A stretch of 64,000 bases of DNA from the IMG/VR virus record IMGVR_UViG_3300009184_000029, positions 158,830 through 222,829 of that record. The stretch is one strand, 5' to 3'. The notes under the pieces were generated by a model. That model had not been told where the DNA came from and made no database searches. It saw only the letters and a program-made list of their open reading frames with translations. Numbering within the stretch: the first letter of the stretch is position 1; every line of letters starts with the position of its first letter. Below, in pieces: positions 1 through 64,000 of this stretch. The translations under genes and the position numbers were made by a program.

Positions 1-2580
1 ACGCATAAACAGTATATGAAAAAGATATATCCTGAAATTTCAAATCAGGATGCGTTTGGGTTAATTGATTACTCTTCAATTGAAGAAATATTTTCAGTAT
101 TTACTAAGAATGATTTAGATATTTTTGAAACTGAGTTTTTAAAATTCTCATTACCTACTTTATCGTTAGATAATGTGGTAAGATTAAACAACTTCCAAAG
201 TTTGATGAGGTCATTTTTTGTTGTAAATCCTGGTGCGGTTAATGGGTTTAAAAATGATGATAACGGAATCAAGTCATTTGCTAACGCTCAATTCCCAACA
301 GTATTGAGTTATATTAAAAATTTCTTGGAAAAAACAATTGTTTTAAAACTTGGTAATTGTCATTCATTTAATAGAGATTTATTTAACACTTTTAATTTAA
401 ACAGAGCTGATGATATAGGTATTATAAAATATAATAGTTATTTTGCAAATACCCCAAATATACTACCTTATTATAATCAAACAACACTTTACCAAACAAT
501 TGCAACTAATAGTCCCGAAGCATGGAAAGCGTTTCAATTATATATAGGATTTAGTAGTATTTCTGAATTAGATTATGAATCTTATAACACTTCTTTCTTA
601 TTCGATTTCTTTGTACAGTTTGATGTTGAATTTACTGAAGAAAATGTAATTAAATTTGCACCACTTGTTAAATTATATGCAACTAGAAAAATAGAAAATT
701 CATCATTAATACCTAATGATTCGAATCAACATGTTAATTTATTTAAAGATTATATTACAACATTTTTCTCTAATTCATTGGATTTAAGTAAACAAATTTT
801 AAATGATACTTTAATTAGTGTTAGAAAAGGATTACCGAATGTTAATGTTGGTTCATTATCTGTACTTGAGACTGTGTATCAATCTAATCCTCAAAAAGTT
901 GAAATGTATGATAGATTTAAAAATTTAAATGATGGATGGATATCTGGTAGTGATTATTTAAATCCTGCTCATACATTGTTTGAGGATATTGTATTTTTCG
1001 ATAGAGCAGGTAGAAATATTGGGGCTGAAATATATTGTGATGTTAATCACGTTAAAAATATTTTATCGGGGGCTTTAAAGGAAAATCCTGTGTTTAGTAT
1101 TATACAAGAAATATTAAACCATGAAAATTTTTCTGTAACTCAAAACATGGCGTTTTGTAATTATTACGGAGTACAAAGACCCGGAGATAATATTAACCCA
1201 AAATTTGTTGGGACTTCAGATGTGGCAAACACTTTATTTGGTACTTTTACTACAATTGATACACAAGATACTACCGCTAAGATAATATGTGAGTTCAATG
1301 ACATGGACTCCAAATACATCGATACCCCAAATGACAACTATAAATTTTCAAACGATTCTTTTGATTTAATTAAAGTTGAAAATAATCCTTTAAGAGAAGA
1401 TATTACAAATAAAGCTGATTTTGCACTTTCAAGTAAAGTTGTTGGATTTGTTGTAGACTTTTCGAATCAAAATCAGAATGTGTTCAAAAATATGAACATA
1501 AGCTCAAGAACTGGAGGTAAAAATATTGTAACAGTTCAGAATCAATTGGACGTTATTGAAGCGTCATCAGGTAAGAAGAGTGCGTCACAAAGTGTCTCTT
1601 TATATAACTTCTACAAGGGACAATCATATGATGTCTCAGTCAGTGCTATGGGTAATGCTTTATTACAACCAAAAATGTTTTTTTATTTAAAGAATGTCCC
1701 ATTATTTAGAGGAACGTATCAAATTAATGAGGTAAGTCATTCTATAACTACAACATCTTTTGGGACCCAATTTACAGGTAGAAGAGTTCCTGTGTACTCA
1801 ATTAAAAAAATTACGGATTATCTACAAAGTTTAAAAATACAAGTTTTAGAAAAAATATTAAACGAAACTAAGAATGCTCAGGAAAAATCACAAGGTGCTG
1901 CTACAGTATATAGTGAAAGGGATAATAAGATTATTAACTTTAAAGGTGGTAAACGACCAACACAAAACCAAGCTTGTAAACCTAATGAAAAATACAATAC
2001 TTTCCAAACAGATACTCCGAAACAAACAACAACTTCAGTTAACGCTTTAATTAAAAAAATTGAACAAGTCTTCCCAAGACTAACCGATACGGCTTTAGCT
2101 GATTATCAAAAGAAAGTTACCGAAAACCAAAATCTTTGGTTTATAATATTCTCTATTGTATACGTTGCTAATTTACAAGAAGGTAAACTGAGTTCTTTTA
2201 ATAATAACTTTGGTAATATACCATTAGATACTGAATACGGAGGTGATTTAATGAAGTTACCCAAAAAGAAATTTATATGTTTAGAAAGTTTGGGAGGTGC
2301 GTCAACGGCTTATATGTCATTTGATACGATAGATAAAAATATTGAATTTATAGGTAAAAAATTACAATCAAGGTCAAACGACTTTACTTCTTTAGAAGTT
2401 AATGCAGTTTTAATTAAACAAATGACAACAATTTGGACTAACTATTGGCCTAATTTCGCAAATGACATGTACACCCAACTCAAACAAACTGACCCATATT
2501 CATTTAATGAATTAGAATTAAAAGTAAAAAAATCATTGAATTTGGCTAAAAGTAATTTTACACCATTACCTACATTTTAA
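1..2580 (+). CDS. Large baseplate hub (gp27/VgrG-like) protein with possible degenerate lysozyme-like C-terminal domain; 5'-truncated by window
   Basis: Frame is open from nt 1 (ACG CAT AAA CAG TAT ATG). Motif VSAMGNALLQPKMFFYLKNVPLFRGTYQINEVSHSI...TQFTGRR resembles the C-terminal barrel of contractile-tail hub proteins. The C-terminal NNNFGNI...YMSFDT segment weakly resembles GH73. Confidence 0.55.
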   Translation, partial: THKQYMKKIYPEISNQDAFGLIDYSSIEEIFSVFTKNDLDIFETEFLKFSLPTLSLDNVVRLNNFQSLMRSFFVVNPGAVNGFKNDDNGIKSFANAQFPTVLSYIKNFLEKTIVLKLGNCHSFNRDLFNTFNLNRADDIGIIKYNSYFANTPNILPYYNQTTLYQTIATNSPEAWKAFQLYIGFSSISELDYESYNTSFLFDFFVQFDVEFTEENVIKFAPLVKLYATRKIENSSLIPNDSNQHVNLFKDYITTFFSNSLDLSKQILNDTLISVRKGLPNVNVGSLSVLETVYQSNPQKVEMYDRFKNLNDGWISGSDYLNPAHTLFEDIVFFDRAGRNIGAEIYCDVNHVKNILSGALKENPVFSIIQEILNHENFSVTQNMAFCNYYGVQRPGDNINPKFVGTSDVANTLFGTFTTIDTQDTTAKIICEFNDMDSKYIDTPNDNYKFSNDSFDLIKVENNPLREDITNKADFALSSKVVGFVVDFSNQNQNVFKNMNISSRTGGKNIVTVQNQLDVIEASSGKKSASQSVSLYNFYKGQSYDVSVSAMGNALLQPKMFFYLKNVPLFRGTYQINEVSHSITTTSFGTQFTGRRVPVYSIKKITDYLQSLKIQVLEKILNETKNAQEKSQGAATVYSERDNKIINFKGGKRPTQNQACKPNEKYNTFQTDTPKQTTTSVNALIKKIEQVFPRLTDTALADYQKKVTENQNLWFIIFSIVYVANLQEGKLSSFNNNFGNIPLDTEYGGDLMKLPKKKFICLESLGGASTAYMSFDTIDKNIEFIGKKLQSRSNDFTSLEVNAVLIKQMTTIWTNYWPNFANDMYTQLKQTDPYSFNELELKVKKSLNLAKSNFTPLPTF

Positions 2581-2609
2581 TTACTTTTGAAATTTTATAA
2601 TAACATTGA

Positions 2610-2617
2610 TATTTATA
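2610..2617 (+). promoter_or_regulatory. Putative late promoter TATTTATA
   Basis: Recurrent intergenic motif; here 12 nt upstream of ATG 2630. Confidence 0.5.
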
Positions 2618-2629
2618 TAAAAAAAAGTT

Positions 2630-2854
2630 ATGGACATTAAAACTGCAATTAATAATTATCTTGGTAAACAAGCAAGAATTACTGAAAAGGATAATGGTAA
2701 TGGATTTAAAGAAGTTTGTGATTTAGATACTGGAGATTGTTATACAGTAAGAATGAAAGATGGTCTTATTGAAAGAGTTGACAACACATATCAAACAAAC
2801 AAAAAAATAAAAGTAGAAACTAATAACGGATTTAAACAACTTCTAAATGGCTAA
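2630..2854 (+). CDS. Small hypothetical protein (74 aa, EVCDLDTGDCY motif)
   Basis: Clean ORF with A-rich start, overlapping the next gene. Confidence 0.8.
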   Translation: MDIKTAINNYLGKQARITEKDNGNGFKEVCDLDTGDCYTVRMKDGLIERVDNTYQTNKKIKVETNNGFKQLLNG

Positions 2855-3506
2855 TAAAATATCTGAAAAAATATTGTCTGAATTGGCAAGACACAAAAGT
2901 ATTAATAATTACTTAATGGAACAACCTGTTCCACCACCGCCACCACCTCCACCCGCACCTGACGCTGGTGCTGTTCCACCACCACCTGCACCTGATGCCG
3001 CCGCACCTGCTCCTGCACCTGCACCTGCTGAAGATGCTAATAAAGTTGATGTTACTAAAGACCCAGATGTTGAAAAAATTGGTGACGAAAAAAGTAAAAA
3101 GAAAGACGATAAAGGTGATGAAGAAATTGAAGTCACAGATTTAGTTACATCTCAAAAAAATATTGAGGGGAAACAAGAAGAGTACTTTGAAAATTTATTT
3201 AAACAATTACAAGATTTAGAAAGTAGATTAACTGATATGGACTCAATCGTAAATAAATTAAACGATATTGAAGCTAAAATTGAAAAATATAGAGTTAAAA
3301 GTCCTGAAGAAAAATTGGAACTTAGAAGTATTGATTCTGCACCATTTAATCAAAAACTATCTCAATTCTTTCAAGATAAAGAAGAAGATTTAGAAGCAAC
3401 AGGGAAAGAGTATATTCTAACTTCTGATGAAGTTGAGGACTTTAGTCCTGATGAAATCAGAGGAAGTTTCACACAGGCTCCTGACCAAGAATTCAAAAAA
3501 TACTAA
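2847..3506 (+). CDS. Pro/Ala-rich acidic coiled-coil protein, possible head/scaffold-associated protein
   Basis: Poly-Pro and PA repeats, acidic coiled coil, N-terminal ILSE/LMEQ motifs. Confidence 0.6.
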   Translation: MANKISEKILSELARHKSINNYLMEQPVPPPPPPPPAPDAGAVPPPPAPDAAAPAPAPAPAEDANKVDVTKDPDVEKIGDEKSKKKDDKGDEEIEVTDLVTSQKNIEGKQEEYFENLFKQLQDLESRLTDMDSIVNKLNDIEAKIEKYRVKSPEEKLELRSIDSAPFNQKLSQFFQDKEEDLEATGKEYILTSDEVEDFSPDEIRGSFTQAPDQEFKKY

Positions 3507-3512
3507 TTAGTA

Positions 3513-3544
3513 TTTGACAAAAACGGCTGACACACTTACATTTG
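3513..3544 (+). promoter_or_regulatory. Bacteroidota-type promoter (TTTG-N20-TACATTTG), also readable as TTGACA-N17-TACATT
   Basis: Exact -33/-7 consensus upstream of the SSB gene. Confidence 0.7.
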
Positions 3545-3571
3545 TTTATTAACTATTAATTTATATATATC

Positions 3572-4414
3572 ATGGCGACAAATTCACTAGATGCTGTACT
3601 CGCTCAGTATGAAAAAGCGAAAAGTGGAGGAAACTCTACAAACAAAATGTCTCAAGAAGACAGAATGAAAAAATATTTTGCGGCGATATTGACGCAGAAT
3701 GAAACATCGGGACAGAAACGTCTTCGTATTTTACCAACCCCTGATGGGTCATCACCTTTTAAAGAGGTATGGTACCATGAGGTACAAGTTGAGGGTAAAT
3801 GGAATAAAATCTATGACCCAGGTAAAAACAATAACGAGCGTTCACCTTTGACTGAAATTCATGACGAATTGATGTCAACAGGTAAAGAGTCCGATAAGGA
3901 ACTTGCTAAATCTTACAAACCACGTAAATTCTACATCGTTAAGGTTATTGACCGAGATAACGAAGCGGATGGAGTGAAGTTTTGGAGATTTAAACACAAC
4001 TACAAGAACGAAGGTATTCTTGACAAAATCATTCCAATTTGGAAGGCTAAAGGTGATATTACTGACCCTGTTAATGGTCGTGATTTAATCATTGAGTTAG
4101 CTAAGGCTAAGACTCCAAAAGGAGCAACTTACACAGTTATTCAAACTGTAATGCATGATGACCCATCTCCTGTTCACACAGATGCGGAAACTGCTAAGAC
4201 ATGGACTGAAGACCCACTTACTTGGGCTGACGTTTACTCTAAAAAACCTGTTGAATATTTGGAAGCTATTGCTCGTGGAGAAACTCCAAGATGGTCTTCA
4301 GAATTAGGTAAATATGTTTACGGTGATGAGGCATCAGAAATGAGTGTTGGTGGAGGTATGACAATCTCTGACCCTCAGGCAGATGCTGAACCTGATGGTG
4401 ACTTACCATTCTAA
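3572..4414 (+). CDS. Single-stranded DNA-binding protein (T4 gp32-like)
   Basis: RLRILP..F.E.WYH, VIDRD, DITDP..GRDL motifs; acidic tail ending DLPF; lies next to recA. Confidence 0.85.
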   Translation: MATNSLDAVLAQYEKAKSGGNSTNKMSQEDRMKKYFAAILTQNETSGQKRLRILPTPDGSSPFKEVWYHEVQVEGKWNKIYDPGKNNNERSPLTEIHDELMSTGKESDKELAKSYKPRKFYIVKVIDRDNEADGVKFWRFKHNYKNEGILDKIIPIWKAKGDITDPVNGRDLIIELAKAKTPKGATYTVIQTVMHDDPSPVHTDAETAKTWTEDPLTWADVYSKKPVEYLEAIARGETPRWSSELGKYVYGDEASEMSVGGGMTISDPQADAEPDGDLPF

Positions 4415-4419
4415 TTTAT

Positions 4420-4465
4420 ATGGATGGACACTTGAATTGACAAAGTGTCCATCCATTCTTATTTT
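4420..4465 (+). terminator. 14-bp perfect hairpin (terminator-like) overlapping a TTGACA-N17-TATTTT promoter
   Basis: ATGGATGGACACTT (4420-4433) / AAGTGTCCATCCAT (4443-4456), loop GAATTGACA, followed by T-rich tract. Confidence 0.65.
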
Positions 4466-4495
4466 TATACAAACAATTTAAACGAATAGACATTT

Positions 4496-5494
4496 ATGGC
4501 AATAAAGAAAAAAGAATTTTCATTAGATGCAATCAAAGACAAGTATTCTACAAAAACTAAATACAAAGACACGGAGTTCTATGAAGTCGATGAAGCTTTT
4601 CATAGTAGTTGCGGTTTACCTGGTCCTGCTTTGGGTAACATCAATATGTTCTTGGGGCACTCAAATTCTTCCAAAACGACGGCTCTTGTCAAAGCAGCTG
4701 TGTCTGCTCAGAAGAAGGGGCATTTGCCTGTTTTCATTATCACGGAAAAAAAATGGAGTTGGGACCATGCAGTTGAACTCGGTTTGGTGGCGGAGATAAC
4801 TGATGGTGAGTGGGACGGACAGTTCATATTCAACGATAACTTCGATTACATCGAACAAGTAACTGACTATATCAATGAATTATTGGATGAACAGGAAAAA
4901 GGTAATATCCCTTATTCTCTTTGTTTCCTTTGGGATTCAGTAGGTTCAGTACCTTGTAAGATGACATTTGATGGTAAAGGTGGTAAACAACACAATGCAT
5001 CTGTATTAGCTGATAAGATTGGTATGGGAATCCAAGCTCGTATTACTAAATCTCGTAAAGAAGATTATCCATATACAAATACAATGGTGGTAGTTAATCA
5101 ACCTTGGGTTGAGTTACCTGACAATCCATTCGGACAACCAACAATTAAAGCAAAAGGTGGTGAAGCTCTTTGGTTAGCATCGGCTCTTGTGTTTTTGTTT
5201 GGTAATCAGAAAAATGCGGGTATCAACCACATTACCGCAACTAAAAATGGTAGAACGGTATCTTACGCAATTAGAACTAAAATTTCTGTCCTAAAGAACC
5301 ACATTAATGGATTAGGATATAAAGATGGTAAGATTATTGCAACACCACAAGGGTATATTGCGGATACCAAAGAGGCTCTTGAGGAGTATAAAAAACAATA
5401 TTCACAATATTGGAACGCAATTCTTTCAGGTACTGGGGAAATTACCCTTGATGAATCTGAAGAAACTTTTGACAACGAAAACGAACCATTTTAA
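4496..5494 (+). CDS. recA: RecA/UvsX-like recombinase
   Basis: Walker A-like GHSNSSKT, Walker B FLWDSV, VVVNQ, KGGEAL, VLKNHI motifs. Confidence 0.9.
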   Translation: MAIKKKEFSLDAIKDKYSTKTKYKDTEFYEVDEAFHSSCGLPGPALGNINMFLGHSNSSKTTALVKAAVSAQKKGHLPVFIITEKKWSWDHAVELGLVAEITDGEWDGQFIFNDNFDYIEQVTDYINELLDEQEKGNIPYSLCFLWDSVGSVPCKMTFDGKGGKQHNASVLADKIGMGIQARITKSRKEDYPYTNTMVVVNQPWVELPDNPFGQPTIKAKGGEALWLASALVFLFGNQKNAGINHITATKNGRTVSYAIRTKISVLKNHINGLGYKDGKIIATPQGYIADTKEALEEYKKQYSQYWNAILSGTGEITLDESEETFDNENEPF

Positions 5495-5497
5495 TTA

Positions 5498-6499
5498 TTG
5501 TTCGTGAAAAAAACACTACTTGTCGACGGAAACAATTTGATGAAAATTGGATTTCACGGTCTGAAAGATTACTTTCATAACGGTGAACACATCGGAGCTT
5601 TGTATCACTTTATGAATACACTTCGTAAATTCATTGATGAACAAAACTTTGACAAGGTGGTAGTATTTTGGGATGGTGAAGACTCCACAAGTTTACGTGG
5701 GGTTCTTTACCCCAAATACAAACAAAATCGTAGATTAACAATGGAGGACTCAATCTTTATGTCCTACCTAAAACAAAAAAATCGTATTAAACAATATCTT
5801 GAGGAAGTTTACATTAGACAACTTGAGATAAGTGGTAGAGAAGCGGATGATTTAATCGCTCACTATTGTCATGTTTCCGAAAATGAACAGAAATTAATAT
5901 TTTCGTCAGATAGGGATTTAACCCAACTTATTTCTGAAAAGGTGTCAGTATATTCACCATCTATTAAAGCTACTTTTAAACATGGTGACAAGATTAAATT
6001 TGATGATTTTGAATTCCCTCATTACAATGTCAAAACATTAAAAATATTAACAGGTGATAAATCTGATAATATTGAGGGTATATACCTACTTGGTGAAAAA
6101 ACATTAGTAAAATTTTTTCCTGAGATACTTGAAAAAGAGGTAACTTATTCCGATATTTTAACAAGAGCTGAAGATTTATTAAAAGAACAAAAAGATAACC
6201 AAACTCTTAAAAATCTTCTAACAGGTAAAACAAAATCAGGTATATTTGAAAACGAATTTTTTGAAGTAAATGAGCAAATCGTTGATTTATCAAACCCACT
6301 CCTCAAAGACGAGGACAAAGAAGAGATTTCCCAAATTGTTAACGAAACATTAGAAGCCGAAGGTAGAAGTTATAAGAATATAATCCGTTATATGGTTGAG
6401 GACGGAATATTCAAATACCTACCTAAGGGTGACGATTCGTGGACATATTTTTTAAAACCGTTTATGAAACTAACAAGAAAAGAAAAACACAAAAAGTAA
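5498..6499 (+). CDS. 5'-3' exonuclease / RNase H (FEN/PIN, T4 rnh-like)
   Basis: LLVDGNN, YKQNR, EADDLIA, SSDRDLTQL, GDKSDNIEGI, GEKT motifs; start is TTG 5498 or GTG 5504. Confidence 0.92.
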   Translation: MFVKKTLLVDGNNLMKIGFHGLKDYFHNGEHIGALYHFMNTLRKFIDEQNFDKVVVFWDGEDSTSLRGVLYPKYKQNRRLTMEDSIFMSYLKQKNRIKQYLEEVYIRQLEISGREADDLIAHYCHVSENEQKLIFSSDRDLTQLISEKVSVYSPSIKATFKHGDKIKFDDFEFPHYNVKTLKILTGDKSDNIEGIYLLGEKTLVKFFPEILEKEVTYSDILTRAEDLLKEQKDNQTLKNLLTGKTKSGIFENEFFEVNEQIVDLSNPLLKDEDKEEISQIVNETLEAEGRSYKNIIRYMVEDGIFKYLPKGDDSWTYFLKPFMKLTRKEKHKK

Positions 6500-6510
6500 A
6501 AAAAACAATT

Positions 6511-6966
6511 ATGAAAGAACAACAAGACATTACGAAATTAGAATTCTTAATGACAGTTAACGACAATTTTATTGTCCAAAGATTTTTCAACGTTAAAGAT
6601 TACAATTCAAAATCTTCAAAATCTGTTGAAGTTATCGACCTATTAAATAATTTGGTTGATAGCCTAAAAGATGATTTTAAGATGAAGACTGTAACATACA
6701 TGTTGGATAACCAGTATCAAATTTCAGAAGACCCTGAGATTCTTAACACGTCATTCACTGACGGTCCTGAAATGTTTAACATTTACATTAAGAATGGTGA
6801 CAATGTAATGATGCATTATGGGTTTGATGCTAAATTGTATCCACCTAAAATTAGATATACAGTAGATATTAGACCTTATCTAAAATCTTTGTTGAATGAC
6901 TTAACTTATGTTATGTCAAGAAAAAAATTAACACACGAAATGTTGGGGTATCAACTTGTTCGTTGA
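6511..6966 (+). CDS. Hypothetical protein in replication operon
   Basis: ORF track 6439..6966; ATG 6511 after an A-rich leader avoids overlap with the upstream gene. Confidence 0.7.
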   Translation: MKEQQDITKLEFLMTVNDNFIVQRFFNVKDYNSKSSKSVEVIDLLNNLVDSLKDDFKMKTVTYMLDNQYQISEDPEILNTSFTDGPEMFNIYIKNGDNVMMHYGFDAKLYPPKIRYTVDIRPYLKSLLNDLTYVMSRKKLTHEMLGYQLVR

Positions 6967-6991
6967 TATTTAATTAAAAAAGGGATTTATT

Positions 6992-8362
6992 ATGGCTGAC
7001 AAAAATTTTGAATATTTAGGAGACACTTTTCAATTACAATTACTTAATCAAATTGTAATTGATAAGGATTTCGCCCACTCTATTATCGAGGTAATGGAAC
7101 CGGGTTATTTTGAGAACAAGTACTATAAGTTATTTGTTCAAATGGTTAAAGAATATTATTCAAAATTTGAGCATACCCCTAGTTTCGACACACTCCAACA
7201 AAAAGCTAAAAGTGAAATTAGTCAAGAATTATTATTAAAGATAACCTTAGACACAATTAATGATATAAAAAACATATCTGATGATGGAAGTCAGTTTGTT
7301 CAAGAAAAGGCTCTTAAATTCTGTAAACAACAAGAATTACAGAAAGTTATGGATAAGGCCAAAAAAATAATTGAACATGGTGAATTTGAAAATTACGATA
7401 CTTTAGAGGAGATGGTTCGTGAAGCGTTACAAGTTGGTAATGTTGATAGAGGGACTGGGGATGTTTTTGAAAATTTGGATGATGTTTTAGCCGATGACTA
7501 TAGACACCCAATTCCAATGGGAATACCGGGTATTGATAACTTACTAAAAGGAGGACTTGCAAAAGGTGAAATTGGTGTGATATTGGCTCCAACAGGAGTT
7601 GGTAAATCAACACTAACTACAAAAATTGCGAATAACGCTTTTAATCTTGGGTTTAATGTGTTACAAATATTTTTTGAGGATAATTTTAAAATTATACAAA
7701 GAAAACATTTTACATGTTGGACAGGTATTGCACCTGACGACCTTGGAAATCATAAAGAAAAAGTGTTAGAGAAAGTTGCGGAGATTAAAGAAACAATGAC
7801 TAATAAGTTAATTATGAAGAAGTTACCTTCAGATACATTAACTATGGGTCAGATTAAAAATCAAATCCGTAAAATGATTGCTGATGGTATCCACGTTGAT
7901 ATGGTCATATTAGATTATATCGATTGTGTTACACCTGAAAAGGCTTTAGAAGATGAATGGAAATCTGAAGGTTCGGTTATGAGAGCGTTTGAGGCGATGT
8001 GTCATGAATTGAATATCGTTGGATGGACCGCAACACAGGGTAATAGAAGTTCAATATCATCAGATGTTGTAACAACTGACCAAATGGGTGGTTCAATTAA
8101 AAAGGCTCAAGTTGGTCACGTTATTATTACTGTGGCAAAATCATTACAACAAAAAGAGTTAAACCTTGCAACAATCGCGATTACAAAATCAAGGATTGGT
8201 AAAGATGGTGTTGTATTTGAGAATTGTAAATTTAACAATGAAATGTTAGAAATTGATACAGAAAGTACCACAACATTCTTAGGACTTGAAGAACAAAAAG
8301 AGGAGAGGAATCGAAATAGGATTAAGGAAATTATGGATAAAAGAAAACAACAACAAGTATAA
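6992..8362 (+). CDS. dnaB: Replicative DnaB-like helicase (T4 gp41-like)
   Basis: GIDNLLKGGL, Walker A APTGVGKS, Walker B ILDYID, WTATQGNR, KSR arginine finger. Confidence 0.93.
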   Translation: MADKNFEYLGDTFQLQLLNQIVIDKDFAHSIIEVMEPGYFENKYYKLFVQMVKEYYSKFEHTPSFDTLQQKAKSEISQELLLKITLDTINDIKNISDDGSQFVQEKALKFCKQQELQKVMDKAKKIIEHGEFENYDTLEEMVREALQVGNVDRGTGDVFENLDDVLADDYRHPIPMGIPGIDNLLKGGLAKGEIGVILAPTGVGKSTLTTKIANNAFNLGFNVLQIFFEDNFKIIQRKHFTCWTGIAPDDLGNHKEKVLEKVAEIKETMTNKLIMKKLPSDTLTMGQIKNQIRKMIADGIHVDMVILDYIDCVTPEKALEDEWKSEGSVMRAFEAMCHELNIVGWTATQGNRSSISSDVVTTDQMGGSIKKAQVGHVIITVAKSLQQKELNLATIAITKSRIGKDGVVFENCKFNNEMLEIDTESTTTFLGLEEQKEERNRNRIKEIMDKRKQQQV

Positions 8363-8390
8363 TTATTAAAACAGAAACAGAAAAAAAATT

Positions 8391-9338
8391 ATGGAAAAAA
8401 TATTAAAAGAGAACCCAAACAGATTTGTGATTTTCCCAATACAATACAATGATATATGGGAATACTATAAAATGCACCAAGCCGCGTTTTGGACTGCGGA
8501 AGAAGTTGATTTAAGTGGTGACATTAGAGATTGGGAAAATCTTTCAGAAAATGAACAATATTTTGTTAAAAATGTTCTATCGTTTTTTGCGGCGTCTGAC
8601 GGTATTGTTAATGAGAATTTAGCTGAAAACTTTTACAGAGAGGTACAATACCCTGAGGCTAAATTTTTCTATGGGATTCAACTTGCAATGGAGAACATTC
8701 ACTCATTAATGTATTCTTTATTGATTGACACTTACATCTCAAATGAAGATGAGAAGAATAAATGTTTCACAGCTTTGGATAACCTACCTGCAGTTCAAAA
8801 GAAAGCCAAATGGGCTTTGGATTGGATTGAAAATGCATCCTTCCAAGAAAGATTGGTGGCATTTGCGGCAGTTGAGGGTATCTTTTTCTCAGGTTCATTT
8901 TGTTCAATATTTTGGTTAAAATCTCGTGGAATTATGCAAGGTTTGTGTAATGCGAACTCTTTGATTTTTAAAGATGAAAATTTACATTGTGATTTTGCAA
9001 TTCATTTATTGAATAATCACGTAGAAAACAAACCGAGTGAAAAGAGAATTAAAGAAATTCTTTTATCAGCTTTGGAGATTGAAAAAGAATTTATCACAGA
9101 ATCACTTCCGGTTTCATTAATTGGTATGAACCAAAATTTAATGAAACAATATTTGGAGTTTGTGGTTGATGGACTACTTGTTAAATTTGGTTGTAAGAAA
9201 CAATTTAATGTTGAACAACCATTTAAATTTATGGAACAAATTGCCGTTGAAACTAAAGGTAATTTCTTCGAATCTAGAACAGTTGAATACCAAAAAGCAA
9301 AATTAAATGAGACCCTCTCATTTACAGATGACTTTTAA
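8391..9338 (+). CDS. nrdB: Ribonucleotide reductase class Ia beta subunit
   Basis: [48 protein letters not shown]. Confidence 0.97.
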
Positions 9339-9357
9339 TTTACTATCTTTTTAAACT

Positions 9358-11790
9358 ATGATGTCACTAAGAATTAAAAAACGTAGTGGGGACGATGCGT
9401 CGTTTAACCCACAAAAAATTTATAACAGAATTAAACGAGCCGCTAAAGGATTAACGGTTAACTCTGACGAAATATTCATTAAGGTAATAACCTCAGTTCC
9501 GACTGAGGGTATTATCACAACCAAAGATTTGGATAAGTTGATTTATGAAATTGCTGCGGCATTTACGGGTAGTCATCATGACTACTCTCGTTTAGCGTCA
9601 TCAGTGGCAATTTCTTCATACCATAAAGAAACTGACCCAAGTTTCTCAAACGTTATGCATACTTTACATGTTGATGGTGTTGTAAGTAACGAGTTAATGG
9701 GAATTGTTGAATCTTACGGACCTGATAAGATTGATGAAGTAATTAATCACGATAATGATTATAACTTTGACTATTTTGCTTGGAGGTCACTTTCTGAAAT
9801 GTACTTGTTGAAACTACCTGACGGTAAAGTTGTTGAACGTCCACAACATATGTATATGAGAGTTGCTCTTTGGGTAACAAATACATTCGAGGAAGCGGTT
9901 GAGTATTACCAATCTTTATCAACACAAAGAATATCTCCCGCAACACCAATCATGATTAACGCCGGTACCAAAGTTCCACAACTTGCTTCTTGTGTTCTTC
10001 ATTACAATGATTCAGATTCTCGTGATGGATTACTGAACACTATGAGAGATATCTCAACGTACTCATCGGATGCTGCGGGTATCGGACTATCAATGTCTAA
10101 CATTCGTAGTAAGGAGAGTCGTATTTCATCTTCAGGTGGATATGCAGGTGGACTTTTGAAGTATTTAAAGATTGTAAACGAGTCACTTCGTTTCTTTAAC
10201 CAACAAGGACGTAGACCAGGTTCTGCGGCAATTTACTTAGAACCTTGGCATAAAGATATCTTTGACCTATTGGAAATTAAAAAGAACACAGGTGCTGAAG
10301 AATTAAGAGCTCGTGATTTGTTTACCGCACTTTGGATTCCTGACAACTTTATGAACGCAGTTAAGAACAACGATGATTGGTATTTGTTCTGTCCTAACGA
10401 TATTATTAAAGCGGGTATCAAACCATTACAAGAAAGTTATGGTGATGAGTACGAATCTAATTACAACAAAGCCGTTGAGTTAGGTCTTGGTAAGAAAGTT
10501 AAAGCCCAAGAAATTTGGAATAAGATTATTGAATCACAAGTTGAAACAGGTGTTCCATATCTATGTTCTAAAGATAGTGCTAACAGAAAGACAAACCATC
10601 AGAACATTGGGGTAATCAAACAATCAAACCTTTGTAATGAGATTTACCAATATACTGACGAGAATACAACGGCAATCTGTACTCTTTCATCTATGGTGTT
10701 AAAGAACTATGTAAAAGATGGTGAGTTTGATTTTCAGGGATTGTATGAAGAAACTCGTAAAGTTGTAAGAGCGTTAAATAAAGTCGTTAACGTCAACAAT
10801 TACTCAACTGAAAAAGGACTTAAAGGTGGATTGGAACAAAGAGCAATTGCTATTGGAACACAAGGACTTGCTGACGTATTTTATTTGATGGATTACATCT
10901 TCACATCTGAAGAAGCTCGTAAATTAAATAAAGAGATTTTTGAAACAATCTATTTCGCAGCAATCACTGAAAGTAACAGATTGTGTATGGATGGTATATA
11001 TGAACCATATGCTCACTTTGAAGGGTCACCGATGTCACAAGGAGTTTTCCAATTTGATATGTGGGGATTGAAAGAAGATGAGTTATCTAAAAGATGGCCT
11101 TGGGGGATTCTTAAACAGAATGTTAGTAAATATGGAGTTTGTAACTCATTATTCACGGCTCAAATGCCTGTAGCATCTTCAGCTAAGATTACAGGTTCAT
11201 ATGAAATGACAGAACCCGCTCACTCGGCAATCTTTAACAGACGTGTGGTTGGTGGAGAGATTATGATTGTTAACAAGTATTTGATTAGTGACTTTGAAAA
11301 GATTGGAATTTGGTCTGAGGACTTAAAGAATGAAATCATCATGAACGAAGGTTCAATTCAAAACATTAACTTCAATAACTATCTTGACCAAGAAGATAAG
11401 AGATATAATTTCAAAGTTAAAAGAACTGAACATTTAATTAATAAGTACAAAACAATTTGGGAGATTTCACAAAGAGAATTGATTGAAATGGCGGCTGATA
11501 GAGCACCATTTATTGACCAATCACAGTCAATGAATATCTATATGTCAAACCCAACATTGTCAAAAATTTCATCATCACATTTCTATGGATGGGAAAAAGG
11601 ATTGAAAACACTTTGTTATTACGTTAGAACAAGAGCAATCTCAACTGGGGCTAAACACTTGGCAATGGACGTATCAAAAATTAATAAACCAAAACCAACT
11701 CCTGAACCACCAAAGGTTGACTACAGTTATATGAATTTACCTCCAAAACCTGAGAATAGTGATTTTGATTGTTTTGGATGTTCATCCTAA
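9358..11790 (+). CDS. nrdA: Ribonucleotide reductase class Ia alpha subunit with ATP cone
   Basis: ERPQHMYMRVA, PQLASC, QGRRPG, SNLCNEI, AQMPVASS, IDQSQS, LKTLCYY, C-terminal CFGCSS; no intein visible. Confidence 0.97.
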   Translation: MMSLRIKKRSGDDASFNPQKIYNRIKRAAKGLTVNSDEIFIKVITSVPTEGIITTKDLDKLIYEIAAAFTGSHHDYSRLASSVAISSYHKETDPSFSNVMHTLHVDGVVSNELMGIVESYGPDKIDEVINHDNDYNFDYFAWRSLSEMYLLKLPDGKVVERPQHMYMRVALWVTNTFEEAVEYYQSLSTQRISPATPIMINAGTKVPQLASCVLHYNDSDSRDGLLNTMRDISTYSSDAAGIGLSMSNIRSKESRISSSGGYAGGLLKYLKIVNESLRFFNQQGRRPGSAAIYLEPWHKDIFDLLEIKKNTGAEELRARDLFTALWIPDNFMNAVKNNDDWYLFCPNDIIKAGIKPLQESYGDEYESNYNKAVELGLGKKVKAQEIWNKIIESQVETGVPYLCSKDSANRKTNHQNIGVIKQSNLCNEIYQYTDENTTAICTLSSMVLKNYVKDGEFDFQGLYEETRKVVRALNKVVNVNNYSTEKGLKGGLEQRAIAIGTQGLADVFYLMDYIFTSEEARKLNKEIFETIYFAAITESNRLCMDGIYEPYAHFEGSPMSQGVFQFDMWGLKEDELSKRWPWGILKQNVSKYGVCNSLFTAQMPVASSAKITGSYEMTEPAHSAIFNRRVVGGEIMIVNKYLISDFEKIGIWSEDLKNEIIMNEGSIQNINFNNYLDQEDKRYNFKVKRTEHLINKYKTIWEISQRELIEMAADRAPFIDQSQSMNIYMSNPTLSKISSSHFYGWEKGLKTLCYYVRTRAISTGAKHLAMDVSKINKPKPTPEPPKVDYSYMNLPPKPENSDFDCFGCSS

Positions 11791-11806
11791 AAAAATCCGA
11801 TGTGTT

Positions 11807-11831
11807 ATCCCGAGCTAGGTCGGGATTTTTT
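11807..11831 (+). terminator. Rho-independent terminator after nrdA
   Basis: ATCCCGA-gctagg-TCGGGAT followed by T run. Confidence 0.8.
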
Positions 11832-11868
11832 ATTTTCATTATGATTTACTGAAAATTTTACAACATTA

Positions 11869-11876
11869 TATTTATT
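11869..11876 (+). promoter_or_regulatory. Putative late promoter TATTTATT
   Basis: TATTTAT ends 5 nt before ATG 11881 of the baseplate operon. Confidence 0.5.
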
Positions 11877-11880
11877 TGAT

Positions 11881-12339
11881 ATGGCAGATGGAAGAACATA
11901 CGGTATAAATTTTCCTTTTAAAGATTCTTTAAATGGTAAATATTTGGATTTGTCCGATACTGCTGATGAAGAAATCAGAAGTAATTTAATCCACTTATTA
12001 TTATCTAGAAAAGGAAGTAGGTATTTTTTACCTGATTTTGGGACTCGATTATATGAATATATTTTTGAACCACTTGATGGACCAACATTTACCGATATTG
12101 AAGCGGAAATCAGAGATGCTGTTGAGAAGTATATTCCAAATCTAACAATAAATGGAATTAATATAACTTCAACTGAAAGTGAAGAGGGGAGTGATGTTGT
12201 GACTACAAATCAAGACATTTTAAGAACTGTTGATGCTGGCTCACAATCAATACCTGATTATACTGCGAAAATAAGAGTTGACTACACAATAACAAATGAT
12301 GCATTTAAGAGCAAAGATTTTGTAATAATTAACCTATAA
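11881..12339 (+). CDS. Baseplate wedge subunit gp25/GPW-like
   Basis: IRSNLIHLLLSRKGSRYFLPDFGTRLYEYIFEP is the typical gp25 signature. Confidence 0.92.
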   Translation: MADGRTYGINFPFKDSLNGKYLDLSDTADEEIRSNLIHLLLSRKGSRYFLPDFGTRLYEYIFEPLDGPTFTDIEAEIRDAVEKYIPNLTINGINITSTESEEGSDVVTTNQDILRTVDAGSQSIPDYTAKIRVDYTITNDAFKSKDFVIINL

Positions 12340-12343
12340 AAAT

Positions 12344-14182
12344 ATGGCTGAAAAAAAAATATCGTATACTACAAGGGATTTCCAATCTATAAGACAAGAA
12401 TTAGTAACCTTTGTTCAAACTTATTATCCTGATTTAATCCAAAATGTAAATGACGCTTCAGTTTTTTCAGTTTTATTGGACTTAAATGCTGCGGTTACCG
12501 ACAATCTTCAGTTCCATATTGATAGAAGTATTCAAGAAACGGTATTACAATATGCTCAACAAAAAAGTTCAATATATAATATTGCGAGAACTTATGGTTT
12601 AAAAATACCTGGATTAAGACCATCAGTTGCGGTTGTCGATTTTTCTATTACTGTTCCCGCTTTAGGTGATGCTGAGGATTTAAGATATTGTGGAGTTTTA
12701 AGAGCGGGAAGTCAAGTTATCGGGGCAGGTCAAATTTTCGAAACAGTTAACGATGTTGATTTTACCTCACCGTTAAATGCTGAAGGATATCCAAACAGAG
12801 TTAAAATTCCAAATTTTGATGCTAATAATAATTTAATTAATTATACTATTGTTAAAAGGGAAACTGTTGTTAATGGTATTACAAAAGTATTCAAAAGAAC
12901 AATAACAGGTAGTGATGCTAAACCATTTTTAGAGTTATTTTTACCTGAAAAAAATGTTTTAGGTGTTACAAGTGTATTACTTAAAGATGGGGTTAGTTAT
13001 TCTAATGTACCTACATCTCAAGAATTTTTAGGTACTACTGATAGATGGTATGAAGTATATGCTTTAGCGGAGGACAGAGTTTTTGTACCCGACACTTCAA
13101 AACCCGCTGACCAACCAGGACTTAAAGTTGGTAAATATATCCAAACTAATACAAGGTTTATAACTGAATATACACCTGAAAGTTTTCTTAAATTAACTTT
13201 CGGTGGAGGAAACACTTCTGCTGATGAACAATTAAGAGACTTTGCGAGAAATGGTATAAACTTAGATTTATCAAAATATCAGAATAATTTCTCATTAGGT
13301 TCAACGTTAAAACCAAATTCAACTTTGTTTATTCAATATAGAATTGGTGGAGGATTGGCGACTAATTTAGGTGTTAATGTTATAAACCAAATTGGAACTA
13401 TATCTTTCTTTGTAAACGGACCGTCACAGAGTGTTAATCAAAACGTTCAACAGTCATTACAATGTAACAATGTTACGGCTGCGATTGGTGGGGCAGATAG
13501 ACCAAGTTTAGAAGAGGTTAGAAATTATGTAGGATTTAATTTCTCGGCTCAAAAAAGAGCGGTAACCATAAATGACTATCAATCAATACTTAGAACAATG
13601 CCGTCACAATATGGGGCACCGGCAAAGGTTGCAGTTTTTGAACAAGATAATAAAATTGTGGTAAAACTTTTATCATACGATACTAATGGTGCTTTAACAA
13701 ATATTGTATCAAATACATTAATATCAAATATTGCGAATTATCTATCAAACTATAGAATGATTAATGATTATATCTCAGTACAAACTGCTGATGTCATTGA
13801 CTTATCATTGGACATTTCAGTTGTTCTTAATTCTACACAAAGTCAGGGAGCGGTTGTTAGTAGTATAATTAACAAAGTTACCGCATTCTTTAGTCCTACA
13901 CAAATAGAAATGGGAGAAACAATTTATATTTCAGAATTAAGAAGAATTTTACAATCTGAAAATGGTGTTCTTTCTGTTGCAGATATTTCAGTTTACAATA
14001 AAGTTGGAGGTCAGTACTCATCATCAGAAACATCAATGAGTTACTCTGATGCGACTACTAAAAAAATACAACTTAATGAAGAAACTCTTTACGCAGAACC
14101 AACCCAAATATACCAAATTAGATTCCCTGCTAAAGACATTATCGTTAGAACAAAGAATTTAACTACAGTAAACATTTCCTAA
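12344..14182 (+). CDS. Baseplate wedge protein gp6 / baseplate J-like
   Basis: YTTRDFQSIR..L, NIARTYG, YRIGGG, AIGGAD, QKRAVTINDY motifs; follows gp25. Confidence 0.9.
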   Translation: MAEKKISYTTRDFQSIRQELVTFVQTYYPDLIQNVNDASVFSVLLDLNAAVTDNLQFHIDRSIQETVLQYAQQKSSIYNIARTYGLKIPGLRPSVAVVDFSITVPALGDAEDLRYCGVLRAGSQVIGAGQIFETVNDVDFTSPLNAEGYPNRVKIPNFDANNNLINYTIVKRETVVNGITKVFKRTITGSDAKPFLELFLPEKNVLGVTSVLLKDGVSYSNVPTSQEFLGTTDRWYEVYALAEDRVFVPDTSKPADQPGLKVGKYIQTNTRFITEYTPESFLKLTFGGGNTSADEQLRDFARNGINLDLSKYQNNFSLGSTLKPNSTLFIQYRIGGGLATNLGVNVINQIGTISFFVNGPSQSVNQNVQQSLQCNNVTAAIGGADRPSLEEVRNYVGFNFSAQKRAVTINDYQSILRTMPSQYGAPAKVAVFEQDNKIVVKLLSYDTNGALTNIVSNTLISNIANYLSNYRMINDYISVQTADVIDLSLDISVVLNSTQSQGAVVSSIINKVTAFFSPTQIEMGETIYISELRRILQSENGVLSVADISVYNKVGGQYSSSETSMSYSDATTKKIQLNEETLYAEPTQIYQIRFPAKDIIVRTKNLTTVNIS

Positions 14183-14213
14183 TCTGAATATTTTTATAAA
14201 ATAGTAATAAAAC

Positions 14214-14221
14214 TATTTATA
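14214..14221 (+). promoter_or_regulatory. Putative late promoter TATTTATA
   Basis: TATTTAT ends 6 nt before ATG 14227. Confidence 0.55.
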
Positions 14222-14226
14222 AAAAT

Positions 14227-17200
14227 ATGGGTAAAAACTTTAGAATTAGGACAAAGGTTGGAGTAGATACGAGAGTTGAAGCCAAGTTAGAACAAGATTT
14301 TGATTTTTTAGAAATTCTTTCTTTAAAATTAACTCAGCAACAAGTTTACAATAGACCAACCTCAAACTATGGAGTTTTATGTGGTAGAGTTTACGCTAAT
14401 AATGGTTTTGGTGTTCCTAACGCAAAAGTATCAGTTTTTATTCCTCTAACTGATGAGGATTCTAACAACCCTGTAATATCAAGAATATATCCTTATAGAA
14501 ATTTAAATACTCAAAATGAAGATGGGTATCGGTATAATTTATTACCATATGTTGCATCATATACAGGACACGTACCAACAGGAACATTTCCTGATAGAGA
14601 AGACATTTTAAAAGATAAATCTCTAAGTTATACCTATGAAAAATATTATAAATTCACCGCCAAAACAAATGATGCGGGTGATTTTATGATATTTGGAGCA
14701 CCTGTTGGGAATCACACAATTGTGATGGATGTTGACGTTTCTGACATTGGTCAGTTTTCATTAACACCCCAAGATTTATTAAGAATAGGTAGAGCAACTG
14801 AAGCTCAACTTGATGGTGCTAAATTTAAAGAATCAACAGATTTAGATTCTCTACCTCAAATAATCGGAATTAAAAAGACAATAGATATTAATCCATTTTG
14901 GGGTGACCCTGATTTGGCGACAATCGCGGTAACAAGAGTTGACTTTAATCTTTTAGAGGAGGCAAATATTGAATTTAAACCTACATGTGTATTCATGGGT
15001 TCATTAATTTCAGGTATTGATACTAAGGCAATTTCTAAAACGTGTAAAGTTAAAGTTAGAGCAGGTGATTTATGTGAATTAATTACAGGTCCTGGACAAA
15101 TTTTAGCGATTAGACAAACAGTTAATTTTGATAAATTAGGAAGACCCATATTAGAACAGTATAAGGTAGAAAATGACGGACAGGTAATTGATGAAAACGG
15201 TACTTGGATGATTGACCTACCAATGAATATGGATTACGTGTATACTGATGAAGAAGGTAAACAACAAATAAGTTATGACCCAAGTATTGGAATACCAACA
15301 AAAGGTAGATATAGATTTAAAATTAAATGGAATCAATCTGACAAGTCAACAGAACAATTAAAAAGAGGGTATTTCTTAATTCCCAACGTTAAAGAATATG
15401 GATGGGATAAAGATAATTTGGGATTAAATCCGGCGAAAGATTTAAACCCTCCCGCAACTGTACCCCCAACAATTAGTGCTGCGACAATAAGTACACCATC
15501 GGTAACTGGACCTCCTGTTATATCTTACCAAATTGACCAACCATTGGTTGATTTTGCTAATACTTCTTTTGGTAAATTTACAAGGTCATATTCATTTAGT
15601 TTAAGTTGGTTTGATTATGTAAATCCTCAGTCAGCAATTAATTGTGACGACACATTCTATGAGTTCCAATATAATAAAGTTTATACTGTATCTCAGTTAA
15701 TTGACAAATATAGAAGTGGAAAATTACCTGCAAGATTTTTAGGATTTAAAAATTGTTTAGATGATAAATGCGCCGGAAATACTGAAAAATTTCCAGTTAA
15801 TGACGGACACTATAACATAACATTTTTATACGTATTACTTACCGCATTAATAACTTTAGCAAAACCAATTGTTTTAATTATTGTTTTAATATTTGCGATT
15901 TTAGCTTGGATTTACAGATTAATTTCTGAGTTTATTTGCGATAAAATAGTTCCGTTACTTAGAAATTTAGGAAGAACAAGAACTGTTGCCGGTTTTGATT
16001 TTGTTATTTGTCCTACGTGTAATGGTACTGCAGATGATTTAGAGAATAAATGGTGTGATAGACCAAACCCATTTACAGATAAAAGATTTCCTTTGTTATT
16101 ACAAGATGATGGTGATTGTTCATTTTGTGACTGTAAAGATAGTGGAGAATCTTTGGCGGGAAATGTATATGGAGCGGTTAACTCTAGTTGTTTGGCAGAC
16201 CTTTCATCAACATCTAAATGGTTATATGATGTTAGTATAAGTACAGAATTACAGTCACCACCTCAAATAAATTTATTGGCGGGATTTACGTCTCCATTTT
16301 TTAATTTCGCAACAAGAATGCCAACCACATGTGTATATCCTCAAACATATTCGTATGGTTCATTAGCATTTGATTATGGGTCTGTGTTTTTAACTGAGCA
16401 AGGTGTTGGACCCGCAGTCTTTTCACCGTCATTAACAATTTCTGAAAGATTAAATTTATTTAATACTAAGGCTAAGTATTTCAATAATGGTGGATTAGAT
16501 ATAGATACATTTACATTACCGGCAAGTCATGGTTCAAGTTTAATTAGTACTGAATTAAGCCAAATGAATGTTAACAAAGGAGGATGGAATAGAATTAAAC
16601 TTACAATTTCTTCCGAAGATGCGATTCAAGACCAAACAGATTGGCTAGCAGCTCAAAAACTACCATTACCTGGAGGGGCATACCCAAGTGACGGTTCTTA
16701 TCACTTGGATAATGTAATGATTTTACTTGTTGATGAGAACTGTAAATTGGGTACTACAAGAGCTGGTACTTTAGTTACTTTTAATAATCCTACGTTATCA
16801 TCCGACGTTAATTTAACAGGATTTACAACAACTTCCCAAGGACAAGGAGGTCAAACAATATTTACTCCAACGTTTAATCCATATGGTGGAAGACAAATAA
16901 CGGGAACTCCAATACATAAATCAGCTCAAACTTCAACAACTGCGGGTAAAAATTTGGATGTTTGGTATGCTGACCCAAGTGATGCTAATGTTGAGCCAGT
17001 AATTTTTAATCCTAATCTAATTGTAAAATGGAACCTTATAACTGACCCGTATGTACAAAGTTTAAAAAATATTATAGATGCTAACCAAACAATTTATGGT
17101 GGGCCATTTAATATTAACAATATAAGGGGTGATGCTCCAGGGTCCACATATACAGATGAACTTACATTCCCATATGTAGGTAATAAAGCTTCATACACTA

Positions 17201-20200
17201 TAAATTATGATGTTGATTTAATACCTCCGTATTACAAATATCCTGCAGATATTGAGTATTTCCAAGTAATTGAGAATTATAGTATTGATTCGTTAGTTAA
17301 TAAATGGGCTCCTGATAGTCCGTCTAATGCACTTTCTTTAAAAAGGAGATATTTGTATAATCAAATGCAAGTTATTAGATGGAGAAAATTTAAATATTTT
17401 TTAAGTAGCGTAAACAATACTGCTCCAGGAACAACAAGTCCTAATTTAGTTAACACACCTATTGGTACTAATAATACTTCTTTATATTTACAACCTATTG
17501 TATATACAAATCAATTAAAACCACATGAGTTATTTCAAAATTTTGGTAAATTAAGGGTGGTAATTTTACAAAGAGGTGTTGACCCGTATTCACCAAAGTT
17601 TAAAATGAAAATAGATTTATCTAGACTTTTAGGTTTTACGGATTTTAAAACTGGATTTTCAGTTGATTCGGATGGTAGAGTGATTCAAAATTATTATAGG
17701 TTAAATCAACCAATACAAGGTTCAAGCAGAAGTCAAAGTCATTATTACTATCTTGGTAAAAAAACGTATGACTTTCAAGGATATATGCAAATAGATGATG
17801 ATTCATTTCCATTAACGGAGTATGGTAGATTATTTTTTAAATCAAAATTTTTTAAACCTAGTCCAACTCAATTTACATCATTTAGTTCTAACATATTACA
17901 AAAATACTCTGCTTTAGGTGATAGAAAAATTAATTACCCAAGTTCGTCTCAGAGACCATTTAAAAATTTTACATCTTATTTTAAATGGTTTACATTTTGT
18001 GCTAATGCATCTTTTAGTAATAATCTGTATTACGGAACTTCGGGGACTAATACTATACCTGCTAGTACGACTCCTTTATTTGCAAATGGGGGACAATCAC
18101 CAATAACAACAACAACAAATCCCATATCATCCCAATACACCCAAACTTTGGGTTCTACTCCAAGATTATTACTATACAGATGTAATAATGACCCATCTAT
18201 ATCTACAACTAATATTGCTCCTGGTATAAATCCAAATTATCTTAATTTTACTCAAGGACCAGTTCCTGACGGGAACAATACCTATAATCAATTTTATTTT
18301 ACACCTATACCTGCAAATTCTGCAAACGCTTCTGCTAATGGAGATGTTCTTGTTTTAAGTAATAATTCGTCTTTAGCACAAGATGGAATCACTTCAAGTT
18401 ATAGTATACAAACAACATTACAAAATAGAGTTATTTATGATGGTATTGGTGTAAAAGCGCATTATAATAATTTGTTTACACAAAGGTGGAAAAAGACATC
18501 TTCAACTAACAGTAATTCTTTTTGGTCTGCGTTTATTGGGGTTAATAAATACGTAAATAATCAAGCTTGGGGACCTGGATGGACAGTTAATAACGGTAGT
18601 AGTGATAGTCAAGTTATTAATACTTTAGAAGAATATCCGGGGTATACAGGGTATTTCCCATATGAAGATATTGGAGGAGGTTCGTATATGTGGGCAGAAT
18701 TAAATTTTGACACTAATAGTGGACAAGCATTAAGTGACCCTGATTTAGGATATAAGTATTTAACTCAACTTTATTATGTGCCAAGATATGATACTGGATT
18801 AACAGTCACTTACGAGAAATTAACAGGAGCAATAATACCAACAACCAACGCAGCACTTAATGGTTCAACGGCATCTAATGATTGGCCGAATCAATCAGAG
18901 GGTGACATATTTAATATCTTTAGAAGTGATAGATTACCTACATCTGATAATACAGATACTGAGGGTAAAAATTCATTTGTTTTGTATCAGAATAATTTGT
19001 TTGCGGTTTACATCATCGACACAACCCAAACAGGTGTTACTGTTAGTTTCTCACAATCTGCTCAGAATAATTCAGGATTGGCTCTTGAAAATGAACCAGT
19101 GAGTGCTGACGGAGTTGGAGAATTCCCATTACAAAATGTTTTGAATACCATTAGTGACTGTACATTATCCAAAAACTTGGGATGTTATTCAGTAAATACA
19201 AATGGAGATGTTACAGTCAGTAGTTTACCCGGATGTTCACAAGTACCAAAAGATTCGCAAAATGACTCAGTCAAAGTTAGTTTTTTTGAAAATGGATGTT
19301 ATATCTTGGTAAGAACTGATTTTAATTTTATATATTCGTTTCAGTCTGACGCTAAGATAGTGCAAGAATTATTTTTAAGGATTAAATACAATCTTGCAAT
19401 TTGTTTAAATGTTATCTCACATAATTTTAATAATGAGTGGATTAATGGTACACTATTAGCATTTCCATTTAAACAAGTTACAATTTTTGGTGGTAATAAT
19501 CAGGTATCGCAAAAAAATTTCTGTAAAGAAACTATGATGTTTAATTATCAGAGTAATAATTTCTATTATAGAAGTAGTCCATATGCTTTAGGTAGTGACA
19601 GGTATACTCTTAACACTGACGGAACAGTTTCAAATACAAGTGAAGCTGGAACTAATGCAGGTCAATTTGTCGGACAGAGAAAAAATTATAGAAATACGGG
19701 TAATATATTTGGAGCGACTAATGCGTCATTAGGTAATAATAGACAACTTTTATTCCCAACTACTATATTAGACATGGGTCCTGTTAATCCTAATATACAA
19801 GAGTATGTTTATTCTGATGATTATGATGGGTACATGTTAAATAATCTGAACTCAACAACCTTTCAAAGTACTAGTGATATTATAAACTTTTTCACTTTAA
19901 CCCGATTATTGAGACAAGGACTATCATTAAATAGATTTACAAATCAAGACGGGGCATTTGTTCCTGATGTTGTAATTGATTCTTTATTTGATGCTAGAGG
20001 GTCTGAAAAGGCGGTTGACGGAGATTTTGCACAATCTATTGCAATAAACTCACAATTAGGTATTATTAATTTTACCCCTGAAAATTATACATCGGACACT
20101 GTTAAAGTATTCACAAGAAGTACTGGAACAGGTAACGATACAATATACTCTCCTACTTTTGGAATTTTCTTCTCAGGTAGTACATCTCAAAGAGATTTAG

Positions 20201-20754
20201 TTTCACCTAGAAGAATAATATATATTGAAAATTCAAATATACCTTTAAATACTGATTATTATTTAAATATATTAACCAAGTCACAAGAAGTTCCTTTTTA
20301 TCATTGGAATTTGGATGATAAAAATTATAGGCCTGGTTCTTACGCTTCACCTTCTACTGCTGGTCCAAATATATTTGGTTCTGAATCTAATAATTGGTTA
20401 ACAGGACCTGATTCTGATAGTGTTGCTATTACTACTCCTTTTAACCAAAACAATCAAACATTGTCAAATAATAATAAATTTTTCAAATACAAATATCAAA
20501 AAGTAGATAGATTAGACTCTGTTTCAGACACATTCCAAAATTATAATACATCACAAACACGTCTGACCGGATGGATATGGGATTATGATGCAACTATAAA
20601 TAAATTAAATTATCAAATCACATCAACTAAAGGTTCTAAACATCCAAGAATTATGAATGGGGCTCCTTATTATTTTTATTTTGGATTAATAAAAGGTGCA
20701 ACTGCTTGGGATAGATTTGTTAGAAGATGGATAAATACTACTGAAGAATTATAA
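14227..20754 (+). CDS. Very large baseplate-region structural protein (2175 aa) with N-terminal carboxypeptidase-regulatory-like fold and an internal hydrophobic hairpin
   Basis: GVLCGRV...GVPNAKVSV and TNDAGDFMIFG.PVG.HT motifs; ~40-aa hydrophobic stretch; N/S/T-rich. Confidence 0.65.
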   Translation: MGKNFRIRTKVGVDTRVEAKLEQDFDFLEILSLKLTQQQVYNRPTSNYGVLCGRVYANNGFGVPNAKVSVFIPLTDEDSNNPVISRIYPYRNLNTQNEDGYRYNLLPYVASYTGHVPTGTFPDREDILKDKSLSYTYEKYYKFTAKTNDAGDFMIFGAPVGNHTIVMDVDVSDIGQFSLTPQDLLRIGRATEAQLDGAKFKESTDLDSLPQIIGIKKTIDINPFWGDPDLATIAVTRVDFNLLEEANIEFKPTCVFMGSLISGIDTKAISKTCKVKVRAGDLCELITGPGQILAIRQTVNFDKLGRPILEQYKVENDGQVIDENGTWMIDLPMNMDYVYTDEEGKQQISYDPSIGIPTKGRYRFKIKWNQSDKSTEQLKRGYFLIPNVKEYGWDKDNLGLNPAKDLNPPATVPPTISAATISTPSVTGPPVISYQIDQPLVDFANTSFGKFTRSYSFSLSWFDYVNPQSAINCDDTFYEFQYNKVYTVSQLIDKYRSGKLPARFLGFKNCLDDKCAGNTEKFPVNDGHYNITFLYVLLTALITLAKPIVLIIVLIFAILAWIYRLISEFICDKIVPLLRNLGRTRTVAGFDFVICPTCNGTADDLENKWCDRPNPFTDKRFPLLLQDDGDCSFCDCKDSGESLAGNVYGAVNSSCLADLSSTSKWLYDVSISTELQSPPQINLLAGFTSPFFNFATRMPTTCVYPQTYSYGSLAFDYGSVFLTEQGVGPAVFSPSLTISERLNLFNTKAKYFNNGGLDIDTFTLPASHGSSLISTELSQMNVNKGGWNRIKLTISSEDAIQDQTDWLAAQKLPLPGGAYPSDGSYHLDNVMILLVDENCKLGTTRAGTLVTFNNPTLSSDVNLTGFTTTSQGQGGQTIFTPTFNPYGGRQITGTPIHKSAQTSTTAGKNLDVWYADPSDANVEPVIFNPNLIVKWNLITDPYVQSLKNIIDANQTIYGGPFNINNIRGDAPGSTYTDELTFPYVGNKASYTINYDVDLIPPYYKYPADIEYFQVIENYSIDSLVNKWAPDSPSNALSLKRRYLYNQMQVIRWRKFKYFLSSVNNTAPGTTSPNLVNTPIGTNNTSLYLQPIVYTNQLKPHELFQNFGKLRVVILQRGVDPYSPKFKMKIDLSRLLGFTDFKTGFSVDSDGRVIQNYYRLNQPIQGSSRSQSHYYYLGKKTYDFQGYMQIDDDSFPLTEYGRLFFKSKFFKPSPTQFTSFSSNILQKYSALGDRKINYPSSSQRPFKNFTSYFKWFTFCANASFSNNLYYGTSGTNTIPASTTPLFANGGQSPITTTTNPISSQYTQTLGSTPRLLLYRCNNDPSISTTNIAPGINPNYLNFTQGPVPDGNNTYNQFYFTPIPANSANASANGDVLVLSNNSSLAQDGITSSYSIQTTLQNRVIYDGIGVKAHYNNLFTQRWKKTSSTNSNSFWSAFIGVNKYVNNQAWGPGWTVNNGSSDSQVINTLEEYPGYTGYFPYEDIGGGSYMWAELNFDTNSGQALSDPDLGYKYLTQLYYVPRYDTGLTVTYEKLTGAIIPTTNAALNGSTASNDWPNQSEGDIFNIFRSDRLPTSDNTDTEGKNSFVLYQNNLFAVYIIDTTQTGVTVSFSQSAQNNSGLALENEPVSADGVGEFPLQNVLNTISDCTLSKNLGCYSVNTNGDVTVSSLPGCSQVPKDSQNDSVKVSFFENGCYILVRTDFNFIYSFQSDAKIVQELFLRIKYNLAICLNVISHNFNNEWINGTLLAFPFKQVTIFGGNNQVSQKNFCKETMMFNYQSNNFYYRSSPYALGSDRYTLNTDGTVSNTSEAGTNAGQFVGQRKNYRNTGNIFGATNASLGNNRQLLFPTTILDMGPVNPNIQEYVYSDDYDGYMLNNLNSTTFQSTSDIINFFTLTRLLRQGLSLNRFTNQDGAFVPDVVIDSLFDARGSEKAVDGDFAQSIAINSQLGIINFTPENYTSDTVKVFTRSTGTGNDTIYSPTFGIFFSGSTSQRDLVSPRRIIYIENSNIPLNTDYYLNILTKSQEVPFYHWNLDDKNYRPGSYASPSTAGPNIFGSESNNWLTGPDSDSVAITTPFNQNNQTLSNNNKFFKYKYQKVDRLDSVSDTFQNYNTSQTRLTGWIWDYDATINKLNYQITSTKGSKHPRIMNGAPYYFYFGLIKGATAWDRFVRRWINTTEEL

Positions 20755-22550
20755 TGAATAGTGGACAAGAAAATACAATAGTTTTAGGTTCTTTAAGATA
20801 TAAAGGGGCCGTTAATACTAACTTGTTTATTCAAGAAGTTTTAGTCGGTAAACAAAAAGAAATTATAGATTCTGAAAGAAGTATAACGGTTAATTTACCA
20901 AAATTATATCAAGACGAAAGACAAAAATCTAACATCTTTAGGCCATCGGCTAAGTTTGATTTAATTTTAAAAAATTCATATGTTGGTAAAACAGATTATA
21001 GAAGATTTCAAAATCAATTGTATTATACTAACGCTTTAAATGATAAGATTGCGGATGTTAATAACGGTTCTACATATTTGGCGTGGCAAGGATTTCCACA
21101 ATATAATGAATTTGATTTTATTAGAAATGACAATGATTTACCTTCATGGACTCTATCTGGAGGGGCACATTTAATTACATCACAAAAAGATGTTACTGAA
21201 AGGAATTGGTATTTTTATATGTCATATGTTTATAAAGGAGACCCAGATGTACCGATGAGATTTTATGAAGGTACGTCAACATCACCATCAATTAGTTGGA
21301 TGGCAAATCAAGGAGTACCATTTAAAACGGGAAGAAATCAAATTGATGGGAAAAATTTAGTAACATTTAAATGTATTACTAATCACGGATTAAGTGTTGG
21401 TGAAAGTGTAAATTTATTAATTAATAATAGTGCGTCAACTGTAACAGTTTATAGTTTAGGAGATGGTTCTTTTGGCTCTGATGAATTTATTTTTAACTTA
21501 TATAATGTTTGGTCAGACAGTTTAACGCCATATCCTCCTAATTTATGGGGTACTGCTAAAAGAGTTTTGAGACTTGATGCAAGTGGTAATAGTATATCGG
21601 AATACGTGTCTAAATATTATGTTAGAGTACATAAAATTATTACAAAAAATTCAGATAAAGTATTAACAAAGGCTGGTTTTAATCAGAATGCTTATAGGAC
21701 GACAACTAAATATGAGTCATCGGCTTTAACACCTAATTTAGTATCTAGAATATCAGTTAAAGAAGGTAGTCAAGAATATAATTTATCATTTAATACTGAT
21801 ATTAATGTTACAAATTTAATTGACAACCAAAAAAGACCTGTATCTGAAATTTTTTATACTATAATAAATAAAGGTCAGTTTGGGTGGTTTAATAGACCTG
21901 TTGTAATTCAACAAGGTATATTACCTAAAGGTCTATTAACAGGATGGGAATTTAATATGAGTACCTCAAATAGTGGTAATTCTTGGTGGAACACTTCAAC
22001 ACAACCATTAAATACTGATAATATACCACTGTTAAGTTATACTAGAACCTCAGGGGTTACTAAAACTTTTTACTATAACAATGAACCGAAAAATGGAGAA
22101 ATTTACGGAGATTTATGTGAGTGGAACGACTTAGAACAAATTGAAAAAGTAGTATCAAAAAGAATACATAAATTAAAATTTAATCAAGATATTTTTGTTA
22201 CTGATACAAATACAAATAATAGTGGTGGTTATTATTATTATCCTTTTTATAGCCAAAAAATTAGACAATTCTCTAATTATTTAGAAGAAGGTGACCCGGT
22301 ATTAACTACAAATATACCTGATTACGCATATTACTCAACTAATAATAATTTGTTCTATTGGAGAGATATATACGACTATGGTATTTTTGATTCTGATAAT
22401 CAAGGAATAAATTTTCCATATTCAAATGACGGACATTATCCGTATTCAAATTACGTATTTAAAATAATACCAGAAGGTTCTAATTTTGCGGATGCTAATT
22501 CTAACCAAGATAATTTAGTTCAATTACCTTTATCAGATGCCTGTGAATAA
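20754..22550 (+). CDS. Putative structural protein (598 aa)
   Basis: TAATG coupling to the upstream gene; beta-rich N/S/T/Y composition; HGLSVGESV motif. Confidence 0.6.
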   Translation: MNSGQENTIVLGSLRYKGAVNTNLFIQEVLVGKQKEIIDSERSITVNLPKLYQDERQKSNIFRPSAKFDLILKNSYVGKTDYRRFQNQLYYTNALNDKIADVNNGSTYLAWQGFPQYNEFDFIRNDNDLPSWTLSGGAHLITSQKDVTERNWYFYMSYVYKGDPDVPMRFYEGTSTSPSISWMANQGVPFKTGRNQIDGKNLVTFKCITNHGLSVGESVNLLINNSASTVTVYSLGDGSFGSDEFIFNLYNVWSDSLTPYPPNLWGTAKRVLRLDASGNSISEYVSKYYVRVHKIITKNSDKVLTKAGFNQNAYRTTTKYESSALTPNLVSRISVKEGSQEYNLSFNTDINVTNLIDNQKRPVSEIFYTIINKGQFGWFNRPVVIQQGILPKGLLTGWEFNMSTSNSGNSWWNTSTQPLNTDNIPLLSYTRTSGVTKTFYYNNEPKNGEIYGDLCEWNDLEQIEKVVSKRIHKLKFNQDIFVTDTNTNNSGGYYYYPFYSQKIRQFSNYLEEGDPVLTTNIPDYAYYSTNNNLFYWRDIYDYGIFDSDNQGINFPYSNDGHYPYSNYVFKIIPEGSNFADANSNQDNLVQLPLSDACE

Positions 22551-23418
22551 ATTTAAAATAGTTCCTGACGGTACGAATAAAAATCTAAATGTTAAATTAT
22601 ATTCTGAATGGGATTTGGAAGATAGGGACGACGCTATTGATGAATATAAAAATACTGTTGTAGAAGAAGTTGTTGGTAAACCAGTTGACTATGAAATAGG
22701 TAGATTTGAATTTAAATTTGGAAATATTGAGTATAAATTTTATTTTAATAATAAAAATTTAAAAAACGCGACATTTGCGGGTACTAGTTATACTGCGTAT
22801 CCTAACTATGTTGATATAAATGACCAACCTACTTCAGTTTTCACTGTACCTGAAATATATTACCAAGGAACTGCATTTAAAAATTCGTTTTTCAAGTTGG
22901 ATTTTTATGATAGTAGTGACCCCGGTACCCAAACAATACAATTCACAATAATAATTCCAACACATCAAGGAGAGGTACAAACTGTTACGTATGAATATAG
23001 AAACTATATAATCAAACGACCATGGTTTAAATTAAATAAATTAACAGATAAAGAAGGGTATTATTTATATTGGTTGAAAAAAAAGAATGTATTTAATATA
23101 GATACTTTTTATATGAGTGCTAAGTTTTTTGATGCTAAAACAGGTAAATTTTTAACTTTTTTAACATCTAAACAATTATCATTAGGTAACTCAACACCCA
23201 ATAAATTTACTTTCACAAATAATCTAAACAAATTTTCATATTATAAAGTTAAATTAGATTATAATGATTTCAGTTATTTAGTTGGTGGACTATACGAAAC
23301 ATTTACAAATATACCATCATCATCAACAACCGACGGTGTTATTACTTATAATAATACTAATGCTAATTTATTTGGCACTTCTAATAATCCTGTTGTATGG
23401 TACGAATATTTAGACTAA
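22537..23418 (+). CDS. Putative structural protein (293 aa)
   Basis: Overlapping operon member; FKNSFFKLDFYDS, FYMSAKFFDAKTG. Confidence 0.6.
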   Translation: MPVNKFKIVPDGTNKNLNVKLYSEWDLEDRDDAIDEYKNTVVEEVVGKPVDYEIGRFEFKFGNIEYKFYFNNKNLKNATFAGTSYTAYPNYVDINDQPTSVFTVPEIYYQGTAFKNSFFKLDFYDSSDPGTQTIQFTIIIPTHQGEVQTVTYEYRNYIIKRPWFKLNKLTDKEGYYLYWLKKKNVFNIDTFYMSAKFFDAKTGKFLTFLTSKQLSLGNSTPNKFTFTNNLNKFSYYKVKLDYNDFSYLVGGLYETFTNIPSSSTTDGVITYNNTNANLFGTSNNPVVWYEYLD

Positions 23419-23419
23419 C

Positions 23420-24511
23420 ATGGAAGTAAACGATAAATATATAAAAATTTCACCTGAGGTTATTAGTGGTGACATATTCCCACAAACCTATGATGGTAAA
23501 ACATTTGGGATATATTCGAGTATGACTATGGTATTAAGCGCGGGAACTAATGGGTCATCATTATTAACTGGGCTTACAATACCAATAGTTTTGGAACAAT
23601 CAGTACATAACATTGGTTATTATGACGTTTTTGATGGGGAGGTATTACAAAAAGATACTGTGAGTAATTTTATTTTTACAACAGGGTCAACTACAAATCC
23701 GTATGTAATATATGTTTATAACACTTCAGATATAACTACTAAAAAATATTTAGAATTATCAACCTACGAAATAAATTGGGGGGATAGTACTATGTATTAT
23801 CCTTACAACGCATTTAATTCTGCTCACACTTATTCTATATCATCTGCTTATACAATAACATTAAGACAAACTAATCCATGGGGAGTTATTAACGTAGTAA
23901 AAAACATTAAAATCCCATATGACCAAACTCCCGACGATTCAAATCCAAACGGAACTGCCACTTTTACACCATCAGGTGGGTCATGGATTGGTACCCCGAT
24001 AAGTTATGACTATATTTTTCCCTTTGATTCTAATATTAATAAATCATATCAGGTAACAAGTAATTTCCCTCAGTTTTATCAAAATTTACCATTCGCCGTA
24101 ACCTCTTTTACTAAGTCTGAATTAACGACATTAGAAAAATATACATCACCTCAATACATAGTTAACTACGAAGTATATTTAAACCAACAATATGTCGGTA
24201 AAATAACTTCTAGTTCACAGACCCAAATTAATTATACGATTTACGATATTGACTATATAGATTTTTCTGACGGGACTTCAGTTAGGGTTGCGTATTCATC
24301 AGGTGTTACTCCTAATAATATCACACAAAGTGCAATAACAAAAAATGAGGTATTAATGAATATGGTTGAGCAGCCACAAATACAATCAAATGTATTTATA
24401 GAAAGAGGTAAGAGTTCAGGACTTGAATCTTTAAGAAGGATTGGTGAAGTTGATAGTATTAGGGATTTGGAGAGATATGGATATAAATATTTTAATATAA
24501 TTGAGAACTAA
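23420..24511 (+). CDS. Putative structural protein with PKD-like segment
   Basis: INWGD...HTY...YTITL PKD-like pattern. Confidence 0.6.
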   Translation: MEVNDKYIKISPEVISGDIFPQTYDGKTFGIYSSMTMVLSAGTNGSSLLTGLTIPIVLEQSVHNIGYYDVFDGEVLQKDTVSNFIFTTGSTTNPYVIYVYNTSDITTKKYLELSTYEINWGDSTMYYPYNAFNSAHTYSISSAYTITLRQTNPWGVINVVKNIKIPYDQTPDDSNPNGTATFTPSGGSWIGTPISYDYIFPFDSNINKSYQVTSNFPQFYQNLPFAVTSFTKSELTTLEKYTSPQYIVNYEVYLNQQYVGKITSSSQTQINYTIYDIDYIDFSDGTSVRVAYSSGVTPNNITQSAITKNEVLMNMVEQPQIQSNVFIERGKSSGLESLRRIGEVDSIRDLERYGYKYFNIIEN

Positions 24512-24513
24512 AT

Positions 24514-25419
24514 ATGGCATTAGGTACATACGGAACATTAAGACCAGCTGACGTTTCACCGGCGGATGTTGACATACTACTAAATTACACTCCATCGAGA
24601 GATGTGACTGAAAATTTTATTTTAAAAAAATTAAATTCACAATCTATATTAAAACCATATTTTCATAATCAAAATACTGGTGGTAATAATAATGTTGAAT
24701 TATTGGGAGGGTTATATAACCTAACTTTACCTGCTACTGAGTTTAATCAACTTGGAATATATACTTTATATATTAGACCTGCGGAAATTAGAACATCAAT
24801 CACAGATTGTGGAGTTTTATCTGCGTTACCAAATGTAAGAGGATTAGTTATTGATTTAAATAATGTCCCTGACCAGTTTAGAAATAAATTCACCTCTCAA
24901 GGTTTAGTTGGGTTTAGAGTTGAATATTTAAATTCTGATGGAACAAAAGTACCAAACTTTTTTAGAGTTGTTACTTCTTCATTTTATTGTGAGGCAGTAA
25001 CTTCCAATCAATCAAATACTGCGCAAAAGGCGGTTAGATATAGATACGTTAATGGTCAATCTAATTTAATGTTTTTAACATTAACACCATCATCATCACC
25101 AACTAATAATCCTGCATCGGTACCTTTCATAGGACAACCTGGACAAAATATTATAATTACTAATACATATTTTAATCCTACAACTATTGAAGTTGAGATG
25201 GTTGAACATGACGCATCCACATTGGCTATTGCTCTTTATGGTAATCAAACAAAATCGATGGATGATGGTATCTACACAATTTATGACAATAATAATAACA
25301 TCTATAGACAATATAACTTGTATGAAATACGTGACCAATTTAATGAGTTACTTTATGAGGTTAGACAAGAACGTACAAATATTGACTTTAGTAAAAACTT
25401 TGGAACAATAATCGCTTAA
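24514..25419 (+). CDS. Putative structural protein (301 aa)
   Basis: Operon member with 2-nt spacing. Confidence 0.6.
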   Translation: MALGTYGTLRPADVSPADVDILLNYTPSRDVTENFILKKLNSQSILKPYFHNQNTGGNNNVELLGGLYNLTLPATEFNQLGIYTLYIRPAEIRTSITDCGVLSALPNVRGLVIDLNNVPDQFRNKFTSQGLVGFRVEYLNSDGTKVPNFFRVVTSSFYCEAVTSNQSNTAQKAVRYRYVNGQSNLMFLTLTPSSSPTNNPASVPFIGQPGQNIIITNTYFNPTTIEVEMVEHDASTLAIALYGNQTKSMDDGIYTIYDNNNNIYRQYNLYEIRDQFNELLYEVRQERTNIDFSKNFGTIIA

Positions 25420-28400
25420 TGGCTACTAAGTATACTTGTCCACCACAATCTCCATCAGGTTTTGGAACCTTTTCGGATAATTTAGTCGGATTCCAATTAA
25501 CCGATGGGGGAGGACTTACGCAAGGTAATTTTAATTTTACAACAGGAGTCACTGAAAAATCAAATAGAAATTTTGAAACAGGGGTTTTTGGTCAACCGAT
25601 TAATTTAGAGACATTAAACATATCTGTAGAAGAAAGTAAAAATATACAATCAAATATAACAGGAGTTTATCCTAATTTTGATTTAAGTTTTATCTCTAAT
25701 TTTACACTTTTTGGACCTTTATCTGAAAGATTTTCAGCTTCGATAACTAAAATAGTTAATTTTTTTCCTGCATCTTTAAATATTAAATTTAGAAGACCAA
25801 ATTTTACAACTGGTTATACTGCATTTGATATCAATTATGATAGTGATGAAAATGAAACTGAATTTAGTATTTATGTATCGGCAATAACAAATCCATTTGG
25901 TATTGATTTTACAACTAATTCTGCGAAGAATATTGCAAAATCTGAATTACCATTATCTAAGTTAAGGGATATAACTACTAATTTCAGAAGTTATACATTA
26001 ATACTAAGCTCGACTTCGTATAATTTAAAATATTTCTATCCTTCAGCGACTTTAACTGGAGGTACTATAAGTTTAGTGGTTAATGGTAATCCATTTTCTG
26101 CGGGAACCGCGACAACTACATCATACGATTCTTTTATTGTAAGACCGAATAATATCGAAGTAGAACAAGTATTTGATTTTGATTTTGACCAAGTTGATAA
26201 CTTTTTATTAAACAGGTCGGTTAGTCCAATCTATACTGCAATATTCAAAGTCCCAAGAGTTTCAGATGATGGGATTTATTATAATAGTAATGAAAATACT
26301 ACTTGGCCATTAGATGGTGAATGGAATTTAGATATAAGAACTCCATTATTTGACAATTACGTATCTAAATTAAATGAAATAGCTGAAAACTTTGATAGTT
26401 TTAAAACAAATTTAATCTCAAGATTTTTGACTACAAATTCATTTATTGAATTTGATACTCCGGATAGAAAGATTGATAAAGTATTAAAGATTTATGGTAG
26501 AAGTTTTGACGAGACAAAGAAATATATTGATGGTTTGTCACATATTATTTCAGTAAATTATACTGTTAAGGATGATATCCCCTCACAATTATTAACAAAT
26601 CTTGCGGAAACTATAGGTTGGAATCCATCGATTTCTCCAATCTCACAAAAAGGAGTTAATAGTACGGTTTATAATGAAAGTTTAGGTTCTGAGTTTGAAG
26701 GTATATCGGTAGGTATGACTCAAGATGAGTTAAACTACCAATATTATAGAAATTTAATACTTAATTCGGCGTACCTTTTTAAGTCTAAAGGTACTAGAAA
26801 ATCTATAGATTTTTTATTAAAATTAATTGGAGCACCTGAGGCATTGATTGAATTTAATGAATCAGTTTATGTTGCAAGTCAAAAAATAAATGTATCAGAT
26901 TTAGATTCCCAATTTTCATTAATTGGTGGAGGAACATTTAGTGAAACAGTTCCTGTGTTAGATACAAATAGTATATATAATTTTAATGGAGATTCGGTTA
27001 CAGGATACACTTCTGAAACTCGGTCAACAACAATTGCGATTACAAGAGAGGATTATCCTGTTGACTCTGAAGGATATCCTTCTCCGCCAACAAATACTGA
27101 TGGATTCTTTTTCCAAAAAGGGGCTGGTTGGTACCAATTAACACCTGACCATCAAAGTAATTTAAAAGTTGACACTACTTTAAGTGTGTTCACAGGTTCT
27201 AACCCTGATATACAAACTAGTTTTTCTGAGTTTACTTATGGTAAGGAATATATTGATAGATTTAGAGATTTCCCATATACTAACTTAGGATATAGTTTAA
27301 CAAGGGTAACTGATAATAATAAAAGTTGGGGGAATAATGAAATTCCATATAGAAGTAATGAAGACGCTAGTTATTATGCATTTTATCCTGTAGGTGATGA
27401 GAGATTGGTTATAAACGCAAAGAACACTGAAATTTTCTTAAATCCTGCACAGGCCTTGGCTTATGATGTATGGTATCTTTCACAACAATATGATTATCCA
27501 ATTCCTAACTCAGGACTTAGTAATCCATATCCTCAAACAGGGGGGGTTGATTCTACAGTTATTAATCCAAAACCAAGAACTCAACCATTTTTCGAGTTCT
27601 ATCAAAGTTTTTGGAAGAATATGATTAATGTTAGAAATAGACAAATAAGTACGGATGGTAAGACAGGTGGATATCCTACATTACAATATTTGTGGTATAG
27701 TTATTTGACAATGTATCAAGATACAGGTATTCAAAATGACAACTTTAGTTATCAAAAAATGATTGAATACATTTCAGGGATTGGGGGGTATTGGTTGAAC
27801 TTAGTCGACCAATTTGTTCCGGCAACAACTTTATGGAATGGGGGAACAAAACTTGAAAATTCGATATTCAACAGACAGAAATTTTTATATAGAAGAAATA
27901 GAAAATATCAATTACCTACACAATCGGTACCTGGTTCACCAACTGTGGCACCATTAGGTGACTATGGATGTTTAGAAGAGACTGTTGTATTGGGGTATGG
28001 TATAATTACCGCATCTATTCTAAGTCAAGCTATTGCTAACTACCAATTAACTAATCCAAATACAAATTTAAATACTGTAAGTACATATTGGAAATTAAAA
28101 TTAACACTTGACGGGATTACAATAACCTCACCAACTAATTTCTTTGTTGGTAATGGAACAAACGGAGGTGTTGACGAATCATTCCCTAGTGACTCAGTAG
28201 TTGATGATGCAGTTAATACTTTCTTTACTAATAATAGTGTAATTAACGCTTTAACTACTGAATTCTACAACGCGACTCCAGATACTGCGAATAATAAAAT
28301 ATATTTAACTACAACAAATTGTCAACAAGCGGATTTACAAGTGGCTAACTTGGGTATTGATTTATTGATTAGTGCTTTATCTAATACTACGGATGCGGGT

Positions 28401-28907
28401 GTTTATTGGATAAAATTGGTTTTTGGATTACCAACAAATTTATCACAACAAATTACGTTAATATTTAAAAGAACTTCATTAACTACTGTTGGTACAAATG
28501 TTAATGCATTTAATTATGTTAGTATTGCTGGTACTGGAGGGGGTCCGACATACACATCAATAGTTGATACTGATAAGACATTAATAAAAGATACTACTAG
28601 ATGGAAAGTTAAAACTCCAATGTATGCAGTGTTAACTGCGGGAAGTAATGGTGGTAACAGGATTTATTTCAGTGTTCAAAAAAATGATTTAACTACAACT
28701 AATTATCCTAATAATCTTGGATGGGGATTAACATCTACCGCGGCTCCATCAGGTACAAATCCTGCAACTGGATTAGTATGGCCGGCAGCTAATCCTAGTT
28801 TAGTTGGATTAACTTCAGATGTAGATATTTTCTACTCAACAGACTTTTATACAACTAATGTTAATAATGTAAATTGGAACCCTAATCCATCAAATATAAT
28901 AATATAA
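25419..28907 (+). CDS. Baseplate wedge protein, gp7 / P2 gpI-like domain in a large protein
   Basis: LLTNLAETIGW and AYLFKSKGTRKSIDFLLKLIG motifs typical of the gpI/gp7 family. Confidence 0.65.
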   Translation: MATKYTCPPQSPSGFGTFSDNLVGFQLTDGGGLTQGNFNFTTGVTEKSNRNFETGVFGQPINLETLNISVEESKNIQSNITGVYPNFDLSFISNFTLFGPLSERFSASITKIVNFFPASLNIKFRRPNFTTGYTAFDINYDSDENETEFSIYVSAITNPFGIDFTTNSAKNIAKSELPLSKLRDITTNFRSYTLILSSTSYNLKYFYPSATLTGGTISLVVNGNPFSAGTATTTSYDSFIVRPNNIEVEQVFDFDFDQVDNFLLNRSVSPIYTAIFKVPRVSDDGIYYNSNENTTWPLDGEWNLDIRTPLFDNYVSKLNEIAENFDSFKTNLISRFLTTNSFIEFDTPDRKIDKVLKIYGRSFDETKKYIDGLSHIISVNYTVKDDIPSQLLTNLAETIGWNPSISPISQKGVNSTVYNESLGSEFEGISVGMTQDELNYQYYRNLILNSAYLFKSKGTRKSIDFLLKLIGAPEALIEFNESVYVASQKINVSDLDSQFSLIGGGTFSETVPVLDTNSIYNFNGDSVTGYTSETRSTTIAITREDYPVDSEGYPSPPTNTDGFFFQKGAGWYQLTPDHQSNLKVDTTLSVFTGSNPDIQTSFSEFTYGKEYIDRFRDFPYTNLGYSLTRVTDNNKSWGNNEIPYRSNEDASYYAFYPVGDERLVINAKNTEIFLNPAQALAYDVWYLSQQYDYPIPNSGLSNPYPQTGGVDSTVINPKPRTQPFFEFYQSFWKNMINVRNRQISTDGKTGGYPTLQYLWYSYLTMYQDTGIQNDNFSYQKMIEYISGIGGYWLNLVDQFVPATTLWNGGTKLENSIFNRQKFLYRRNRKYQLPTQSVPGSPTVAPLGDYGCLEETVVLGYGIITASILSQAIANYQLTNPNTNLNTVSTYWKLKLTLDGITITSPTNFFVGNGTNGGVDESFPSDSVVDDAVNTFFTNNSVINALTTEFYNATPDTANNKIYLTTTNCQQADLQVANLGIDLLISALSNTTDAGVYWIKLVFGLPTNLSQQITLIFKRTSLTTVGTNVNAFNYVSIAGTGGGPTYTSIVDTDKTLIKDTTRWKVKTPMYAVLTAGSNGGNRIYFSVQKNDLTTTNYPNNLGWGLTSTAAPSGTNPATGLVWPAANPSLVGLTSDVDIFYSTDFYTTNVNNVNWNPNPSNIII

Positions 28908-28908
28908 A

Positions 28909-31086
28909 ATGGCAACATATTCGATATCAGTAACAGGGGATTGTAGTAACACAAATAATGGGGTGTTTAATTTAAATATTGACCCAGGTTCAGGACCTTA
29001 TTTAGTGTCTTGGACAGGTAATATTTTTTCACCACAAACCACCTCTCAAAATTATGTCCAAACAGGACTTAGTGCTGGAAGTTATTCAATAACAATCACA
29101 GACTCTTCATTACCTGTTAATATAGTTACAGGTCCTATTTTATTCTACATTTCATCTGGATTTAGTTTAAATGTTTCAAATGTTATTGATACAACATGTT
29201 CAATATCAAACGGTTCTATAACATTGAATTCTAGTTCAAATTACGGAAATACTAATGCTGATTTATATTTTACAAATGAAAACGGTATAACTAACAGATT
29301 ACAAACAATAAAATTAAGTCAATTAGATTATACTGTTAGTAATTTAAGTAACGGAACTTATTATTTTAGAGGTGTTGACGAAGGAGGTTGTATTTGTAAC
29401 AGTCAAACTGCTATTGTTAGAAATTCATCTAATTTTGATTTTGGTTTATTTGTTGTTGATACTAATAGTTGTGGTACAGACTCAGGTAAACTTTATGTAA
29501 CAGGGTTAACAGGTACTCCACCATTCACATACCAATGGGTAGGAGCGTCAAATATTCAACAGACTACAGACTATGCAACTGGGTTAACTCAGGGTTTTTA
29601 TACTTGTACTATTGAAGATTCTACAGGGTGTGTCACTTCTAGAAGTGCTACCATATCATTATTAAGTCCAATGTCGTTAAGTAATTACACTATTGAAACA
29701 CCAACATGTGTTGGTAATGATGGTTCATTAACTGTTTATTTAAATGGAGGAACACCACCATATTATTGTTTATTATCAAATGGTGAGGTTATTACAACTT
29801 TAAACACTGGTATAACTTTTAATAACCTTGTATCAACCACATACCAGTTAGAGATTACGGATGCGACTTTATGTAAATTAAATTTAACTATTCCTGTAAT
29901 TTCACCTAACTCATTTAATGTTTATTCGGTAAGTACTACAAATTCAAATTGTTCGTATAGAGATGGTAAAATAAGTATTTTAATGCAAGATGGAATACCT
30001 CCTTATACTGCGACAATTACTAAAAATAACGGGGATACCCAAACTTTAGTAACATACCAAAGTGATATTACTTTCCAGGGTCTTGAATCGGGTACTTATG
30101 ATTTAAATATTTCCGATAGTTTATCATTATGTTCTTATTCAAGTGGATATACTATAGATAATGTTACAGAATTTACATCAGTATTAAGTACAACTGGAGC
30201 GACTTGTAGTAATGATAATGGGGTTTTAAGGGTACAAACAACACCATCAACTACTGCAACAACTTACTACAATTACACGTTAAATAACGGATTTTCTAGT
30301 GGACCAACATATGTGACGGATTACTATTTCACAGGATTAAGTGTTGGAAATTATACATTGGCAGTTCAGAATTCAAATAATTGTATTGAATCTTATGATT
30401 TTGCAATTTCCCAAGGAAACACCGCACCAAATATAACTTTATTATCAACAGGATGTGGTACAGGTAGTGGTGGTACTATTTCTCTTATTATTGATGGAGG
30501 TCAGTATCCTTATACTATCGAATGGGGTACTAATATTAGTGGACAAACAGGTACTTTTATAACTGGATTAACTGCTGATTTTTATGAGGTTACTGTGACA
30601 GATGCTAATGGATGTCAAGACTATTCATCTACTGAAATAGTATGTGCTCAAAGAGTTGCGTCATCACAAAGTATTAATGTTGGAGGTATTGTTAGTAAAA
30701 CTACAAAAACTAATGGACTTACAATTTATAAAATGTTGTCACAAACATTTGCAACTTCGATATCTAACGCTGAAAATTGTATTTTAACCGCGACCACATT
30801 TACGGCTAAAGCAGTTTTGGATAGTATTGAATATACTAAAGAATTCTATAATGGTACTTCGATAGATGACTATCCTAGCGATGAATTGTGGGAAACGATT
30901 ACTGAAACTTTATTATCATCAGTTTACGGTGTGGCGTCTGTTGATATTGATATTGTGACAAATAGTGTTGTAATTACAAGTGAACAAGTTGGGGGGGTTG
31001 ATGTACTTGCAAATAAAACTTTATATTATTATTTAACCATAGATTGTGAATCTTCTTGTCAATTTTCAGGAGGAACAAGTTGTTAA
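28909..31086 (+). CDS. SprB-repeat (Ig-like) protein
   Basis: Multiple repeats of C....G.I....GG.PPY...W...TGL..G.Y.V.(I/V)TD..GC. Confidence 0.8.
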   Translation: MATYSISVTGDCSNTNNGVFNLNIDPGSGPYLVSWTGNIFSPQTTSQNYVQTGLSAGSYSITITDSSLPVNIVTGPILFYISSGFSLNVSNVIDTTCSISNGSITLNSSSNYGNTNADLYFTNENGITNRLQTIKLSQLDYTVSNLSNGTYYFRGVDEGGCICNSQTAIVRNSSNFDFGLFVVDTNSCGTDSGKLYVTGLTGTPPFTYQWVGASNIQQTTDYATGLTQGFYTCTIEDSTGCVTSRSATISLLSPMSLSNYTIETPTCVGNDGSLTVYLNGGTPPYYCLLSNGEVITTLNTGITFNNLVSTTYQLEITDATLCKLNLTIPVISPNSFNVYSVSTTNSNCSYRDGKISILMQDGIPPYTATITKNNGDTQTLVTYQSDITFQGLESGTYDLNISDSLSLCSYSSGYTIDNVTEFTSVLSTTGATCSNDNGVLRVQTTPSTTATTYYNYTLNNGFSSGPTYVTDYYFTGLSVGNYTLAVQNSNNCIESYDFAISQGNTAPNITLLSTGCGTGSGGTISLIIDGGQYPYTIEWGTNISGQTGTFITGLTADFYEVTVTDANGCQDYSSTEIVCAQRVASSQSINVGGIVSKTTKTNGLTIYKMLSQTFATSISNAENCILTATTFTAKAVLDSIEYTKEFYNGTSIDDYPSDELWETITETLLSSVYGVASVDIDIVTNSVVITSEQVGGVDVLANKTLYYYLTIDCESSCQFSGGTSC

Positions 31087-31090
31087 TTAA

Positions 31091-32068
31091 ATGAGAAGTA
31101 TTACTCTAAATAGCGTAAATGGTACACCACCATATAGGATTTTCGCATGTGATTCATCGGAAACCGATTGTACATTAGTTTATTATACCGAAAATTCAAT
31201 TCCACCATCGGTTGAAATACCGATACCAACAAAGTACTCAACCGCCCCATCAGTTAGAATAAAAGTGTATAATACTGACGGGTGTATTTTAATTGAGGAT
31301 TTTAATTGTGTCACACCAACTCCAACACCTACACCTACAATTACTCCAACAATACCTCCTACACCGTCAATGACACCGTCAATGACTCCAACTATATCTT
31401 TAACACCTTCAAATACCCCAACAATTTCTATTACACCGTCAATAACTCCTTCTACAACAGTAACACCTACTGTAACCAATACCCCGACACCAAGTTCGTT
31501 ACCTGAAACTCCCCAAGCTTATTTGTTTATTGAACCATTTAGTGCTTCCTCAAGTATAGGTAATTATATGTACAACAATGGTTCAACAGGGTTTTACGGA
31601 TTTACAAATGCTACTAAACCTAGTTCATCATCTTCGGCCTTTACATTAGAGATGAATCTTTATTGTAGTTATTCAGGGTGGACAAATGGGGAATTACCTG
31701 CAATTGTTAAATCACAAATACCTCAGGCAACATCTGGGTTTGATTCTTTGGGTAATCCAATAATTTCATATAATTTTCAAACAGTACAAATACCACCTGA
31801 TAGTGTTTTAGATAATGCTTGGTATACATGGATAATACCACCGGCATATACTAATAACCAATACCAACTTGAAATCGGGTTGAGTGACAATAACCCAAAT
31901 ATTTTTACAAGTGTTTACACTGAACCAACCATATATTCAAATAGTTTCTATTATTCAGGTGGAACAATTGCTCAATATACTTACCGAGTTTATACTTCTT
32001 ACCCTGACCCAACGTTTAGAATAAATAACAATACCGTTCTTTATTTTAAAGGAAGTGAGGTAGGGTAA
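31091..32068 (+). CDS. Modular protein: N-terminal SprB-like adaptor, Pro/Thr linker, unknown C-terminal domain
   Basis: N-terminal 73 aa paralogous to 32925 and 41479; ~60-aa TPT tract. Confidence 0.7.
   Translation: MRSITLNSVNGTPPYRIFACDSSETDCTLVYYTENSIPPSVEIPIPTKYSTAPSVRIKVYNTDGCILIEDFNCVTPTPTPTPTITPTIPPTPSMTPSMTPTISLTPSNTPTISITPSITPSTTVTPTVTNTPTPSSLPETPQAYLFIEPFSASSSIGNYMYNNGSTGFYGFTNATKPSSSSSAFTLEMNLYCSYSGWTNGELPAIVKSQIPQATSGFDSLGNPIISYNFQTVQIPPDSVLDNAWYTWIIPPAYTNNQYQLEIGLSDNNPNIFTSVYTEPTIYSNSFYYSGGTIAQYTYRVYTSYPDPTFRINNNTVLYFKGSEVG
31310..31500 (+). repeat. Pro/Thr (TPT/TPS) low-complexity coding repeat
   Basis: ACN CCN codon repeats with synonymous variation. Confidence 0.9.
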
Positions 32069-32076
32069 TAATTATA
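32069..32076 (+). promoter_or_regulatory. Putative late promoter variant TAATTATA
   Basis: TAATTAT ends 5 nt before ATG 32081. Confidence 0.4.
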
Positions 32077-32080
32077 GTAT

Positions 32081-32923
32081 ATGTCATTTGTTTATAAAAA
32101 TCCACTAACCGCCATTGTAACACAAGGACCCCAAAGTGTTAAAAGAACACAAACTTTTGGTAATTCTTATAGTGTTAATAATATTGGTGGATACATGGAG
32201 GTGTATACTTTAAACGATTTAGTATACACTATCCCGTCAGGTACGACAGGTATTGTAGAATATTCGGGAAATACCATACCTGTTGATTTTTATAAAGGTA
32301 ATGGTAACCCATGGTCATATAATGTTTTAAGTTTAGGTTCTGATAATATTTCTTCGGGTAGAAGAAGACTTGGTATGTTAGTTTATGTTTATGAACAAGA
32401 CCAAGTTTATCAGTTTCATATTAGCGGTTACACTTCTTTATGGACAGCAGCGACTGCTAGTACTAACTGTGTTAATATTTCTGATTTTGGTACCACGATT
32501 AAAAATAATACTGTTGCAGGTCAAAATTTTATTAACGCTTGGACTGCTAGTACTATTGAGGATGTTAGTGGATACACAAGTGAAACTGCGGTTTGGAGAA
32601 AGTTTAGTACTGGGAATAGTAGTGGGGGAACGGGAATTACTGGGTCAGGTACCACAGGATATATTCCAAAATGGAATTCCAGCTCAAGTCTAACAAACAG
32701 TTTAATCCGAGATAATGGAACCACAGTATCCATAGGCTCCCCATCAAGTGTTGCCGCCATACTTGAGGTAGCCTCAACGTCACAAGGGGTTTTATTCCCT
32801 AGAATGACACAATCGCAAAGATTGGCAATTAGTTCACCAACCCCTGGTTTAATTGTTTATCAAACTGATAGTACTGACGGGTTATATATTTATAAAGTTG
32901 GAGGATGGATACAAATAATATAA
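32081..32923 (+). CDS. Fibre-like structural protein with Bacteroidota-type C-terminal motif
   Basis: RRLGMLVYV, GSGTTGYIPKW, LEVASTSQGVLFPRMTQSQRLAISSPTPGLIVYQTD. Confidence 0.65.
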   Translation: MSFVYKNPLTAIVTQGPQSVKRTQTFGNSYSVNNIGGYMEVYTLNDLVYTIPSGTTGIVEYSGNTIPVDFYKGNGNPWSYNVLSLGSDNISSGRRRLGMLVYVYEQDQVYQFHISGYTSLWTAATASTNCVNISDFGTTIKNNTVAGQNFINAWTASTIEDVSGYTSETAVWRKFSTGNSSGGTGITGSGTTGYIPKWNSSSSLTNSLIRDNGTTVSIGSPSSVAAILEVASTSQGVLFPRMTQSQRLAISSPTPGLIVYQTDSTDGLYIYKVGGWIQII

Positions 32924-32924
32924 T

Positions 32925-34352
32925 ATGGCAGGAATTTTAACTATAAATAATATAACAGGGATACCACCGTATCAGATATACGTTTGTGATATAAATGGTA
33001 ATAATTGTCAATTAACAACTTACGACCAAGACCCAGTTTATTTACCAATATTGGTCCAAATACCTGATGAGTTTTCAGGTATTGATAATATTTTTATAAA
33101 AATAATTGATGGTAATAATTGTGAGGAAAGACAAGTCTTTGTTTGTCCAACACATACTCCAACACCTTCAGTTACCCAAACCCCAAATGTTACACAAACG
33201 TTAACAAGAACACCAACACCTTCAGTTACTAATACTAATACGCCAACAGTTACCCAAACACCAACTAAAACATCAACTAATACACCCACCCCAACCAAAA
33301 CTCCGACACAAACTCCGACTAATACTCAGACACCTACAAATTCAAACACACCTACAAATACTCCAACCCCAACAGTTACGAAAACATCAACTAACACTCC
33401 CACTCCATCAATAACTGCTACGAGAACACCGACAAGGACAATGACTAAAACCCCATCACCAACTCCTTCGGGAATTGTCACCTGTCTTACGTTGAATAAT
33501 TATTATAATGGTTTTGATTGTTACTATGGTGTATATAATTCAGTTAATGATAAATTAATTCTATCTGAGACAAATAGTGGTTCCACTTACATCGTAAATG
33601 CATCAACTTTAACAATCGACTCAACTATATTAACTTTGGATTCATTCAAGATGTCTTATAACCCTAATACTAACGTAACTGCGGTAATTGAACAAACTAA
33701 TAATATGATTTATATTATTTCAGGTACAAGTACTGCGTCCACAATATCTATAATTGGACCAAGAGGGGTCGCTTTTAATACTACTGATAATAATTTACAT
33801 GTTGCGAAAGGAAATCAAGTTAATATCTATAACACATCATTTAGCTTAATTAATACATATTTTGCCGATAATCTTGAGTATGACCTAACCTATAATTCTA
33901 CCGATAATACAATGTATATCTGTAACTTTAATAGTAATAATGTATCTGTTTTTGATTGTTCTCTAAGTTCTGTAACGGCTACAATATCTGTTGGAACTAA
34001 TCCGTCAAGATTAACTTACTACCCTAACGGTAACAAAGTCTATGTAATTAATGATGGTGACGATACTATATCTGTGATTGATTGCGGGACTAATACCGTG
34101 ACCAGTACTATTACTTTTACATTAGGCCCATTTGAAGATTTAGTTGATTTGATTTGTATAAATTCTCTAAACAAAATAATTGTGACTGATGGGTCAGGGC
34201 AAAATCTTTATGAAGTTAATGCAACTACAGACACCATAATATGTTCAACATCCACATTCCCAAGTTCTGCGAGAGGTATTGTATACGACAGTCTAAGAGG
34301 ATATACTTATGTTTTAGATAATTCCATGGCAAGACTCAATCAATATATTTAA
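32925..34352 (+). CDS. Modular protein: adaptor, long Pro/Thr linker, YncE/YVTN-type beta-propeller
   Basis: TISVGTNPSRLTY...KVYVIN..DDTISVID..TNTV repeat signature. Confidence 0.75.
   Translation: MAGILTINNITGIPPYQIYVCDINGNNCQLTTYDQDPVYLPILVQIPDEFSGIDNIFIKIIDGNNCEERQVFVCPTHTPTPSVTQTPNVTQTLTRTPTPSVTNTNTPTVTQTPTKTSTNTPTPTKTPTQTPTNTQTPTNSNTPTNTPTPTVTKTSTNTPTPSITATRTPTRTMTKTPSPTPSGIVTCLTLNNYYNGFDCYYGVYNSVNDKLILSETNSGSTYIVNASTLTIDSTILTLDSFKMSYNPNTNVTAVIEQTNNMIYIISGTSTASTISIIGPRGVAFNTTDNNLHVAKGNQVNIYNTSFSLINTYFADNLEYDLTYNSTDNTMYICNFNSNNVSVFDCSLSSVTATISVGTNPSRLTYYPNGNKVYVINDGDDTISVIDCGTNTVTSTITFTLGPFEDLVDLICINSLNKIIVTDGSGQNLYEVNATTDTIICSTSTFPSSARGIVYDSLRGYTYVLDNSMARLNQYI
33148..33470 (+). repeat. 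Pro/Thr low-complexity coding repeat (~105 aa)
   Basis: TPTPSVTQTP.. / TPTNTPTPT.. tract. Confidence 0.9.
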
Positions 34353-34405
34353 TATTCAGAAATATATTTATTTTAATATATTTTCTTACAAAATGATTCC
34401 TCAAT

Positions 34406-34413
34406 TATTTATA
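34406..34413 (+). promoter_or_regulatory. Putative late promoter TATTTATA
   Basis: TATTTAT ends 5 nt before ATG 34418. Confidence 0.55.
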
Positions 34414-34417
34414 TAAT

Positions 34418-36439
34418 ATGACTTGGTATTTTAAGGATTGTAACTCAGATTATTATTATTCGTTTAGTAATCAGTCTTCATTTGAAGGTTCGTTAGTTGA
34501 AGGTAATGTTTATGCGATTACTACCACAGATTTGGTGGTAATATGTACAACTGCTCAAAATATAGATTCGATACCGACTTATTTAATTAACACTGAAACA
34601 ATCCAAGATATAATTTTAATTGACGGAGATTGTACCACGTGTAATAACATATATGGTTTAGGGGTTACACCAACTCCAACGCCAACAATGACAAATACTC
34701 CAGGAGGTAGTCCGACCCCGACAAAAACGGCAACTCCAAGTCCGACACCAACGTATACTCCAACACCAACAGTTTCTCAAACACCTACCCAAACTCCAAC
34801 GATTACTGCAACACCTACCAAAACACCTACGAATACCCCAACGACAAGTATTACTCCGACACATACTCCAACTCCAAGTATTACAAGTACTCCATTCCCA
34901 ACACAAACCTCTCCGGTATACCCTGTTGTGACAGGAAATACTGAAGTTCTTAGTATTCTAACAATATTACCATTAACTGTTACTTGTTACCCAATTTCAC
35001 CATCTTATTATGGTGGAAGTGATGGTTCAGTTACTTTAGGAATTAATGGAGGGACTCCACCATACAATATAAGATGGTCCACAGGTGCTCAAGGAGTACA
35101 ACTTACAAATTTATCAGCGGGTACATATAGTGCTCAAGTTAGTGATTATTATAGTGATTTTACAACTTCAATAACTTGTACTGTAGAACAAGTAACACCA
35201 ACTCCTACACAGACGTTAACTCCTACGATAACACCAACACCATCATCTTATATACCAAAGTTTTGTTTATCATTCTTCTACTATGGAGATTACTACTATA
35301 TAAATTTTGAATTCAATGGAACTACAACGTATCCTATGGATTTAAAATGGATTTCAACAACGACAAATCTAACTTCATCAAAAGTTAACATAACATTTAA
35401 TACGACTAATTCAGTTTGGTCGACATCATCGTTTTATCCCGATTTGATTCCTGCTAATAATTTTGACCAAATAGAAATTAAGTTCACTGCTGAAGGTGGT
35501 AATTCTTATACAACTCCAGTAAATCTTAATTGGGTTACTTTGGGTATTATTGTTGATGATTTGATAATTAATGACAATTACCCATATGGTAAAGTATGTG
35601 ATGATAGTTATGATATTAAAATAACTAAAGTTGAAACATTCCCATCATGTTCAAATACGAATAACGGTAAAATTACAATATATACAAATAATGTTGTTGG
35701 AACCTTAGAGTATTCTATTAATTCATTAGACGGACCTTGGCAATCAAGTAATCCAATATTTTTTAATGTTACACCTGGAACATATTCAGTTGCAGCTAGA
35801 TTAGTTTCAAACACTGATAGTTACGAGATATATGACGGAGTGGTTGTTTCAACAGTACAATCCCCAAGTCTACAGACAAATATAACGGGTAGAGATATAT
35901 TTGTTAGAGGTAAAGTAGGTATGTCGGGAATTGAAACAGTTAAGAATTACACATTCCAAATTAATAATCAAATATCTAATTCAACATTAAGTAGTGTAAA
36001 TATAACTTTCAGTATTAGTACAGTATTAAAGGTTAATACTGATGTTGATAGTTATAATCCATATTTAATGATATCTAAACCATCGGTACAATTAGGTGAA
36101 GGTACATTACTGAATCCTATCGATAATACTTGGTATCAAACAACTATAGAGTCTGGATGTGAAAGTTTTGATAATAAATTAACCTCTTATACTGAAACAA
36201 TACAAACATATAAATACAATACTGATGTTTCAGTCAGTGATATTATTAGTGGTTCATTTAATTTAACATGGTTACAACCTGTTATAGAAAATTATAGTTT
36301 TGAAAACTATAAATGTTTCATAAAGAATGAATGGGATTTTCAGGTCCAAATTTTAAATGTTAGTTACCCATCAACATGTAAACCTGATAATATAAATAAT
36401 TCACCACTAAGGTTTACTGGTAACTATTATACAGGATAA
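34418..36439 (+). CDS. Modular protein: Cys-rich N-module, Pro/Thr linkers, SprB repeats
   Basis: [22 protein letters not shown]...NLSAGTYS and PSC..NGKITI...LEYSI...PGTYSV repeats; two PT tracts. Confidence 0.75.
34663..34915 (+). repeat. Pro/Thr low-complexity coding repeat
   Basis: [12 protein letters not shown]...TPFPTQTSP. Confidence 0.9.
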
Positions 36440-36454
36440 AAATCATATTAGAAA

Positions 36455-36462
36455 TAATTATA
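36455..36462 (+). promoter_or_regulatory. Putative late promoter variant TAATTATA
   Basis: TAATTAT ends 7 nt before ATG 36469. Confidence 0.4.
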
Positions 36463-36468
36463 TAAACA

Positions 36469-38718
36469 ATGGGATATATACAAAGAAACACCGAAGGATT
36501 ATTAGTTACTAGATTAACAGATACTGGTAGATTAAAATTATCACAAGGTAATTTCAATATTAGTTATTTCCAAGTAGGGGACAGTGAACTTAATTATACT
36601 GCAATAACTGAGTCTTCATATACTAATTTGGATGGTAAATCTATAAATTTTAGATTCAGTGGTTCAAGTGTATTAGAACCCCCATTTAATGCTCAAAATA
36701 CAACAGGTGGGTTACAATCAACAAAAAACGCTGTAAAATACCCAATGTACCTTAATGGTGAAGGGACTACTCAGTATGGTATTCCATTTATGGATTCAAT
36801 TAATGAATCAATTTATAACACTGCAACACCATTAGGATTCTTTTCAGCATGTACACAAGGTTATATGCCTTATATAACTTCTGCTTATACTCTTAATTCT
36901 AGAATGTATAGAAATACTTCAGCTTTTACACCAAGTAATCTTTTTACCGTGTCAGGCAATTTAAACTGTACTAATAGTGCTTCTGCAACTACAGGATTAG
37001 TTGGAAGTTACCTAAGGATATTTTATTCAAATCAAAGTGCTAGTTGTAATTGTGGGACAATACTATCTGTATTTCCATCAATGGTTTATTTAGTTAATAG
37101 TTATAACATTTCGACTTCTGCAGTTACTTTTGATAGAATCACACCTAACTTTAACATATTAGGTTCTGTACCGGGTCAGAGTAGATTATTTTATTATCCA
37201 TCGGGTATGACCGCATTGTATGATACTGTAACACCATCTCAATATTGGTATACTGCGGTAACAAGTTATGAATCTATTTGTACCCCTAATGATGGATACT
37301 CTAAAGTATGGAATATGAATATTCCTTGGACTGAAAATCCTGCAGGATTAAATGATACTGTTAATGAAGGATATGGTCAGTTTGGTTCTGTAAATTATAT
37401 AGGTACTAAAGAATATTTGGGATACATGAGTTCTTTAGGACAATCAGCAACAAGTGAAGTTTACTATGTTAACTCTTTAGGTGATGAAGTTGTTGTAAAA
37501 CCCGAAGACCAAAAAGCGATTGCGATTATACATTATACAAATAATAGTATTATAAATTATTATGGTGAAAAATTTGCGGTAGAACCTAATAGCACAATTT
37601 TAGATTCATCAGGTTACGCTTCTAATTTTAAAGTAATTATGCCAACATTGATGTGGCATAAAAATACCGGAGCAACACCATATGGTGAGACTTTTTATAT
37701 TAATCCTCCATCATTTATTGATGATACAGATGTTTTTAAAGTTAATTATTTAACATCTACTAAGAATTCTGATATGAATTATCCTGGAATTAGATATTTC
37801 GATTTATGGGATAATTATGGTCAGGCTAATGGTAAACCAAGTAGAGTTGGTAAAGTTTTTCCTGATGATAAGTTAGTTGTAATTGATGATGAAGAAATAG
37901 TTGCATCAATGTCATGGGCGTCTAATAGAAATTTCACATTACCTGCACCTAAAGTATCATTAACTCCACCAGATGTTTGTAACCAAAATAGTAATTCAGT
38001 TGGTATTTTGACTGGTACTGACCAAACAATGTGGGTTACATATAGATTTGATAGTGTATTATTCGATGGAATGCATTGTAATTATTATCAGTCAATACAA
38101 GGACCATCTACAGGTTGTTCAATATCAACTCAAAACGTTTCAGTACAATTTGGACCGGAATTTGCATTCATGAATACAGGTTCCACTACAGGATATAGTT
38201 TAAATACTTTTTATATTTTAGCACAAATTACGGACACTGGAGAAAGACCATCCCCAACAGGGTGGAAACAAATGAATTATAATTCAGATTTAGTAGATTA
38301 TGATGTGGTCGGAGCCGGCTCAAACAATTTCATAACAAAAACAGGTATGACTAATGTTAGTTTTGTCATTGACCCTACAAGCTATAATTTGGGTACCTCC
38401 TATGATTTAAGTACTGTATTAACCTTACCGACAAATGGTACTACTGATACGCAAGTTAATTTTGGTGATGAGTATTTCTTCTATGGTAGTATTGAAACTG
38501 ATATTCAAGCAACAATATATGAGATGAGATATAGAATAAATTTACCTAATAATTTATTTACAACTTCATCAAATCCTTCATGGACGGATACATATTCTCC
38601 GTATATGACTGAGATTGGTCTTTACGATTCCGAAAAAAATCTTATGATTTTATCAAAGTTTCAAACACCTGTTAAACGAGACGGCATTCAACAGGCGGTT
38701 GTTAAACTTGATTTCTAA
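36469..38718 (+). CDS. Baseplate/tail-fibre attachment protein (tail-collar-fibre-like termini with large insertion)
   Basis: N-terminal LTDTGRLKLSQGNFNISYFQVGDSE and C-terminal YMTEIGLYDSEKNLMILSK..PVK motifs. Confidence 0.6.
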   Translation: MGYIQRNTEGLLVTRLTDTGRLKLSQGNFNISYFQVGDSELNYTAITESSYTNLDGKSINFRFSGSSVLEPPFNAQNTTGGLQSTKNAVKYPMYLNGEGTTQYGIPFMDSINESIYNTATPLGFFSACTQGYMPYITSAYTLNSRMYRNTSAFTPSNLFTVSGNLNCTNSASATTGLVGSYLRIFYSNQSASCNCGTILSVFPSMVYLVNSYNISTSAVTFDRITPNFNILGSVPGQSRLFYYPSGMTALYDTVTPSQYWYTAVTSYESICTPNDGYSKVWNMNIPWTENPAGLNDTVNEGYGQFGSVNYIGTKEYLGYMSSLGQSATSEVYYVNSLGDEVVVKPEDQKAIAIIHYTNNSIINYYGEKFAVEPNSTILDSSGYASNFKVIMPTLMWHKNTGATPYGETFYINPPSFIDDTDVFKVNYLTSTKNSDMNYPGIRYFDLWDNYGQANGKPSRVGKVFPDDKLVVIDDEEIVASMSWASNRNFTLPAPKVSLTPPDVCNQNSNSVGILTGTDQTMWVTYRFDSVLFDGMHCNYYQSIQGPSTGCSISTQNVSVQFGPEFAFMNTGSTTGYSLNTFYILAQITDTGERPSPTGWKQMNYNSDLVDYDVVGAGSNNFITKTGMTNVSFVIDPTSYNLGTSYDLSTVLTLPTNGTTDTQVNFGDEYFFYGSIETDIQATIYEMRYRINLPNNLFTTSSNPSWTDTYSPYMTEIGLYDSEKNLMILSKFQTPVKRDGIQQAVVKLDF

Positions 38719-38730
38719 GTAATATCAATT

Positions 38731-39321
38731 ATGAAAAATTTAAAAAATACACCCAAGATATTGGGACTAGATGTTTCTACAAAAACAATTGGGTGGGCAT
38801 TATTTGACTTTAAAACTAAAGAATTATTGGAATTAACTCATATTTCTCCTGTTATAAAAAGTAAGTCTGACAATAAAATGGAGGAAATGATACTAAAGTC
38901 TGAAATTTTTAAAAAGAAATTAGACGAGTATAAAAATTTAGGTATTATTAAAGTAGTAATTGAGGAACCTTTATTAAATTCTAATAATGCTTACACCATC
39001 GGAACTCTTTTAAGATATAATACATTAATTACTAAACAAGTATATGATGTACTTGGAGTTGTTCCTGAGTTTGTGTCTACTTATAACTCAAGAAAATTAG
39101 CATTTCCTGAATTAGTTCAAAAAAATAATAAAGATAAATTTGTATTATTTGGTGGTTATCCTAAAGACTGTGATAAAAAACAAATTATTTGGGAATTAGT
39201 CTCTAAAAAAGAACCACAAATTACATGGTTATATACAAAGAATAATACTTTAAAGAAAGAAAACTTTGATATGACCGACGCTTATACCGTTGTTCTTAGT
39301 TATTTAAATTCTAACAATTAA
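38731..39321 (+). CDS. RuvC-like Holliday junction resolvase / RNase H-fold nuclease
   Basis: ILGLDVST..IGWA, VVIEEP, DMTDAY acidic tetrad. Confidence 0.8.
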   Translation: MKNLKNTPKILGLDVSTKTIGWALFDFKTKELLELTHISPVIKSKSDNKMEEMILKSEIFKKKLDEYKNLGIIKVVIEEPLLNSNNAYTIGTLLRYNTLITKQVYDVLGVVPEFVSTYNSRKLAFPELVQKNNKDKFVLFGGYPKDCDKKQIIWELVSKKEPQITWLYTKNNTLKKENFDMTDAYTVVLSYLNSNN

Positions 39322-41479
39322 TATCGTTAGTCACTCCACTAGCACTTCCTATTCTATTTGATGTAAATGTGAAATCTGATGGGTATGATGGATTCCATCC
39401 GGCAATCTGTTGTATATATGTCAGTTTAGGACCTGTAAAGGTACTACCATAGAAAGATTGGTTAATTTCTACACCAGGTACTGGTTCCTTTTGAACTATT
39501 GTTCTCTCACCTATTCCTAAATAAGGACATACTCTATAAACGTATGTGTATATTGACGCTGATGGTGTAGGTGTATTAGTTGGTGTTAAAGTAGGTGTTG
39601 TGGTAACAGTTTGAGTCGGTGTTTGACTAGGTACAGGAGTACAGAATCTACAATCAAATAAATTCCCACTATCAACACTATTTAAAGTGTTTAAAGGTGA
39701 ACTGAATACTTCCCCAATAAACGCTCCGCAAATTGATACGTTATCAACGGTTGCTTTAATTATTGCCCCTATTGGTAGAGTCCAAGCCACACTAACTAAA
39801 TAAACTTGACCTGTCGAACAATCTCTAAGTTGTTTTGTTAACTGACTTGTAAATGATTTTTGGAATATATTAAATGTTGTTTCACCTGTAACAAAACAAT
39901 TCTTAGCTGCGTTAGTTGGGGTTAATGTTGGTGTTTGAGAAGGTAGGGGAGGACTTATTGTCACACCTGATACTGAAACTGATTTACCATAACAAACTTG
40001 AGTTGGAGTTGGTGTAGTTGTCGGAGTTGTTGTTAATGTTGGGGTAAGTGTGGGAGTTGGTGTGATTAAACTTGAAATTGAAAAATCACAATTAAAAATA
40101 GAATCAAATGTGAATGTTGAACAATCGATATTAGGTGTTGGGGTAGGTGTTGCAGGTATGTTCGCAAAAAATGATGAACTGAAATCAGGACATAATCCAT
40201 AGTAAGGACTTGCTCCCGATATAACACAATCATATCCTGGTAAAGTACCTAAACACCATCCTGTATAACCTGTGTTATAATATATAAATGCGGGTGTCGT
40301 TGATGTATTAGAATAATAGATATTATATCCGTTATATGTCTTATATCTATAATATGTTCCATCATATTGTGAGTACCCACTAAAGTTAGTGTAAATATAA
40401 TATTGTGAAGTTGGGCAACCTGTAAGAGGGGTTACTGTTGGTGTTGGGGTTGGAGTTGATGTGTTTGAAGGTGATACAGTTGGAAATGCTGATAAAGTTG
40501 GTAGTGGTGTATGTGTAATACTTGGAGTTGGAGTATTACTTGCAGTCGGTGTATTGGTTACACCTGGTGTTTCAGTTATTGATGGTGTTGGTGTTTGAGT
40601 GGATGTAATTGTTGGTGTAGGACTTGGAGTTCTTGTTGGGGTATTTGATGGTGTGATTGAAATTGTTGGAGTTACAGTTGCGGTTTGTGTTGGGGTTGGA
40701 GTCACTGAAGTTATACAACCTGCATCAGTTAAACATGCGATATTTGGATTGTAGTATGTACTTGTGAAAGCTGATGAATTTGCGACAGAATTATATAAAG
40801 TGTTATCTTTATAATAACTAAATCTTACATAATCACTTAAATTTGTTAGGGAACTATTAACATTAACACATATTGTTGTGGACGTTATTGAGGTATAGGA
40901 TAATTTATTATACACCCCAGGACACGTGTAGTACTCTAAAGATAATCTGTTATTATTTACTGGTGAAGTATTACCTGACGCCGAATTAAGGTCTGATTGT
41001 CGAATTGTAAATTGAATACAATTACATAAAGATGTTGTTGATGGGGTTACGGTTGCGGTTGGTGTTTTAGTTTGAGTTGTGGTTGGAGTACTTGTTAATG
41101 TAATCGTAGGTGTCGGTGTTTGAGTTGCAGTATTAGTTGGGGTTGGTGTGTGAGTAGGAGTTGCCGAAGGAGTGTTAGTTGGAGTTGATGTTGGAGCAGC
41201 GGTTGAGGTTGGTGTAGGTGTTGGAACACTAGCACATGTGTATATTGTTGTACATTGTGTACAACTTGTGTAAGTTATACCATTACCTGACAAGTAGTTA
41301 TACACAGGTAATCCTGATGTAAAAGTAGTATATACTGCTAAACTACAGCCTGTGTAACTATCCGTCTGAATATAGTACGTTGTACCTGCGGAGAAAGAAT
41401 ACGTGGGTGAAAGGTATTGAAACTGAAATCGTGAACCATCACAACAACCCGAAAATCCTATCCAATTTAAACTTGCCAT
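39311..41479 (-). CDS. Modular Cys-rich protein with about six Pro/Thr linkers
   Basis: Small Cys-containing domains alternate with TPT tracts; coupled to 41479..41700. Confidence 0.75.
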   Translation of the reverse strand: MASLNWIGFSGCCDGSRFQFQYLSPTYSFSAGTTYYIQTDSYTGCSLAVYTTFTSGLPVYNYLSGNGITYTSCTQCTTIYTCASVPTPTPTSTAAPTSTPTNTPSATPTHTPTPTNTATQTPTPTITLTSTPTTTQTKTPTATVTPSTTSLCNCIQFTIRQSDLNSASGNTSPVNNNRLSLEYYTCPGVYNKLSYTSITSTTICVNVNSSLTNLSDYVRFSYYKDNTLYNSVANSSAFTSTYYNPNIACLTDAGCITSVTPTPTQTATVTPTISITPSNTPTRTPSPTPTITSTQTPTPSITETPGVTNTPTASNTPTPSITHTPLPTLSAFPTVSPSNTSTPTPTPTVTPLTGCPTSQYYIYTNFSGYSQYDGTYYRYKTYNGYNIYYSNTSTTPAFIYYNTGYTGWCLGTLPGYDCVISGASPYYGLCPDFSSSFFANIPATPTPTPNIDCSTFTFDSIFNCDFSISSLITPTPTLTPTLTTTPTTTPTPTQVCYGKSVSVSGVTISPPLPSQTPTLTPTNAAKNCFVTGETTFNIFQKSFTSQLTKQLRDCSTGQVYLVSVAWTLPIGAIIKATVDNVSICGAFIGEVFSSPLNTLNSVDSGNLFDCRFCTPVPSQTPTQTVTTTPTLTPTNTPTPSASIYTYVYRVCPYLGIGERTIVQKEPVPGVEINQSFYGSTFTGPKLTYIQQIAGWNPSYPSDFTFTSNRIGSASGVTNDINC

Positions 41480-41700
41480 TATACGTTAAAACAACTTATT
41501 AATGTACAAGTATCGTTATCAATTACTTTCAAACAATACTGTGTATTTTTATCATATGGAGGTGGTACAGTAAAATTATAAGGTAACTCACCTGATGTTA
41601 TTTGTGAAACGTAAATACAATTAGATTGATTTGAGTCACAAATGAAAATTTGGTAAGGAGTTGAACCTGTTATATTATTAACTGTTACTTGTACTGACAT
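41479..41700 (-). CDS. Stand-alone copy of the 73-aa SprB-like adaptor module
   Basis: VNNITGSTPYQIFICD...C...LKVIDNDTC aligns with the N-termini of 31091 and 32925. Confidence 0.75.
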   Translation of the reverse strand: MSVQVTVNNITGSTPYQIFICDSNQSNCIYVSQITSGELPYNFTVPPPYDKNTQYCLKVIDNDTCTLISCFNV

Positions 41701-41704
41701 ATTT

Positions 41705-41712
41705 TATAAATA
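41705..41712 (-). promoter_or_regulatory. Putative late promoter TATTTATA (minus strand)
   Basis: Plus strand TATAAATA at 41705-41712; TATTTAT core ends 5 nt before ATG 41700. Confidence 0.55.
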
Positions 41713-41742
41713 AATATAGAAAATGGTAAAACTTTGTGAAGT

Positions 41743-41772
41743 TTGACAAACCTAAGTTTTTAATTATATTTT
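41743..41772 (+). promoter_or_regulatory. Putative early/middle promoter TTGACA-N16-TATATT(TT)
   Basis: Directly upstream of the primase gene. Confidence 0.55.
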
Positions 41773-42675
41773 ATGAATATGGATGACAACGAAATTTTAG
41801 TGGAAATTATTAGAGACTTGTTTGGTAAAGAGAAAAATTATTACCAAACAAAAGGGCAAATTTCTGTAAATTGTCCATATTGTGATGATGGAAAAAACAA
41901 GGGAAATTTAGAAATTAATATGAATGAACACGTCTTCAAATGTTGGTCGTGTTCTGATAGTAACGGCACCCATGGACATTTGGGTAAACTAATGGACATG
42001 TTTGGTACCAAGAGACAAAAAAAGATATATGATTTATTTAAACCTAAAGATGTTAATTTCAAAGAATACCGGGTAAAAAAAATAGAATTACCAAAAGAGT
42101 TTATTCAATTTAAGGATGTTAATCCAATACACATTCCACACAAAGAGGCTGTTAAATATTTGAAAACTAGGGGAATTACAAATCAAATGGTTGAAAAATA
42201 TAATATTGGATTTGCAACAGACGGAGAATATTCAGGTAGAATTATTGTTCCTTCATATAATTTGGATGGGGAATTAAATTATTTCATATCAAGAGCTTGG
42301 TTTAAGACAAAAAATAAATATAAAAATCCTGAAGCTCCAAAAGAAACAATAATATTTAATGAAAAATTTATAGATTGGGATTTACCTATTTACGTATGTG
42401 AGGGTGTTTTCGATGGATTCTTCACCCCAAATCCTGTGATACTTTTAGGTAAAGTTATGAGTGATTTATTATTTGAAAAGATATATGATAACGCAAAATC
42501 AGATGTGATAATTTGTTTAGACTCAGATGCTTGGATGGATGCCCAAAAATTATATAACCAATTAAATGGTGGTAAATTAAGGGGTAGAGTTAAAATATTA
42601 AAATTACCTAAAAATTCTGACATCGCAGATTTGAGAGGTAATATTGAAAGTTATTTTTATAAAATGAGTTATTGA
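41773..42675 (+). CDS. dnaG: DNA primase (Zn-finger + TOPRIM)
   Basis: CPYC..CWSC zinc finger, YLKTRGI, RIIVP, KYKNP, VCEGVFD, CLDSD. Confidence 0.9.
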   Translation: MNMDDNEILVEIIRDLFGKEKNYYQTKGQISVNCPYCDDGKNKGNLEINMNEHVFKCWSCSDSNGTHGHLGKLMDMFGTKRQKKIYDLFKPKDVNFKEYRVKKIELPKEFIQFKDVNPIHIPHKEAVKYLKTRGITNQMVEKYNIGFATDGEYSGRIIVPSYNLDGELNYFISRAWFKTKNKYKNPEAPKETIIFNEKFIDWDLPIYVCEGVFDGFFTPNPVILLGKVMSDLLFEKIYDNAKSDVIICLDSDAWMDAQKLYNQLNGGKLRGRVKILKLPKNSDIADLRGNIESYFYKMSY

Positions 42676-42676
42676 T

Positions 42677-43048
42677 ATGAGTAAATACGGATATGTGACT
42701 GAGAACGTAAAAAACATAAAACCTAGATTTTATGTTTATTCTGACGAATACAGGGATTTAAGAACAAAATTATATGATTACGGATATGATTATAAAAAAA
42801 CACCAGTTGTTTTAGATAGAAAAAATAGAATAATTAGTGGTGTTTTCACGTATAACGCCATAAAAGATGGATATGGCGACGTTGATTTAACAGTTAATAG
42901 AATAAGACTATCAGTGTATGGTTTACTATCTATTACCCCTATTTTATTTATATTAAACTATCTACCATTTAATAAAAAAATAACAAAGTTTTTGATTGAC
43001 AAAAACTTATTACCTAAAAATTATGAATTTAAAAGAAACCGCAAGTGA
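42677..43048 (+). CDS. Hypothetical protein, possibly degenerate ParB/Srx-like, with C-terminal hydrophobic segment
   Basis: PVVLDRKNRIISG resembles the ParB PIVV...IIDG motif but lacks the HR residues. Confidence 0.45.
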   Translation: MSKYGYVTENVKNIKPRFYVYSDEYRDLRTKLYDYGYDYKKTPVVLDRKNRIISGVFTYNAIKDGYGDVDLTVNRIRLSVYGLLSITPILFILNYLPFNKKITKFLIDKNLLPKNYEFKRNRK

Positions 43049-43877
43049 GATACGAGATATTTTACTTAAAAAAAGAGAAGAGTTAAACTTAACATTCTTT
43101 GAAGAAACCCACACTTATTTTATGAAAGATTTGGATGGGGAGGTTAAGAACACCTTCCCTTCAGTTTCAAAAGTCTTAAAAAAGTTTTATCCTGAGTTCC
43201 CAACTGACGAAGCTGCGGAAAAAAAGTCTAAGGGTGACCCTGTACTTAAACAACAATTAATAGAAGAATGGGCGGCAGCTGGAGATTACTCTACAAATAT
43301 GGGAAGTCGTGTTCATTTTATGTTGGAAAAAAAACTTATTGAAAAATATGGTAACTACAAAGAGGTAAGACAACCAATATTTGATTGTGATTTTACACAG
43401 ATATTAAAAGGTGATAGTATGATATCTGCCGGTTCAAAATACCTTAAACTTATGGAAGGTAGAGATGTTGTATTGTTGGATACTGAAATGGTTTTAGGTC
43501 ATCCTGAATTAGGATATACTGGACAACCTGATAAAATTTGGTTGGTTATTAACAAAAAGGGTGATGAGTTTGGATTGTTAATAACGGATTGGAAAACAAA
43601 TAAGCCAAAAAACTTCCAATCCAATAATTTTACAAAACCAATGTTTAGACCTTTTGAAAACCAACCAAATACTGCTTTGGGTCACTATTATGTTCAGTTA
43701 CCACTTTATGGTAAATTATTACTTAAAATGTTAGAAGGAACAAAATATGAAAACATTAGATTATATGGATGTATTGTTGTATTATTGAGAGAAGATTCAG
43801 AATACGAAGAGTATCGTGTCCCACAAGATGTAATTGATACTGTTCTTAATATGAACGTAAAGGATTATTTAAATTGA
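43023..43877 (+). CDS. PD-(D/E)XK (RecB-family) exonuclease
   Basis: GSRVH, TEM, GQPDK, ITDWKT, YYVQLPLY; ATG 43023 preferred over TTG 42996. Confidence 0.8.
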   Translation: MNLKETASEIRDILLKKREELNLTFFEETHTYFMKDLDGEVKNTFPSVSKVLKKFYPEFPTDEAAEKKSKGDPVLKQQLIEEWAAAGDYSTNMGSRVHFMLEKKLIEKYGNYKEVRQPIFDCDFTQILKGDSMISAGSKYLKLMEGRDVVLLDTEMVLGHPELGYTGQPDKIWLVINKKGDEFGLLITDWKTNKPKNFQSNNFTKPMFRPFENQPNTALGHYYVQLPLYGKLLLKMLEGTKYENIRLYGCIVVLLREDSEYEEYRVPQDVIDTVLNMNVKDYLN

Positions 43878-43904
43878 CAATCACCTTAAAAATTAATATA
43901 TTTA
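43874..43904 (+). promoter_or_regulatory. Putative promoter TTGACA-N17-TATATT(TA)
   Basis: Perfect -35 and 17-nt spacer upstream of 43911. Confidence 0.6.
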
Positions 43905-43910
43905 AAAACT

Positions 43911-44129
43911 ATGATAAAACTAACATTTTACACAAAAAACAAACAAGTTACCGTTGATTTTGGTGACCTACACCACGAATCCTACGAGAATGTACCGACA
44001 GTACAAGTAAGAGATGGGTACTATGAAGTTATGAAGCGAATTGATAGTGATACCGCTCCTGTAGGTTACACAACAATTCCTGTACTTAGAGTGCCAATTA
44101 ATAATACAATAATGTTTATAGAAGAATAA
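43911..44129 (+). CDS. Small hypothetical protein
   Basis: ORF downstream of promoter, operon spacing. Confidence 0.7.
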   Translation: MIKLTFYTKNKQVTVDFGDLHHESYENVPTVQVRDGYYEVMKRIDSDTAPVGYTTIPVLRVPINNTIMFIEE

Positions 44130-44130
44130 T

Positions 44131-44364
44131 ATGGAATTAGAAAAACCAAGAATTAATTTAAGAGAAATGAACTTTGTCAAATGCGACGCATGTGAGTTTG
44201 ACCAGTTCAAAGAGGTAACCTATTTAAAGTTAGTACCAAAACTAATGACAGGTTCACCTAATGACACAATCGTACCCTTCCCAACTTACGCTTGTTTGAA
44301 GTGTGGTCACATTAATGATGAATTAAACCCTTTCATACAAGATTCTCCTAAACTTGACTTATGA
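44131..44364 (+). CDS. Small zinc-ribbon protein
   Basis: CDAC...CLKCGH. Confidence 0.75.
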   Translation: MELEKPRINLREMNFVKCDACEFDQFKEVTYLKLVPKLMTGSPNDTIVPFPTYACLKCGHINDELNPFIQDSPKLDL

Positions 44365-45140
44365 TTAAAAAAATAGTTCATTTCAGTGATTTACACATTC
44401 GTTTATTTAAAGACCATGACTTGTATAAGAGAATTTTACAAGATGCCTTCAAACAGTGGAGAGATATTGCTCCTGACCGTATTGTCTTTACTGGAGATTT
44501 AGTACACTCTAAAAACCAAATGACACCTGAACTTGTTGAGTTCATTGCTTGGGTATTAACTGAGTGTTCTAAGATTGCTAAAACAATCTTAATTCCTGGT
44601 AACCACGATTTCCTTGAGAATAATATGGAACGATTGGATGCTTTAACTCCTGTGGTTGATTCACTTCAAAATGAAATGGTTGTTTATTATAAGAATAGAG
44701 GTGTATATTCTGACCAAAACATTGATTGGTGTGTATATTCACTTATGGACCACAATATTCCACCTGAGATTGAAAAGTCTGACCGAGTTAAGATTGGATT
44801 GTTTCACGGACCGGTACAAGGATTGACAACCAATTTAGGTTTTAAATTTGAAGATGGATTTGAATCTTCAAAATTTGATGGATGTGATTTGGTATTCTGT
44901 GGAGATATTCATAAGAGACAAATTTTTGATATACCTGGTGGAAAGAAGGCTTATATGATTGGTTCCACGATTGTTCAGAACTATGGTGAAACGATTACAA
45001 AACATGGGTATGGAATTTACGATGTTGAGAAGGATGAATATGTTACGGTTGATTTACACAATCCAAAACCATTTATTGCATTTAGAATAAACTCTTACGA
45101 AGATATTGAGAATGGAACAGAAAAACTCGCTAACTATTGA
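44361..45140 (+). CDS. sbcD: SbcD/Mre11 (gp47-like) nuclease, phosphoesterase domain only
   Basis: HFSDLH, FTGDLVH, PGNHD, LFHG, GDIH motifs. Confidence 0.88.
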   Translation: MIKKIVHFSDLHIRLFKDHDLYKRILQDAFKQWRDIAPDRIVFTGDLVHSKNQMTPELVEFIAWVLTECSKIAKTILIPGNHDFLENNMERLDALTPVVDSLQNEMVVYYKNRGVYSDQNIDWCVYSLMDHNIPPEIEKSDRVKIGLFHGPVQGLTTNLGFKFEDGFESSKFDGCDLVFCGDIHKRQIFDIPGGKKAYMIGSTIVQNYGETITKHGYGIYDVEKDEYVTVDLHNPKPFIAFRINSYEDIENGTEKLANY

Positions 45141-45606
45141 TATTAGTAAGCAAGACCATAATGACTTAATTTCTTTTTGTGAATTAAATGAAATTAGTGA
45201 TATTGACGGATTTATTAAATTATGTTTCCGAAAGGGACTTATGATTGAAAAATACGGGCTTTTAAACCAGGGAAGTTTACCTGATATAATTGATAGGGAA
45301 CTTGAAAAAGAAGTTATTAAAGAAGTGATTGTTGAGAAAGAGGTTATTGTTGAAAAACCTGTAATTGATAACGAAAAGGTAGAAGAATTACAAAACGAAA
45401 TTTACATCCTAAAAGGTAAATTAGAAAATCAAAAAGAAGTTGAGTGTGGTAAACTCCAAGACACACTTATGGAACTTAATAGACAAATTGGAGATAAAAA
45501 TGAAATGATAAAAGAATTAAGAAGTAAGGTAGCAGACCTTGAAAATCTGACAAAAACTTCTTATGCTTTCTATCTAAAAAGTTCAAATTTAAAAGACAGA
45601 TTATGA
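45106..45606 (+). CDS. Coiled-coil hypothetical protein with VIVEK repeats
   Basis: EKEVIKEVIVEKEVIVEKP; likely start at ATG 45112. Confidence 0.7.
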   Translation: MRMEQKNSLTIDISKQDHNDLISFCELNEISDIDGFIKLCFRKGLMIEKYGLLNQGSLPDIIDRELEKEVIKEVIVEKEVIVEKPVIDNEKVEELQNEIYILKGKLENQKEVECGKLQDTLMELNRQIGDKNEMIKELRSKVADLENLTKTSYAFYLKSSNLKDRL

Positions 45607-45959
45607 TTACAACATTATTAGCTTGGTTTCTTATGAGCTACGGACTCATGAACATTATGGTTTACGGAAGTATTTTTAAAGGATTACGAAATGGTATTAG
45701 TAATATTGGGGATGCTAAAATTCCTTTAATATCAGGAATATTTAATTTCATTTCAGGTATTTTGGGATGTCCCATGTGTTTTAGTACTTGGGGAGGGTTC
45801 TTTTTGGGATTATTTATTTATTCCCCTTCACATCAGTTATTTGGAACAAATGAAATGATTGCATGGTTCTTTGACGGTATTATGTCATCAGGAGCTGTAT
45901 GGGCAATCAATGCATTTATTGAGTGGTTCGAACAAAACAGACCAAGTAAAAACGATTAA
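45603..45959 (+). CDS. Membrane protein, DUF1360-like
   Basis: Three hydrophobic segments with GILGCPMCFSTW motif. Confidence 0.6.
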   Translation: MITTLLAWFLMSYGLMNIMVYGSIFKGLRNGISNIGDAKIPLISGIFNFISGILGCPMCFSTWGGFFLGLFIYSPSHQLFGTNEMIAWFFDGIMSSGAVWAINAFIEWFEQNRPSKND

Positions 45960-45976
45960 TTTTAAACTATATAATT

Positions 45977-46162
45977 ATGCCAAAATCAAGACAAAGAAAG
46001 GACCACAAAAAGAAGGCCCAAGCTAGAAAAAGAAAAGTGGCTCAAGCCCAACAAATGTACCAAAAAATGATGAATTCCGCAATGATGGAACAAATACAAA
46101 AACTGAAGTCCGCTCAATCAGGAACAACAGAAAGTGATGAACCTGTTCAGCAAACCGTTTAA
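45977..46162 (+). CDS. Small highly basic protein
   Basis: MPKSRQRKDHKKKAQARKRK; A-rich start. Confidence 0.7.
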   Translation: MPKSRQRKDHKKKAQARKRKVAQAQQMYQKMMNSAMMEQIQKLKSAQSGTTESDEPVQQTV

Positions 46163-48506
46163 TTTAGAGCAAGTAAAGATGATTAAAGATTTGGATTTTG
46201 ATAAGTTGGAGAACCCATACGTACAAGTCGTATGGGAAGATGCACCTGAAAACTTCACACAAGAAAAGTTAAAGAACGTAAAACATTACTTCCAAAAGAA
46301 GTATAACACAACCAGTGTAAATGTTATTACCAAACTTAAAAAGAGTGAGGAAGTTCAGGATAATGTTGACGTGTCATTCAATATTATGGATGAGAACTTT
46401 CAACACGAACTTATCAAAACCATTCTTGAGTCAAAAGGTCAAGGTTTATTGTATGATGATATCCTAAAGATTGACTCGGCAGTTAATAACAAAATGATTG
46501 CTGAACAAGAAGAAATTGGGACATTTAAGAAATGGTACATTAAGACTATTGAGTTCTCGAACTTCTTATCTTATGGCGAAAACCAAAAGTTAAATTTTGA
46601 AAAGTTGGGGGGTATTACGGTTATTGAATCTGACCCACCAAACTTTGGAGGTAAAACTGTACTATCAGTTGATTTATTATTGTTCTTATTCTTCAACACA
46701 ACTACCAAAACGAACAAGGCTGAGGAAGTATTCAATAGATACTCAGATAAAGATAAGGTGTCTGTTCGTGGTGAGATTGTTATTGATGGTGAGGATTATA
46801 TTATTGTTCGTGAACTTGAACGTAAGAAATCTAAAGCCGGTGAATGGAATGTTAAAACTGAATTGGATTTCTTTAAGAAGTATCCTGATGGTTCATTAGT
46901 TAAATTCACAGGTGAACAAAGACGTGAAACCGAGAACTTTATCAAAACGTCTATTGGAAGTTATGATGATTTCTTAATGACAATCTTAACCACTGGTACT
47001 AACTTGGAAGATTTGTTGGAAGCAAAACCAACGGCTCGTGGGCAAGTATTATCAAGATTTTTAGGATTAGATTTCTTAAAGAGAAAGGAAGAAACAGGTA
47101 AAGAAATTTACTCACAATTCGCCAAGTCAATGATTTCTAATATCTACAATACTGAATCTTTAAAGACACAGAACGAGGAGTTAAAATCAAGTAATGATAC
47201 TTTAAATTTAGGTATTACTGAAAACAAAAGTAAATTAGTTGACGCTCAAGGACGTATTGTTAAAGGACAAGAGTATCGTGATAATTTATTAAAGTCTAAA
47301 GTTGTTGTTGAAAAAGAATTAACTCTTTTAAATCCTGAACAAACACAGAAAGAGATTGATAACTTCCAAAGCCAGTTAGTACAGAACATTAAATTACGTG
47401 ATGGTGTTAACATTGTTGAACCATCTGAATTTTATCATGAAGACCAACACGACAAGGTTAAGGAAGAATATCAAGAGGCTTACAAACAAAAGGTTGAAGT
47501 TGACACAAACATTTCAGGGATTGAAAAGTTAAAGAGTTCTGTAAGTGGTGGAATCAAATGTGAACACTGCGGAATTGAACTTATGAACGCTGCAATTACC
47601 CAATCAAGAATTGCGGAACTTGATAATTATATCAAGTATAAAACCGAAATAGAGGGTATAATGTATGATTTAACAGGCAAAGAACAAGGTTTTGTTAAAC
47701 TTAAAAAAGACTTTGATGAGTACGAAAGAAATAAATTAATTTATGAAAAGTACCAAGCAACAATCGAAACTCTCCACACAAAGAAAGATGCTCTTGAATC
47801 AAAACTTAATAGATATGGAGAGATGCAAGATGTTATTAAATCAAATGAACAGATTGAAGGACAGATAATTAAAGCCAATATGCGTCTTGAGGAGTTGAAG
47901 AGAGAGGAAGAATTGATTAAGAAAAGTATCTCAAACTCGGAGTTTCAAATTAAACAAAACGAAGATAAGATTGATGGTAATCTAAAAACTATTGTTAAGA
48001 TTGCTGAAGAACAAGAGAAGGAAGTTAAGTATAAGTTATACTTGGAATTGTATGGTAAGAATGGAATTGCCAAAAGAATTATGAAAAGTATGATGCCACT
48101 CATCAATTCCGAGTTGCAACGACTACTTCAGGATTCTTGTTACTTTAGATTGGAGATTCGTATTAGTGATAAGAATGAGGTTGAGTTTTGGATGATTGAT
48201 AACAACACTCAAATTGAGAAGTTAATGACCACAGGTTCAGGGTATGAGAAGACAATTGCTTCATTGGCGTTAAGAGCGGTCCTTGCTAAGGTTTGTTCTT
48301 TACCTAAACCAAATATCACAGTATTTGACGAGGTATTCGGTAAGATATCAAACGACAACCTTGAAATGGTTTATGAGTTCTTTATTAAGATTAAAGAATA
48401 CTTCGAAAACATTTTGGTTATCACTCACAATCCAATGATTTCCAATTGGGCTGACAACGTTATCAAAATCACAAAAACAGACAATATCTCCAAAGTTTCT
48501 CAATAA
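46134..48506 (+). CDS. sbcC: SbcC/Rad50 (gp46-like) ATPase with ~120-aa N-terminal extension
   Basis: IEFSNFLSYG, Walker A variant PNFGGKT, Zn-hook CEHCG, signature GSGYEK, Walker B FDEVFG, VITH; start may be 46179. Confidence 0.9.
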   Translation: MMNLFSKPFNLEQVKMIKDLDFDKLENPYVQVVWEDAPENFTQEKLKNVKHYFQKKYNTTSVNVITKLKKSEEVQDNVDVSFNIMDENFQHELIKTILESKGQGLLYDDILKIDSAVNNKMIAEQEEIGTFKKWYIKTIEFSNFLSYGENQKLNFEKLGGITVIESDPPNFGGKTVLSVDLLLFLFFNTTTKTNKAEEVFNRYSDKDKVSVRGEIVIDGEDYIIVRELERKKSKAGEWNVKTELDFFKKYPDGSLVKFTGEQRRETENFIKTSIGSYDDFLMTILTTGTNLEDLLEAKPTARGQVLSRFLGLDFLKRKEETGKEIYSQFAKSMISNIYNTESLKTQNEELKSSNDTLNLGITENKSKLVDAQGRIVKGQEYRDNLLKSKVVVEKELTLLNPEQTQKEIDNFQSQLVQNIKLRDGVNIVEPSEFYHEDQHDKVKEEYQEAYKQKVEVDTNISGIEKLKSSVSGGIKCEHCGIELMNAAITQSRIAELDNYIKYKTEIEGIMYDLTGKEQGFVKLKKDFDEYERNKLIYEKYQATIETLHTKKDALESKLNRYGEMQDVIKSNEQIEGQIIKANMRLEELKREEELIKKSISNSEFQIKQNEDKIDGNLKTIVKIAEEQEKEVKYKLYLELYGKNGIAKRIMKSMMPLINSELQRLLQDSCYFRLEIRISDKNEVEFWMIDNNTQIEKLMTTGSGYEKTIASLALRAVLAKVCSLPKPNITVFDEVFGKISNDNLEMVYEFFIKIKEYFENILVITHNPMISNWADNVIKITKTDNISKVSQ

Positions 48507-48508
48507 AA

Positions 48509-48541
48509 TTTGGGGATATTGTTTTTTTAATCTTATATTTG
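48509..48541 (+). promoter_or_regulatory. Bacteroidota-type promoter TTTG-N21-TATATTTG
   Basis: Exact -7 consensus upstream of the 48558-sigma operon. Confidence 0.65.
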
Positions 48542-48557
48542 TAAAAATAAAAATTAT

Positions 48558-49061
48558 ATGTCTCATTTATTATTTGCATTTGGTGATTACAAGGAAAATG
48601 AAAAACCTTTAGACCTATTAATTGAGTTAGTTTCTCAGATTTCATATAAAGAAGTTAAATATCAATATGGTGAGGCGGGGGTTATTGTAAGATTTTCATC
48701 TAAGTTAGAGAATCAACAATTATCCGATTATCTTAATGATAATATTTTAAAATTAACCGCTATGTTTTTTGTTTTTAAAGAGAATCTAGACATGATTGTA
48801 TCTTTAGATGAAAACATATATTCTCATTTATTTGGGGAAGATTATCAAACACCTGAAAATGTTCAGTCAACTGACAATTTGTCAGATTTTGAGTCAGACA
48901 TGGGTATTGACATAGGTAAAATTTTTGAAATTTTAGAAAAAAATAGGAAAGTTGAGGAAAAGAAATTAACTTTGGACGAATTATTGGACAAAATCAATGA
49001 AATTGGTTTCGATAATTTAAATAACCATGAAAAATACTTACTTGAAATTTACTCAAAATAA
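48558..49061 (+). CDS. Hypothetical protein with C-terminal DUF6576-like domain
   Basis: LDELLDKINEIGFDNLNNHEKYLL matches the IDxILDKIxxxGxxSLTxxEKxxL pattern. Confidence 0.6.
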   Translation: MSHLLFAFGDYKENEKPLDLLIELVSQISYKEVKYQYGEAGVIVRFSSKLENQQLSDYLNDNILKLTAMFFVFKENLDMIVSLDENIYSHLFGEDYQTPENVQSTDNLSDFESDMGIDIGKIFEILEKNRKVEEKKLTLDELLDKINEIGFDNLNNHEKYLLEIYSK

Positions 49062-49067
49062 TAATAT

Positions 49068-49868
49068 ATGATAAACAAAACAACAGTTATACCCATTAAC
49101 CAAGATGAAGTTAGTTTTTACCTTAAAGACCTTAGAAAGTTGAAGGTAATGACACCTGATAGAGAAAAAGAGCTGTCAAAAAAAATACAATCCCCTAATA
49201 TCTCACAGAAAGAGAAAGATTTAATTGAAAAAGAATTAGTCGAAGGTAATTTAAGATTTGTTATTAGTGTTGCTAAACAGTATCAGAATCAAGGAGTTGA
49301 TTTACCTGACCTTATTGCGGAAGGTAACATTGGATTACTTAAAGCGATTAAGAATTTTGACTGGACTAAAAACCTTAGATTTATATCATACGCAGTATGG
49401 TGGGTTAGACAATCAATCTTACAATGTTTAAATGAACATTCAAGAACTATCCGTATACCTGTGAATGTTATTCAAGACTATCAGAAAGAGAAAAAAGAAA
49501 CGGAAAAAAGTGGTGAGAATATCTCAGATAGATTTTTAAATCTACCATCAACGATTAATTTACAAAGTGAAATTAATGAAGAAGGTGACACATTAATTGA
49601 TTTGATTGTTAATGTGGACGCTCTTAGACCTGACGAATTACTTGATGGTAAAACACAACTAAAAGACGGTTTGATGAATATCCTTAATGTTCTTGATGAA
49701 AGAGAAAGACAAATAGTTGAGGATTATTACGGAATATCTGGAACACCAAGAACACTTGAGGACATCGGGTCTGACTTCAGTCTAACTAAAGAAAGAGTTA
49801 GACAAATCAAAGAGAAGGCTTTGAGAAAATTAAGGAATGAGAGTTCTACTTTGTTTGACTACATTTAA
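49068..49868 (+). CDS. rpoD: RNA polymerase sigma-70 factor, RpoD/SigA family (Bacteroidota-like, no region 1.1)
   Basis: NLRFVISVAKQYQNQG, DLIAEGNIGL, RFISYAVWWVRQSI, LTKERVRQIKEKALRKLR. Confidence 0.92.
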   Translation: MINKTTVIPINQDEVSFYLKDLRKLKVMTPDREKELSKKIQSPNISQKEKDLIEKELVEGNLRFVISVAKQYQNQGVDLPDLIAEGNIGLLKAIKNFDWTKNLRFISYAVWWVRQSILQCLNEHSRTIRIPVNVIQDYQKEKKETEKSGENISDRFLNLPSTINLQSEINEEGDTLIDLIVNVDALRPDELLDGKTQLKDGLMNILNVLDERERQIVEDYYGISGTPRTLEDIGSDFSLTKERVRQIKEKALRKLRNESSTLFDYI

Positions 49869-49871
49869 AAT

Positions 49872-49897
49872 AAGGAGGGGTAACCCTCCTTTATTAT
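49872..49897 (+). terminator. Rho-independent terminator after the sigma gene
   Basis: AAGGAGGG-gtaa-CCCTCCTT (GNRA loop) plus T-rich tail. Confidence 0.8.
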
Positions 49898-49954
49898 TTA
49901 TATCAAATATTAATTTTGTATAATTATATATTATAAACTTAATTTAAATTAGTT

Positions 49955-50233
49955 ATGGAAAAATTAATCAAATACGCACCTAGTGCAACATTATTCTTCA
50001 TATTAATTCTTTTTTTTAAGTCTTGCGGGACATCTACACAAATTAAGAACACCAATGAAGAGTTAAAATCTTTAAACAAGAAAGTCGACTCATTAACAAC
50101 AATACTTGTTACTCAAGATGAGATGATTACATTATTAAAAGAAACCCCATCTTGGAAAACTCTTGAAATTGAGGAATTATCGGATAAAAATAATGTACCA
50201 ATAAACCATTACAAAAATGAAATTGAAAAATGA
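49955..50233 (+). CDS. Small membrane-anchored / possible lipoprotein with coiled coil
   Basis: Hydrophobic N-terminus followed by KSCG. Confidence 0.6.
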   Translation: MEKLIKYAPSATLFFILILFFKSCGTSTQIKNTNEELKSLNKKVDSLTTILVTQDEMITLLKETPSWKTLEIEELSDKNNVPINHYKNEIEK

Positions 50234-51090
50234 AAAATTGGTTTTCTAATAACTTGAGAAAAATAATAATCACGGCTTTCGTGATTCCGATACTACTGGT
50301 TGCATTTGTTTCAATATCACACGTAACTACTTTTTACGGAATTTCAAATCCAATAACATGGGCAATTTATTTGTCTGTTGGTATTGAAATTGCTGCCTTA
50401 TCAGCACTTGCTGCGGTATCAGTTAATATGGGTCGATTTGTGTATTTACCATTTATTGTTGTGACTATAATCCAAATGTTAGGCAATATTTTCTTTTCTT
50501 TCACATATATTGATGAAACTTCACAACTTTTTACAGATTGGATTAATATGGTTGGTGGATTGTTTGAAAATATGGGTATTGAAAAAACAGATTTAAATAC
50601 ACATAAATCTATACTTTCATTTTTAACAGGAGGATTACTTCCTGTAATTTCATTAACGTTTGCTCACATGCTCGTTAAATTTTCAGAAAATGAAAATAAT
50701 AAAAAAGAAACACAACCTGTTATTGATTTAGAGGAAGTCAGTAAAAAAATTGCAAAAGAAGAATTTGTTGAAGATTCTAAATTAAAATGGAACCCAACTG
50801 ACGAACAGATTGAAATGTTAGAGAAAATACTGAAAGGTAAATACGAGAGTCCTGAGAAAGAAAAAGTTGAAGAAAAACCATACGTTCCATCAGAAGATGA
50901 ACTTAAAAAGTTTGAGGAAGTACTATCTAAGTATGATAATGGTAGTGACTATGATGAAAATCTAAACACCTACCAAAACATAGTTAATGAAAATCAAGAA
51001 CCCACAGAGGTTCAAAAAAAAAATCATGAATCAGACGAAAACATCAATGAGGATTACAAGGTTTTAAATTATTTAGGAAGAAATGATTGA
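50230..51090 (+). CDS. Multi-pass membrane protein with acidic C-terminal tail
   Basis: About four hydrophobic segments; ATGA overlap with upstream gene. Confidence 0.7.
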   Translation: MKNWFSNNLRKIIITAFVIPILLVAFVSISHVTTFYGISNPITWAIYLSVGIEIAALSALAAVSVNMGRFVYLPFIVVTIIQMLGNIFFSFTYIDETSQLFTDWINMVGGLFENMGIEKTDLNTHKSILSFLTGGLLPVISLTFAHMLVKFSENENNKKETQPVIDLEEVSKKIAKEEFVEDSKLKWNPTDEQIEMLEKILKGKYESPEKEKVEEKPYVPSEDELKKFEEVLSKYDNGSDYDENLNTYQNIVNENQEPTEVQKKNHESDENINEDYKVLNYLGRND

Positions 51091-51676
51091 AATTAAAAAA
51101 TGGGGTAAATTAAAACCGTATTCTAAAAGTAAGATAAAACGACAAATAGTTTTATGTTCTACTTTAAGACCGGCAAACTATTATCTACAATCTTTAAAGT
51201 ATCGACATAATGGAGAATACAATAAAGTTCCGAATTATGTTATCACAAGGGATGGTGATATTCTAAATGTATTACCTGATTTATCATATCGTAAATTTTT
51301 TGACGATGATGATGTAAATAAAAATTCAATAATTATAAGTTTAGAAAATTTAGGTTGGTTAAGACAATTACCTTTAAAAATATTTTATACTAATTGGATT
51401 GGAGATATTTATAAAGAGAATGTTTTTGAAAAAAAGTGGAGAGAAAAAGATTTTTGGCAACCTTTTACGGATAAACAAATTGAGAGTCTTTCAAAATTAT
51501 GTGACCACCTTTTTAAAAAATACTCAATAAAAAATAAATTTATAGGACATAATACCAAAGTAGACGGTATCAAAATATTTGAAGGAGTTGTCTGTAAAAG
51601 TAATTTTGATACAAAATACACCGATGTAAGTCCGGCTTTTGATTTTGACTTTTTAAAAAAAATTGAAAATGAATAA
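51083..51676 (+). CDS. N-acetylmuramoyl-L-alanine amidase-like (Amidase_2 fold), catalytic residues apparently altered
   Basis: IVLCST, NYVITRDG, NSIIISLEN, FTDKQIESL..L, FIGHN, DVSPAFD. Confidence 0.7.
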   Translation: MIEIKKWGKLKPYSKSKIKRQIVLCSTLRPANYYLQSLKYRHNGEYNKVPNYVITRDGDILNVLPDLSYRKFFDDDDVNKNSIIISLENLGWLRQLPLKIFYTNWIGDIYKENVFEKKWREKDFWQPFTDKQIESLSKLCDHLFKKYSIKNKFIGHNTKVDGIKIFEGVVCKSNFDTKYTDVSPAFDFDFLKKIENE

Positions 51677-52298
51677 TAGTTACGATGAAATAAAAAACCT
51701 ACTTAAAAAAAGTAGAATGATTGCTCAGTCAAAATACCCTTCAATTAATGAAGGTGTTAATGATATAAAGAAGAAATATCTTATAACTGAGGATGATGGT
51801 ATTATTGATGGTGAATCAGATGTTCAAAATTATGAAGTTGCTAAAAGTATTGAGGGAGAGATTAGGAATGATGACCCAAAAAGAGACGAAGAACAACAAG
51901 GTTATAGAATCTCAGGTGGTATTTTAGTAATTCATGCTACAGATAAAACTGATTTAGAATTAACTACTGACGAAAAAAAATCATTTCAAGAGACTATGGA
52001 TGAATTTGTTGAAGAAGTTTCTGACTTGGTTAATTTTGGGCCTTTAAACATATATTCAAATAATGTTGATTGGTCAGGTAAAATAGTTGATTTAGATATT
52101 GAATTTTTCTATACAATCGGAGAATCTAACGGTATATATATGACAGGTGAGATGTTAAAGATAGATGATAACTTTACCGAAACTATTGAAAAATTACAAA
52201 GTTATTATGAGAAGTTTAAGTCAAAGTGGGCTAAAATTTTGGCGTCAAGAAAGAAAACTAATGAAAAAAAAATAGGTAAAGATGAATCTGAAAGATAA
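51663..52298 (+). CDS. Acidic hypothetical protein, possible internal head protein
   Basis: YDEIKNLL, INEG, LITE motifs; start probably ATG 51669. Confidence 0.6.
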   Translation: MKMNNSYDEIKNLLKKSRMIAQSKYPSINEGVNDIKKKYLITEDDGIIDGESDVQNYEVAKSIEGEIRNDDPKRDEEQQGYRISGGILVIHATDKTDLELTTDEKKSFQETMDEFVEEVSDLVNFGPLNIYSNNVDWSGKIVDLDIEFFYTIGESNGIYMTGEMLKIDDNFTETIEKLQSYYEKFKSKWAKILASRKKTNEKKIGKDESER

Positions 52299-53067
52299 AT
52301 TTATTGCAACATTAGATAGAGCGTTTGGGTCTAATTATGATAAATTAGGACCTAATAGTTTTTTCACAAAGGAAAAAATTAAAAATGCGGTTAATACTGA
52401 AACTAATAAATTCCCAACCTTAAAGTCTGAGTCTAAGAAAAAAGAAACTAAAGAAACTACCTCAAGTGGGTCAAGTGGAGGATTTGTACCTTCTTTACAG
52501 TTTAAAGAAAACAAACAAGTTAAAAAATTAACAGAAGCTGAAAGAACCGCAATGGCGAAGTTAAGAGACTTGTCAAAAAAATATGCTTGTAAAGGTTCTA
52601 AAGATTGTACGGATAAAGATAAGATTGAAGACACTTATGAAGATTTAAAGAAACAATATGCAATTGGTCTTAAAGTTGAGAAAGAGCATAAATCAGGTGA
52701 CCCAAAACAAATTGTCATTGACCATTTATCAGAAGACCCAAACTATTACAGTAAATTAAAAAAGATGGAGTTTAAAGAGATGACATCTTCGGCTTCATCA
52801 GGACAATACACAGGGGCAGCATTTTTAGCAAAATCACAAAGTAAAGAAGACTGGAAACCATCGCAGAAAAAACAATGGAAGGGTGGACAATTTGTTAAAG
52901 TTAAAGATAAATGTAATAAATTCCCATATTGTAATCAGGGAATTGGAGCTTTAGAGTTTTTTGAGAATGAAAATATTAAAGAATCTGTTAAAAACTTATC
53001 AAGACAGTATGGATTATCTAAAGAAACAATTATAAAAATACTATCTGAATCTCTTAAACTTAAATAA
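52282..53067 (+). CDS. DUF5661-like domain protein, possible internal head protein
   Basis: GLKVEKEH...IVIDHLSEDPNYYSKLKKME; duplicated E.TSS.SSG.(F/Y) motif. Confidence 0.6.
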   Translation: MNLKDKFIATLDRAFGSNYDKLGPNSFFTKEKIKNAVNTETNKFPTLKSESKKKETKETTSSGSSGGFVPSLQFKENKQVKKLTEAERTAMAKLRDLSKKYACKGSKDCTDKDKIEDTYEDLKKQYAIGLKVEKEHKSGDPKQIVIDHLSEDPNYYSKLKKMEFKEMTSSASSGQYTGAAFLAKSQSKEDWKPSQKKQWKGGQFVKVKDKCNKFPYCNQGIGALEFFENENIKESVKNLSRQYGLSKETIIKILSESLKLK

Positions 53068-53072
53068 CGATA

Positions 53073-53080
53073 TATTTATA
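53073..53080 (+). promoter_or_regulatory. Putative late promoter TATTTATA
   Basis: In the 28-nt gap before ATG 53096. Confidence 0.5.
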
Positions 53081-53095
53081 TAAAAATAAATTGAC

Positions 53096-54445
53096 ATGAA
53101 ATCAAGAAAAATTAATTTAGATAAATTATCTAAAAGGATTAGTGAAGAGATTCGTAAAGAAGAAAATAAAGAATCATTGACTAATAGACAAAAAAAGTCT
53201 TTAGATAAGAATAATAATAATAGAATTGACTCGGAAGATTTTAAAATTCTAAGAAAACAAAAATCTGAAAAAAAACAAGTTGAAGAAGATATGGACTTTA
53301 TAATTGATTTAACTTCAGATGGAGATGAATTTGAATATGATGAGTATGATGATTTCACAGGAGATGAATCAGGTTCAATGAAATGTAGACATTGTAACGG
53401 AACAGGATATGATGAGTTTGAAGATACTGAATGTGAATGGTGTGGAGGAAATGGTGATGATGGTAATATGTATGATATTAATAGTGAAGATGAAATTGAT
53501 GAACCATTTGTTATCCCTGTTGATGAATCTGAAAAAAAATGGATTCAAAGAGCAATTAAGAAACCTGGTTCATTAAAAAGACAACTTCATGTTGATAAAG
53601 ATGAGAAAATCCCAACTTCAAAATTAAAAGGAATTAAATCCCAATTAAGTAAAAGAGCTGAAGGAGATAGAAAATTAACTAAACCAGAATTAACTAAATT
53701 GAGAAGAACTAATTTAGCATTAACATTAGGTCAAATGGACGAGTCAATTACTTATCGTGTTTACGATAAAGATGGTGAGTATTTTGAAATTAACGAAAGT
53801 GAGATGGTTAATGTTATTGAGGATATGGTACTTGAAGCAAAGGCTAAAGGTTTAGAAATGTATGACAAAGTACATAAACAAGATAAGAAATTAAATAAAG
53901 ACGGTGTTGAAGCGTCTATGAAGAAAATTGCCGATTATGTTAAACCAACATCTAAAGGTGAGAAATTTACAGGTGACCCAAAACATTTTCCAAAAGGAAA
54001 TGGACAGTTAGCAAAAATGGCGAAAAAGGCGTATACACCTTCTAAGGCTGTTGAAGAATATATTGAAAACATTGCTTACGCTCCAACTAACTTAGAATTA
54101 GAATATGATGAAATAGAACCAAACCAAGATTGGATTGAAGCTAATGTTGTAGGTTCATCTAAAACAGGAAATGGTGATTACGCAAATTCTGAAAAAACTG
54201 ATTTAGGGAAGAAGATAATGAAGAGAATGAAAGACAATATATACAATAAAGAGAAAAACATGTCTTACAATAGATACCCGACACCAACATATGATGTTGC
54301 AGGTGAACGTCAAAAAGGTGGTAAGTTGAGTGGGATGATGAAATCTCTTAAAAAAGAAAACACTATTATTGAATCAGATAAGTTAGTTACAGAAGAATTA
54401 AAAAAGATATTTGATTTAATGTCTTACAAGAAAAATACTCAATAA
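53096..54445 (+). CDS. Mosaic charged protein (EF-hand-like loop, CxxCxGxG zinc finger, basic module), possible prohead core/internal protein
   Basis: LDKNNNNRIDSEDF; CRHCNGTG/CEWCGGNG; KKWIQRAIKKPGSL..KIP. Confidence 0.6.
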   Translation: MKSRKINLDKLSKRISEEIRKEENKESLTNRQKKSLDKNNNNRIDSEDFKILRKQKSEKKQVEEDMDFIIDLTSDGDEFEYDEYDDFTGDESGSMKCRHCNGTGYDEFEDTECEWCGGNGDDGNMYDINSEDEIDEPFVIPVDESEKKWIQRAIKKPGSLKRQLHVDKDEKIPTSKLKGIKSQLSKRAEGDRKLTKPELTKLRRTNLALTLGQMDESITYRVYDKDGEYFEINESEMVNVIEDMVLEAKAKGLEMYDKVHKQDKKLNKDGVEASMKKIADYVKPTSKGEKFTGDPKHFPKGNGQLAKMAKKAYTPSKAVEEYIENIAYAPTNLELEYDEIEPNQDWIEANVVGSSKTGNGDYANSEKTDLGKKIMKRMKDNIYNKEKNMSYNRYPTPTYDVAGERQKGGKLSGMMKSLKKENTIIESDKLVTEELKKIFDLMSYKKNTQ

Positions 54446-54491
54446 TATTTATTTAAAACATATCTAAGTTATATTCTCCATATAGTTCTAT

Positions 54492-54962
54492 ATGGAGAAT
54501 TTTTTTAAATACATATCTCAACCGGCAACCAAAGAAGATATTGAAGATTGGTTAAGGGCTAATAATATTGTTATGGAAAGAGTTAATCTTTTCCATGATT
54601 TTATAATTTCTCTTAATGACATCGTAAATAAAACATATTTGGGAGGGGAAAATGATGAAAATGAAATTAAAATTCAAATGACTGAAAATGATATTAGAGG
54701 TCATTTTGATTGGTGTATTCTAAAAGTTATAAAGGATTTTAATAAAGAATCAATATACTTTAGACCTGAAGAAGATTATTTGGATTTTATGTTTTCATTT
54801 TATAAAGAAACTTTCTATAATCAGACACAAGATTTGGTTAGAAATTCTTTAGGTAAATTTTTCGATGATTTATTTAATTTAGAAAGTATGGTTACAAGGT
54901 CTGACTTAGACATGTTAATTACGATTTATCGTGGATTAAATAAAAATATGACTATTAGTTGA
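54492..54962 (+). CDS. Hypothetical protein (156 aa)
   Basis: Clean ORF. Confidence 0.7.
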   Translation: MENFFKYISQPATKEDIEDWLRANNIVMERVNLFHDFIISLNDIVNKTYLGGENDENEIKIQMTENDIRGHFDWCILKVIKDFNKESIYFRPEEDYLDFMFSFYKETFYNQTQDLVRNSLGKFFDDLFNLESMVTRSDLDMLITIYRGLNKNMTIS

Positions 54963-54986
54963 CAACCAAAATAAAACATATATTAT
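54959..54986 (+). promoter_or_regulatory. Putative promoter TTGACA-N16-TATTAT
   Basis: Upstream of the Hc1-like gene. Confidence 0.5.
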
Positions 54987-55013
54987 TAATAATAAAAATA
55001 AAAAAACAAAAAA

Positions 55014-55190
55014 ATGGAAACAGTTAGTAAAATCAAAGAACTTACCGAACAGTTAAGCATTGATTCTGAAAAGTTTTTCAAGGGAAATAATTCAGCAGGA
55101 ACTAGAGCTAGAAAAACAGCTCAAGATTTGAAATCATTGTTACAACAATTCAGAGGTGAAATTCTTGAATTCAGAAAAAAAGATGCATAA
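55014..55190 (+). CDS. Histone H1-like (Hc1 family, Bacteroidota 'histone H1') protein, 58 aa; missing from ORF track
   Basis: Hand translation METVSKIKELTEQLSIDSEKFFKGNNSAGTRARKTAQDLKSLLQQFRGEILEFRKKDA; KF..GN.SAGTRARK....LK......R signature; long A-rich leader. Confidence 0.85.
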   Translation: METVSKIKELTEQLSIDSEKFFKGNNSAGTRARKTAQDLKSLLQQFRGEILEFRKKDA

Positions 55191-55368
55191 TCCAATTGAA
55201 TTTTCACTTTTTTTCATTTTCATATCTTGTATTTTAGTAATAATACGGGATATATTCAGACTTACAAGTGCCCTATTATCTGAACAACCTAAAATGGTTC
55301 TAAGTAGTAGGGAACTTGTAATTCTTTGGTTTAGTATTTCCTTTTTCATAACCTATTTAATAAAATGA
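55183..55368 (+). CDS. Small two-TM membrane protein
   Basis: ATG 55183 overlaps the Hc1 stop; two hydrophobic segments. Confidence 0.6.
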   Translation: MHNPIEFSLFFIFISCILVIIRDIFRLTSALLSEQPKMVLSSRELVILWFSISFFITYLIK

Positions 55369-55787
55369 CTTTGTATACCACAATTGAACCTATTTTAGAT
55401 TTCCTAATTTCTATTAGAAAGATGGAAAATTTTTTGATTTTTGACATCAAAATACCCAAAAAATGGAGACTCCTTAAAAAATTTATAAAAGAGGAGAAAT
55501 TTTTAGATAACGGACTTATAGAAGATGACTATAGGTCAGTTTCATTTGTCTGTGAGATAAGTGAAAATGAGATTGAAGAAACTCAAAAGAACATTATTGG
55601 CATTATTAATTTTAATCTTGAACTTGAAGAAAAAGAATCTTTATTAGAGAATAAAATTTCTGAACTTAAAAATTTATTTGAAAAGGAAAACTTAAATAAT
55701 TTGAAAAAATTAGAGTTTAAGATGAAGACAATTAAAGAAAGTAAACCAACACAACCAAACCCTATTATAATCGATGAAGAATCTTGA
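55365..55787 (+). CDS. Hypothetical protein
   Basis: Overlapping operon member. Confidence 0.7.
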   Translation: MTLYTTIEPILDFLISIRKMENFLIFDIKIPKKWRLLKKFIKEEKFLDNGLIEDDYRSVSFVCEISENEIEETQKNIIGIINFNLELEEKESLLENKISELKNLFEKENLNNLKKLEFKMKTIKESKPTQPNPIIIDEES

Positions 55788-55959
55788 TAGAGAAATTGAA
55801 AATTACGAAAAATTCAACAAACAATTAGACACCCAACTTGAAAAAGATAAGTTGGACTTTGCTAGCATTTTAAAAAATGTAGATAAAGATAAGATTTTCA
55901 TCAAACCAAAGAAAGACCCATTATGGAAGAGAATAGTGAAATTATTAACGAAAAACTAA
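55774..55959 (+). CDS. Small hypothetical protein
   Basis: Overlapping operon member. Confidence 0.6.
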   Translation: MKNLDREIENYEKFNKQLDTQLEKDKLDFASILKNVDKDKIFIKPKKDPLWKRIVKLLTKN

Positions 55960-56174
55960 GTAAAATCGCTATGTTATCTGAGGGTGTAGCTCAGTTATTT
56001 GATGGTAAGACATCAACATTAGTAGTACTTAAAGAACCTGAGTTTAAACAATGGTGTAAAATTTTCTCAAAACTAAACGTTGATTCAAATATGTTTAAAG
56101 TGGACATATCTAACGTTGAATTTATTTTTGTCTTGGATGGGTCGTCGATTTCCGATATAAGTAATCCTTCTTAA
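55923..56174 (+). CDS. Small hypothetical protein
   Basis: Overlapping operon member. Confidence 0.55.
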   Translation: MEENSEIINEKLSKIAMLSEGVAQLFDGKTSTLVVLKEPEFKQWCKIFSKLNVDSNMFKVDISNVEFIFVLDGSSISDISNPS

Positions 56175-56745
56175 ACCCCTTTTCAACTAAAAGTGAGTAT
56201 ATATACTTACGATGAATTGTGTTAGTATCCTTAGACACAATACTCTTACCCACTAAATCTTTTTGTAATATGTCAATAATTCGACTGGAGTCGTATTCAT
56301 TCTTTAATGAAAAAATATTGATAACTGTTTGATTCTGAACGACTATTTTGTTATTTAATTTTGAAATTAAATAAACCTCACTATTTTTAAAATAGGTTTT
56401 AACTAAAGTATCATAAGATATTTTTCTTTTTGTTTGAAAATCAAATATTAGTTCTTCTTTATTATAATTTTTTATATTCTGAATATACTTGTCTCCAACT
56501 CTTGGGTTTATGTATATTGTTCTACCTAACTCGTCTTTGTAGAATATATTCTCGAGTATTACTTTGTCACCTATAATCCCTAAATTATACTCAATTTCAT
56601 AACCTGAATTAAATTCTTCTCTAAATTTGACTTTTTCTGAAATTTCTATAAGTTTATTAAAAAAGTCATTTGCTTTTTTTTCAGTTTTAAAAGTCTTTAA
56701 AACCTTTTTTTTCTTATTATTTTTAAATAAAATTATTTTAAACAT
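56122..56745 (-). CDS. Basic hypothetical protein (minus strand)
   Basis: ORF track 56122..56829; ATG 56745 (MFKIILFKN) avoids overlap with dnaJ. Confidence 0.65.
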   Translation of the reverse strand: MFKIILFKNNKKKKVLKTFKTEKKANDFFNKLIEISEKVKFREEFNSGYEIEYNLGIIGDKVILENIFYKDELGRTIYINPRVGDKYIQNIKNYNKEELIFDFQTKRKISYDTLVKTYFKNSEVYLISKLNNKIVVQNQTVINIFSLKNEYDSSRIIDILQKDLVGKSIVSKDTNTIHRKYIYSLLVEKGFKKDYLYRKSTTHPRQK

Positions 56746-56762
56746 ATAACAAAATATAACAC

Positions 56763-57683
56763 GTGGAAAATTATTATCAAGTTTTAGGGGTATCAGAAAA
56801 TGCAACTCAGGAAGAAATAAAGAAGGCATTTAAGGAAAAGTCTAAAATAACACATCCTGACAAAGGAGGTTCTGAAGAAGAATTCAAAAAAATTAATAAC
56901 GCATACTCAACATTGTCTGACCAAAATAAACGGAATGAATATGATATGAAACAAAAAAATCCTTTTGGGGGAGGTAACCCAAATGGGTTTAATCCATTCG
57001 ATGTATTCAACGATTTTTTCGGACAGAGACAAAGACCTCAAAGAAAAGTTAGAGATAGAATTATAAATCTTAGTATTGGTGTTTTAGATTGTTTAAGAGA
57101 GACTGAAAAAACAGTAAATTACCAAATAGAAAAAGATTGTAATAGTTGTAATGGTTCTGGAGGGGAAAGAGTTAATTGTGAACACTGTGGAGGGTCAGGA
57201 CATATTACACAACAAGTTGGCAACAGTTTCTTCAGTAACATAATTCAAACTCCATGTAACCAATGTGGGGGTAGAGGATTTAAACTAAAGAACCTGTGTT
57301 ATGTATGTAATGGGGTTGGTAAACAAAGAGAGTTTAAGACAACTAAATTCCAAATACCTAAAGATATACAGGATGGACAATTTATTAAATTATATGGTCA
57401 AGGAGACATCTCACAAGGACAGGCAGGGGACTTGTTAATTAAATTTGAAATGGCTCCACAAGATGGATTTGAAAGAATTAATAATGATTTAGTGTATAAT
57501 CATTTTTTCACGTCTATAGAAGATTTAAATAAGAGTGAAATTGTGGTTAATTCTTATAATGAGAAAATGAGTATTAAGTTGCCTAAAACTATAGATACCT
57601 CAGTACCATTAAGAGTTAAAAATAAAGGTATTTCAGGTGGGGATTTATTTATTAGAATGAACCTAAAGTTTGAAAGAACTTAG
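56763..57683 (+). CDS. dnaJ: DnaJ co-chaperone (class A)
   Basis: J-domain with HPD, G/F region, four CxxCxGxG repeats, C-terminal GDL motifs; GTG start. Confidence 0.93.
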   Translation: MENYYQVLGVSENATQEEIKKAFKEKSKITHPDKGGSEEEFKKINNAYSTLSDQNKRNEYDMKQKNPFGGGNPNGFNPFDVFNDFFGQRQRPQRKVRDRIINLSIGVLDCLRETEKTVNYQIEKDCNSCNGSGGERVNCEHCGGSGHITQQVGNSFFSNIIQTPCNQCGGRGFKLKNLCYVCNGVGKQREFKTTKFQIPKDIQDGQFIKLYGQGDISQGQAGDLLIKFEMAPQDGFERINNDLVYNHFFTSIEDLNKSEIVVNSYNEKMSIKLPKTIDTSVPLRVKNKGISGGDLFIRMNLKFERT

Positions 57684-57822
57684 ATAGTTTTTCATAAATA
57701 AAAGTTGCAAATATATACGACGTATATATAACAGATATTAAAGTATAAAGGACCAATAGGGTCCTTTTTTTTGGGATAAAGAAAAAATCTTTACAAGATT
57801 CACACTTAAAGTCTAACTTCAT
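57652..57822 (-). CDS. Small CxxC + transmembrane protein (56 aa), not in ORF track
   Basis: Hand translation MKLDFKCESCKDFFFIPKKRTLLVLYTLISVIYTSYIFATFIYEKLSKFFQTLGSF. Confidence 0.45.
   Translation of the reverse strand: MKLDFKCESCKDFFFIPKKRTLLVLYTLISVIYTSYIFATFIYEKLSKFFQTLGSF
57747..57772 (+). terminator. Rho-independent terminator after dnaJ
   Basis: AAAGGACC-aatag-GGTCCTTT with T8 run. Confidence 0.65.
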
Positions 57823-57886
57823 AAATTAATGCATTTGCCAATGTTGTTTTGCCAGCACCTGGCTGACCTGTAAACCAATAAATCAT
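57806..57886 (-). pseudogene. cysC: Truncated adenylylsulfate (APS) kinase N-terminus
   Basis: MIYWFTGQPGAGKTTLANALIYEVRL* carries the CysC-type W.TG..GAGKTT P-loop; ATGA-coupled to the sulfotransferase stop. Confidence 0.7.
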
Positions 57887-58707
57887 ATATTCTTTTGATA
57901 ATTAAAAATTTCGTAAAACCACTGATAATTGTTATAAATCCATTCAGTCACATCCGCACCCAAAACTTTATTCGCAGTTGATGGAGTTAATTCTAACGAC
58001 TTTCTAATTGTATGGTCACCAAACATTCCATAAACTTCATCATCTTCTTTAGTTACTTGTTCAATATTATCAAAGTCGTGATTAAAAAATGGAATACCCA
58101 AATATTCATATATCCTTGTCATTGTCATTTCAGGATATAAACATAAGTCTTCATATCGGATAAACAAAATTTTTTCATTTATTCCTTGTCTAAAAATTTC
58201 AGATAACCTCTCAATCGCCATTCCAACAGGTTGTGAGTTTGCCCAAATGTCAATTCTTTTTGGTGTTGATGTACCTTTCAGTTCGTTATGATTAACAATC
58301 CCAATATCTTTGTATTGATTTTTTCTAAAGTTCTTTTCCATTGAACAAAAGATATCACGTAAATCTCTAACCATACAAATGATTTTAGGTTCAGGAAATA
58401 TTTCATTTAAAAATCCATAATGAACTCCCCAACCTCTACTTTTATCCACAACATATTTTTTATCTGTAATTGTGTTGAAGAAACCTTCAACACCATTTTT
58501 ACAAAAAGACAAATAACCTTGTTTCATCAATTCAGTATCCTGAGCTTTAAATTCAGGTGATGTAGAATAGTTAGCCCTTGCAGCATAAATTAATTCCAAC
58601 ACACCACTTGTTGGTGTTGCATAAATGTCAGGATTTTGAGCCAATATGTTTTGTAACATTGTACTACCAGCTCTTGGTAATGAACTTTGAAAGAATAATT
58701 TTTCCAT
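57883..58707 (-). CDS. PAPS-dependent sulfotransferase
   Basis: 5'-PSB SLPRAGSTML, DKSRGW, 3'-PB MVRDLRDIFCS, RYEDL. Confidence 0.88.
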   Translation of the reverse strand: MEKLFFQSSLPRAGSTMLQNILAQNPDIYATPTSGVLELIYAARANYSTSPEFKAQDTELMKQGYLSFCKNGVEGFFNTITDKKYVVDKSRGWGVHYGFLNEIFPEPKIICMVRDLRDIFCSMEKNFRKNQYKDIGIVNHNELKGTSTPKRIDIWANSQPVGMAIERLSEIFRQGINEKILFIRYEDLCLYPEMTMTRIYEYLGIPFFNHDFDNIEQVTKEDDEVYGMFGDHTIRKSLELTPSTANKVLGADVTEWIYNNYQWFYEIFNYQKNI

Positions 58708-59093
58708 TATATAATTTTTTTAACACTTTTCCAATAATCGGGTCCTCCATACGACGTACAGATTTCTTCACCCGCTTCAATAATACGATTTGACACGAAA
58801 TAATAAAGAGCACTACTTGAGTCGCAAGTCCAAAACGCATTATTATTTTCACTATGATTATAGATACATCCATAACCCAATGGAATGGCATAATGTGTTG
58901 GTTTATGACCACATGGATATGCAAATCTATATTTTAAAAATATATCATAATCTTGACCTAAATTAATTTTGAAGAATATTGCATAACAAACTTCAATAAT
59001 TTCATTAGGTTCAATTCGTTCAATAGCAAAAACCCCCAATCCATGAATTGGGGATGCTTTAACTTCTATCTTTTTAGGTATTGGGACATTCAT
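58707..59093 (-). CDS. SET-domain protein (putative lysine methyltransferase)
   Basis: SPIHGLGVFA, IYNHS..NA, I..GEEICTSYG. Confidence 0.88.
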   Translation of the reverse strand: MNVPIPKKIEVKASPIHGLGVFAIERIEPNEIIEVCYAIFFKINLGQDYDIFLKYRFAYPCGHKPTHYAIPLGYGCIYNHSENNNAFWTCDSSSALYYFVSNRIIEAGEEICTSYGGPDYWKSVKKII

Positions 59094-59965
59094 TATTCTT
59101 CAGAAAGAGAATTGATAACATCATTTACATTAAAAATTTCATCTTCATTGAAATATGGAAATTCAATTGGTTCTCCCAAAATATTAAACTTATACAAATA
59201 TGAATTTTTTAATTCGGGTTTTTTAGTGAAAGGATTGTTAACGATATTATGATTGTTTTCATATCCAAATACTATGGGAGAATTTACAATCCATAAAACT
59301 GTTGAGTTAAGTCCTAATGCAGTTGCAGTATGTTGAGCAAAACTATCCATAAATAAACGCTTTGAACTCATCCCAATAACTGACGCAATCGCTCTGAAAT
59401 TATCTGTTATAGATACTGTATCTTTCAAAGATATTTGGTCTTCTCTTCTAATATGGAAAATGGTATAAGCAAATTTAAACTTATTAACAACTTGTTGAGC
59501 GATGTTATCAGGGATGTCTCTCGCCCAAGAGTATTTCAAATCTTGTTCAATACCTCCATTTGTTTGAATAACCATAATAGGTTTATCAGTTGCGTATTTA
59601 TTAGAATAAAATTTAAATTCTCTATCCGTTAAATAAACTTTTGGTTGTTCTCCTTCATACTCTAAACCGAACAATTTACACCAAGTTTCAATTACGTGTT
59701 CTTTTTGTGTTATATGTTCAGCTTCCAAGTAGGGGTCGTGAGCAAATAGTTTGAAATCTTTACCATCAATATAATCAGAATAGAAATATTTGTGTTCACC
59801 GAAAGCAAATGCTCGGTCCACAAAAGGATTATTCATAAACACATCAGGATATCCTGATACTACAATTAGATTACAATCAGGATATGTTTTTTTAATTACT
59901 TCGGCAACTGCGGTTGCGATTACACATTTACCAATACCACCATTTATTTGAAAAATAATATTCAT
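59093..59965 (-). CDS. Glycosyltransferase, GT9 (heptosyltransferase)-like fold
   Basis: GGIGKCVIATA (GxGD variant), NNPFVD, FMDSFAQH..TALG. Confidence 0.72.
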   Translation of the reverse strand: MNIIFQINGGIGKCVIATAVAEVIKKTYPDCNLIVVSGYPDVFMNNPFVDRAFAFGEHKYFYSDYIDGKDFKLFAHDPYLEAEHITQKEHVIETWCKLFGLEYEGEQPKVYLTDREFKFYSNKYATDKPIMVIQTNGGIEQDLKYSWARDIPDNIAQQVVNKFKFAYTIFHIRREDQISLKDTVSITDNFRAIASVIGMSSKRLFMDSFAQHTATALGLNSTVLWIVNSPIVFGYENNHNIVNNPFTKKPELKNSYLYKFNILGEPIEFPYFNEDEIFNVNDVINSLSEE

Positions 59966-60024
59966 AATTAATTTTTTTAAAAAAAATAATTTAAGAATAT
60001 TATTGGTAAATAGAAATCCAATAA

Positions 60025-60258
60025 TTAAAAATAAATTTGACTAATAAAATCTTGAATTGACGATGTTATTTGACCGTCAAGAGTAAATTCACCATTTTGA
60101 AAGAAGTATAAACTATTCCCTAATTCAATCTCACAAGAATTATCACTATCTATATTGTACCCATTTTGATACATATCAAATGTAAAATAATGGTCTTGAT
60201 TATTAAAATTTAATCCGTTTGGTATTTTATTAATTTCTAGCATATTTTTAAATTTCAT
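60025..60258 (-). CDS. Small hypothetical protein downstream of fibre gene (possible fibre chaperone)
   Basis: Position after fibre gene; start may be at MLEINK (60243). Confidence 0.55.
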   Translation of the reverse strand: MKFKNMLEINKIPNGLNFNNQDHYFTFDMYQNGYNIDSDNSCEIELGNSLYFFQNGEFTLDGQITSSIQDFISQIYF

Positions 60259-63200
60259 TTATTGAGTAATACGATACAAATGTTGTATCTGACGCACTTG
60301 AATTAAGTATACTATACATAACAAATTGATTAACAGTCCAGTCAATTGTTAAAGTTGTAACAGCACTTGTACTTGTATTAACATCATCTTGAACGTTGGT
60401 TATTGATGTATTAAACACTTCCGTTGTTCCTCCCTTAACTGCCGCAGTTCTTGATAAATCAGTATAAAGAATTGTTAATCCACTATTAAATTGACCGACT
60501 ATTTGAGCTCCGGTTAAGTTTAGAGTTGTATTAACACTTATTCTGTAGTTGGCTGCGGCATTTACTCCTACTTTACGGTACCTGGCTTTAAATAAAACAA
60601 TATCTCCGGTTGTAATTGTATTTGCAGGAATTAATACCGATTGTACTAATTGATAAGAACCTGTCGTTGTGTTTCCAGAACTATCAACCCCACTTGAAAT
60701 TTTTGTAACTATATTTCCACCTCTTGATGATATTGTTACCGCGGATATTGTTGTAGCAGAAATTGTTGTCGCAGACATTGTTGTTGCAGATATAGTTCCT
60801 GTTATAATATTGTTTGTGTAAAGTGTACACGCTGATGTCGCATTTAATCCACAACCAATCGCGAATGAATAGTTACCTGTAACAGTGTTACCACTACCAC
60901 CTAATATACCCGAATACTGACCACTAACTATGTTACGGGTGCCACCACCTATGAATGAATATGAACATCTAGCACTATTACAAAGACCTCCACCTATTGA
61001 TGAATATACTGCAAGAGTTCCCGACGTACCTGATATAGTATTATTACCACCTCCTAAAATTGCTCCGGTAGTATCATAAATACGATTACAATAACCTCCA
61101 CTAATAGTTGAATGACTTGTTTGACTACTACTACCAATAGAAGTTATAAGATTACATCCTCCTCCACCAATAACACTAGTGTAAATGTATCCTCCAACCT
61201 GATTTTGAATACAATTTTTCCATCCAGAAGGAATTCCTATATAAAATCCACCATTAATTATATTTTGGTCTCCACCACCAATAAACGAGTTTGAATTAAT
61301 TGAACCAATGTTGTTATTTGACCCTCCACCAACAAATGAATAATTTCCATTTGAAACATTTGATTGACCCCCAACGATAACGTTACAATTACCGTAAGTA
61401 GAATTTGATTGTCCCGCGCCTATGAAATTTCCTCCACTACCATAATAACTTGAGCTAGTAGTATTTTGGTAACCACCTACAATTACACTTCTATCGTTTG
61501 GATAGTATTGACTTGATGTATGACAATTTAAGACACCATTACCAATAAATGAGTAACTACTGTCAGTTTTGTTACAAAACCCTGTAGCTATAAAATTACC
61601 GGTCCCACACGGAATTAAATTACAAAACCCTCCACCAATTATTGAATTAGTTCCGTTATTGATGTTACAATATCCATTAAGTATTGTACTACATCCACCT
61701 GCAACAGAATTCTTAAATCCCCCACCAATAAATTGTCCAATAGGAACTGACAGATAATTACCGCAACCTCCTCCAATAAACCCAAAATTACCGGCAATTG
61801 TATTACCTGAACCACCACCAATGAATGAATAACTACAACAAACGTTATTTCTAACACCTGAACTTATTGAGCTAAAACAAGAAGTTGATGCGGTCATCGT
61901 ATTACCCGTACCACCGCCAATAAATGAATACGCTCCACCGGCAATATTACAAAGTCCTCCAGCTATGGTAGATGTATTACCGCTTGAGACGTTGAGACAA
62001 CCCCCACCAATAAATGAATATGTCCCTGAATTGGTATTACCTGAACCACCAGTTATTTTTCTTATCGTTGCAGTTGTTGCAGATATTGTATTTGCACTTA
62101 AACCTCCTGTGAATATAGTTGCTCCTGATACGGTTCCACCTGTAAATGTTCCACCTCCACCTGTTGAACTTATTGTATAGTTACCACTACCATTATTTGT
62201 AATTGTTATATTAGTTCCTTGAGTTAATCCACTAACAGGTAAGTTATTGTATGTTGTTGCAGATATTGTGTTAGCACTTAACCCACCTGTTATTATGTTA
62301 TTAGTATATAACGTACAGTTAGCCGTAGCATTTAATCCACAACCAATAGCCGAAGAAAAACTACCACTAACAGTATTACCACTACCTCCGAGTGCCATAC
62401 CGTAACTACCACTAACAGTATTACCTCTACCTGTTCCAATAAAACTAGAAGAACCACCTGATGTAATAATATTTAAAGTGCCACCTCCAATAAATGAACA
62501 GTTACCACCCGCAGTATTTTTACCTCCACCAACAACTGACGATGTTACTCCGCTAGTAATATTTTGAAGTCCCCCTCCAATAAATGAATAAGAGCAACAA
62601 GAAGTATTTAAACCACCTCCAACAACACTAGCGGAACTTCCACACGATTTATTAGCAATACCACCACCCACAAAAGAATAGGTACTATAAGTATTATTTA
62701 ATGCACCACCAACAACTACTGATGCCAACCCTGATGCGGTATTACCTGTACCAGCCAACGATGCCGAAAAATCAGCAGTTGCATTATTTCCAACCCCACA
62801 TCTAATTGACGATGTAGTACATGAACCCTGAATTATGACAGGACTTACAGGTGTATAATTTGTCAATAAACCGTTAGTACTTGAACAAACTGCTTGTCCT
62901 GAAGATAACGCACTTGAGTAGATTGACCCACAAGAACAAAAATCATTTGTATAAAATGTATTAGGACAAGATGCCACAATATTACATCCAAACACACCAA
63001 TAAATGAATCGGACACAAAATTATTCATACCTCCAATTATCACCGAATTAGACATTTTTGCAGTACCAGAAATAGAATTTAAACATCCATTAAGGATTGT
63101 GGAAAACTGTGGCCCAAAAGATGGATAACCTGAAATTGTGTTTTGATTTCCCCCACCAATAAATGAATAATATCCCGACGAAGTATTTAAAGTTCCTCCA

Positions 63201-64000
63201 CCAACAAATGAATACGACCCACTTGTGGTATTACAATATCCGCCGACAACACTTGATGTATTCCCACTTGCAATGTTAGCTGAACCTCCTCCTACGGTTG
63301 AGTAATTACCACTTGCTGTGTTACCTACCCCACCACCTACGGTTGAGTTGAGTCCAGTTGAGTTGTTTTTATATCCACCACCAATAGTTGAATATTTACT
63401 ACTTGAGGTGTTACAATACCCCCCACTTACGGTTGAGTTATAGTTACTTGATGTATTACAACGTCCACCACCTACGGTTGAATAAAATCCACTCGATGTA
63501 TGAAAACCTCCTCCTCCGATTGTTGAAAAATAATTGCTTGACGTATTACTTCCACCTCCACCAACAAATGAATAATTACCTGATGAAGTATTTGAAGTTC
63601 CCCCTCCAATAATCGAATATGTCCCACTTGCTGTGTTACCACCCCCACCTCCAACAAATGAGTAATTACCCGAAGCGGTATTACCCGAACCTCCCAAAGA
63701 AGCCCCATAATCACCCTTAGCAGTATTATTTACCCCACATCTAACAGTTGAGTTAATTCCTATACCTGTAATGTATAAAACACTTGGTAAATCTATATTG
63801 TTTGAAAATGGTGTTATTCCATAAGAATAATGTTGGGTACCCTCAGTAACTAAAGTTATTGAATGTGATTGATTACCTGTATTTGTTGCTCTTACTTTTA
63901 CAACAATTCTGTCAGTTGTATTTATTGATGAACCCGAATAATATCCATCCGTCAATTGCATTGATGGATTTGGGGAATTTGTAGTTACTGGTGTCGGGTC
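60248..64000 (-). CDS. Giant Gly/Ser/Asn/Cys 15-aa-repeat (beta-helix/YadA-head-like) fibre protein; 5'-truncated by window
   Basis: Frame is open from nt 64000 (DPTPVTTNSPNPSM...); three blocks of SGNYSF(I/V)GGGxxNT repeats. Confidence 0.75.
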   Translation of the reverse strand, partial: DPTPVTTNSPNPSMQLTDGYYSGSSINTTDRIVVKVRATNTGNQSHSITLVTEGTQHYSYGITPFSNNIDLPSVLYITGIGINSTVRCGVNNTAKGDYGASLGGSGNTASGNYSFVGGGGGNTASGTYSIIGGGTSNTSSGNYSFVGGGGSNTSSNYFSTIGGGGFHTSSGFYSTVGGGRCNTSSNYNSTVSGGYCNTSSSKYSTIGGGYKNNSTGLNSTVGGGVGNTASGNYSTVGGGSANIASGNTSSVVGGYCNTTSGSYSFVGGGTLNTSSGYYSFIGGGNQNTISGYPSFGPQFSTILNGCLNSISGTAKMSNSVIIGGMNNFVSDSFIGVFGCNIVASCPNTFYTNDFCSCGSIYSSALSSGQAVCSSTNGLLTNYTPVSPVIIQGSCTTSSIRCGVGNNATADFSASLAGTGNTASGLASVVVGGALNNTYSTYSFVGGGIANKSCGSSASVVGGGLNTSCCSYSFIGGGLQNITSGVTSSVVGGGKNTAGGNCSFIGGGTLNIITSGGSSSFIGTGRGNTVSGSYGMALGGSGNTVSGSFSSAIGCGLNATANCTLYTNNIITGGLSANTISATTYNNLPVSGLTQGTNITITNNGSGNYTISSTGGGGTFTGGTVSGATIFTGGLSANTISATTATIRKITGGSGNTNSGTYSFIGGGCLNVSSGNTSTIAGGLCNIAGGAYSFIGGGTGNTMTASTSCFSSISSGVRNNVCCSYSFIGGGSGNTIAGNFGFIGGGCGNYLSVPIGQFIGGGFKNSVAGGCSTILNGYCNINNGTNSIIGGGFCNLIPCGTGNFIATGFCNKTDSSYSFIGNGVLNCHTSSQYYPNDRSVIVGGYQNTTSSSYYGSGGNFIGAGQSNSTYGNCNVIVGGQSNVSNGNYSFVGGGSNNNIGSINSNSFIGGGDQNIINGGFYIGIPSGWKNCIQNQVGGYIYTSVIGGGGCNLITSIGSSSQTSHSTISGGYCNRIYDTTGAILGGGNNTISGTSGTLAVYSSIGGGLCNSARCSYSFIGGGTRNIVSGQYSGILGGSGNTVTGNYSFAIGCGLNATSACTLYTNNIITGTISATTMSATTISATTISAVTISSRGGNIVTKISSGVDSSGNTTTGSYQLVQSVLIPANTITTGDIVLFKARYRKVGVNAAANYRISVNTTLNLTGAQIVGQFNSGLTILYTDLSRTAAVKGGTTEVFNTSITNVQDDVNTSTSAVTTLTIDWTVNQFVMYSILNSSASDTTFVSYYSINEI
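60800..63720 (-). repeat. Three arrays of degenerate 45-bp (15-aa) coding repeats
   Basis: Recurrent CCACCAATAAATGAATA / CCACCTACGGTTGA at ~45-nt period on the plus strand. Confidence 0.85.

What the first reader, a model, noticed from the sequence alone, without database searches (positions are those of the whole stretch)
2610..53080. Candidate late promoter TA(T/A)TTATA positioned for leaderless transcripts
Seen: a TATTTAT/TAATTAT core ends 5, 6, 5, 5, 7 and 5 nt before the ATGs at 11881, 14227, 32081, 34418, 36469 and 41700 (minus), all of them structural genes. It is further upstream at 2610, 49895 and 53073. The full 8-mer TATTTATA is the reverse complement of the T4 late promoter TATAAATA. 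The two bases before it vary, so it is not simply the host TAnnTTTG element. Inference: a -10-only late promoter whose start site falls at or just before the ATG, giving leaderless or near-leaderless late mRNAs, read by a phage sigma or factor not identified in this window. The genome is AT-rich, so only the positional constraint argues against chance.
Basis: partly seen in the sequence, partly recalled or inferred. Interest (0 to 1): 0.65.

Follow-up and report, generated by a model that had tools for sequence, protein, structure and literature searches.

The report
Phage late promoter set on start codons
The short DNA word TATTTAT just upstream of many genes of this freshwater giant phage is a conserved phage-specific promoter, a two-base variant of the phage T4 late promoter, and it often lies so close to the start codon that the messages would have no leader, though no RNA data could test that.

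Summary
In the whole 222.8-kb phage record, TATTTAT ends 4-7 nt before 34 gene starts and 8-45 nt before 34 more. It is 4-fold enriched between genes, 2-fold depleted inside genes on both strands, strand-specific, and lacks any -35/-33 partner. Orthologous sites in dozens of relatives keep the 7-mer invariant after terminators while flanks drift. Spacing falls in two classes (4-7 or 12-19 nt), and the same gene switches class between relatives. This fits a -10-type promoter, not a ribosome signal.

The same motif heads terminase, portal, sheath, tube and tape-measure genes in cultured Flavobacterium phage immuto. It also precedes Shine-Dalgarno leaders in Microcystis phage Mel-JY01. All these phages share a divergent 243-aa sigma weakly related to T4 gp55; the two cultured ones lack the RpoD-like sigma.

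- An RpoD-like sigma gene does lie in the window (49068-49868), but it is probably not the motif's reader.
- The TAATTAT variants are weaker.
- A structural role is shown only for 11881.

Leaderless initiation rests on geometry alone, because no RNA reads exist. I class it as a new variant of a known kind.

The parts
11869..11875 (+). TATTTAT promoter core, 5 nt before ATG 11881 (gp25-like baseplate wedge gene 11881-12339)
   Evidence: All 44 distinct orthologous upstream regions keep the 7-mer, 43 of them 4-5 nt before the ATG, while flanking columns are 39-73% conserved. PHROG baseplate wedge.
11809..11836 (+). Terminator-like hairpin plus T-run ending the previous transcription unit, just upstream of the 11869 promoter
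   Evidence: Sequence read. The same hairpin plus T-run, with different and compensating stem sequences, is present in most relatives.
14214..14220 (+). TATTTAT core, 6 nt before ATG 14227 (2175-aa protein, no family match)
   Evidence: The orthologue in complete relative G001 has TATTTAT 14 nt before its ATG. No PHROG or Pfam match.
32069..32075 (+). TAATTAT one-mismatch variant, 5 nt before ATG 32081; doubtful member
   Evidence: The variant is only weakly enriched. The G001 orthologue has no box at this spacing, only a TATTTAT 28 nt upstream.
34406..34412 (+). TATTTAT core, 5 nt before ATG 34418 (673-aa protein); a second copy lies at 34365-34371
   Evidence: The gene has no relatives in IMG/VR, so the site could not be footprinted.
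36455..36461 (+). TAATTAT variant, 7 nt before ATG 36469 (749-aa protein); probably functional
   Evidence: The G001 orthologue carries canonical TATTTAT 5 nt before its ATG.
41706..41716 (-). Two overlapping TATTTAT copies, 5 and 9 nt before the ATG at 41700 (73-aa ORF 41479-41700, followed by the 722-aa ORF 39311-41479)
   Evidence: The G001 orthologue has TATTTAT 17 nt before its ATG.
2610..2616 (+). TATTTAT core, 13 nt before ATG 2630 of a 74-aa ORF (2630-2854); short-leader class
   Evidence: The G001 orthologue has the same motif at the same 13-nt spacing.
49873..49901 (+). Terminator hairpin after the sigma gene, followed at once by TATTTAT (49895-49901), 53 nt before ATG 49955
   Evidence: Relatives show TATTTAT downstream of the sigma gene at varied spacing, in some inside the terminator loop.
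53073..53079 (+). TATTTAT core, 16 nt before ATG 53096; short-leader class
   Evidence: The G001 orthologue has the same motif at 16 nt.
54446..54452 (+). Further TATTTAT just after the stop of 53096-54445, 39 nt before ATG 54492; candidate leadered promoter
49068..49868 (+). RpoD-like sigma-70 family gene (266 aa) inside the window
   Evidence: Pfam Sigma70_r2 (60.5 bits) and r4 (60 bits) are above their cut-offs, and r1.2 is weak. Best NCBIfam models are RpoD/RpoS. Best solved-structure relatives are SigA/RpoD chains. It is a core gene, with 547 IMG/VR relatives.
48534..48541 (+). Host-type Bacteroidota -7 box TATATTTG, 16 nt before ATG 48558, heading the two-gene operon that ends with the RpoD-like sigma
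   Evidence: A TAnnTTTG box 12-22 nt before this operon is kept in nearly all relatives.
3514..3544 (+). Host-type promoter (TTG, 20 nt, TACATTTG) before the gp32-like gene 3572-4414; shown for contrast with the TATTTAT class
   Evidence: Conserved across about 40 relatives, including an invariant spacer core. Pfam gp32.

Best explanation
TATTTAT(A/T) is the -10-type, -35-less promoter of the phage's own late transcription programme. Host RNA polymerase core, carrying a phage sigma, binds it.

The most likely reader is the divergent, gp55-like 243-aa sigma at record position 86823-87554, outside the window. The RpoD-like sigma at window 49068-49868 is less likely.

The element equals the T4 late promoter TATAAATA with its two central A's changed to T, in the same orientation. 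Host sigma-A first reads TTG/TAnnTTTG promoters, which head gp32, the RpoD-like sigma operon and small early genes. The TATTTAT class then drives virion and many other genes.

At 4-7 nt the start site falls on or within 1-3 nt of the A of ATG, giving leaderless or nearly leaderless mRNA. At 12-19 nt the leader would be about 8-13 nt.

Shown: the motif statistics, its conservation, its orientation, its class separation from host-type promoters, and its co-occurrence with the divergent sigma. Inferred: which sigma reads it, the timing in this phage, and the exact start site.
For: Genome-wide position and specificity:
- 34 genes have the motif at 4-7 nt and 34 at 8-45 nt.
- 178 genes have none. 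Of these, 100 abut the previous gene (gap of 3 nt or less), so the motif is not needed for translation.
- It is enriched in intergenic DNA (86 against 20.5 expected, the top of all 128 A/T 7-mers). It is depleted in coding DNA on both strands (34 against 76 sense, 47 against 114 antisense).

Conservation in relatives:
- Terminase relatives show a terminator hairpin with compensating changes, a T-run, then invariant TATTTAT, 5-7 or 13-16 nt before the ATG. The motif is absent where the terminase gene abuts the previous gene.
- All 44 orthologous sites of 11881 keep it.
- Spacing is bimodal in pooled relatives and in complete relative G001: 33 sites at 4-7 nt, 6 at 8-11 nt, 43 at 12-19 nt.
- Single genes switch class between relatives.

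Separation from host-type promoters:
- There is no TTG at -33/-35 for the 73 TATTTAT sites. For TAnnTTTG sites, 8 of 21 have TTG 22-23 nt upstream.
- The sigma operon keeps a host-type box in nearly all relatives.

Geometry: the host -7 box spans -12 to -5, with 4-5 nt to the start site. T precedes the ATG in 25 of 34 close-spaced sites, against 90 of 178 genes without the motif.

The divergent sigma:
- PHROG 'late sigma transcription factor' family, E 8.5e-4, and the only hit to that family in the record.
- Profile comparison with eight gp55 homologues gives 70-83% probability, E 4e-5 to 9e-6.
- The predicted fold best matches sigma region-2 domains, probability 0.97-0.98.
- It is a core gene, with at least 585 relatives.

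Co-occurrence:
- Full-length homologues exist in Flavobacterium phage immuto (probability 97.7%) and Microcystis phage Mel-JY01 (97.2%). Both lack an RpoD-like sigma.
- Both still show TATTTAT 6.5-8 times enriched upstream of genes in the sense orientation only.
- In immuto it heads structural genes. In Mel-JY01 it lies upstream of Shine-Dalgarno leaders.
Against: - No transcript 5' end or timing data exist. Only metagenomic DNA contigs hold the phage.
- The gp55 relationship is weak. There was no hit by sequence to solved structures, and all Foldseek E-values were above 0.09.
- No gp45-type clamp domain was found in this record, in complete relative G001, or in immuto.
- In this genome the divergent sigma gene sits deep in a long operon whose only recognisable promoter is itself a TATTTAT site. 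This raises a bootstrapping problem and favours the early-expressed RpoD-like sigma.
- Many motif-headed genes are small ORFs of unknown function at 9-58 kb of the record, so 'late' is not shown for this phage.
- With 4 nt of spacing, a start site 4-5 nt beyond the 8-mer would fall inside the ATG. The start distance must therefore be shorter or more flexible than the host's.
Confidence: 0.68

Rival explanations
1. The same promoter, but read by the RpoD-like sigma encoded in the window (49068-49868). The divergent sigma would then serve another, unrecognised class of promoters.
For: - The RpoD-like sigma operon has a conserved host-type promoter, so it can be made first.
- It is a core gene of the clade.
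- In this genome the divergent sigma gene lies downstream of a TATTTAT-headed operon.
Against: - Immuto and Mel-JY01 have the motif but no RpoD-like sigma at E <= 1.
- The motif has no -35 partner, although this sigma has an intact region 4.
Confidence: 0.2
2. The motif is a real promoter, but the close-spaced sites do not give leaderless mRNA. The start site lies elsewhere, for example inside the gene to serve downstream genes. The first gene would then be translated from read-through transcripts.
For: - No 5' ends are known.
- Spacing of 4 nt is shorter than the host's 4-5 nt measured from the 8-mer.
- Leaderless mRNAs are rare in the host phylum: 5.5% in F. psychrophilum, and 3.7% of leaders under 10 nt in B. 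thetaiotaomicron.
Against: - Many close-spaced sites follow terminators or sit in 14-32 nt divergent spacers, where no read-through in the right direction can exist.
- The spacing is sharply bimodal with a trough at 8-11 nt.
- T is enriched just before the ATG.
- Five host-type TAnnTTTG boxes end exactly 4 nt before an ATG, which is the measured start distance.
Confidence: 0.25
3. The motif is a variant of the host sigma-A -7 box and is read by unmodified host holoenzyme.
For: - It shares TA at its first two positions and T at the fifth with TAnnTTTG, and it sits at the same distance from starts.
- A few sites carry both boxes overlapping.
Against: - It has A where the host box has its nearly invariant T-7, and A/T where the host has G-5.
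- It has no -33 TTG, unlike the host-type sites in the same genome.
- The same motif occurs in a Microcystis phage, whose host belongs to another phylum.
- In immuto, early genes use a different and highly uniform box.
Confidence: 0.07
4. The motif acts on RNA as a translation-initiation or regulator-binding signal that replaces Shine-Dalgarno pairing.
For: - There is no Shine-Dalgarno signal upstream of this phage's genes.
- The motif is AU-rich and close to many start codons.
Against: - 178 of 246 genes lack it, including 100 tightly coupled ones.
- The same gene carries it at 5 or 17 nt in different relatives.
- In Mel-JY01 it lies 20-40 nt upstream, with a Shine-Dalgarno sequence between it and the ATG.
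- It is avoided on the antisense strand of genes too.
- It follows terminators.
- It disappears where the terminase gene is fused into the upstream operon.
Confidence: 0.04

Closest known systems
Phage T4 late promoters (TATAAATA at -13 to -6) read by gp55, with gp33 and the gp45 sliding clamp
   Same: - An 8-bp A/T element at the -10 position with no -35 element.
- Six of eight bases identical in the same orientation.
- It heads virion genes in the cultured relative.
- The phage is a distant T4-type myovirus: gp32, T4-type large terminase, and baseplate wedge proteins of the PHROG wedge families.
- Its candidate reader aligns to gp55 with the A-12 pocket tyrosine (T4 Y97, here Y103) and F86 (here F92) conserved.
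   Different: - The two central bases are TT, not AA.
- The gp55 residues that hold A-9 (N13, H95) are E24 and Y101 here, and T99 is G105. This rests on alignments of 70-83% probability.
- The candidate sigma is longer (243 against 185 aa), with an extra C-terminal helical domain.
- No gp45-type clamp was detected.
- About half of the promoters abut the start codon, whereas T4 late mRNAs have Shine-Dalgarno leaders (the T4 point is from general knowledge).
Bacteroidota sigma-A promoters (-33 TTTG, -7 TAnnTTTG)
   Same: - Same position relative to gene starts.
- Both classes occur in this genome, and both can end 4 nt before an ATG.
   Different: - No -33 element.
- A at the host's T-7 position and no G-5.
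- The two classes head different sets of genes.
Leaderless mRNAs of Actinobacteria, Deinococcus-Thermus and archaea
   Same: - The promoter is placed so that transcription would begin on the A of an ATG.
- There is no Shine-Dalgarno sequence.
   Different: - Here it would be a phage-encoded programme in a host phylum where leaderless mRNAs are about 4-6% of the total.
- No 5' ends have been mapped.
Flavobacterium phage vB_FspM_immuto (Immutovirus) and Microcystis phage Mel-JY01
   Same: - Both share the divergent sigma at full length.
- Both share the TATTTAT upstream motif.
- Both share a baseplate wedge protein at about 26% identity.
   Different: - They are smaller (160 and 190 kb) and lack an RpoD-like sigma.
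- Leaders are mostly 11-26 nt in immuto (only 4 of 33 sites at 4-7 nt). In Mel-JY01 they are 20-40 nt and contain Shine-Dalgarno sequences.

Membership tests
T4-type late transcription system (gp55-read promoters) | A gp55-family sigma is encoded | tested here: inconclusive
   The 243-aa ORF at record 86823-87554 hits phrog_234 at E 8.5e-4 (hmmscan) and 5.4e-5 (six-frame), and is the only hit in the record. hhalign against eight gp55 homologues gives 70-83% probability. The fold matches sigma region 2. There is no phmmer hit to solved structures.
T4-type late transcription system (gp55-read promoters) | Promoter is a single 8-bp A/T element at -10 with no -35 element | tested here: met
   There is no positional TTG or other upstream signal for the 73 sites. 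The flanks are unconserved in 44 orthologous sites.
T4-type late transcription system (gp55-read promoters) | Consensus TATAAATA | tested here: not met
   The consensus here is TATTTAT(A/T), matching 6 of 8 bases with the central AA replaced by TT.
T4-type late transcription system (gp55-read promoters) | Element lies at -13 to -6 of mapped start sites | not testable with these tools
   No RNA run with raw reads holds the phage, and contigs cannot show transcript starts.
T4-type late transcription system (gp55-read promoters) | gp45 sliding clamp as activator (with gp33) | tested here: not met
   Pfam gp45-slide_C and DNA_PPF give no match at E <= 1 in this record, in complete relative G001, or in immuto. 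gp33 was not searched. A very divergent clamp cannot be excluded.
T4-type late transcription system (gp55-read promoters) | Heads late (virion) genes | tested here: met
   In this phage it heads the gp25-like baseplate wedge gene, large terminase, tail sheath (30 nt upstream) and a head-tail adaptor-like gene. In immuto it heads the annotated terminase, portal, sheath, tube, hub and tape-measure genes. Timing itself was not measured.
Bacteroidota sigma-A promoter | -7 box TAHHTTTG with nearly invariant T-8, T-7, T-6 and G-5 | tested here: not met
   The motif has A at the T-7 position and A/T at G-5.
Bacteroidota sigma-A promoter | -33 TTTG/TTG element about 19-21 nt upstream | tested here: not met
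   There is no enrichment for the 73 TATTTAT sites, whereas 8 of 21 TAnnTTTG sites have TTG 22-23 nt upstream.
Leaderless mRNA | Primary 5' end on the A of the start codon | not testable with these tools
   No RNA reads exist. Only geometry is available: the motif ends 4-7 nt before the ATG, and the host's -7 box lies 4-5 nt from the start site.
Leaderless mRNA | No Shine-Dalgarno sequence; ATG start | tested here: inconclusive
   G is 4-13% at every position from -20 to -1. All the starts are ATG, but my ORF caller accepted only ATG. Coding conservation begins at these ATGs in relatives.
Sigma-70 family, group 1/2 (RpoD-like), for window 49068-49868 | Regions 2 and 4 present above Pfam cut-offs | tested here: met
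   Sigma70_r2 scores 60.5 bits (cut-off 24) and Sigma70_r4 scores 60 bits (cut-off 24.1). Region 1.2 is weak. RpoD/RpoS models match at E about 1e-51 but below their equivalog cut-offs.

The most novel reading that the evidence does not exclude
A gp55-related sigma family with switched specificity (TATAAATA to TATTTATA) is shared by myoviruses of Bacteroidota and Cyanobacteria. In the freshwater jumbo clade its promoter has been moved onto the start codon. A third to a half of phage transcription units would then be leaderless, in a host phylum where only about 4-6% of mRNAs are. That would give phage late messages a translation route separate from the host's Shine-Dalgarno-independent, leader-dependent initiation.
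Probability: 0.4. Interest if true: 0.75.

Novelty: new variant of a known kind. Interest (0 to 1): 0.62.

Why it matters
- It would define the promoter and a candidate sigma for the late genes of a very abundant, uncultured clade of freshwater jumbo phages (450-600 related IMG/VR contigs per marker gene). This makes their operons and temporal classes readable from sequence.
- It links a promoter change of two bases to changed pocket residues in a gp55-like sigma. That is a testable case of how -10 specificity evolves.
- If the close-spaced class is truly leaderless, it gives a natural system for asking how Bacteroidota ribosomes, which do not use Shine-Dalgarno pairing, handle 5'-terminal AUGs.
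- Because Flavobacterium phage immuto is cultured and carries the same motif and sigma, these questions can be taken to the bench.

Tried and rejected
- **RNA evidence.** The one run search found 19 DNA metagenome runs and one doubtful 'RNA?' run, all kept as contigs. Laying four of them on 32000-37999 gave no starts, and the doubtful run was labelled probably DNA.
- **Near-identical phage records.** None were found.
- **Multisubunit phage RNA polymerase, as in phiKZ.** No Rpb1 domain was found, so this was rejected.
- **A third promoter class with a TTGACA -35 box.** Only 13 intergenic copies against about 6.5 expected. The gp32 example resolves into the host-type TTTG/TAnnTTTG architecture. 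Dropped.
- **Primase (41773) as proof that the motif also heads replication genes.** Its TAATTAT is not conserved in G001, so this is not usable.
- **Footprinting of 34418.** The gene has no IMG/VR relatives.
- **Function of small motif-headed ORFs and of the long minus-strand operon.** PHROG scans gave almost nothing beyond sugar-modification enzymes.
- **Sequence search of the divergent sigma against solved structures.** No hit.
- **My own terminator detector.** It accepted perfect stems only and found few. The terminator argument therefore rests on the aligned relatives.
- **Literature.** A full-text search for TATTTATA with 'promoter' and 'phage' gave nothing relevant.
- **Procedural points.** The large protein searches were not used. 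No genetic code other than table 11 was used.

Full report
**Setting.** The window is the last 64 kb (158830-222829) of a 222,829-bp IMG/VR virus record. The record is 31% G+C and estimated 76% complete. It is a T4-like myovirus in the broad sense. It encodes gp32-like, RecA/UvsX-like and SbcC-like proteins, a primase, a T4-type large terminase, a tail sheath and baseplate wedge proteins. Its nearest cultured kin are very distant: Flavobacterium phage immuto and Microcystis phage Mel-JY01, at about 26% identity in the wedge protein. Each conserved gene has 450-600 related contigs in IMG/VR, among them a complete 321,403-bp genome with terminal repeats, called G001 here. The DNA is found in freshwater, lake and estuary metagenomes.

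A Bacteroidota host is inferred from three observations:
- There is no Shine-Dalgarno signal.
- About ten intergenic promoters show the phylum's TTG-N19/20-TAnnTTTG architecture, where 1.4 would be expected.
- There is kinship to a Flavobacterium phage.

**The observation.** A crude ORF map of the whole record (247 genes, 95% coding) gives these results:
- TATTTA is by far the most over-represented hexamer in the 30 nt before starts: 72 of 246 genes, against 7.7 expected.
- TATTTAT ends 4-7 nt before 34 starts and 8-45 nt before another 34.
- The 20 other 7-mers of the same composition reach at most 11 at that position. The high ones are shifted copies of the same word.
- The reverse complement shows no positional peak.
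- Among genes with at least 40 nt of spacer, the concentration at 4-7 nt has binomial P about 1e-6.
- Intergenic DNA holds 86 copies against 20.5 expected, the most enriched of all 128 A/T 7-mers. Coding DNA is depleted on both strands: 34 against 76 sense and 47 against 114 antisense, and a stop codon in one frame explains only part of the antisense depletion.
- This explains why the window as a whole holds fewer copies than shuffles predict (36 against 54.5).

**Promoter or ribosome signal.** Several independent observations point to a DNA signal that starts transcription units.
1. 178 genes lack the motif, and 100 of them abut the previous gene. All 34 close-spaced sites have at least 12 nt of spacer, just enough to hold the motif.
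2. In about 40 distinct terminase relatives the upstream region is a hairpin (with different but compensating stems), a T-run, then an invariant TATTTAT. Relatives in which the terminase gene is fused to the preceding gene have no motif.
3. All 44 distinct orthologous sites of 11881 keep the 7-mer at 100% while flanks are 39-73% conserved. Many have a second copy just after the terminator.
4. Divergent gene pairs 14-32 nt apart carry two back-to-back copies and nothing else.
5. The word is avoided on the antisense strand of genes, which an RNA signal would not require.
6. In Mel-JY01 the same word lies 20-40 nt upstream, with a GGAG-type Shine-Dalgarno sequence between it and the ATG.

**Two promoter classes.** Host-type TAnnTTTG boxes have a TTG 22-23 nt upstream in 8 of 21 cases. 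The 73 TATTTAT sites have no such partner. Host-type promoters head the gp32 gene, small genes at 25-60 kb of the record, and the operon ending in the RpoD-like sigma. At gp32 the promoter is conserved in about 40 relatives. At the sigma operon a TAnnTTTG box is kept 12-22 nt before the first gene in nearly all relatives. In immuto, a uniform early box TAT(A/C)TTTAG with 21-30 nt leaders heads 23 genes, nearly all small and clustered at 60-76 kb. TATTTAT heads 33 genes there, including terminase, portal, sheath, tube, hub, tape measure and tail spike. This is the best evidence that TATTTAT is a late promoter. For this phage the timing is inferred.

**Which factor reads it.** Two sigma-family genes exist.
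- The first is in the window (49068-49868, 266 aa). It has regions 1.2, 2 and 4 and is RpoD/RpoS-like.
- The second (record 86823-87554, minus strand, 243 aa) is very divergent. Its evidence comprises a weak Sigma70_r2 match, the PHROG 'late sigma transcription factor' family at E 8.5e-4, profile-profile matches to gp55 at 70-83% probability, and a predicted fold whose best local matches are sigma region-2 domains.

Both are core genes of the clade. Immuto and Mel-JY01 have full-length homologues of the divergent sigma only (97.7% and 97.2% probability; no RpoD-like sigma). Both still show TATTTAT 6.5-8 times enriched upstream of genes, with the reverse complement at expectation. In immuto this sigma gene closes the early region and is followed at once by the first TATTTAT-headed gene.

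The motif therefore travels with the divergent sigma across two host phyla. I take that sigma as the likeliest reader (about 0.55), with the RpoD-like sigma second (about 0.2). The counter-argument is that in this genome the divergent sigma gene lies inside a long operon whose only visible promoter is a TATTTAT site.

**Relation to T4.** T4 late promoters are TATAAATA at -13 to -6. The motif here is the same word with the central AA changed to TT. In the gp55 open complex, A-12, A-9 and A-8 are held in pockets formed by Y97, by N13 and H95, and by T99 respectively. In the alignment to the divergent sigma, Y97 and F86 are conserved (Y103, F92), while N13, H95 and T99 are E24, Y101 and G105. A kept A-12 pocket and an altered A-9 pocket fit the promoter difference. 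The alignment is of modest confidence, so this is an inference. No gp45-type clamp was detected, so clamp-dependent activation is not supported.

**Leaderless or not.** In F. psychrophilum and F. johnsoniae the -7 box spans -12 to -5, and the start site lies 4-5 nt beyond it. Aligned the same way, TATTTAT plus one base ends 3-6 nt before the ATG in the close-spaced class. The A of the ATG is therefore the expected start, or the leader is 1-3 nt. Four observations fit this:
- T precedes the ATG in 25 of 34 such sites, against 90 of 178 genes without the motif. A pyrimidine followed by a purine is the usual preferred start context (general knowledge).
- Five host-type boxes also end exactly 4 nt before an ATG.
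- Spacing is bimodal. This genome peaks at 5-6 nt and again at 15-18 nt. G001 has 33 sites at 4-7 nt, 6 at 8-11 nt and 43 at 12-19 nt. Pooled relatives peak at 4-7 and 12-17 nt.
- Single genes switch class between relatives: 11881 at 5 against 17 nt, 14227 at 6 against 14 nt, 41700 at 5 against 17 nt, and terminase at 7 against 13-16 nt.

A gap at intermediate spacings is what one expects if either a 5'-terminal AUG or a leader of about 10 nt works, but very short leaders do not. None of this replaces a mapped 5' end, and none could be obtained. I put leaderless or near-leaderless initiation at about 0.6. It would be unusual for the phylum: 5.5% leaderless in F. psychrophilum, 3.7% of leaders under 10 nt in B. 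thetaiotaomicron, and 87% of leaders over 10 nt in F. johnsoniae.

- A sigma gene is in the window.
- Only 11881 (with 12344) is demonstrably structural. The genes at 14227, 32081, 34418, 36469 and 41700 have no family match beyond a sub-threshold SprB repeat.
- TAATTAT is a weak variant. It is supported at 36469, where G001 has canonical TATTTAT 5 nt before the orthologue. It is not supported at 32081 or at the primase gene 41773.
- Site 2610 serves a 74-aa ORF at 2630, and site 53073 serves 53096. Both spacings are conserved in G001.

**Verdict.** The finding is a real, conserved, phage-specific promoter of the T4 late type with a changed consensus, not described in the searchable literature. 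It has a strong but unproven case for starting transcription on the start codon.

Noticed in passing
window 3514-3571: The gp32 promoter region is conserved across about 40 relatives, including an invariant spacer core (ACGGCTGACAC) between the TTTG and the -7 box. This is more conserved than a spacer needs to be, so it may be an operator.
   Followed up: partly
window 4416-4495: The RecA/UvsX-like gene 4496 is preceded by a conserved GGATGGACAC...GTGTCCATCC hairpin, a T-rich run, and a conserved 'tagacattt' just before the ATG in many relatives. Other relatives have the gene fused to the upstream ORF instead.
   Followed up: partly
loci L293, L298, L306, L311, L336 and others, just downstream of the sigma gene: In many relatives a TATTTAT sits inside the loop of the terminator hairpin that follows the RpoD-like sigma gene (stem ccttc/gaagg). 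This places promoter and terminator in one element.
   Followed up: no
record 15246-15277, 24742-24773, 57633-57646 (L002, L003, L004); window 41701-41772: Divergent gene pairs are separated by only 14-32 nt that consist of two inverted TATTTAT copies. These would be back-to-back promoters with overlapping opened regions.
   Followed up: partly
window 33150-33400, 34650-34900 and 37300-37900: Contigs from other samples show many joints, skips and loose ends here, in Thr/Pro-rich repeat stretches of the 475-, 673- and 749-aa proteins. The 673-aa protein has no relatives in IMG/VR. These are probably hypervariable tail-fibre-like proteins.
   Followed up: no
window 34418-36439 and 28909-31086: There are sub-threshold SprB repeat matches. 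SprB is a Flavobacterium gliding adhesin repeat, so this is a faint hint of host-derived or host-mimicking surface domains.
   Followed up: no
record 87554-110641, minus strand (L001, L006): A run of about 30 tightly packed minus-strand genes includes an aminotransferase and a glycosyltransferase. It looks like a sugar-modification cluster, and the divergent sigma gene lies at its downstream end.
   Followed up: partly
L417 7600-16300 (immuto record 67.6-76.3 kb): About 20 small early genes of immuto each carry a nearly identical 40-nt upstream block: GTTGC, a spacer, TATATTTAGGTATCAATAATTAAAAC. This is a strikingly uniform early promoter-plus-leader cassette.
   Followed up: partly
window 14227-20754: A 2175-aa ORF has no Pfam or PHROG match. 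Its orthologue in G001 is only 39% identical over the first 925 residues.
   Followed up: no

What the first reader, a model, noticed from the sequence alone, without database searches (positions are those of the whole stretch)
14227..41479. Pervasive [ST]-[GA]-x-T motif in structural proteins: candidate sequon for a phage virion glycosylation system
Seen: structural-module proteins are full of a 4-residue motif. Examples are TGLT, TGST, SAYT, SAHT, SGVT (23420); TGVT, TGYT, TGGT, SAGT (25419); TGLT, SGYT, TGAT, SGQT (28909); SGWT, SGGT, SAFT (31091); SGTT, SGNT, SGYT twice, TAST (32081); SACT, SAYT, SAFT, SATT, SAVT, SGMT, TGAT, TGST, TGMT (36469); SAGT, TGYT, SGVT twice, TGET (39311); and tandem SATT/SANT/TGGT in the 60248 fibre. 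By eye it is rare in the replication enzymes. The motif recurs in apparently unrelated folds, so it looks like a selected linear motif rather than a domain. Inference: it is a modification sequon (O-glycosylation on Thr/Ser) read by phage enzymes such as the GT9-like protein, possibly then sulfated. It differs from the known Bacteroidota O-glycosylation motif D-(S/T)-(A/I/L/V/M/T). I know of no description of such a phage sequon.
Basis: partly seen in the sequence, partly recalled or inferred. Interest (0 to 1): 0.8.

Follow-up and report, generated by a model that had tools for sequence, protein, structure and literature searches.

The report
Candidate glycosylation motif on phage virions
The outer tail, fibre and sheath proteins of this uncultured freshwater jumbo phage and its many relatives are studded with a short motif, Ser/Thr - Gly/Ala - any - Thr, on exposed turns, and because these phages also carry conserved sugar-adding enzymes the motif is a good but unproven candidate for the address label of a virion sugar coat.

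Summary
[ST][GA]xT is the top proline-free pattern among about 3.7 million tested in this phage's virion-module proteins (155 sites vs 54 expected, z=13.9). It survives 8-residue local shuffles. It is a protein-level, directional, three-position unit: [ST][GA] is enriched only when Thr sits at +3. It occurs in unrelated protein families, in hundreds of relatives (36469 homologues: 14.2 vs 1.7 expected), and is absent from T4 and Flavobacterium phage immuto. Sites turn over between homologues. They are absent from buried parts (portal, tube, gp25, gp6-like, sheath core) and concentrated in the outward sheath insertion (38 vs 10). Motif-free homologues have Asp/Asn-Gly at the same columns, so the sites are surface turns the fold does not need. 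Outside the window the genome has clade-conserved glycosyltransferases flanking a hypervariable sugar island (GMD, fucosyltransferase-like GT11s, aminotransferase, methyltransferase), with no lipid-linked or oligosaccharyltransferase genes found. Best reading (about 0.45): an acceptor sequon for direct, phage-encoded O-glycosylation of the virion surface. Main rival (about 0.3): an unmodified lineage-specific ST-turn motif. No modification is shown, and the GT link is circumstantial. "GT9-like" rests on a language-model lead only.

The parts
23420..24511 (+). 363-aa virion-module protein with a PKD-like core; 7 sites vs 0.67 expected
   Evidence: 120 homologues average 7.1 vs 0.86 expected, with some invariant and some turning-over columns. 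The AF2 model is poor apart from a central beta-sandwich.
36469..38718 (+). 749-aa conserved protein of unknown fold; 11 sites vs 1.9 expected
   Evidence: 79 homologues average 14.2 vs 1.72 expected. 80 different columns carry a site and none is conserved in 90% or more of sequences. No PDB fold match. Motif-free homologues exist and carry Asx-Gly at the same columns.
32081..32923 (+). 280-aa protein; 10 sites vs 1.2 expected; paralogue of genome ORFs 124657 and 112915
28909..31086 (+). 725-aa SprB-repeat protein; 12 sites vs 3.8 expected
   Evidence: 23 homologues average 12.9 vs 4.6 expected.
25419..28907 (+). 1162-aa structural protein, weakly enriched (7 vs 2.8, p=0.025)
   Evidence: Homologues average 4.0 vs 1.6 expected.
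20754..22550 (+). 598-aa structural protein, weakly enriched (3 vs 0.6)
60248..63961 (-). 1237-aa fibre; 26 sites vs 9.6 expected. Residues 101-282 are a UspA1/YadA-type trimeric beta-roll head. It also has SANTISATT / SGGT.TGGT repeats shared with genome ORF 126199.
   Evidence: PDB 3pr7 match at E=1.3e-25. Here part of the motif (the N-T) belongs to the repeat fold.
59093..59965 (-). 290-aa ORF directly downstream of the fibre; a possible GT9-like glycosyltransferase (a lead only)
   Evidence: No Pfam hit at E<=1 and no PDB sequence hit. In the Atlas, 38 of the 100 nearest clusters belong to a set in which PF01075 is common, score 0.98. A homologue exists only in relative G001.
58707..59093 (-). 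SET-domain protein (putative protein lysine methyltransferase) in the same minus-strand run
   Evidence: PF00856, E=2.4e-9.
57883..58707 (-). Sulfotransferase in the same minus-strand run
   Evidence: PF13469, E=1.4e-22. A homologue exists only in G001.
11881..14182 (+). gp25-like and baseplate-J (gp6-like) inner baseplate proteins with zero sites; an internal negative contrast
38731..39321 (+). RuvC-like resolvase (not structural) with zero sites, also in 78 homologues

Best explanation
phi-[ST]-[GA]-x-T-phi is a lineage-specific short linear motif placed on solvent-exposed turns of the outer virion proteins. These are the fibres, distal baseplate proteins, sheath insertion domains and, weakly, the capsid protein. 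The lineage is a large clade of uncultured freshwater jumbo phages with predicted Flavobacteriia hosts.

It most likely serves as the acceptor sequon of a phage-encoded protein O-glycosylation system that works directly in the cytoplasm. Clade-conserved glycosyltransferases would recognise the turn and add the first sugar to a hydroxyl. Position 1 is the residue that replaced Asp/Asn, and Thr4 is either a recognition element or the acceptor. Enzymes of a strain-variable island would then extend the glycan with 6-deoxyhexose/fucose, amino, methylated or furanose sugars. The result would be a variable sugar coat on the tail and fibres.

Shown: the motif, its specificity, its selection as a unit, its surface location, its clade distribution, and the presence and architecture of the GT genes.

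Inferred: that the GTs act on proteins, that they read this motif, and which residue is modified.
For: 1. The motif is real, directional and sharply defined: S/T at position 1, G/A at 2, T at 4, with charged residues excluded from -1 to +6.
2. The three positions behave as a unit. [ST][GA] is enriched 4.8-5.8x only with T at +3 and sits at 0.93-0.99x otherwise. The full motif occurs 1.4-1.6x more often than independent columns predict, and single-position variants are mostly under-represented.
3. It occurs in unrelated families. Density is maintained across hundreds of homologues while individual sites turn over.
4. It is not generic. T4 shows 27 vs 25.6 expected. Flavobacterium phage immuto shows forward about equal to reversed.
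5. Surface location:
   - Portal, tube, head completion, gp25 and gp6-like have zero sites.
   - In the 1052-aa sheath, all 38 sites of four genomes lie in the insertion region absent from T4 and immuto (38 vs 10.2 expected), and none lie in the conserved core (0 vs 3.5).
   - Motif-free homologues carry D/N-G at the same columns.
6. Enzymes:
   - Three GTs are conserved in all complete relatives: GT2 g87554 (weakly SunS-like), GT-B-like g88359, and the GT2_5 protein g103695. A fourth GT2 at 22.7 kb has homologues in all three, weak in G004 (34% over 89 aa).
   - They flank an island whose sugar genes differ in every genome: GMD/GT11/GT17/DegT/MTase here; DegT/PglD-like/GT8 in G001; GT92/FkbM in G004; UDP-Galp mutase in G005.
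   - The GT2_5 neighbour is present in 74 of 80 related loci, and all 60 g110692 orthologues are motif-rich.
7. No Wzy_C/PglL-type transferase and no initiating phosphoglycosyl transferase was found. This is consistent with direct transfer.
8. Precedents: chloroviruses glycosylate their capsid in the cytoplasm with virus-encoded GMD/GMER and GTs at non-canonical sites (PMC5408694). 'Moraphages' (large aquatic phages with predicted Flavobacteriia hosts) have four core GT orthologous groups (PMC12619734).
Against: - No modification has been observed. There are no virions, isolates or proteomes.
- The GT link is co-occurrence only, without informative negatives. Long contigs of the motif-free lineages could not be obtained.
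- The GTs could glycosylate DNA. A ThyA-family gene that could be a base hydroxymethylase is present, and a dUTPase/dCTP-deaminase-like gene adjoins the GT2_5 gene. They could also act on host envelope glycans.
- Immuto has a GT cluster but no motif.
- In the fibre, part of the motif belongs to a known repeat fold.
- Position 3 is often a conserved hydrophobic residue and Thr4 is very conserved, as expected for a structural element.
- ST-turns are structural equivalents of the Asx-turns found in motif-free homologues.
- Avoidance in non-virion proteins is only a weak trend: 39 vs 59 expected, from non-independent orthologues.
- The AF2 models were too poor to measure exposure directly.
Confidence: 0.45

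Rival explanations
1. An unmodified structural micro-motif. This would be a lineage-specific way of building exposed beta-turns or beta-arches: an ST-turn, then a small residue, then a capping Thr. It would have spread through the clade's beta-rich virion proteins because it stabilises turns or lowers surface charge. No post-translational modification would be involved, and the GTs would serve something else.
For: - Motif-free homologues have Asx-Gly at the same columns. Asx- and ST-turns are isostructural (textbook knowledge).
- Position 3 is often a conserved hydrophobic residue and Thr4 is near-invariant at common sites.
- Hydrophobic residues at -1 and +5 suggest strand edges.
- In the 60248 fibre the N-T belongs to the UspA1-type repeat, and the fibre repeats carry many sites.
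- Charged residues are excluded around the motif.
Against: - The fold does not need it: nine full-length homologues have zero sites.
- T4 and immuto virions do not use it.
- [DN]G turns are not depleted elsewhere in the same proteins, and [ST][GA] without Thr at +3 is not enriched. So this is not a general turn-chemistry shift.
- Ala is as good as Gly at position 2, which is unusual for a Gly-dependent turn.
- High positional turnover with maintained density is typical of selected linear motifs.
- This rival gives no reason for confinement to outward-facing parts.
Confidence: 0.3
2. A functional surface feature other than a sequon. Arrays of exposed hydroxyl-bearing turns would themselves bind something, such as host capsular or slime polysaccharide, mucus-like polymers, or mineral or ice surfaces. 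They would give weak multivalent adhesion along the tail and fibres.
For: - The motif is located on outer virion parts and fibres.
- Thr-rich flat arrays are known binding surfaces in beta-roll proteins. The fibre gave a weak hit to an ice-recrystallisation-inhibition beta-roll (E=0.0099).
- Thr content is elevated in motif-rich lineages compared with motif-free ones.
Against: - Sites are scattered single turns in unrelated folds rather than regular arrays, except in the fibre repeats.
- A strict three-position grammar with a free position 3 is more typical of enzyme recognition than of a binding surface.
- No ligand is known.
Confidence: 0.1
3. A sequon for a different modification of Ser/Thr, such as phosphorylation, O-sulfation or acylation, rather than glycosylation.
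For: A sulfotransferase and a SET-domain methyltransferase are co-oriented directly downstream of the motif-rich fibre.
Against: - The sulfotransferase is present in only one of three complete motif-rich relatives, and the SET gene in none.
- No kinase was looked for or seen.
- The conserved candidate enzymes in the clade are GTs.
Confidence: 0.08
4. A statistical or compositional artefact of Ser/Thr/Gly-rich, low-complexity structural proteins and a motif chosen by eye.
For: The proteins are S/T/G-rich. Some counts come from paralogues and internal repeats.
Against: - The excess survives 8-residue local shuffles, and permuted patterns are flat.
- It ranks first of about 3.7 million patterns.
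- It is replicated in hundreds of homologues.
- It is absent from the equally S/T-rich immuto fibres.
Confidence: 0.02

Closest known systems
Chlorovirus (PBCV-1) autonomous cytoplasmic glycosylation of the major capsid protein
   Same: The virus encodes nucleotide-sugar enzymes (GMD) and multiple GTs. Glycosylation is cytoplasmic and independent of host secretory machinery. Acceptor sites are not the canonical sequon. The glycan has a conserved part and virus-specific decorations (PMC5408694; here).
   Different: The chlorovirus glycans are N-linked to Asn on the capsid protein of a eukaryotic virus. Here the candidate acceptor is Ser/Thr, the capsid is only weakly enriched (4 vs 1.1), the main targets are tail, fibre and sheath proteins of a tailed phage, and nothing has been shown biochemically.
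Mycobacteriophage virion O-glycosylation (Freeman et al. 2023, as cited in PMC12619734)
   Same: Phage-encoded GTs decorate virion proteins of a tailed phage. The proposed role is shielding the surface.
   Different: There the glycans sit at the C-termini of capsid and tail-tube subunits (as summarised in PMC12619734). Here the tail tube has no sites, and the motif is internal, on turns of many outer proteins. No defined sequon of this form has been described there to my knowledge (the paper itself was not available).
Bacteroidota general O-glycosylation, sequon D-(S/T)-(A/I/L/V/M/T)
   Same: The likely host phylum. O-linkage to Ser/Thr within a three-residue grammar.
   Different: That motif is not enriched here (0.64-0.95x). 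Asp at the preceding or first position is disfavoured. That system is periplasmic and lipid-linked, whereas phage structural proteins assemble in the cytoplasm and no oligosaccharyltransferase was found.
Autotransporter adhesin plus dedicated heptosyltransferase pairs (AIDA-I/AAH, TibA/TibC; BAHT family)
   Same: A GT-B enzyme related to LPS heptosyltransferases hyper-glycosylates Ser/Thr of a repeat beta-structure adhesin in the cytoplasm, and the two genes are adjacent (PMC4358343). Here a UspA1-type beta-roll fibre is followed directly by an ORF whose nearest neighbours carry Glyco_transf_9.
   Different: The ORF has no direct Pfam or PDB match. It is 290 aa against about 400 aa for TibC. 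It is missing from two of three motif-rich relatives, so at most it is a fibre-specific extra and not the general system.
ST-turn / Asx-turn structural motifs
   Same: Ser/Thr at the first position of a turn followed by a small residue. Homologues have Asp/Asn-Gly at the same columns.
   Different: A generic ST-turn does not require Thr at +3, accepts no special lineage distribution, and would not be confined to outward-facing virion parts of one phage clade.

Membership tests
Phage/virus-encoded virion protein glycosylation system | The virus encodes glycosyltransferases and nucleotide-sugar enzymes | tested here: met
   GT2 x3-4, GT2_5, GT11 x2, GT17-like, GT92/GT2_4-like, GMD (392 bits), DegT, an RmlD-like protein and a methyltransferase. 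Three GTs are conserved in all complete relatives, and a fourth GT2 has homologues in all three, weak in G004.
Phage/virus-encoded virion protein glycosylation system | Glycans covalently attached to virion proteins | not testable with these tools
   No isolate, virion preparation or proteome exists. This needs mass spectrometry or glycan staining.
Phage/virus-encoded virion protein glycosylation system | The GTs act on protein rather than on DNA or host glycans | tested here: inconclusive
   No lipid-linked machinery was found, and the GT2 is weakly similar to the peptide glycosyltransferase SunS. But a ThyA-family gene and adjacent nucleotide-metabolism genes leave DNA glycosylation open.
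Protein glycosylation sequon (a selected linear acceptor motif) | Short motif enriched beyond composition, with defined residues and a free position | tested here: met
Protein glycosylation sequon (a selected linear acceptor motif) | Occurs in unrelated proteins, with positional turnover but maintained density among homologues | tested here: met
Protein glycosylation sequon (a selected linear acceptor motif) | Located on solvent-exposed surface | tested here: met
   This is indirect: sheath insertion vs core, zero sites in buried parts, and Asx-Gly at homologous columns. Direct accessibility could not be computed because the models were poor.
Protein glycosylation sequon (a selected linear acceptor motif) | Presence or absence co-varies with the modifying enzyme across lineages | tested here: inconclusive
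   All motif-rich genomes and loci have the conserved GTs. Motif-free lineages were found, but only on contigs too short to show their GT content.
Bacteroidota general O-glycosylation | Sequon D-(S/T)-(A/I/L/V/M/T) | tested here: not met
   0.64-0.95x of expectation in the motif-rich proteins of four genomes.
BAHT-type adhesin heptosylation (AIDA-I/AAH, TibA/TibC) | A GT9-related GT-B heptosyltransferase encoded next to a repeat beta-structure adhesin | tested here: inconclusive
   The fibre head is homologous to UspA1. The adjacent ORF is GT9-like only by Atlas neighbours, with no Pfam or PDB match.
Trimeric autotransporter (YadA/UspA1) head repeat fold, for the 60248 fibre | Sequence homology to a solved left-handed beta-roll head | tested here: met
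   PDB 3pr7 (UspA1), E=1.3e-25, fibre residues 101-282.
'Moraphage' lineage of large aquatic phages (PMC12619734) | Large genome, Flavobacteriia-type host signals, DnaJ/DnaK, several core GT orthologous groups, no multisubunit RNAP | tested here: inconclusive
   The features are compatible: relatives are 270-308 kb, SprB repeats, DnaJ, conserved GTs. No sequence comparison with the published genomes was possible.

The most novel reading that the evidence does not exclude
[ST]-[GA]-x-T is the first sequence-defined sequon for phage virion glycosylation. A conserved set of phage glycosyltransferases would read it on surface turns and, together with a hypervariable sugar cassette, coat the tail, sheath and fibres of a widespread clade of freshwater Bacteroidota jumbo phages with strain-specific O-glycans. 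That would be a phage 'glycan shield' evolving like an O-antigen locus.
Probability: 0.4. Interest if true: 0.85.

Novelty: new variant of a known kind. Interest (0 to 1): 0.72.

Why it matters
Virion glycosylation by phage-encoded enzymes has been shown in only a few systems, and to my knowledge no acceptor rule is known for any phage. If this motif is such a rule, several things follow:
- Glycosylation sites could be predicted from sequence across hundreds of uncultured jumbo-phage genomes.
- It would explain why glycosyltransferases are core genes of these phages.
- It would point to a variable sugar coat as a major axis of phage surface evolution, affecting host recognition, defence evasion and particle stability in fresh water.
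- It would supply a compact tag-plus-enzyme pair for cytoplasmic glycoengineering.

Even if no modification exists, a strict three-residue grammar imposed on exposed turns of unrelated virion proteins in one clade is an unusual evolutionary signal that needs an explanation.

Tried and rejected
Hypotheses tested and rejected:
- **DNA-level signal.** Motif codons follow background usage, and the pattern is absent in other frames.
- **Local compositional patchiness.** The excess is unchanged by 8-residue window shuffles.
- **A motif cherry-picked by eye.** It ranks first among about 3.7 million patterns.
- **A generic property of T4-like virions or of S/T-rich Flavobacterium-phage fibres.** T4 and immuto are both negative.
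- **Avoidance of deamidation-prone N-G/D-G.** [DN]G is at expectation, and [ST][GA] is enriched only with Thr at +3.
- **The host-type Bacteroidota sequon.** Not enriched.

Searches that led nowhere:
- Pfam and PHROGs on the motif-rich proteins gave almost nothing.
- The 'phages' collection has no close relative.
- AF2 of 23420 (pLDDT 53) and 36469 (pLDDT 61) were too weak for accessibility mapping, and Foldseek found no fold for 36469.
- No PDB sequence hits for g103695, g106821 or the 59093 ORF.
- Attempts to obtain long contigs of motif-free lineages failed.
- The Freeman et al. paper is not held.

Corrected assumption: I first took 36469 and 38731 for sheath and tube. 38731 is a RuvC-like resolvase, and the true sheath and tube lie at genome 142076 and 146235.

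Caveat: searches used proteins pre-selected for motif richness, so their absolute fold-enrichments are inflated. Only the contrasts between patterns are used.

Full report
**Context.** The window is the last 64 kb of a 222,829-bp single-contig IMG/VR virus record (31% GC, estimated 76% complete). It is a T4-like jumbo myophage. It encodes gp32, a RecA/UvsX-like protein, DnaB, RNR, gp25 and baseplate J in the window. Portal, major head protein, a 1052-aa sheath and the tube lie elsewhere in the genome. Nothing in the cultured-phage collection is close. The best match is a 26% identical baseplate wedge in Flavobacterium phage immuto. IMG/VR and metagenomes hold hundreds of relatives, and complete ones are 270-308 kb. 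SprB repeats, DnaJ and conserved glycosyltransferases fit the recently described 'moraphages'. Those are large aquatic phages with predicted Flavobacteriia hosts and four core GT orthologous groups (PMC12619734). I could not test identity with that lineage.

- The 14 ORFs of 14227-41479 carry 71 [ST][GA]xT sites against about 26 expected (z about 9).
- The excess is unchanged when residues are shuffled only within 30-, 15- or 8-residue windows.
- The reversed motif, four permutations, [ST][GA]xS, [ST][GA]T and [ST][GA]xxT are all at expectation.
[ST][AG]xT is the top proline-free pattern (155 vs 53.6, z=13.9), and every runner-up is a subset or superset of it.
- The signal is at the protein level. 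Motif codons match background usage, and the corresponding DNA pattern is absent from other frames.
- Position by position, S (3.7x) and T (2.6x) are the only enriched residues at position 1. A (4.6x) and G (3.7x) are the only ones at position 2, and T (3.7x) at position 4.
- Position 3 is free but avoids D, E, K, R and P. Position -1 favours L/V/I and position 5 favours I/Y. Charged residues are excluded from -1 to +6 (the proteins were pre-selected, so only the contrasts count).

**Where the observation needs correcting.** 'Pervasive' overstates it.
- Within the window only 23420, 28909, 32081, 36469 and the 60248 fibre are individually strong.
- 20754 and 25419 are weak. 14227, 31091 and 39311 are not significant. 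Four ORFs show nothing.
- 38731 is a RuvC-like resolvase.
- Genome-wide, the excess (251 vs 95) comes from about a dozen ORFs, and the remaining 214 ORFs have 68 vs 57 expected.
- Some enriched ORFs are paralogues: 32081 with genome ORFs 124657 and 112915, and the 128925/130387/131916 group. The fibre shares the repeat LPxSGGTxTGGTxFxSGLTANTISATTYxNLPxSGLT with genome ORF 126199, which alone has 54 sites.
- Residues 101-282 of the 60248 fibre are homologous to the UspA1 head beta-roll (3pr7, E=1.3e-25). The N-T of its SGNT units belongs to that repeat.
- Even so, 36469, 23420, 28909, g110692 and g81182 share no similarity by BLAST. The 36469 and 23420 families are unrelated at profile level (hhalign probability 0.3%).

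**It is a clade property, not a quirk of one genome.**
- 79 homologues of 36469 average 14.2 sites vs 1.72 expected (range 7-21).
- 23420 homologues average 7.1 sites vs 0.86 expected across 120 database homologues, and 8.9 vs 1.24 in 15 related loci.
- 28909 homologues average 12.9 vs 4.6.
- 60 g110692 orthologues average 14.3 vs 3.2, with a minimum of 9.
- Adjacent conserved genes (38731, 24514, primase, phosphoesterase, SbcC) have essentially none.
- Three complete relatives show the enrichment in the same orthologues. Even 26%-identical homologues remain enriched.
- Two outside controls are negative. The 23 T4 structural proteins, including all fibres, have 27 vs 25.6 expected. Flavobacterium phage immuto, with S/T-rich fibres and its own GT cluster, has forward 105, reversed 91 and expected 69, with no protein beyond p=0.008.

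**How the sites evolve.** In the 36469 family, 80 different alignment columns carry a site and none is conserved in 90% or more of sequences. S/T interchange at position 1 and G/A at position 2. Position 3 is often a conserved hydrophobic residue, and Thr4 is nearly fixed where a site is common. The three positions are coupled. The full motif occurs 1.4-1.6 times more often than independent column frequencies predict. One-position variants ([ST][DN]xT, [DN][GA]xT, [ST][GA]x[VI]) are mostly under-represented, at 0.46-0.93x. The exception is [ST][VI]xT, at 1.08x in the 23420 family. Permuted controls lie between about 0.8 and 1.4. Across motif-rich proteins, [ST][GA] is enriched 4.8-5.8-fold when Thr is at +3 and not at all otherwise (0.93-0.99x).

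**Where the sites sit.**
- Buried or inner, conserved virion parts have none. Portal, tube, head completion, gp25 and the gp6-like protein total 0 against about 2.2 expected.
- The capsid protein has 4 vs 1.1, mostly in or near the segment not aligned to T4 gp23.
- The sheath is 1052 aa against 659 aa in T4. All 38 sites in four genomes lie in the roughly 600-aa insertion that T4 and immuto lack (38 vs 10.2 expected from the region's own composition; reversed motif 12). The conserved core has 0 vs 3.5. In T4 gp18 the conserved C-terminal part forms the inner layer of the sheath and the variable domains face outwards; this is my knowledge of the gp18 structures and was not tested here.
- A deep profile search found nine full-length homologues of 36469 with zero sites and ordinary Thr content (6-7%). 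In two such lineages the neighbouring structural genes are also motif-free.
- At the columns where most family members have [ST]-G-x-T, these homologues have DGQT, DGHT, EGQT, NGTN, NGSK, NDNT, DGSS and the like. Asx-Gly is the classic signature of an exposed turn, and Asx- and ST-turns are isostructural (textbook knowledge).
- So the fold does not need the motif, the sites are surface turns, and the lineage-specific change is a hydroxyl residue in place of Asp/Asn, together with Thr at +3.
- A general avoidance of deamidation-prone N-G/D-G is excluded, because [DN]G is at expectation in the same proteins.

**The enzymes.** It has no Pfam match at E<=1, no PF01075 match exists anywhere in the genome, and it has no PDB sequence match. 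Only its protein-language-model neighbours point to Glyco_transf_9 (38 of 100 nearest clusters). It and the sulfotransferase occur in just one of three complete motif-rich relatives, and the SET gene occurs in none. At most they form a fibre-specific cassette, reminiscent of adhesin/heptosyltransferase pairs such as TibA/TibC (PMC4358343).

Much more relevant is a gene run outside the window, at genome 86.8-108.7 kb.
- It encodes GT2 enzymes, a GT-B-like protein, GMD (392 bits), two GT11 fucosyltransferase-like proteins, GT17-like and GT92/GT2_4-like proteins, DegT, an RmlD-like protein, a methyltransferase, DUF5672, DUF3431, and a 620-aa protein with a Glyco_tranf_2_5 domain.
- Comparison with complete relatives shows a conserved frame: GT2 g87554, GT-B-like g88359, PhoH, the GT2_5 protein g103695 and its neighbours. 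A GT2 at 22.7 kb also has homologues in all three, weak in G004.
- This frame surrounds an island whose content differs in every genome. G001 has DegT x2, a PglD-like acetyltransferase, FkbM, GT2 and GT8. G004 has GT92 and FkbM. G005 has UDP-galactopyranose mutase.
- The GT2_5 gene neighbours the anchor gene in 74 of 80 related loci.
- The conserved GT2 is weakly similar to SunS, a prophage peptide glycosyltransferase.
- No Wzy_C/PglL-type transferase and no initiating phosphoglycosyl transferase was found (the record is incomplete).

**Interpretation.** The best-supported reading is that the motif is an acceptor sequon for direct cytoplasmic O-glycosylation of the outer virion. Conserved GTs would read the turn, and a variable island would diversify the glycan. 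The closest working analogy is the chlorovirus system, which combines virus-encoded GMD/GMER and GTs, cytoplasmic glycosylation and non-canonical sites (PMC5408694). It is not a member of that system, because the linkage there is to Asn on the capsid. It is also not the Bacteroidota D-(S/T)-(A/I/L/V/M/T) system, whose motif is not enriched here. I put this reading at about 0.45.

Against it:
- Nothing is shown biochemically.
- The enzyme link is co-occurrence without informative negatives. I could not obtain long contigs of motif-free lineages.
- The GTs could serve DNA hypermodification. A ThyA-family gene is present, and nucleotide-metabolism genes adjoin the GT2_5 gene.
- Immuto shows that a GT cluster does not imply this motif.
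- The motif has properties of a structural element, namely a conserved hydrophobic position 3 and a fixed Thr4.

The main rival, an unmodified lineage-specific ST-turn motif, gets about 0.3. A binding surface gets about 0.1, another modification about 0.08, and artefact about 0.02. A weak deficit of the motif in non-virion proteins (39 vs 59 pooled over four genomes, the lowest of eight patterns) points the same way as the sequon idea. But the orthologues are not independent, so I do not lean on it.

**Verdict.** The phenomenon is best classed as a new variant of a known kind: virus-encoded virion glycosylation, here with a candidate sequence-defined sequon. It remains unproven until mass spectrometry or a GT/substrate co-expression test is done.

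Noticed in passing
window 57883-63961 (minus strand): An apparent operon on the minus strand: a UspA1-head-like fibre, a possible GT9-like ORF, a SET-domain protein, then a sulfotransferase. That places three candidate protein- or glycan-modifying enzymes directly behind one fibre. The GT9-like ORF and the sulfotransferase recur only in relative G001.
   Followed up: partly
window 31091-36439 and 39311-41479: Thr-Pro linkers are hugely over-represented in 31091, 32925, 34418 and 39311 (TPT 78 vs 10 expected, PTP 35 vs 5). They produce spurious BLAST hits between these ORFs. Such linkers are classic O-glycosylated spacers in secreted bacterial enzymes, but these four ORFs are not enriched for [ST][GA]xT.
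   Followed up: partly
outside the window: genome 91034-103698 (L093/L094): A hypervariable sugar-biosynthesis island of about 12 kb lies between conserved GTs. Its content differs in each complete relative, in the manner of an O-antigen locus.
   Followed up: yes
outside the window: genome 142076-145234 (L096:2076-5231): The tail sheath is 1052 aa. It has an insertion of about 600 aa between the N- and C-terminal parts shared with T4 gp18 and the immuto sheath.
   Followed up: partly
outside the window: genome 3879-4964 (L089): A thymidylate-synthase-family ORF of 371 aa whose Pfam match is split in two by an insertion of about 54 aa. It could be a normal ThyA or a base hydroxymethylase, which bears on whether the DNA is hypermodified.
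   Followed up: no
outside the window: genome 106821-108035 (L094:6821-8032): A 404-aa protein that is very conserved across the clade (63-80% identity in more than 500 viral contigs). It has no Pfam or PDB match. Its sequence (GWLGGSSH..DL, KSQLKVIEAG) looks GT-B-like by eye, so it may be a further core glycosyltransferase. This is unverified.
   Followed up: partly
L143, L158, L159 (metagenome contigs): Sister lineages whose 36469 homologue and neighbouring structural genes are motif-free with ordinary Thr content (6-7%). Two of them have very low GC (23.6% and 26.5%). In L158 the flanking genes are 49-70% identical to this phage's genes, but the 36469 homologue is only 26% identical, which suggests allele replacement.
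   Followed up: partly
window 14227-20754: A 2175-aa ORF directly after baseplate J, in the syntenic position of gp7. It has no Pfam hit and no homologue among the 80 related loci at the thresholds used.
   Followed up: no
window 49068-49868 and 56763-57683: A full sigma-70-type factor (regions 1.2, 2 and 4) and a complete DnaJ (J domain, zinc-finger domain and C-terminal domain) are encoded by the phage.
   Followed up: no
outside the window: genome 14504-24741 (L089/L090): A family of five paralogous small proteins of about 100-110 aa (29-61% identical) on the minus strand, of unknown function.
   Followed up: no

What the first reader, a model, noticed from the sequence alone, without database searches (positions are those of the whole stretch)
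28909..41700. Cellulosome-like modular appendage kit: shared 73-aa adaptor, Pro/Thr linker and swappable payloads
Seen: three proteins share an N-terminal module T.N..G..PY.I..CD.....C...P..(Y/F)......(I/L)K(I/V).(D/N)...C (31091-31309, 32925-33146, and the whole of 41479-41700 as a stand-alone gene). In two of them it is followed by a long TPT linker and a different payload (an unknown domain; a YVTN beta-propeller). Neighbouring genes carry SprB-type Ig repeats. Established: SprB is the Flavobacterium gliding adhesin, and Pro/Thr linkers are typical O-glycosylated spacers of cellulosome and carbohydrate-active enzymes. Inference: the phage builds branched, flexible appendages by docking interchangeable payloads onto a SprB-repeat scaffold, possibly to catch motile Bacteroidota or their biofilm glycans. 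The stand-alone module could cap empty docking sites.
Basis: partly seen in the sequence, partly recalled or inferred. Interest (0 to 1): 0.72.

Follow-up and report, generated by a model that had tools for sequence, protein, structure and literature searches.

The report
Phage N-terminal Ig-like module with Pro/Thr tethers
Three proteins of an uncultured jumbo phage do start with the same small, phage-only beta-sandwich module, joined by Pro/Thr tethers to interchangeable domains. This is a large undescribed family of modular tail-region proteins, but nothing shows a cellulosome-like docking system.

Summary
P0001 (31091-32068), P0002 (32925-34352) and the 73-aa P0003 (41479-41700, minus strand) share a ~75-aa N-terminal module (pairwise BLASTP E 2e-15 to 4e-10).

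A profile of the module finds 618 protein clusters among 1.84 billion representatives. It starts at the first residues in 143 of 149 top hits. It is often free-standing or followed directly by a Pro/Thr linker and unrelated payloads (YVTN propeller, DUF285, PKD, PA14). No hit appeared in species-representative bacterial genomes, GenBank phages, Pfam, NCBIfam or PHROGs.

The model is a six-strand Ig/FN3-like sandwich. It is probably a diverged SprB-type repeat unit (hhalign E 1.9e-4, probability 47%).

The genes lie downstream of gp25/gpJ baseplate genes in a ~294-kb jumbo phage that resembles the Bacteroidota-infecting "moraphages".

- There are no cohesin or dockerin domains, and the module/SprB-protein complex prediction gave no verdict.
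- The module evolves faster than P0001's C-terminal domain, and other N-terminal modules replace it in relatives, so both ends swap.
- The free-standing copy is a conserved orthologue, coupled by a stop/start overlap to a multi-linker protein. It does not look like a spare cap.

My best reading is tethered accessory adhesins with the module as a protein-attachment handle. A displayed glycan binder is a close rival.

The parts
28909..31086 (+). P0004, 725 aa: seven ~80-aa SprB-like Ig repeat units (residues 5-580) plus a ~145-aa C-terminal domain. The gene lies directly upstream of the first module gene.
   Evidence: Translation. Repeat alignment A3. Pfam SprB 20-26 bits, below the 28-bit cut-off. 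An orthologue lies immediately upstream of a module gene in 21 of the 23 related loci (not L020; L014 has ~2 kb between) and in L036.
31091..31315 (+). Type I N-terminal module of P0001 (residues 1-75).
   Evidence: AF2 model with pLDDT 82.6, six strands.
31310..31492 (+). Pro/Thr linker of P0001 (about residues 74-134).
   Evidence: Imperfect ACN-CCN repeats of period 6/12/18.
31502..32068 (+). Conserved C-terminal domain of P0001 (residues 138-325), function unknown. Found in 128 clusters, all named hypothetical.
   Evidence: The AF2 model is only pLDDT 57, so the fold is unresolved.
32081..32923 (+). P0005, 280 aa: fibre-like protein with a conserved N-terminal domain (residues 1-175) and a variable C-terminus. 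It always follows the P0001-type gene.
   Evidence: 59-82% identity over residues 1-175 in most relatives, 40-54% in the two most distant. Orthologues of 916-1649 aa carry Gly-rich repeats.
32925..33152 (+). Type I N-terminal module of P0002 (residues 1-76).
   Evidence: Group B clade with 96/93 support.
33147..33467 (+). Pro/Thr linker of P0002 (about residues 75-181).
33480..34352 (+). YVTN-type beta-propeller payload of P0002.
   Evidence: TIGR02276 at 61.8 bits, cut-off 27.85. Weak Pfam YNCE/NHL hits.
34418..36439 (+). P0006, 673 aa: small N-terminal Cys domain, Pro/Thr linkers, one SprB repeat (residues 178-258), a second linker and a C-terminal region.
39311..41479 (-). P0009, 722 aa: an N-terminal 'CCD' small Cys module followed by seven Pro/Thr linkers that separate further small Cys-rich modules.
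   Evidence: An HMM of the CCD module, built from relatives only, hits residues 11-84 at E 2.2e-6.
41479..41700 (-). P0003, 73 aa: free-standing type I module. Its TAA stop overlaps the ATG of P0009 (TAATG).
   Evidence: The same gene pair occurs in L020 and L033. Group C clade with 98/98 support.
11881..14182 (+). Context: gp25-like and gpJ/gp6-like baseplate wedge genes upstream on the same strand, in a run of closely spaced + strand ORFs.
   Evidence: Pfam GPW_gp25 45.1 bits and Baseplate_J 39 bits. PHROGs baseplate wedge families.

Best explanation
The 73-75-aa element is a phage-specific N-terminal protein module. It is a six-strand Ig/FN3-like beta-sandwich, probably derived from an SprB-type repeat unit, and it carries a likely C20-C27 disulfide staple.

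The module heads a large family of modular proteins encoded in the baseplate/tail-fibre gene cluster of uncultured ~300-kb contractile-tailed phages. These phages resemble the 'moraphages' and probably infect Bacteroidota. In these proteins small Cys-containing modules and larger binding-type domains are strung together by Pro/Thr tethers. In this window the tethers are 60-110 residues long; in a relative one exceeds 1,100 residues. Each genome keeps about three paralogues.

Proposed mechanism (inferred, not shown): the proteins are virion-borne accessory adhesins on flexible tethers, possibly glycosylated by the phage. The N-terminal module is the protein-protein attachment handle. It fixes the chain, or the free-standing copy, to a partner such as the SprB-repeat protein, the P0009-type protein or the other paralogues. 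The distal domains make the first weak contacts with the host surface. New combinations arise by recombination in or near the repetitive linker-coding DNA.
For: Shown:
- The module is significant and forms a family: 618 clusters, 143 of 149 at the protein start, and 62 of 94 longer members with a Pro/Thr-rich stretch directly after it.
- It looks virus-only: Atlas clusters are 100% viruses, and there was no hit in 185,579 species genomes.
- Fold: pLDDT 82.6 and VIA Z 7.0 to FN3 domains.
- Link to SprB-like units: hhalign E 1.9e-4 over 57 columns in register, TM 0.63 to SprB clusters, and a weak hit inside a P0004 orthologue.
- C20 and C27 are lost together in 15 of 167 modules.
- Tail context: gp25 and gpJ upstream on the same strand in a run of closely spaced ORFs.
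- Payloads are of binding type: YVTN propeller, DUF285, PKD, PA14, PPC, Big_3_5.
- Three copies per genome, forming orthologous groups. Group B carries payloads of 475, 92, 75 and 80 aa.
- A module gene directly follows the SprB-repeat gene in 21 of the 23 related loci and, as a free-standing gene with overlapping stop/start, in L036.
- P0003 is coupled to P0009 by a TAATG overlap.

Supporting inference: four GT2 genes in the genome, and glycosylation cassettes inside the cluster in relatives.
Against: - There are no virion proteomics, and no isolate of this lineage was found among GenBank phages.
- The module/P0004 complex prediction gave no verdict.
- In P0001 orthologues the module is less conserved than the C-terminal domain (36% vs 57%). 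Modules with no detectable similarity replace it in 57 of 102 relatives. In phage fibres that pattern usually marks the exposed, host-facing end, not the anchor.
- Genomes mix module types, so there is no sign that one docking site co-varies with the module.
- Homology to SprB units is only moderate (probability 47%; 8% with small profiles).
Confidence: 0.4

Rival explanations
1. The module is the displayed end. It is a small Ig/CBM-like glycan- or surface-binding domain held out on a Pro/Thr tether, as a CBM is in a cellulase. The conserved C-terminal domain, for example that of P0001, is the part fixed in the virion next to the P0005 fibre.
For: The module evolves faster than P0001's C-terminal domain (36% vs 57%, 0 of 38 exceptions). 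Orthologous P0001-type proteins carry other N-terminal modules, with no detectable similarity, on the same C-terminal domain. The P0001-type and P0005-type genes are always adjacent, and both have conserved domains. The fold is an adhesin-like sandwich with near-invariant aromatic residues (Y15, Y18, F49) and a disulfide staple.
Against: The same module heads more than 15 unrelated payload types that are themselves typical binding domains. A third or more of family members are free-standing ~75-aa proteins with nothing to anchor them. The strict N-terminal position is not expected for a CBM-like binder.
Confidence: 0.3
2. True cohesin/dockerin-style combinatorial docking. The module plugs into individual SprB-type repeats of P0004, perhaps by completing a strand, to build a branched appendage. 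The free-standing copy fills unused sites.
For: A module gene follows the SprB-repeat gene in nearly all related loci, even when it is free-standing. The module aligns with SprB-like units from about position 27 onward, so it lacks the first part of the unit. Both evolve at similar rates of about 35% identity.
Against: No cohesin or dockerin domain was found. The complex prediction scored 0.00, which is no verdict. In L033 the module genes are not next to the SprB-repeat gene. The free-standing copy is a separate conserved orthologue coupled to P0009, not to P0004.
Confidence: 0.15
3. The proteins are not virion parts. They are made late and released at lysis, or act inside the cell, for example to bind EPS or biofilm or to mask receptors.
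For: There are no proteomic data. No signal peptide is needed for release at lysis. P0003 and P0009 lie outside the main structural operon, between the resolvase and primase genes.
Against: P0001 and P0002 lie in the run of closely spaced + strand ORFs with the baseplate and fibre-like genes, separated from their neighbours by 1-13 nt. Synteny with fibre-like P0005 is conserved.
Confidence: 0.1

Closest known systems
Ig-like accessory or adhesin domains on tailed phages (T4 Hoc, T5 pb10, Ig-like domains on tail and fibre proteins; modular gut-phage adhesins, PMC13370021)
   Same: Small beta-sandwich modules on phage structural or accessory proteins. They are modular and exchangeable and are thought to give weak adherence to surfaces.
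   Different: This is a new sequence family with no Pfam, PHROG or NCBIfam hit. It sits strictly at the N-terminus, is often free-standing, is joined by long Pro/Thr linkers, and lies in the baseplate cluster rather than on capsid or tail-tube proteins.
SprB repeat (PF13573) of Bacteroidota gliding adhesins
   Same: The motif register is shared: G-x-P-P-Y ... (I/V)-x-(I/V)-x-D-x-x-G-C. hhalign to the phage's own SprB-like units gives E 1.9e-4. TM to SprB clusters is 0.63.
   Different: The module does not hit PF13573. It lacks the first ~25 positions of the unit, occurs as a single copy at the protein start rather than in long arrays, and has its own C20-C27 pair.
Cellulosome and CAZyme architecture (CBM/dockerin - Pro/Thr linker - catalytic domain)
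   Same: Small Cys/aromatic modules joined to larger domains by Pro/Thr-rich linkers, with extensive domain shuffling.
   Different: No cohesin, dockerin, recognised CBM or glycoside hydrolase domain was found. The proteins are encoded by a phage and have no signal peptide.
Branched receptor-binding-protein systems with conserved N-terminal anchor domains (CBA120 TSP1-4, G7C gp63.1/gp66, Klebsiella jumbo phage phiK64-1); from my own knowledge
   Same: Several paralogous tail proteins share an N-terminal part and differ at the C-terminus. The genes are clustered after the baseplate genes.
   Different: Those anchors are trimeric, are more conserved than the distal part and are not followed by Pro/Thr tethers. 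Here the module is monomer-like Ig fold and evolves faster than at least one payload.
O-glycosylated virion proteins of mycobacteriophages (Freeman et al. 2023, cited in PMC12619734)
   Same: Phage-encoded glycosyltransferases lie next to structural genes whose products carry Ser/Thr-rich stretches.
   Different: Glycosylation is untested here. The linkers are internal Pro/Thr tethers, not C-terminal tails of capsid or tube proteins.

Membership tests
Cellulosome cohesin-dockerin system | Dockerin (PF00404) on the payload proteins and cohesin (PF00963) on a scaffoldin | tested here: not met
   Pfam scans of all ten proteins of the region at E<=0.1 and of 78 family members found neither domain.
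Cellulosome cohesin-dockerin system | Demonstrated or predicted binding of the adaptor to the scaffold | tested here: inconclusive
   Complex prediction of P0004 with the module gave score 0.00, no verdict.
SprB repeat (PF13573) | Match to the Pfam model above the 28-bit gathering score | tested here: inconclusive
   P0006 scores 28.0 bits (at the cut-off). P0004 scores 26.1 bits at best (below it). The module has no hit. Orthologues of P0004 carry precomputed PF13573 hits.
SprB repeat (PF13573) | Homology of the 75-aa module to SprB-type units | tested here: inconclusive
   hhalign of 167 modules against 57 units: probability 47%, E 1.9e-4, 57 columns in register. With small profiles the probability was only 8%.
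Ig/FN3-like beta-sandwich fold | Two-sheet sandwich of six or seven strands, with structural matches to FN3/Ig domains | tested here: met
   AF2 model with pLDDT 82.6 and six strands. VIA Z 7.0, rmsd 2.4 A over 68 residues to FN3 domains. Foldseek E-values are not significant, so this holds at fold level only.
T9SS C-terminal sorting domain (Por_Secre_tail) | C-terminal position and a match to PF18962 | tested here: not met
   The module is N-terminal and has no Pfam hit. There is only a generic structural likeness: TM 0.67-0.73 and Z about 5.8.
Phage RBP N-terminal anchor domain | N-terminal position shared by paralogues with different distal parts | tested here: met
Phage RBP N-terminal anchor domain | The anchor is more conserved than the distal part | tested here: not met
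   36% vs 57% identity, 0 of 38 exceptions. Other module types replace it in 57 of 102 relatives.
Phage RBP N-terminal anchor domain | Presence in the virion and binding to the baseplate or a fibre | not testable with these tools
   No isolate and no proteome. This needs mass spectrometry or cryo-EM.
YVTN beta-propeller (payload of P0002) | TIGR02276 repeat above its cut-off | tested here: met
   61.8 bits against 27.85, two stretches.
'Moraphage' jumbo-phage lineage (PMC12619734) | Genome of 200-307 kb, contractile-tail genes (gp25, gp6), several glycosyltransferases, glutamine synthetase in some members, Bacteroidota-like genes | tested here: inconclusive
   The record is 222.8 kb at 76% completeness, and the same protein occurs on a 293,981-bp contig. 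Relatives lie on contigs of 306,801 and 307,689 bp. gp25 and gpJ are present, as are four GT2 genes and a GS-like gene; HSP70 is absent. No marker-gene phylogeny was done.

The most novel reading that the evidence does not exclude
The three conserved paralogues (A on the P0001 domain, B on a variable payload, C free-standing and coupled to the multi-linker P0009) assemble through their N-terminal modules. They could bind each other or the SprB-type repeats of P0004 by strand completion. This would be a new, phage-specific docking system: combinatorial, glycosylated 'fishing-line' appendages that reach tens to hundreds of nanometres from the baseplate of jumbo phages of gliding Bacteroidota.
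Probability: 0.15. Interest if true: 0.75.

Novelty: new variant of a known kind. Interest (0 to 1): 0.5.

Why it matters
The module defines a large, unnamed, virus-only protein family. It has 618 clusters at 50% identity, every named member is called 'hypothetical', and UniProt members are 'uncharacterized'. The family marks the host-interaction region of an abundant but uncultured group of aquatic jumbo phages.

The architecture is unusual for phage tail proteins: small disulfide-stapled modules, Pro/Thr tethers of 60 to more than 1,100 residues, and swappable binding domains with glycosylation genes nearby. It would give a concrete handle on how very large phages find hosts such as Flavobacteriia.

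It also gives a ready-made natural set of linker-joined domains for studying domain shuffling. Nothing here changes a long-standing question yet, because the function is inferred.

Tried and rejected
- Complex prediction of P0004 (alignment A5) with the module (A2) scored 0.00, no verdict. It is evidence neither for nor against binding.
- The AF2 model of P0001's C-terminal domain reached only pLDDT 57 and was not used for fold searches. The Atlas feature search on it gave only sub-0.9 leads.
- Foldseek against PDB and AFDB clusters gave no significant match for the module. The recurring likeness to T9SS C-terminal domains was rejected as membership, because the position is wrong and there is no sequence hit.
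- tblastn of P0007 and P0003 against 50,697 GenBank phages found nothing. blastn of the baseplate genes also found nothing.
- A scan of 185,579 species-representative genomes found no relative.
- PDB sequence searches with P0005, P0007, P0010 and the module profile gave only chance hits, such as CTCF zinc fingers.
- My early idea that P0006 also starts with the 'CCD' module was not borne out. BLASTP was not significant, and the HMM hits only P0009.
- I tested whether all paralogues of a genome share one module type, which would suggest a single docking site. The test failed: L035 and L036 mix types.
- Linker-coding DNA shows only imperfect (60-80%) repeats between genes. Recombination at the linkers is therefore plausible but not demonstrated.

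Full report
**1. The observation**

- P0001: 31091-32068, + strand, 325 aa.
- P0002: 32925-34352, + strand, 475 aa.
- P0003: 41479-41700, minus strand, 73 aa.

Their first ~75 residues align with 14 invariant positions. Pairwise BLASTP E-values run from 2e-15 to 4e-10. The window is bases 158830-222829 of a 222,829-bp IMG/VR virus record, estimated 76% complete. A profile of the module finds exactly these three copies in that record.

Pro/Thr linkers follow the module in P0001 (about residues 74-134) and P0002 (about residues 75-181). P0002's payload is a YVTN beta-propeller (TIGR02276, 61.8 bits against a cut-off of 27.85). P0001's C-terminal domain matches no family.

The neighbours P0004 and P0006 carry SprB-like units. 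P0004 has seven ~80-aa units; its best Pfam score is 26.1 bits, just under the cut-off. P0006 has one unit at 28.0 bits, at the cut-off.

**2. Context**

Upstream on the same strand are gp25-like and gpJ/gp6-like baseplate wedge genes. After them comes a 2,175-aa ORF and then a run of closely spaced + strand ORFs reaching 38718. P0004, P0001, P0005 and P0002 are separated by 1 to 13 nt.

P0005 is fibre-like. Its N-terminal 175 residues are highly conserved (59-82% identity in most relatives). Its C-terminus varies, and orthologues reach 916-1649 aa with Gly-rich repeats.

Several facts bear on the genome as a whole:
- GC content is 30.7%.
- P0003 also occurs on a 293,981-bp contig, and relatives lie on contigs of 306,801 and 307,689 bp.
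- There are four GT2 glycosyltransferase genes above the cut-off and a glutamine-synthetase-like gene. There is no HSP70 gene.
- No GenBank phage is similar.

This profile fits the 'moraphages' of PMC12619734: aquatic jumbo phages of 200-307 kb, with four core glycosyltransferase groups, glutamine synthetase in some members and predicted Bacteroidota/Flavobacteriia hosts. I did no marker phylogeny, so the assignment is provisional. That paper does not mention the linker proteins.

**3. The module family**

IMG/VR yielded 23 related loci. In every one the module starts its protein, and the proteins range from 71 to more than 2,074 aa.

A profile search of 1.84 billion cluster representatives found 618 clusters at E<=1e-3 and 295 at E<=1e-10. 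Among the 150 listed hits:
- 143 of the 149 that carry a full-length module match have it within three residues of the protein start, and three proteins carry two modules.
- 56 are 110 aa or shorter. Some of these may be cut by contig ends.
- 62 of the 94 longer ones have a Pro/Thr-rich stretch directly after the module.

Atlas clusters of free-standing 74-aa proteins, with 89-219 members each, are 100% viral. A scan of 185,579 species genomes found no relative. Three UniProt members exist and are called uncharacterized. Payloads recognised by Pfam are of binding type: DUF285 (six members), PKD, PA14, PPC, Big_3_5, BiPBP_C, beta-propellers and one Por_Secre_tail.

**4. Fold and origin**

AlphaFold2 on an 18-sequence alignment gives pLDDT 82.6 and six strands. 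The best structural matches are FN3/Ig sandwiches (VIA Z 7.0). T9SS C-terminal domains recur at Z about 5.8 and TM 0.67-0.73. None stands out from the rest, and the Foldseek E-values are not significant.

A profile of 167 modules aligns with a profile of 57 SprB-like units from P0004 orthologues. The alignment has E 1.9e-4 and probability 47% over 57 columns, in the register G-x-P-P-Y ... D-x-x-G-C, and starts about 25 positions into the unit. With small profiles the probability was only 8%. A weak module hit also falls inside a P0004 orthologue. I read the module as a diverged SprB-type unit, with moderate support.

Four Cys are near-invariant. C20 and C27 are lost together in 15 of 167 modules, while C73 is lost alone in 28. 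This points to a C20-C27 staple and fits an extracellular role. That last step is inference.

**5. Paralogues and shuffling**

Related records also hold about three copies each. A tree gives three groupings:
- A group of copies that follow the P0005-type gene (96/93 support). Their proteins are 475, 92, 75 and 80 aa long.
- A group of free-standing copies upstream of a P0009-type gene (98/98 support).
- An unresolved set of copies that follow the SprB-repeat gene.

P0003's TAA stop overlaps P0009's ATG. The same gene pair occurs in L020 and L033.

P0009 has seven linkers and begins with a second small Cys module. An HMM built only from relatives hits it at E 2.2e-6, and further small modules recur between linkers.

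P0001's C-terminal domain is found in 128 clusters. Of 102 full-length representatives:
- 38 carry the module;
- 16 carry a second N-terminal module type;
- 39 carry a third type;
- 2 carry other N-terminal modules, and 4 more have none that I could delimit;
- neither of the two main alternative types shows detectable homology to the module.

Where the module is present it is 36% identical to P0001's, against 57% for the C-terminal domain, with no exception in 38 cases. So both ends swap, and for this protein the C-terminal domain is the constant part.

In L036 a free-standing module gene overlaps the stop of the SprB-repeat gene. A cassette of GT2, GT1/4, methyltransferase and sulfotransferase genes separates it from the P0001-type gene. 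L035 also has glycosyltransferase genes around the cluster.

**6. Mechanism**

Shown: these are modular, linker-joined proteins encoded with baseplate and fibre-like genes.

Inferred: they are virion-borne accessory adhesins on flexible, possibly glycosylated tethers. At about 0.31 nm per residue for an extended polyproline-II-like chain (established value), the tethers in this window would span about 20-35 nm. The 1,141-residue linker in L020 would span about 350 nm.

For the module itself I favour a protein-attachment role (confidence 0.4), for four reasons:
- It always sits at the N-terminus.
- It heads many unrelated binding-type payloads.
- Free-standing copies are conserved and coupled by stop/start overlap to structural-type genes.
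- A module gene follows the SprB-repeat gene in nearly all loci.

The rival reading is that the module is the displayed binder and the C-terminal domain the anchor (0.3). The rate difference and the module replacement support it. Cohesin-like docking on P0004 remains possible (0.15) but has no positive evidence: the complex prediction gave no verdict. A non-virion role is least likely (0.1).

**7. Comparison and novelty**

The closest known things are Ig-like accessory adhesin domains of phages (T4 Hoc and the gut-phage adhesins of PMC13370021), SprB repeats, branched RBP systems with shared N-terminal anchors, and CAZyme-style Pro/Thr linker architecture.

It is not a cellulosome: no cohesin or dockerin domain was found. 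It does not meet the 'anchor more conserved than tip' criterion of RBP anchors.

It is a new, large sequence family and an unusual architecture within a known kind, so I rate it a new variant of a known kind, with interest 0.5.

Noticed in passing
L020:5592-11813 (IMGVR_UViG_3300008448_000249): An open-ended ORF of more than 2,074 aa. In order it has the module, a 100-aa Pro/Thr linker, a 'CCD' small module, an unbroken Pro/Thr linker of about 1,141 residues, a propeller-like domain, and further domains including a P-domain-like stretch. Fully extended, the long linker would span roughly 350 nm.
   Followed up: partly
window 39311-41479 (minus strand), residues 11-84 of P0009; also L016:10976, L022:6814, L020 internal: A second recurrent small Cys module (F-K-x-C-C-D ... 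Y-Y-I ... G-C). An HMM built from relatives hits P0009 at E 2.2e-6. It is N-terminal in some proteins and internal or C-terminal in others. P0006's N-terminus does not match it.
   Followed up: partly
Own genome G000:C1 22717-23175, 87971-88336, 99154-99522, 102555-103004 (outside the window); L035 and L036: The genome has four GT2 glycosyltransferase genes. In relatives, GT2, GT1/4, GlcNAc-transferase, methyltransferase and sulfotransferase genes sit inside or beside the fibre/linker-protein cluster. This suggests the virion proteins are glycosylated.
   Followed up: partly
P0186-P0302 (relatives of P0001 found): The conserved C-terminal domain of P0001 is joined through Pro/Thr linkers to at least two other ~70-85-aa N-terminal module types (one with S-I-N-Y ... 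L-P-Y ... Y-G-T-Y-T-I, one with G-P-F-x-I-Y-T-G-S). Neither shows detectable homology to the module in question.
   Followed up: yes
window 32081-32923 (P0005) and orthologues such as L016:7015-10410: A fibre-like protein with a very conserved N-terminal 175 residues. The C-terminus varies: 280 aa here, ending in a G-x-L-x-P-R-M-T ... G-L-I-V-Y-Q-T-D motif, and 916-1649 aa with G-G-x-x-N-T-A-S-G repeats elsewhere. It always lies directly after the P0001-type gene.
   Followed up: partly
window 38731-39321: A RuvC-like Holliday junction resolvase gene (PHROG 159, E 1.3e-8) lies between the structural run and the P0009/P0003 pair. It is 73-80% identical in relatives and always sits next to the conserved 749-aa P0007, whose function is unknown.
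   Followed up: no
window 14227-20754: A 2,175-aa ORF directly after the gpJ/gp6-like gene has no family hit in Pfam or PHROGs. By position it could be a giant baseplate wedge or hub-periphery protein.
   Followed up: no
window 40001-42000: A GC-skew spike (+0.36) coincides with the minus-strand P0009 gene. The ACN/CCN linker codons on the minus strand read as G-rich on the + strand. This is a composition artefact of the linkers, not a replication signal.
   Followed up: partly
Own genome G000:C1 8129-8788 (outside the window): A glutamine-synthetase-like ORF (PF00120, 73 bits summed), an auxiliary gene also reported in nine moraphages.
   Followed up: no
P0138 (1,419 aa, metagenomic): Eleven partial matches to positions 53-74 of the module profile (the K-I-I-D-x-x-G-C strand) in a repeat protein. 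This fits the idea that this strand is shared with SprB-like repeat arrays.
   Followed up: no
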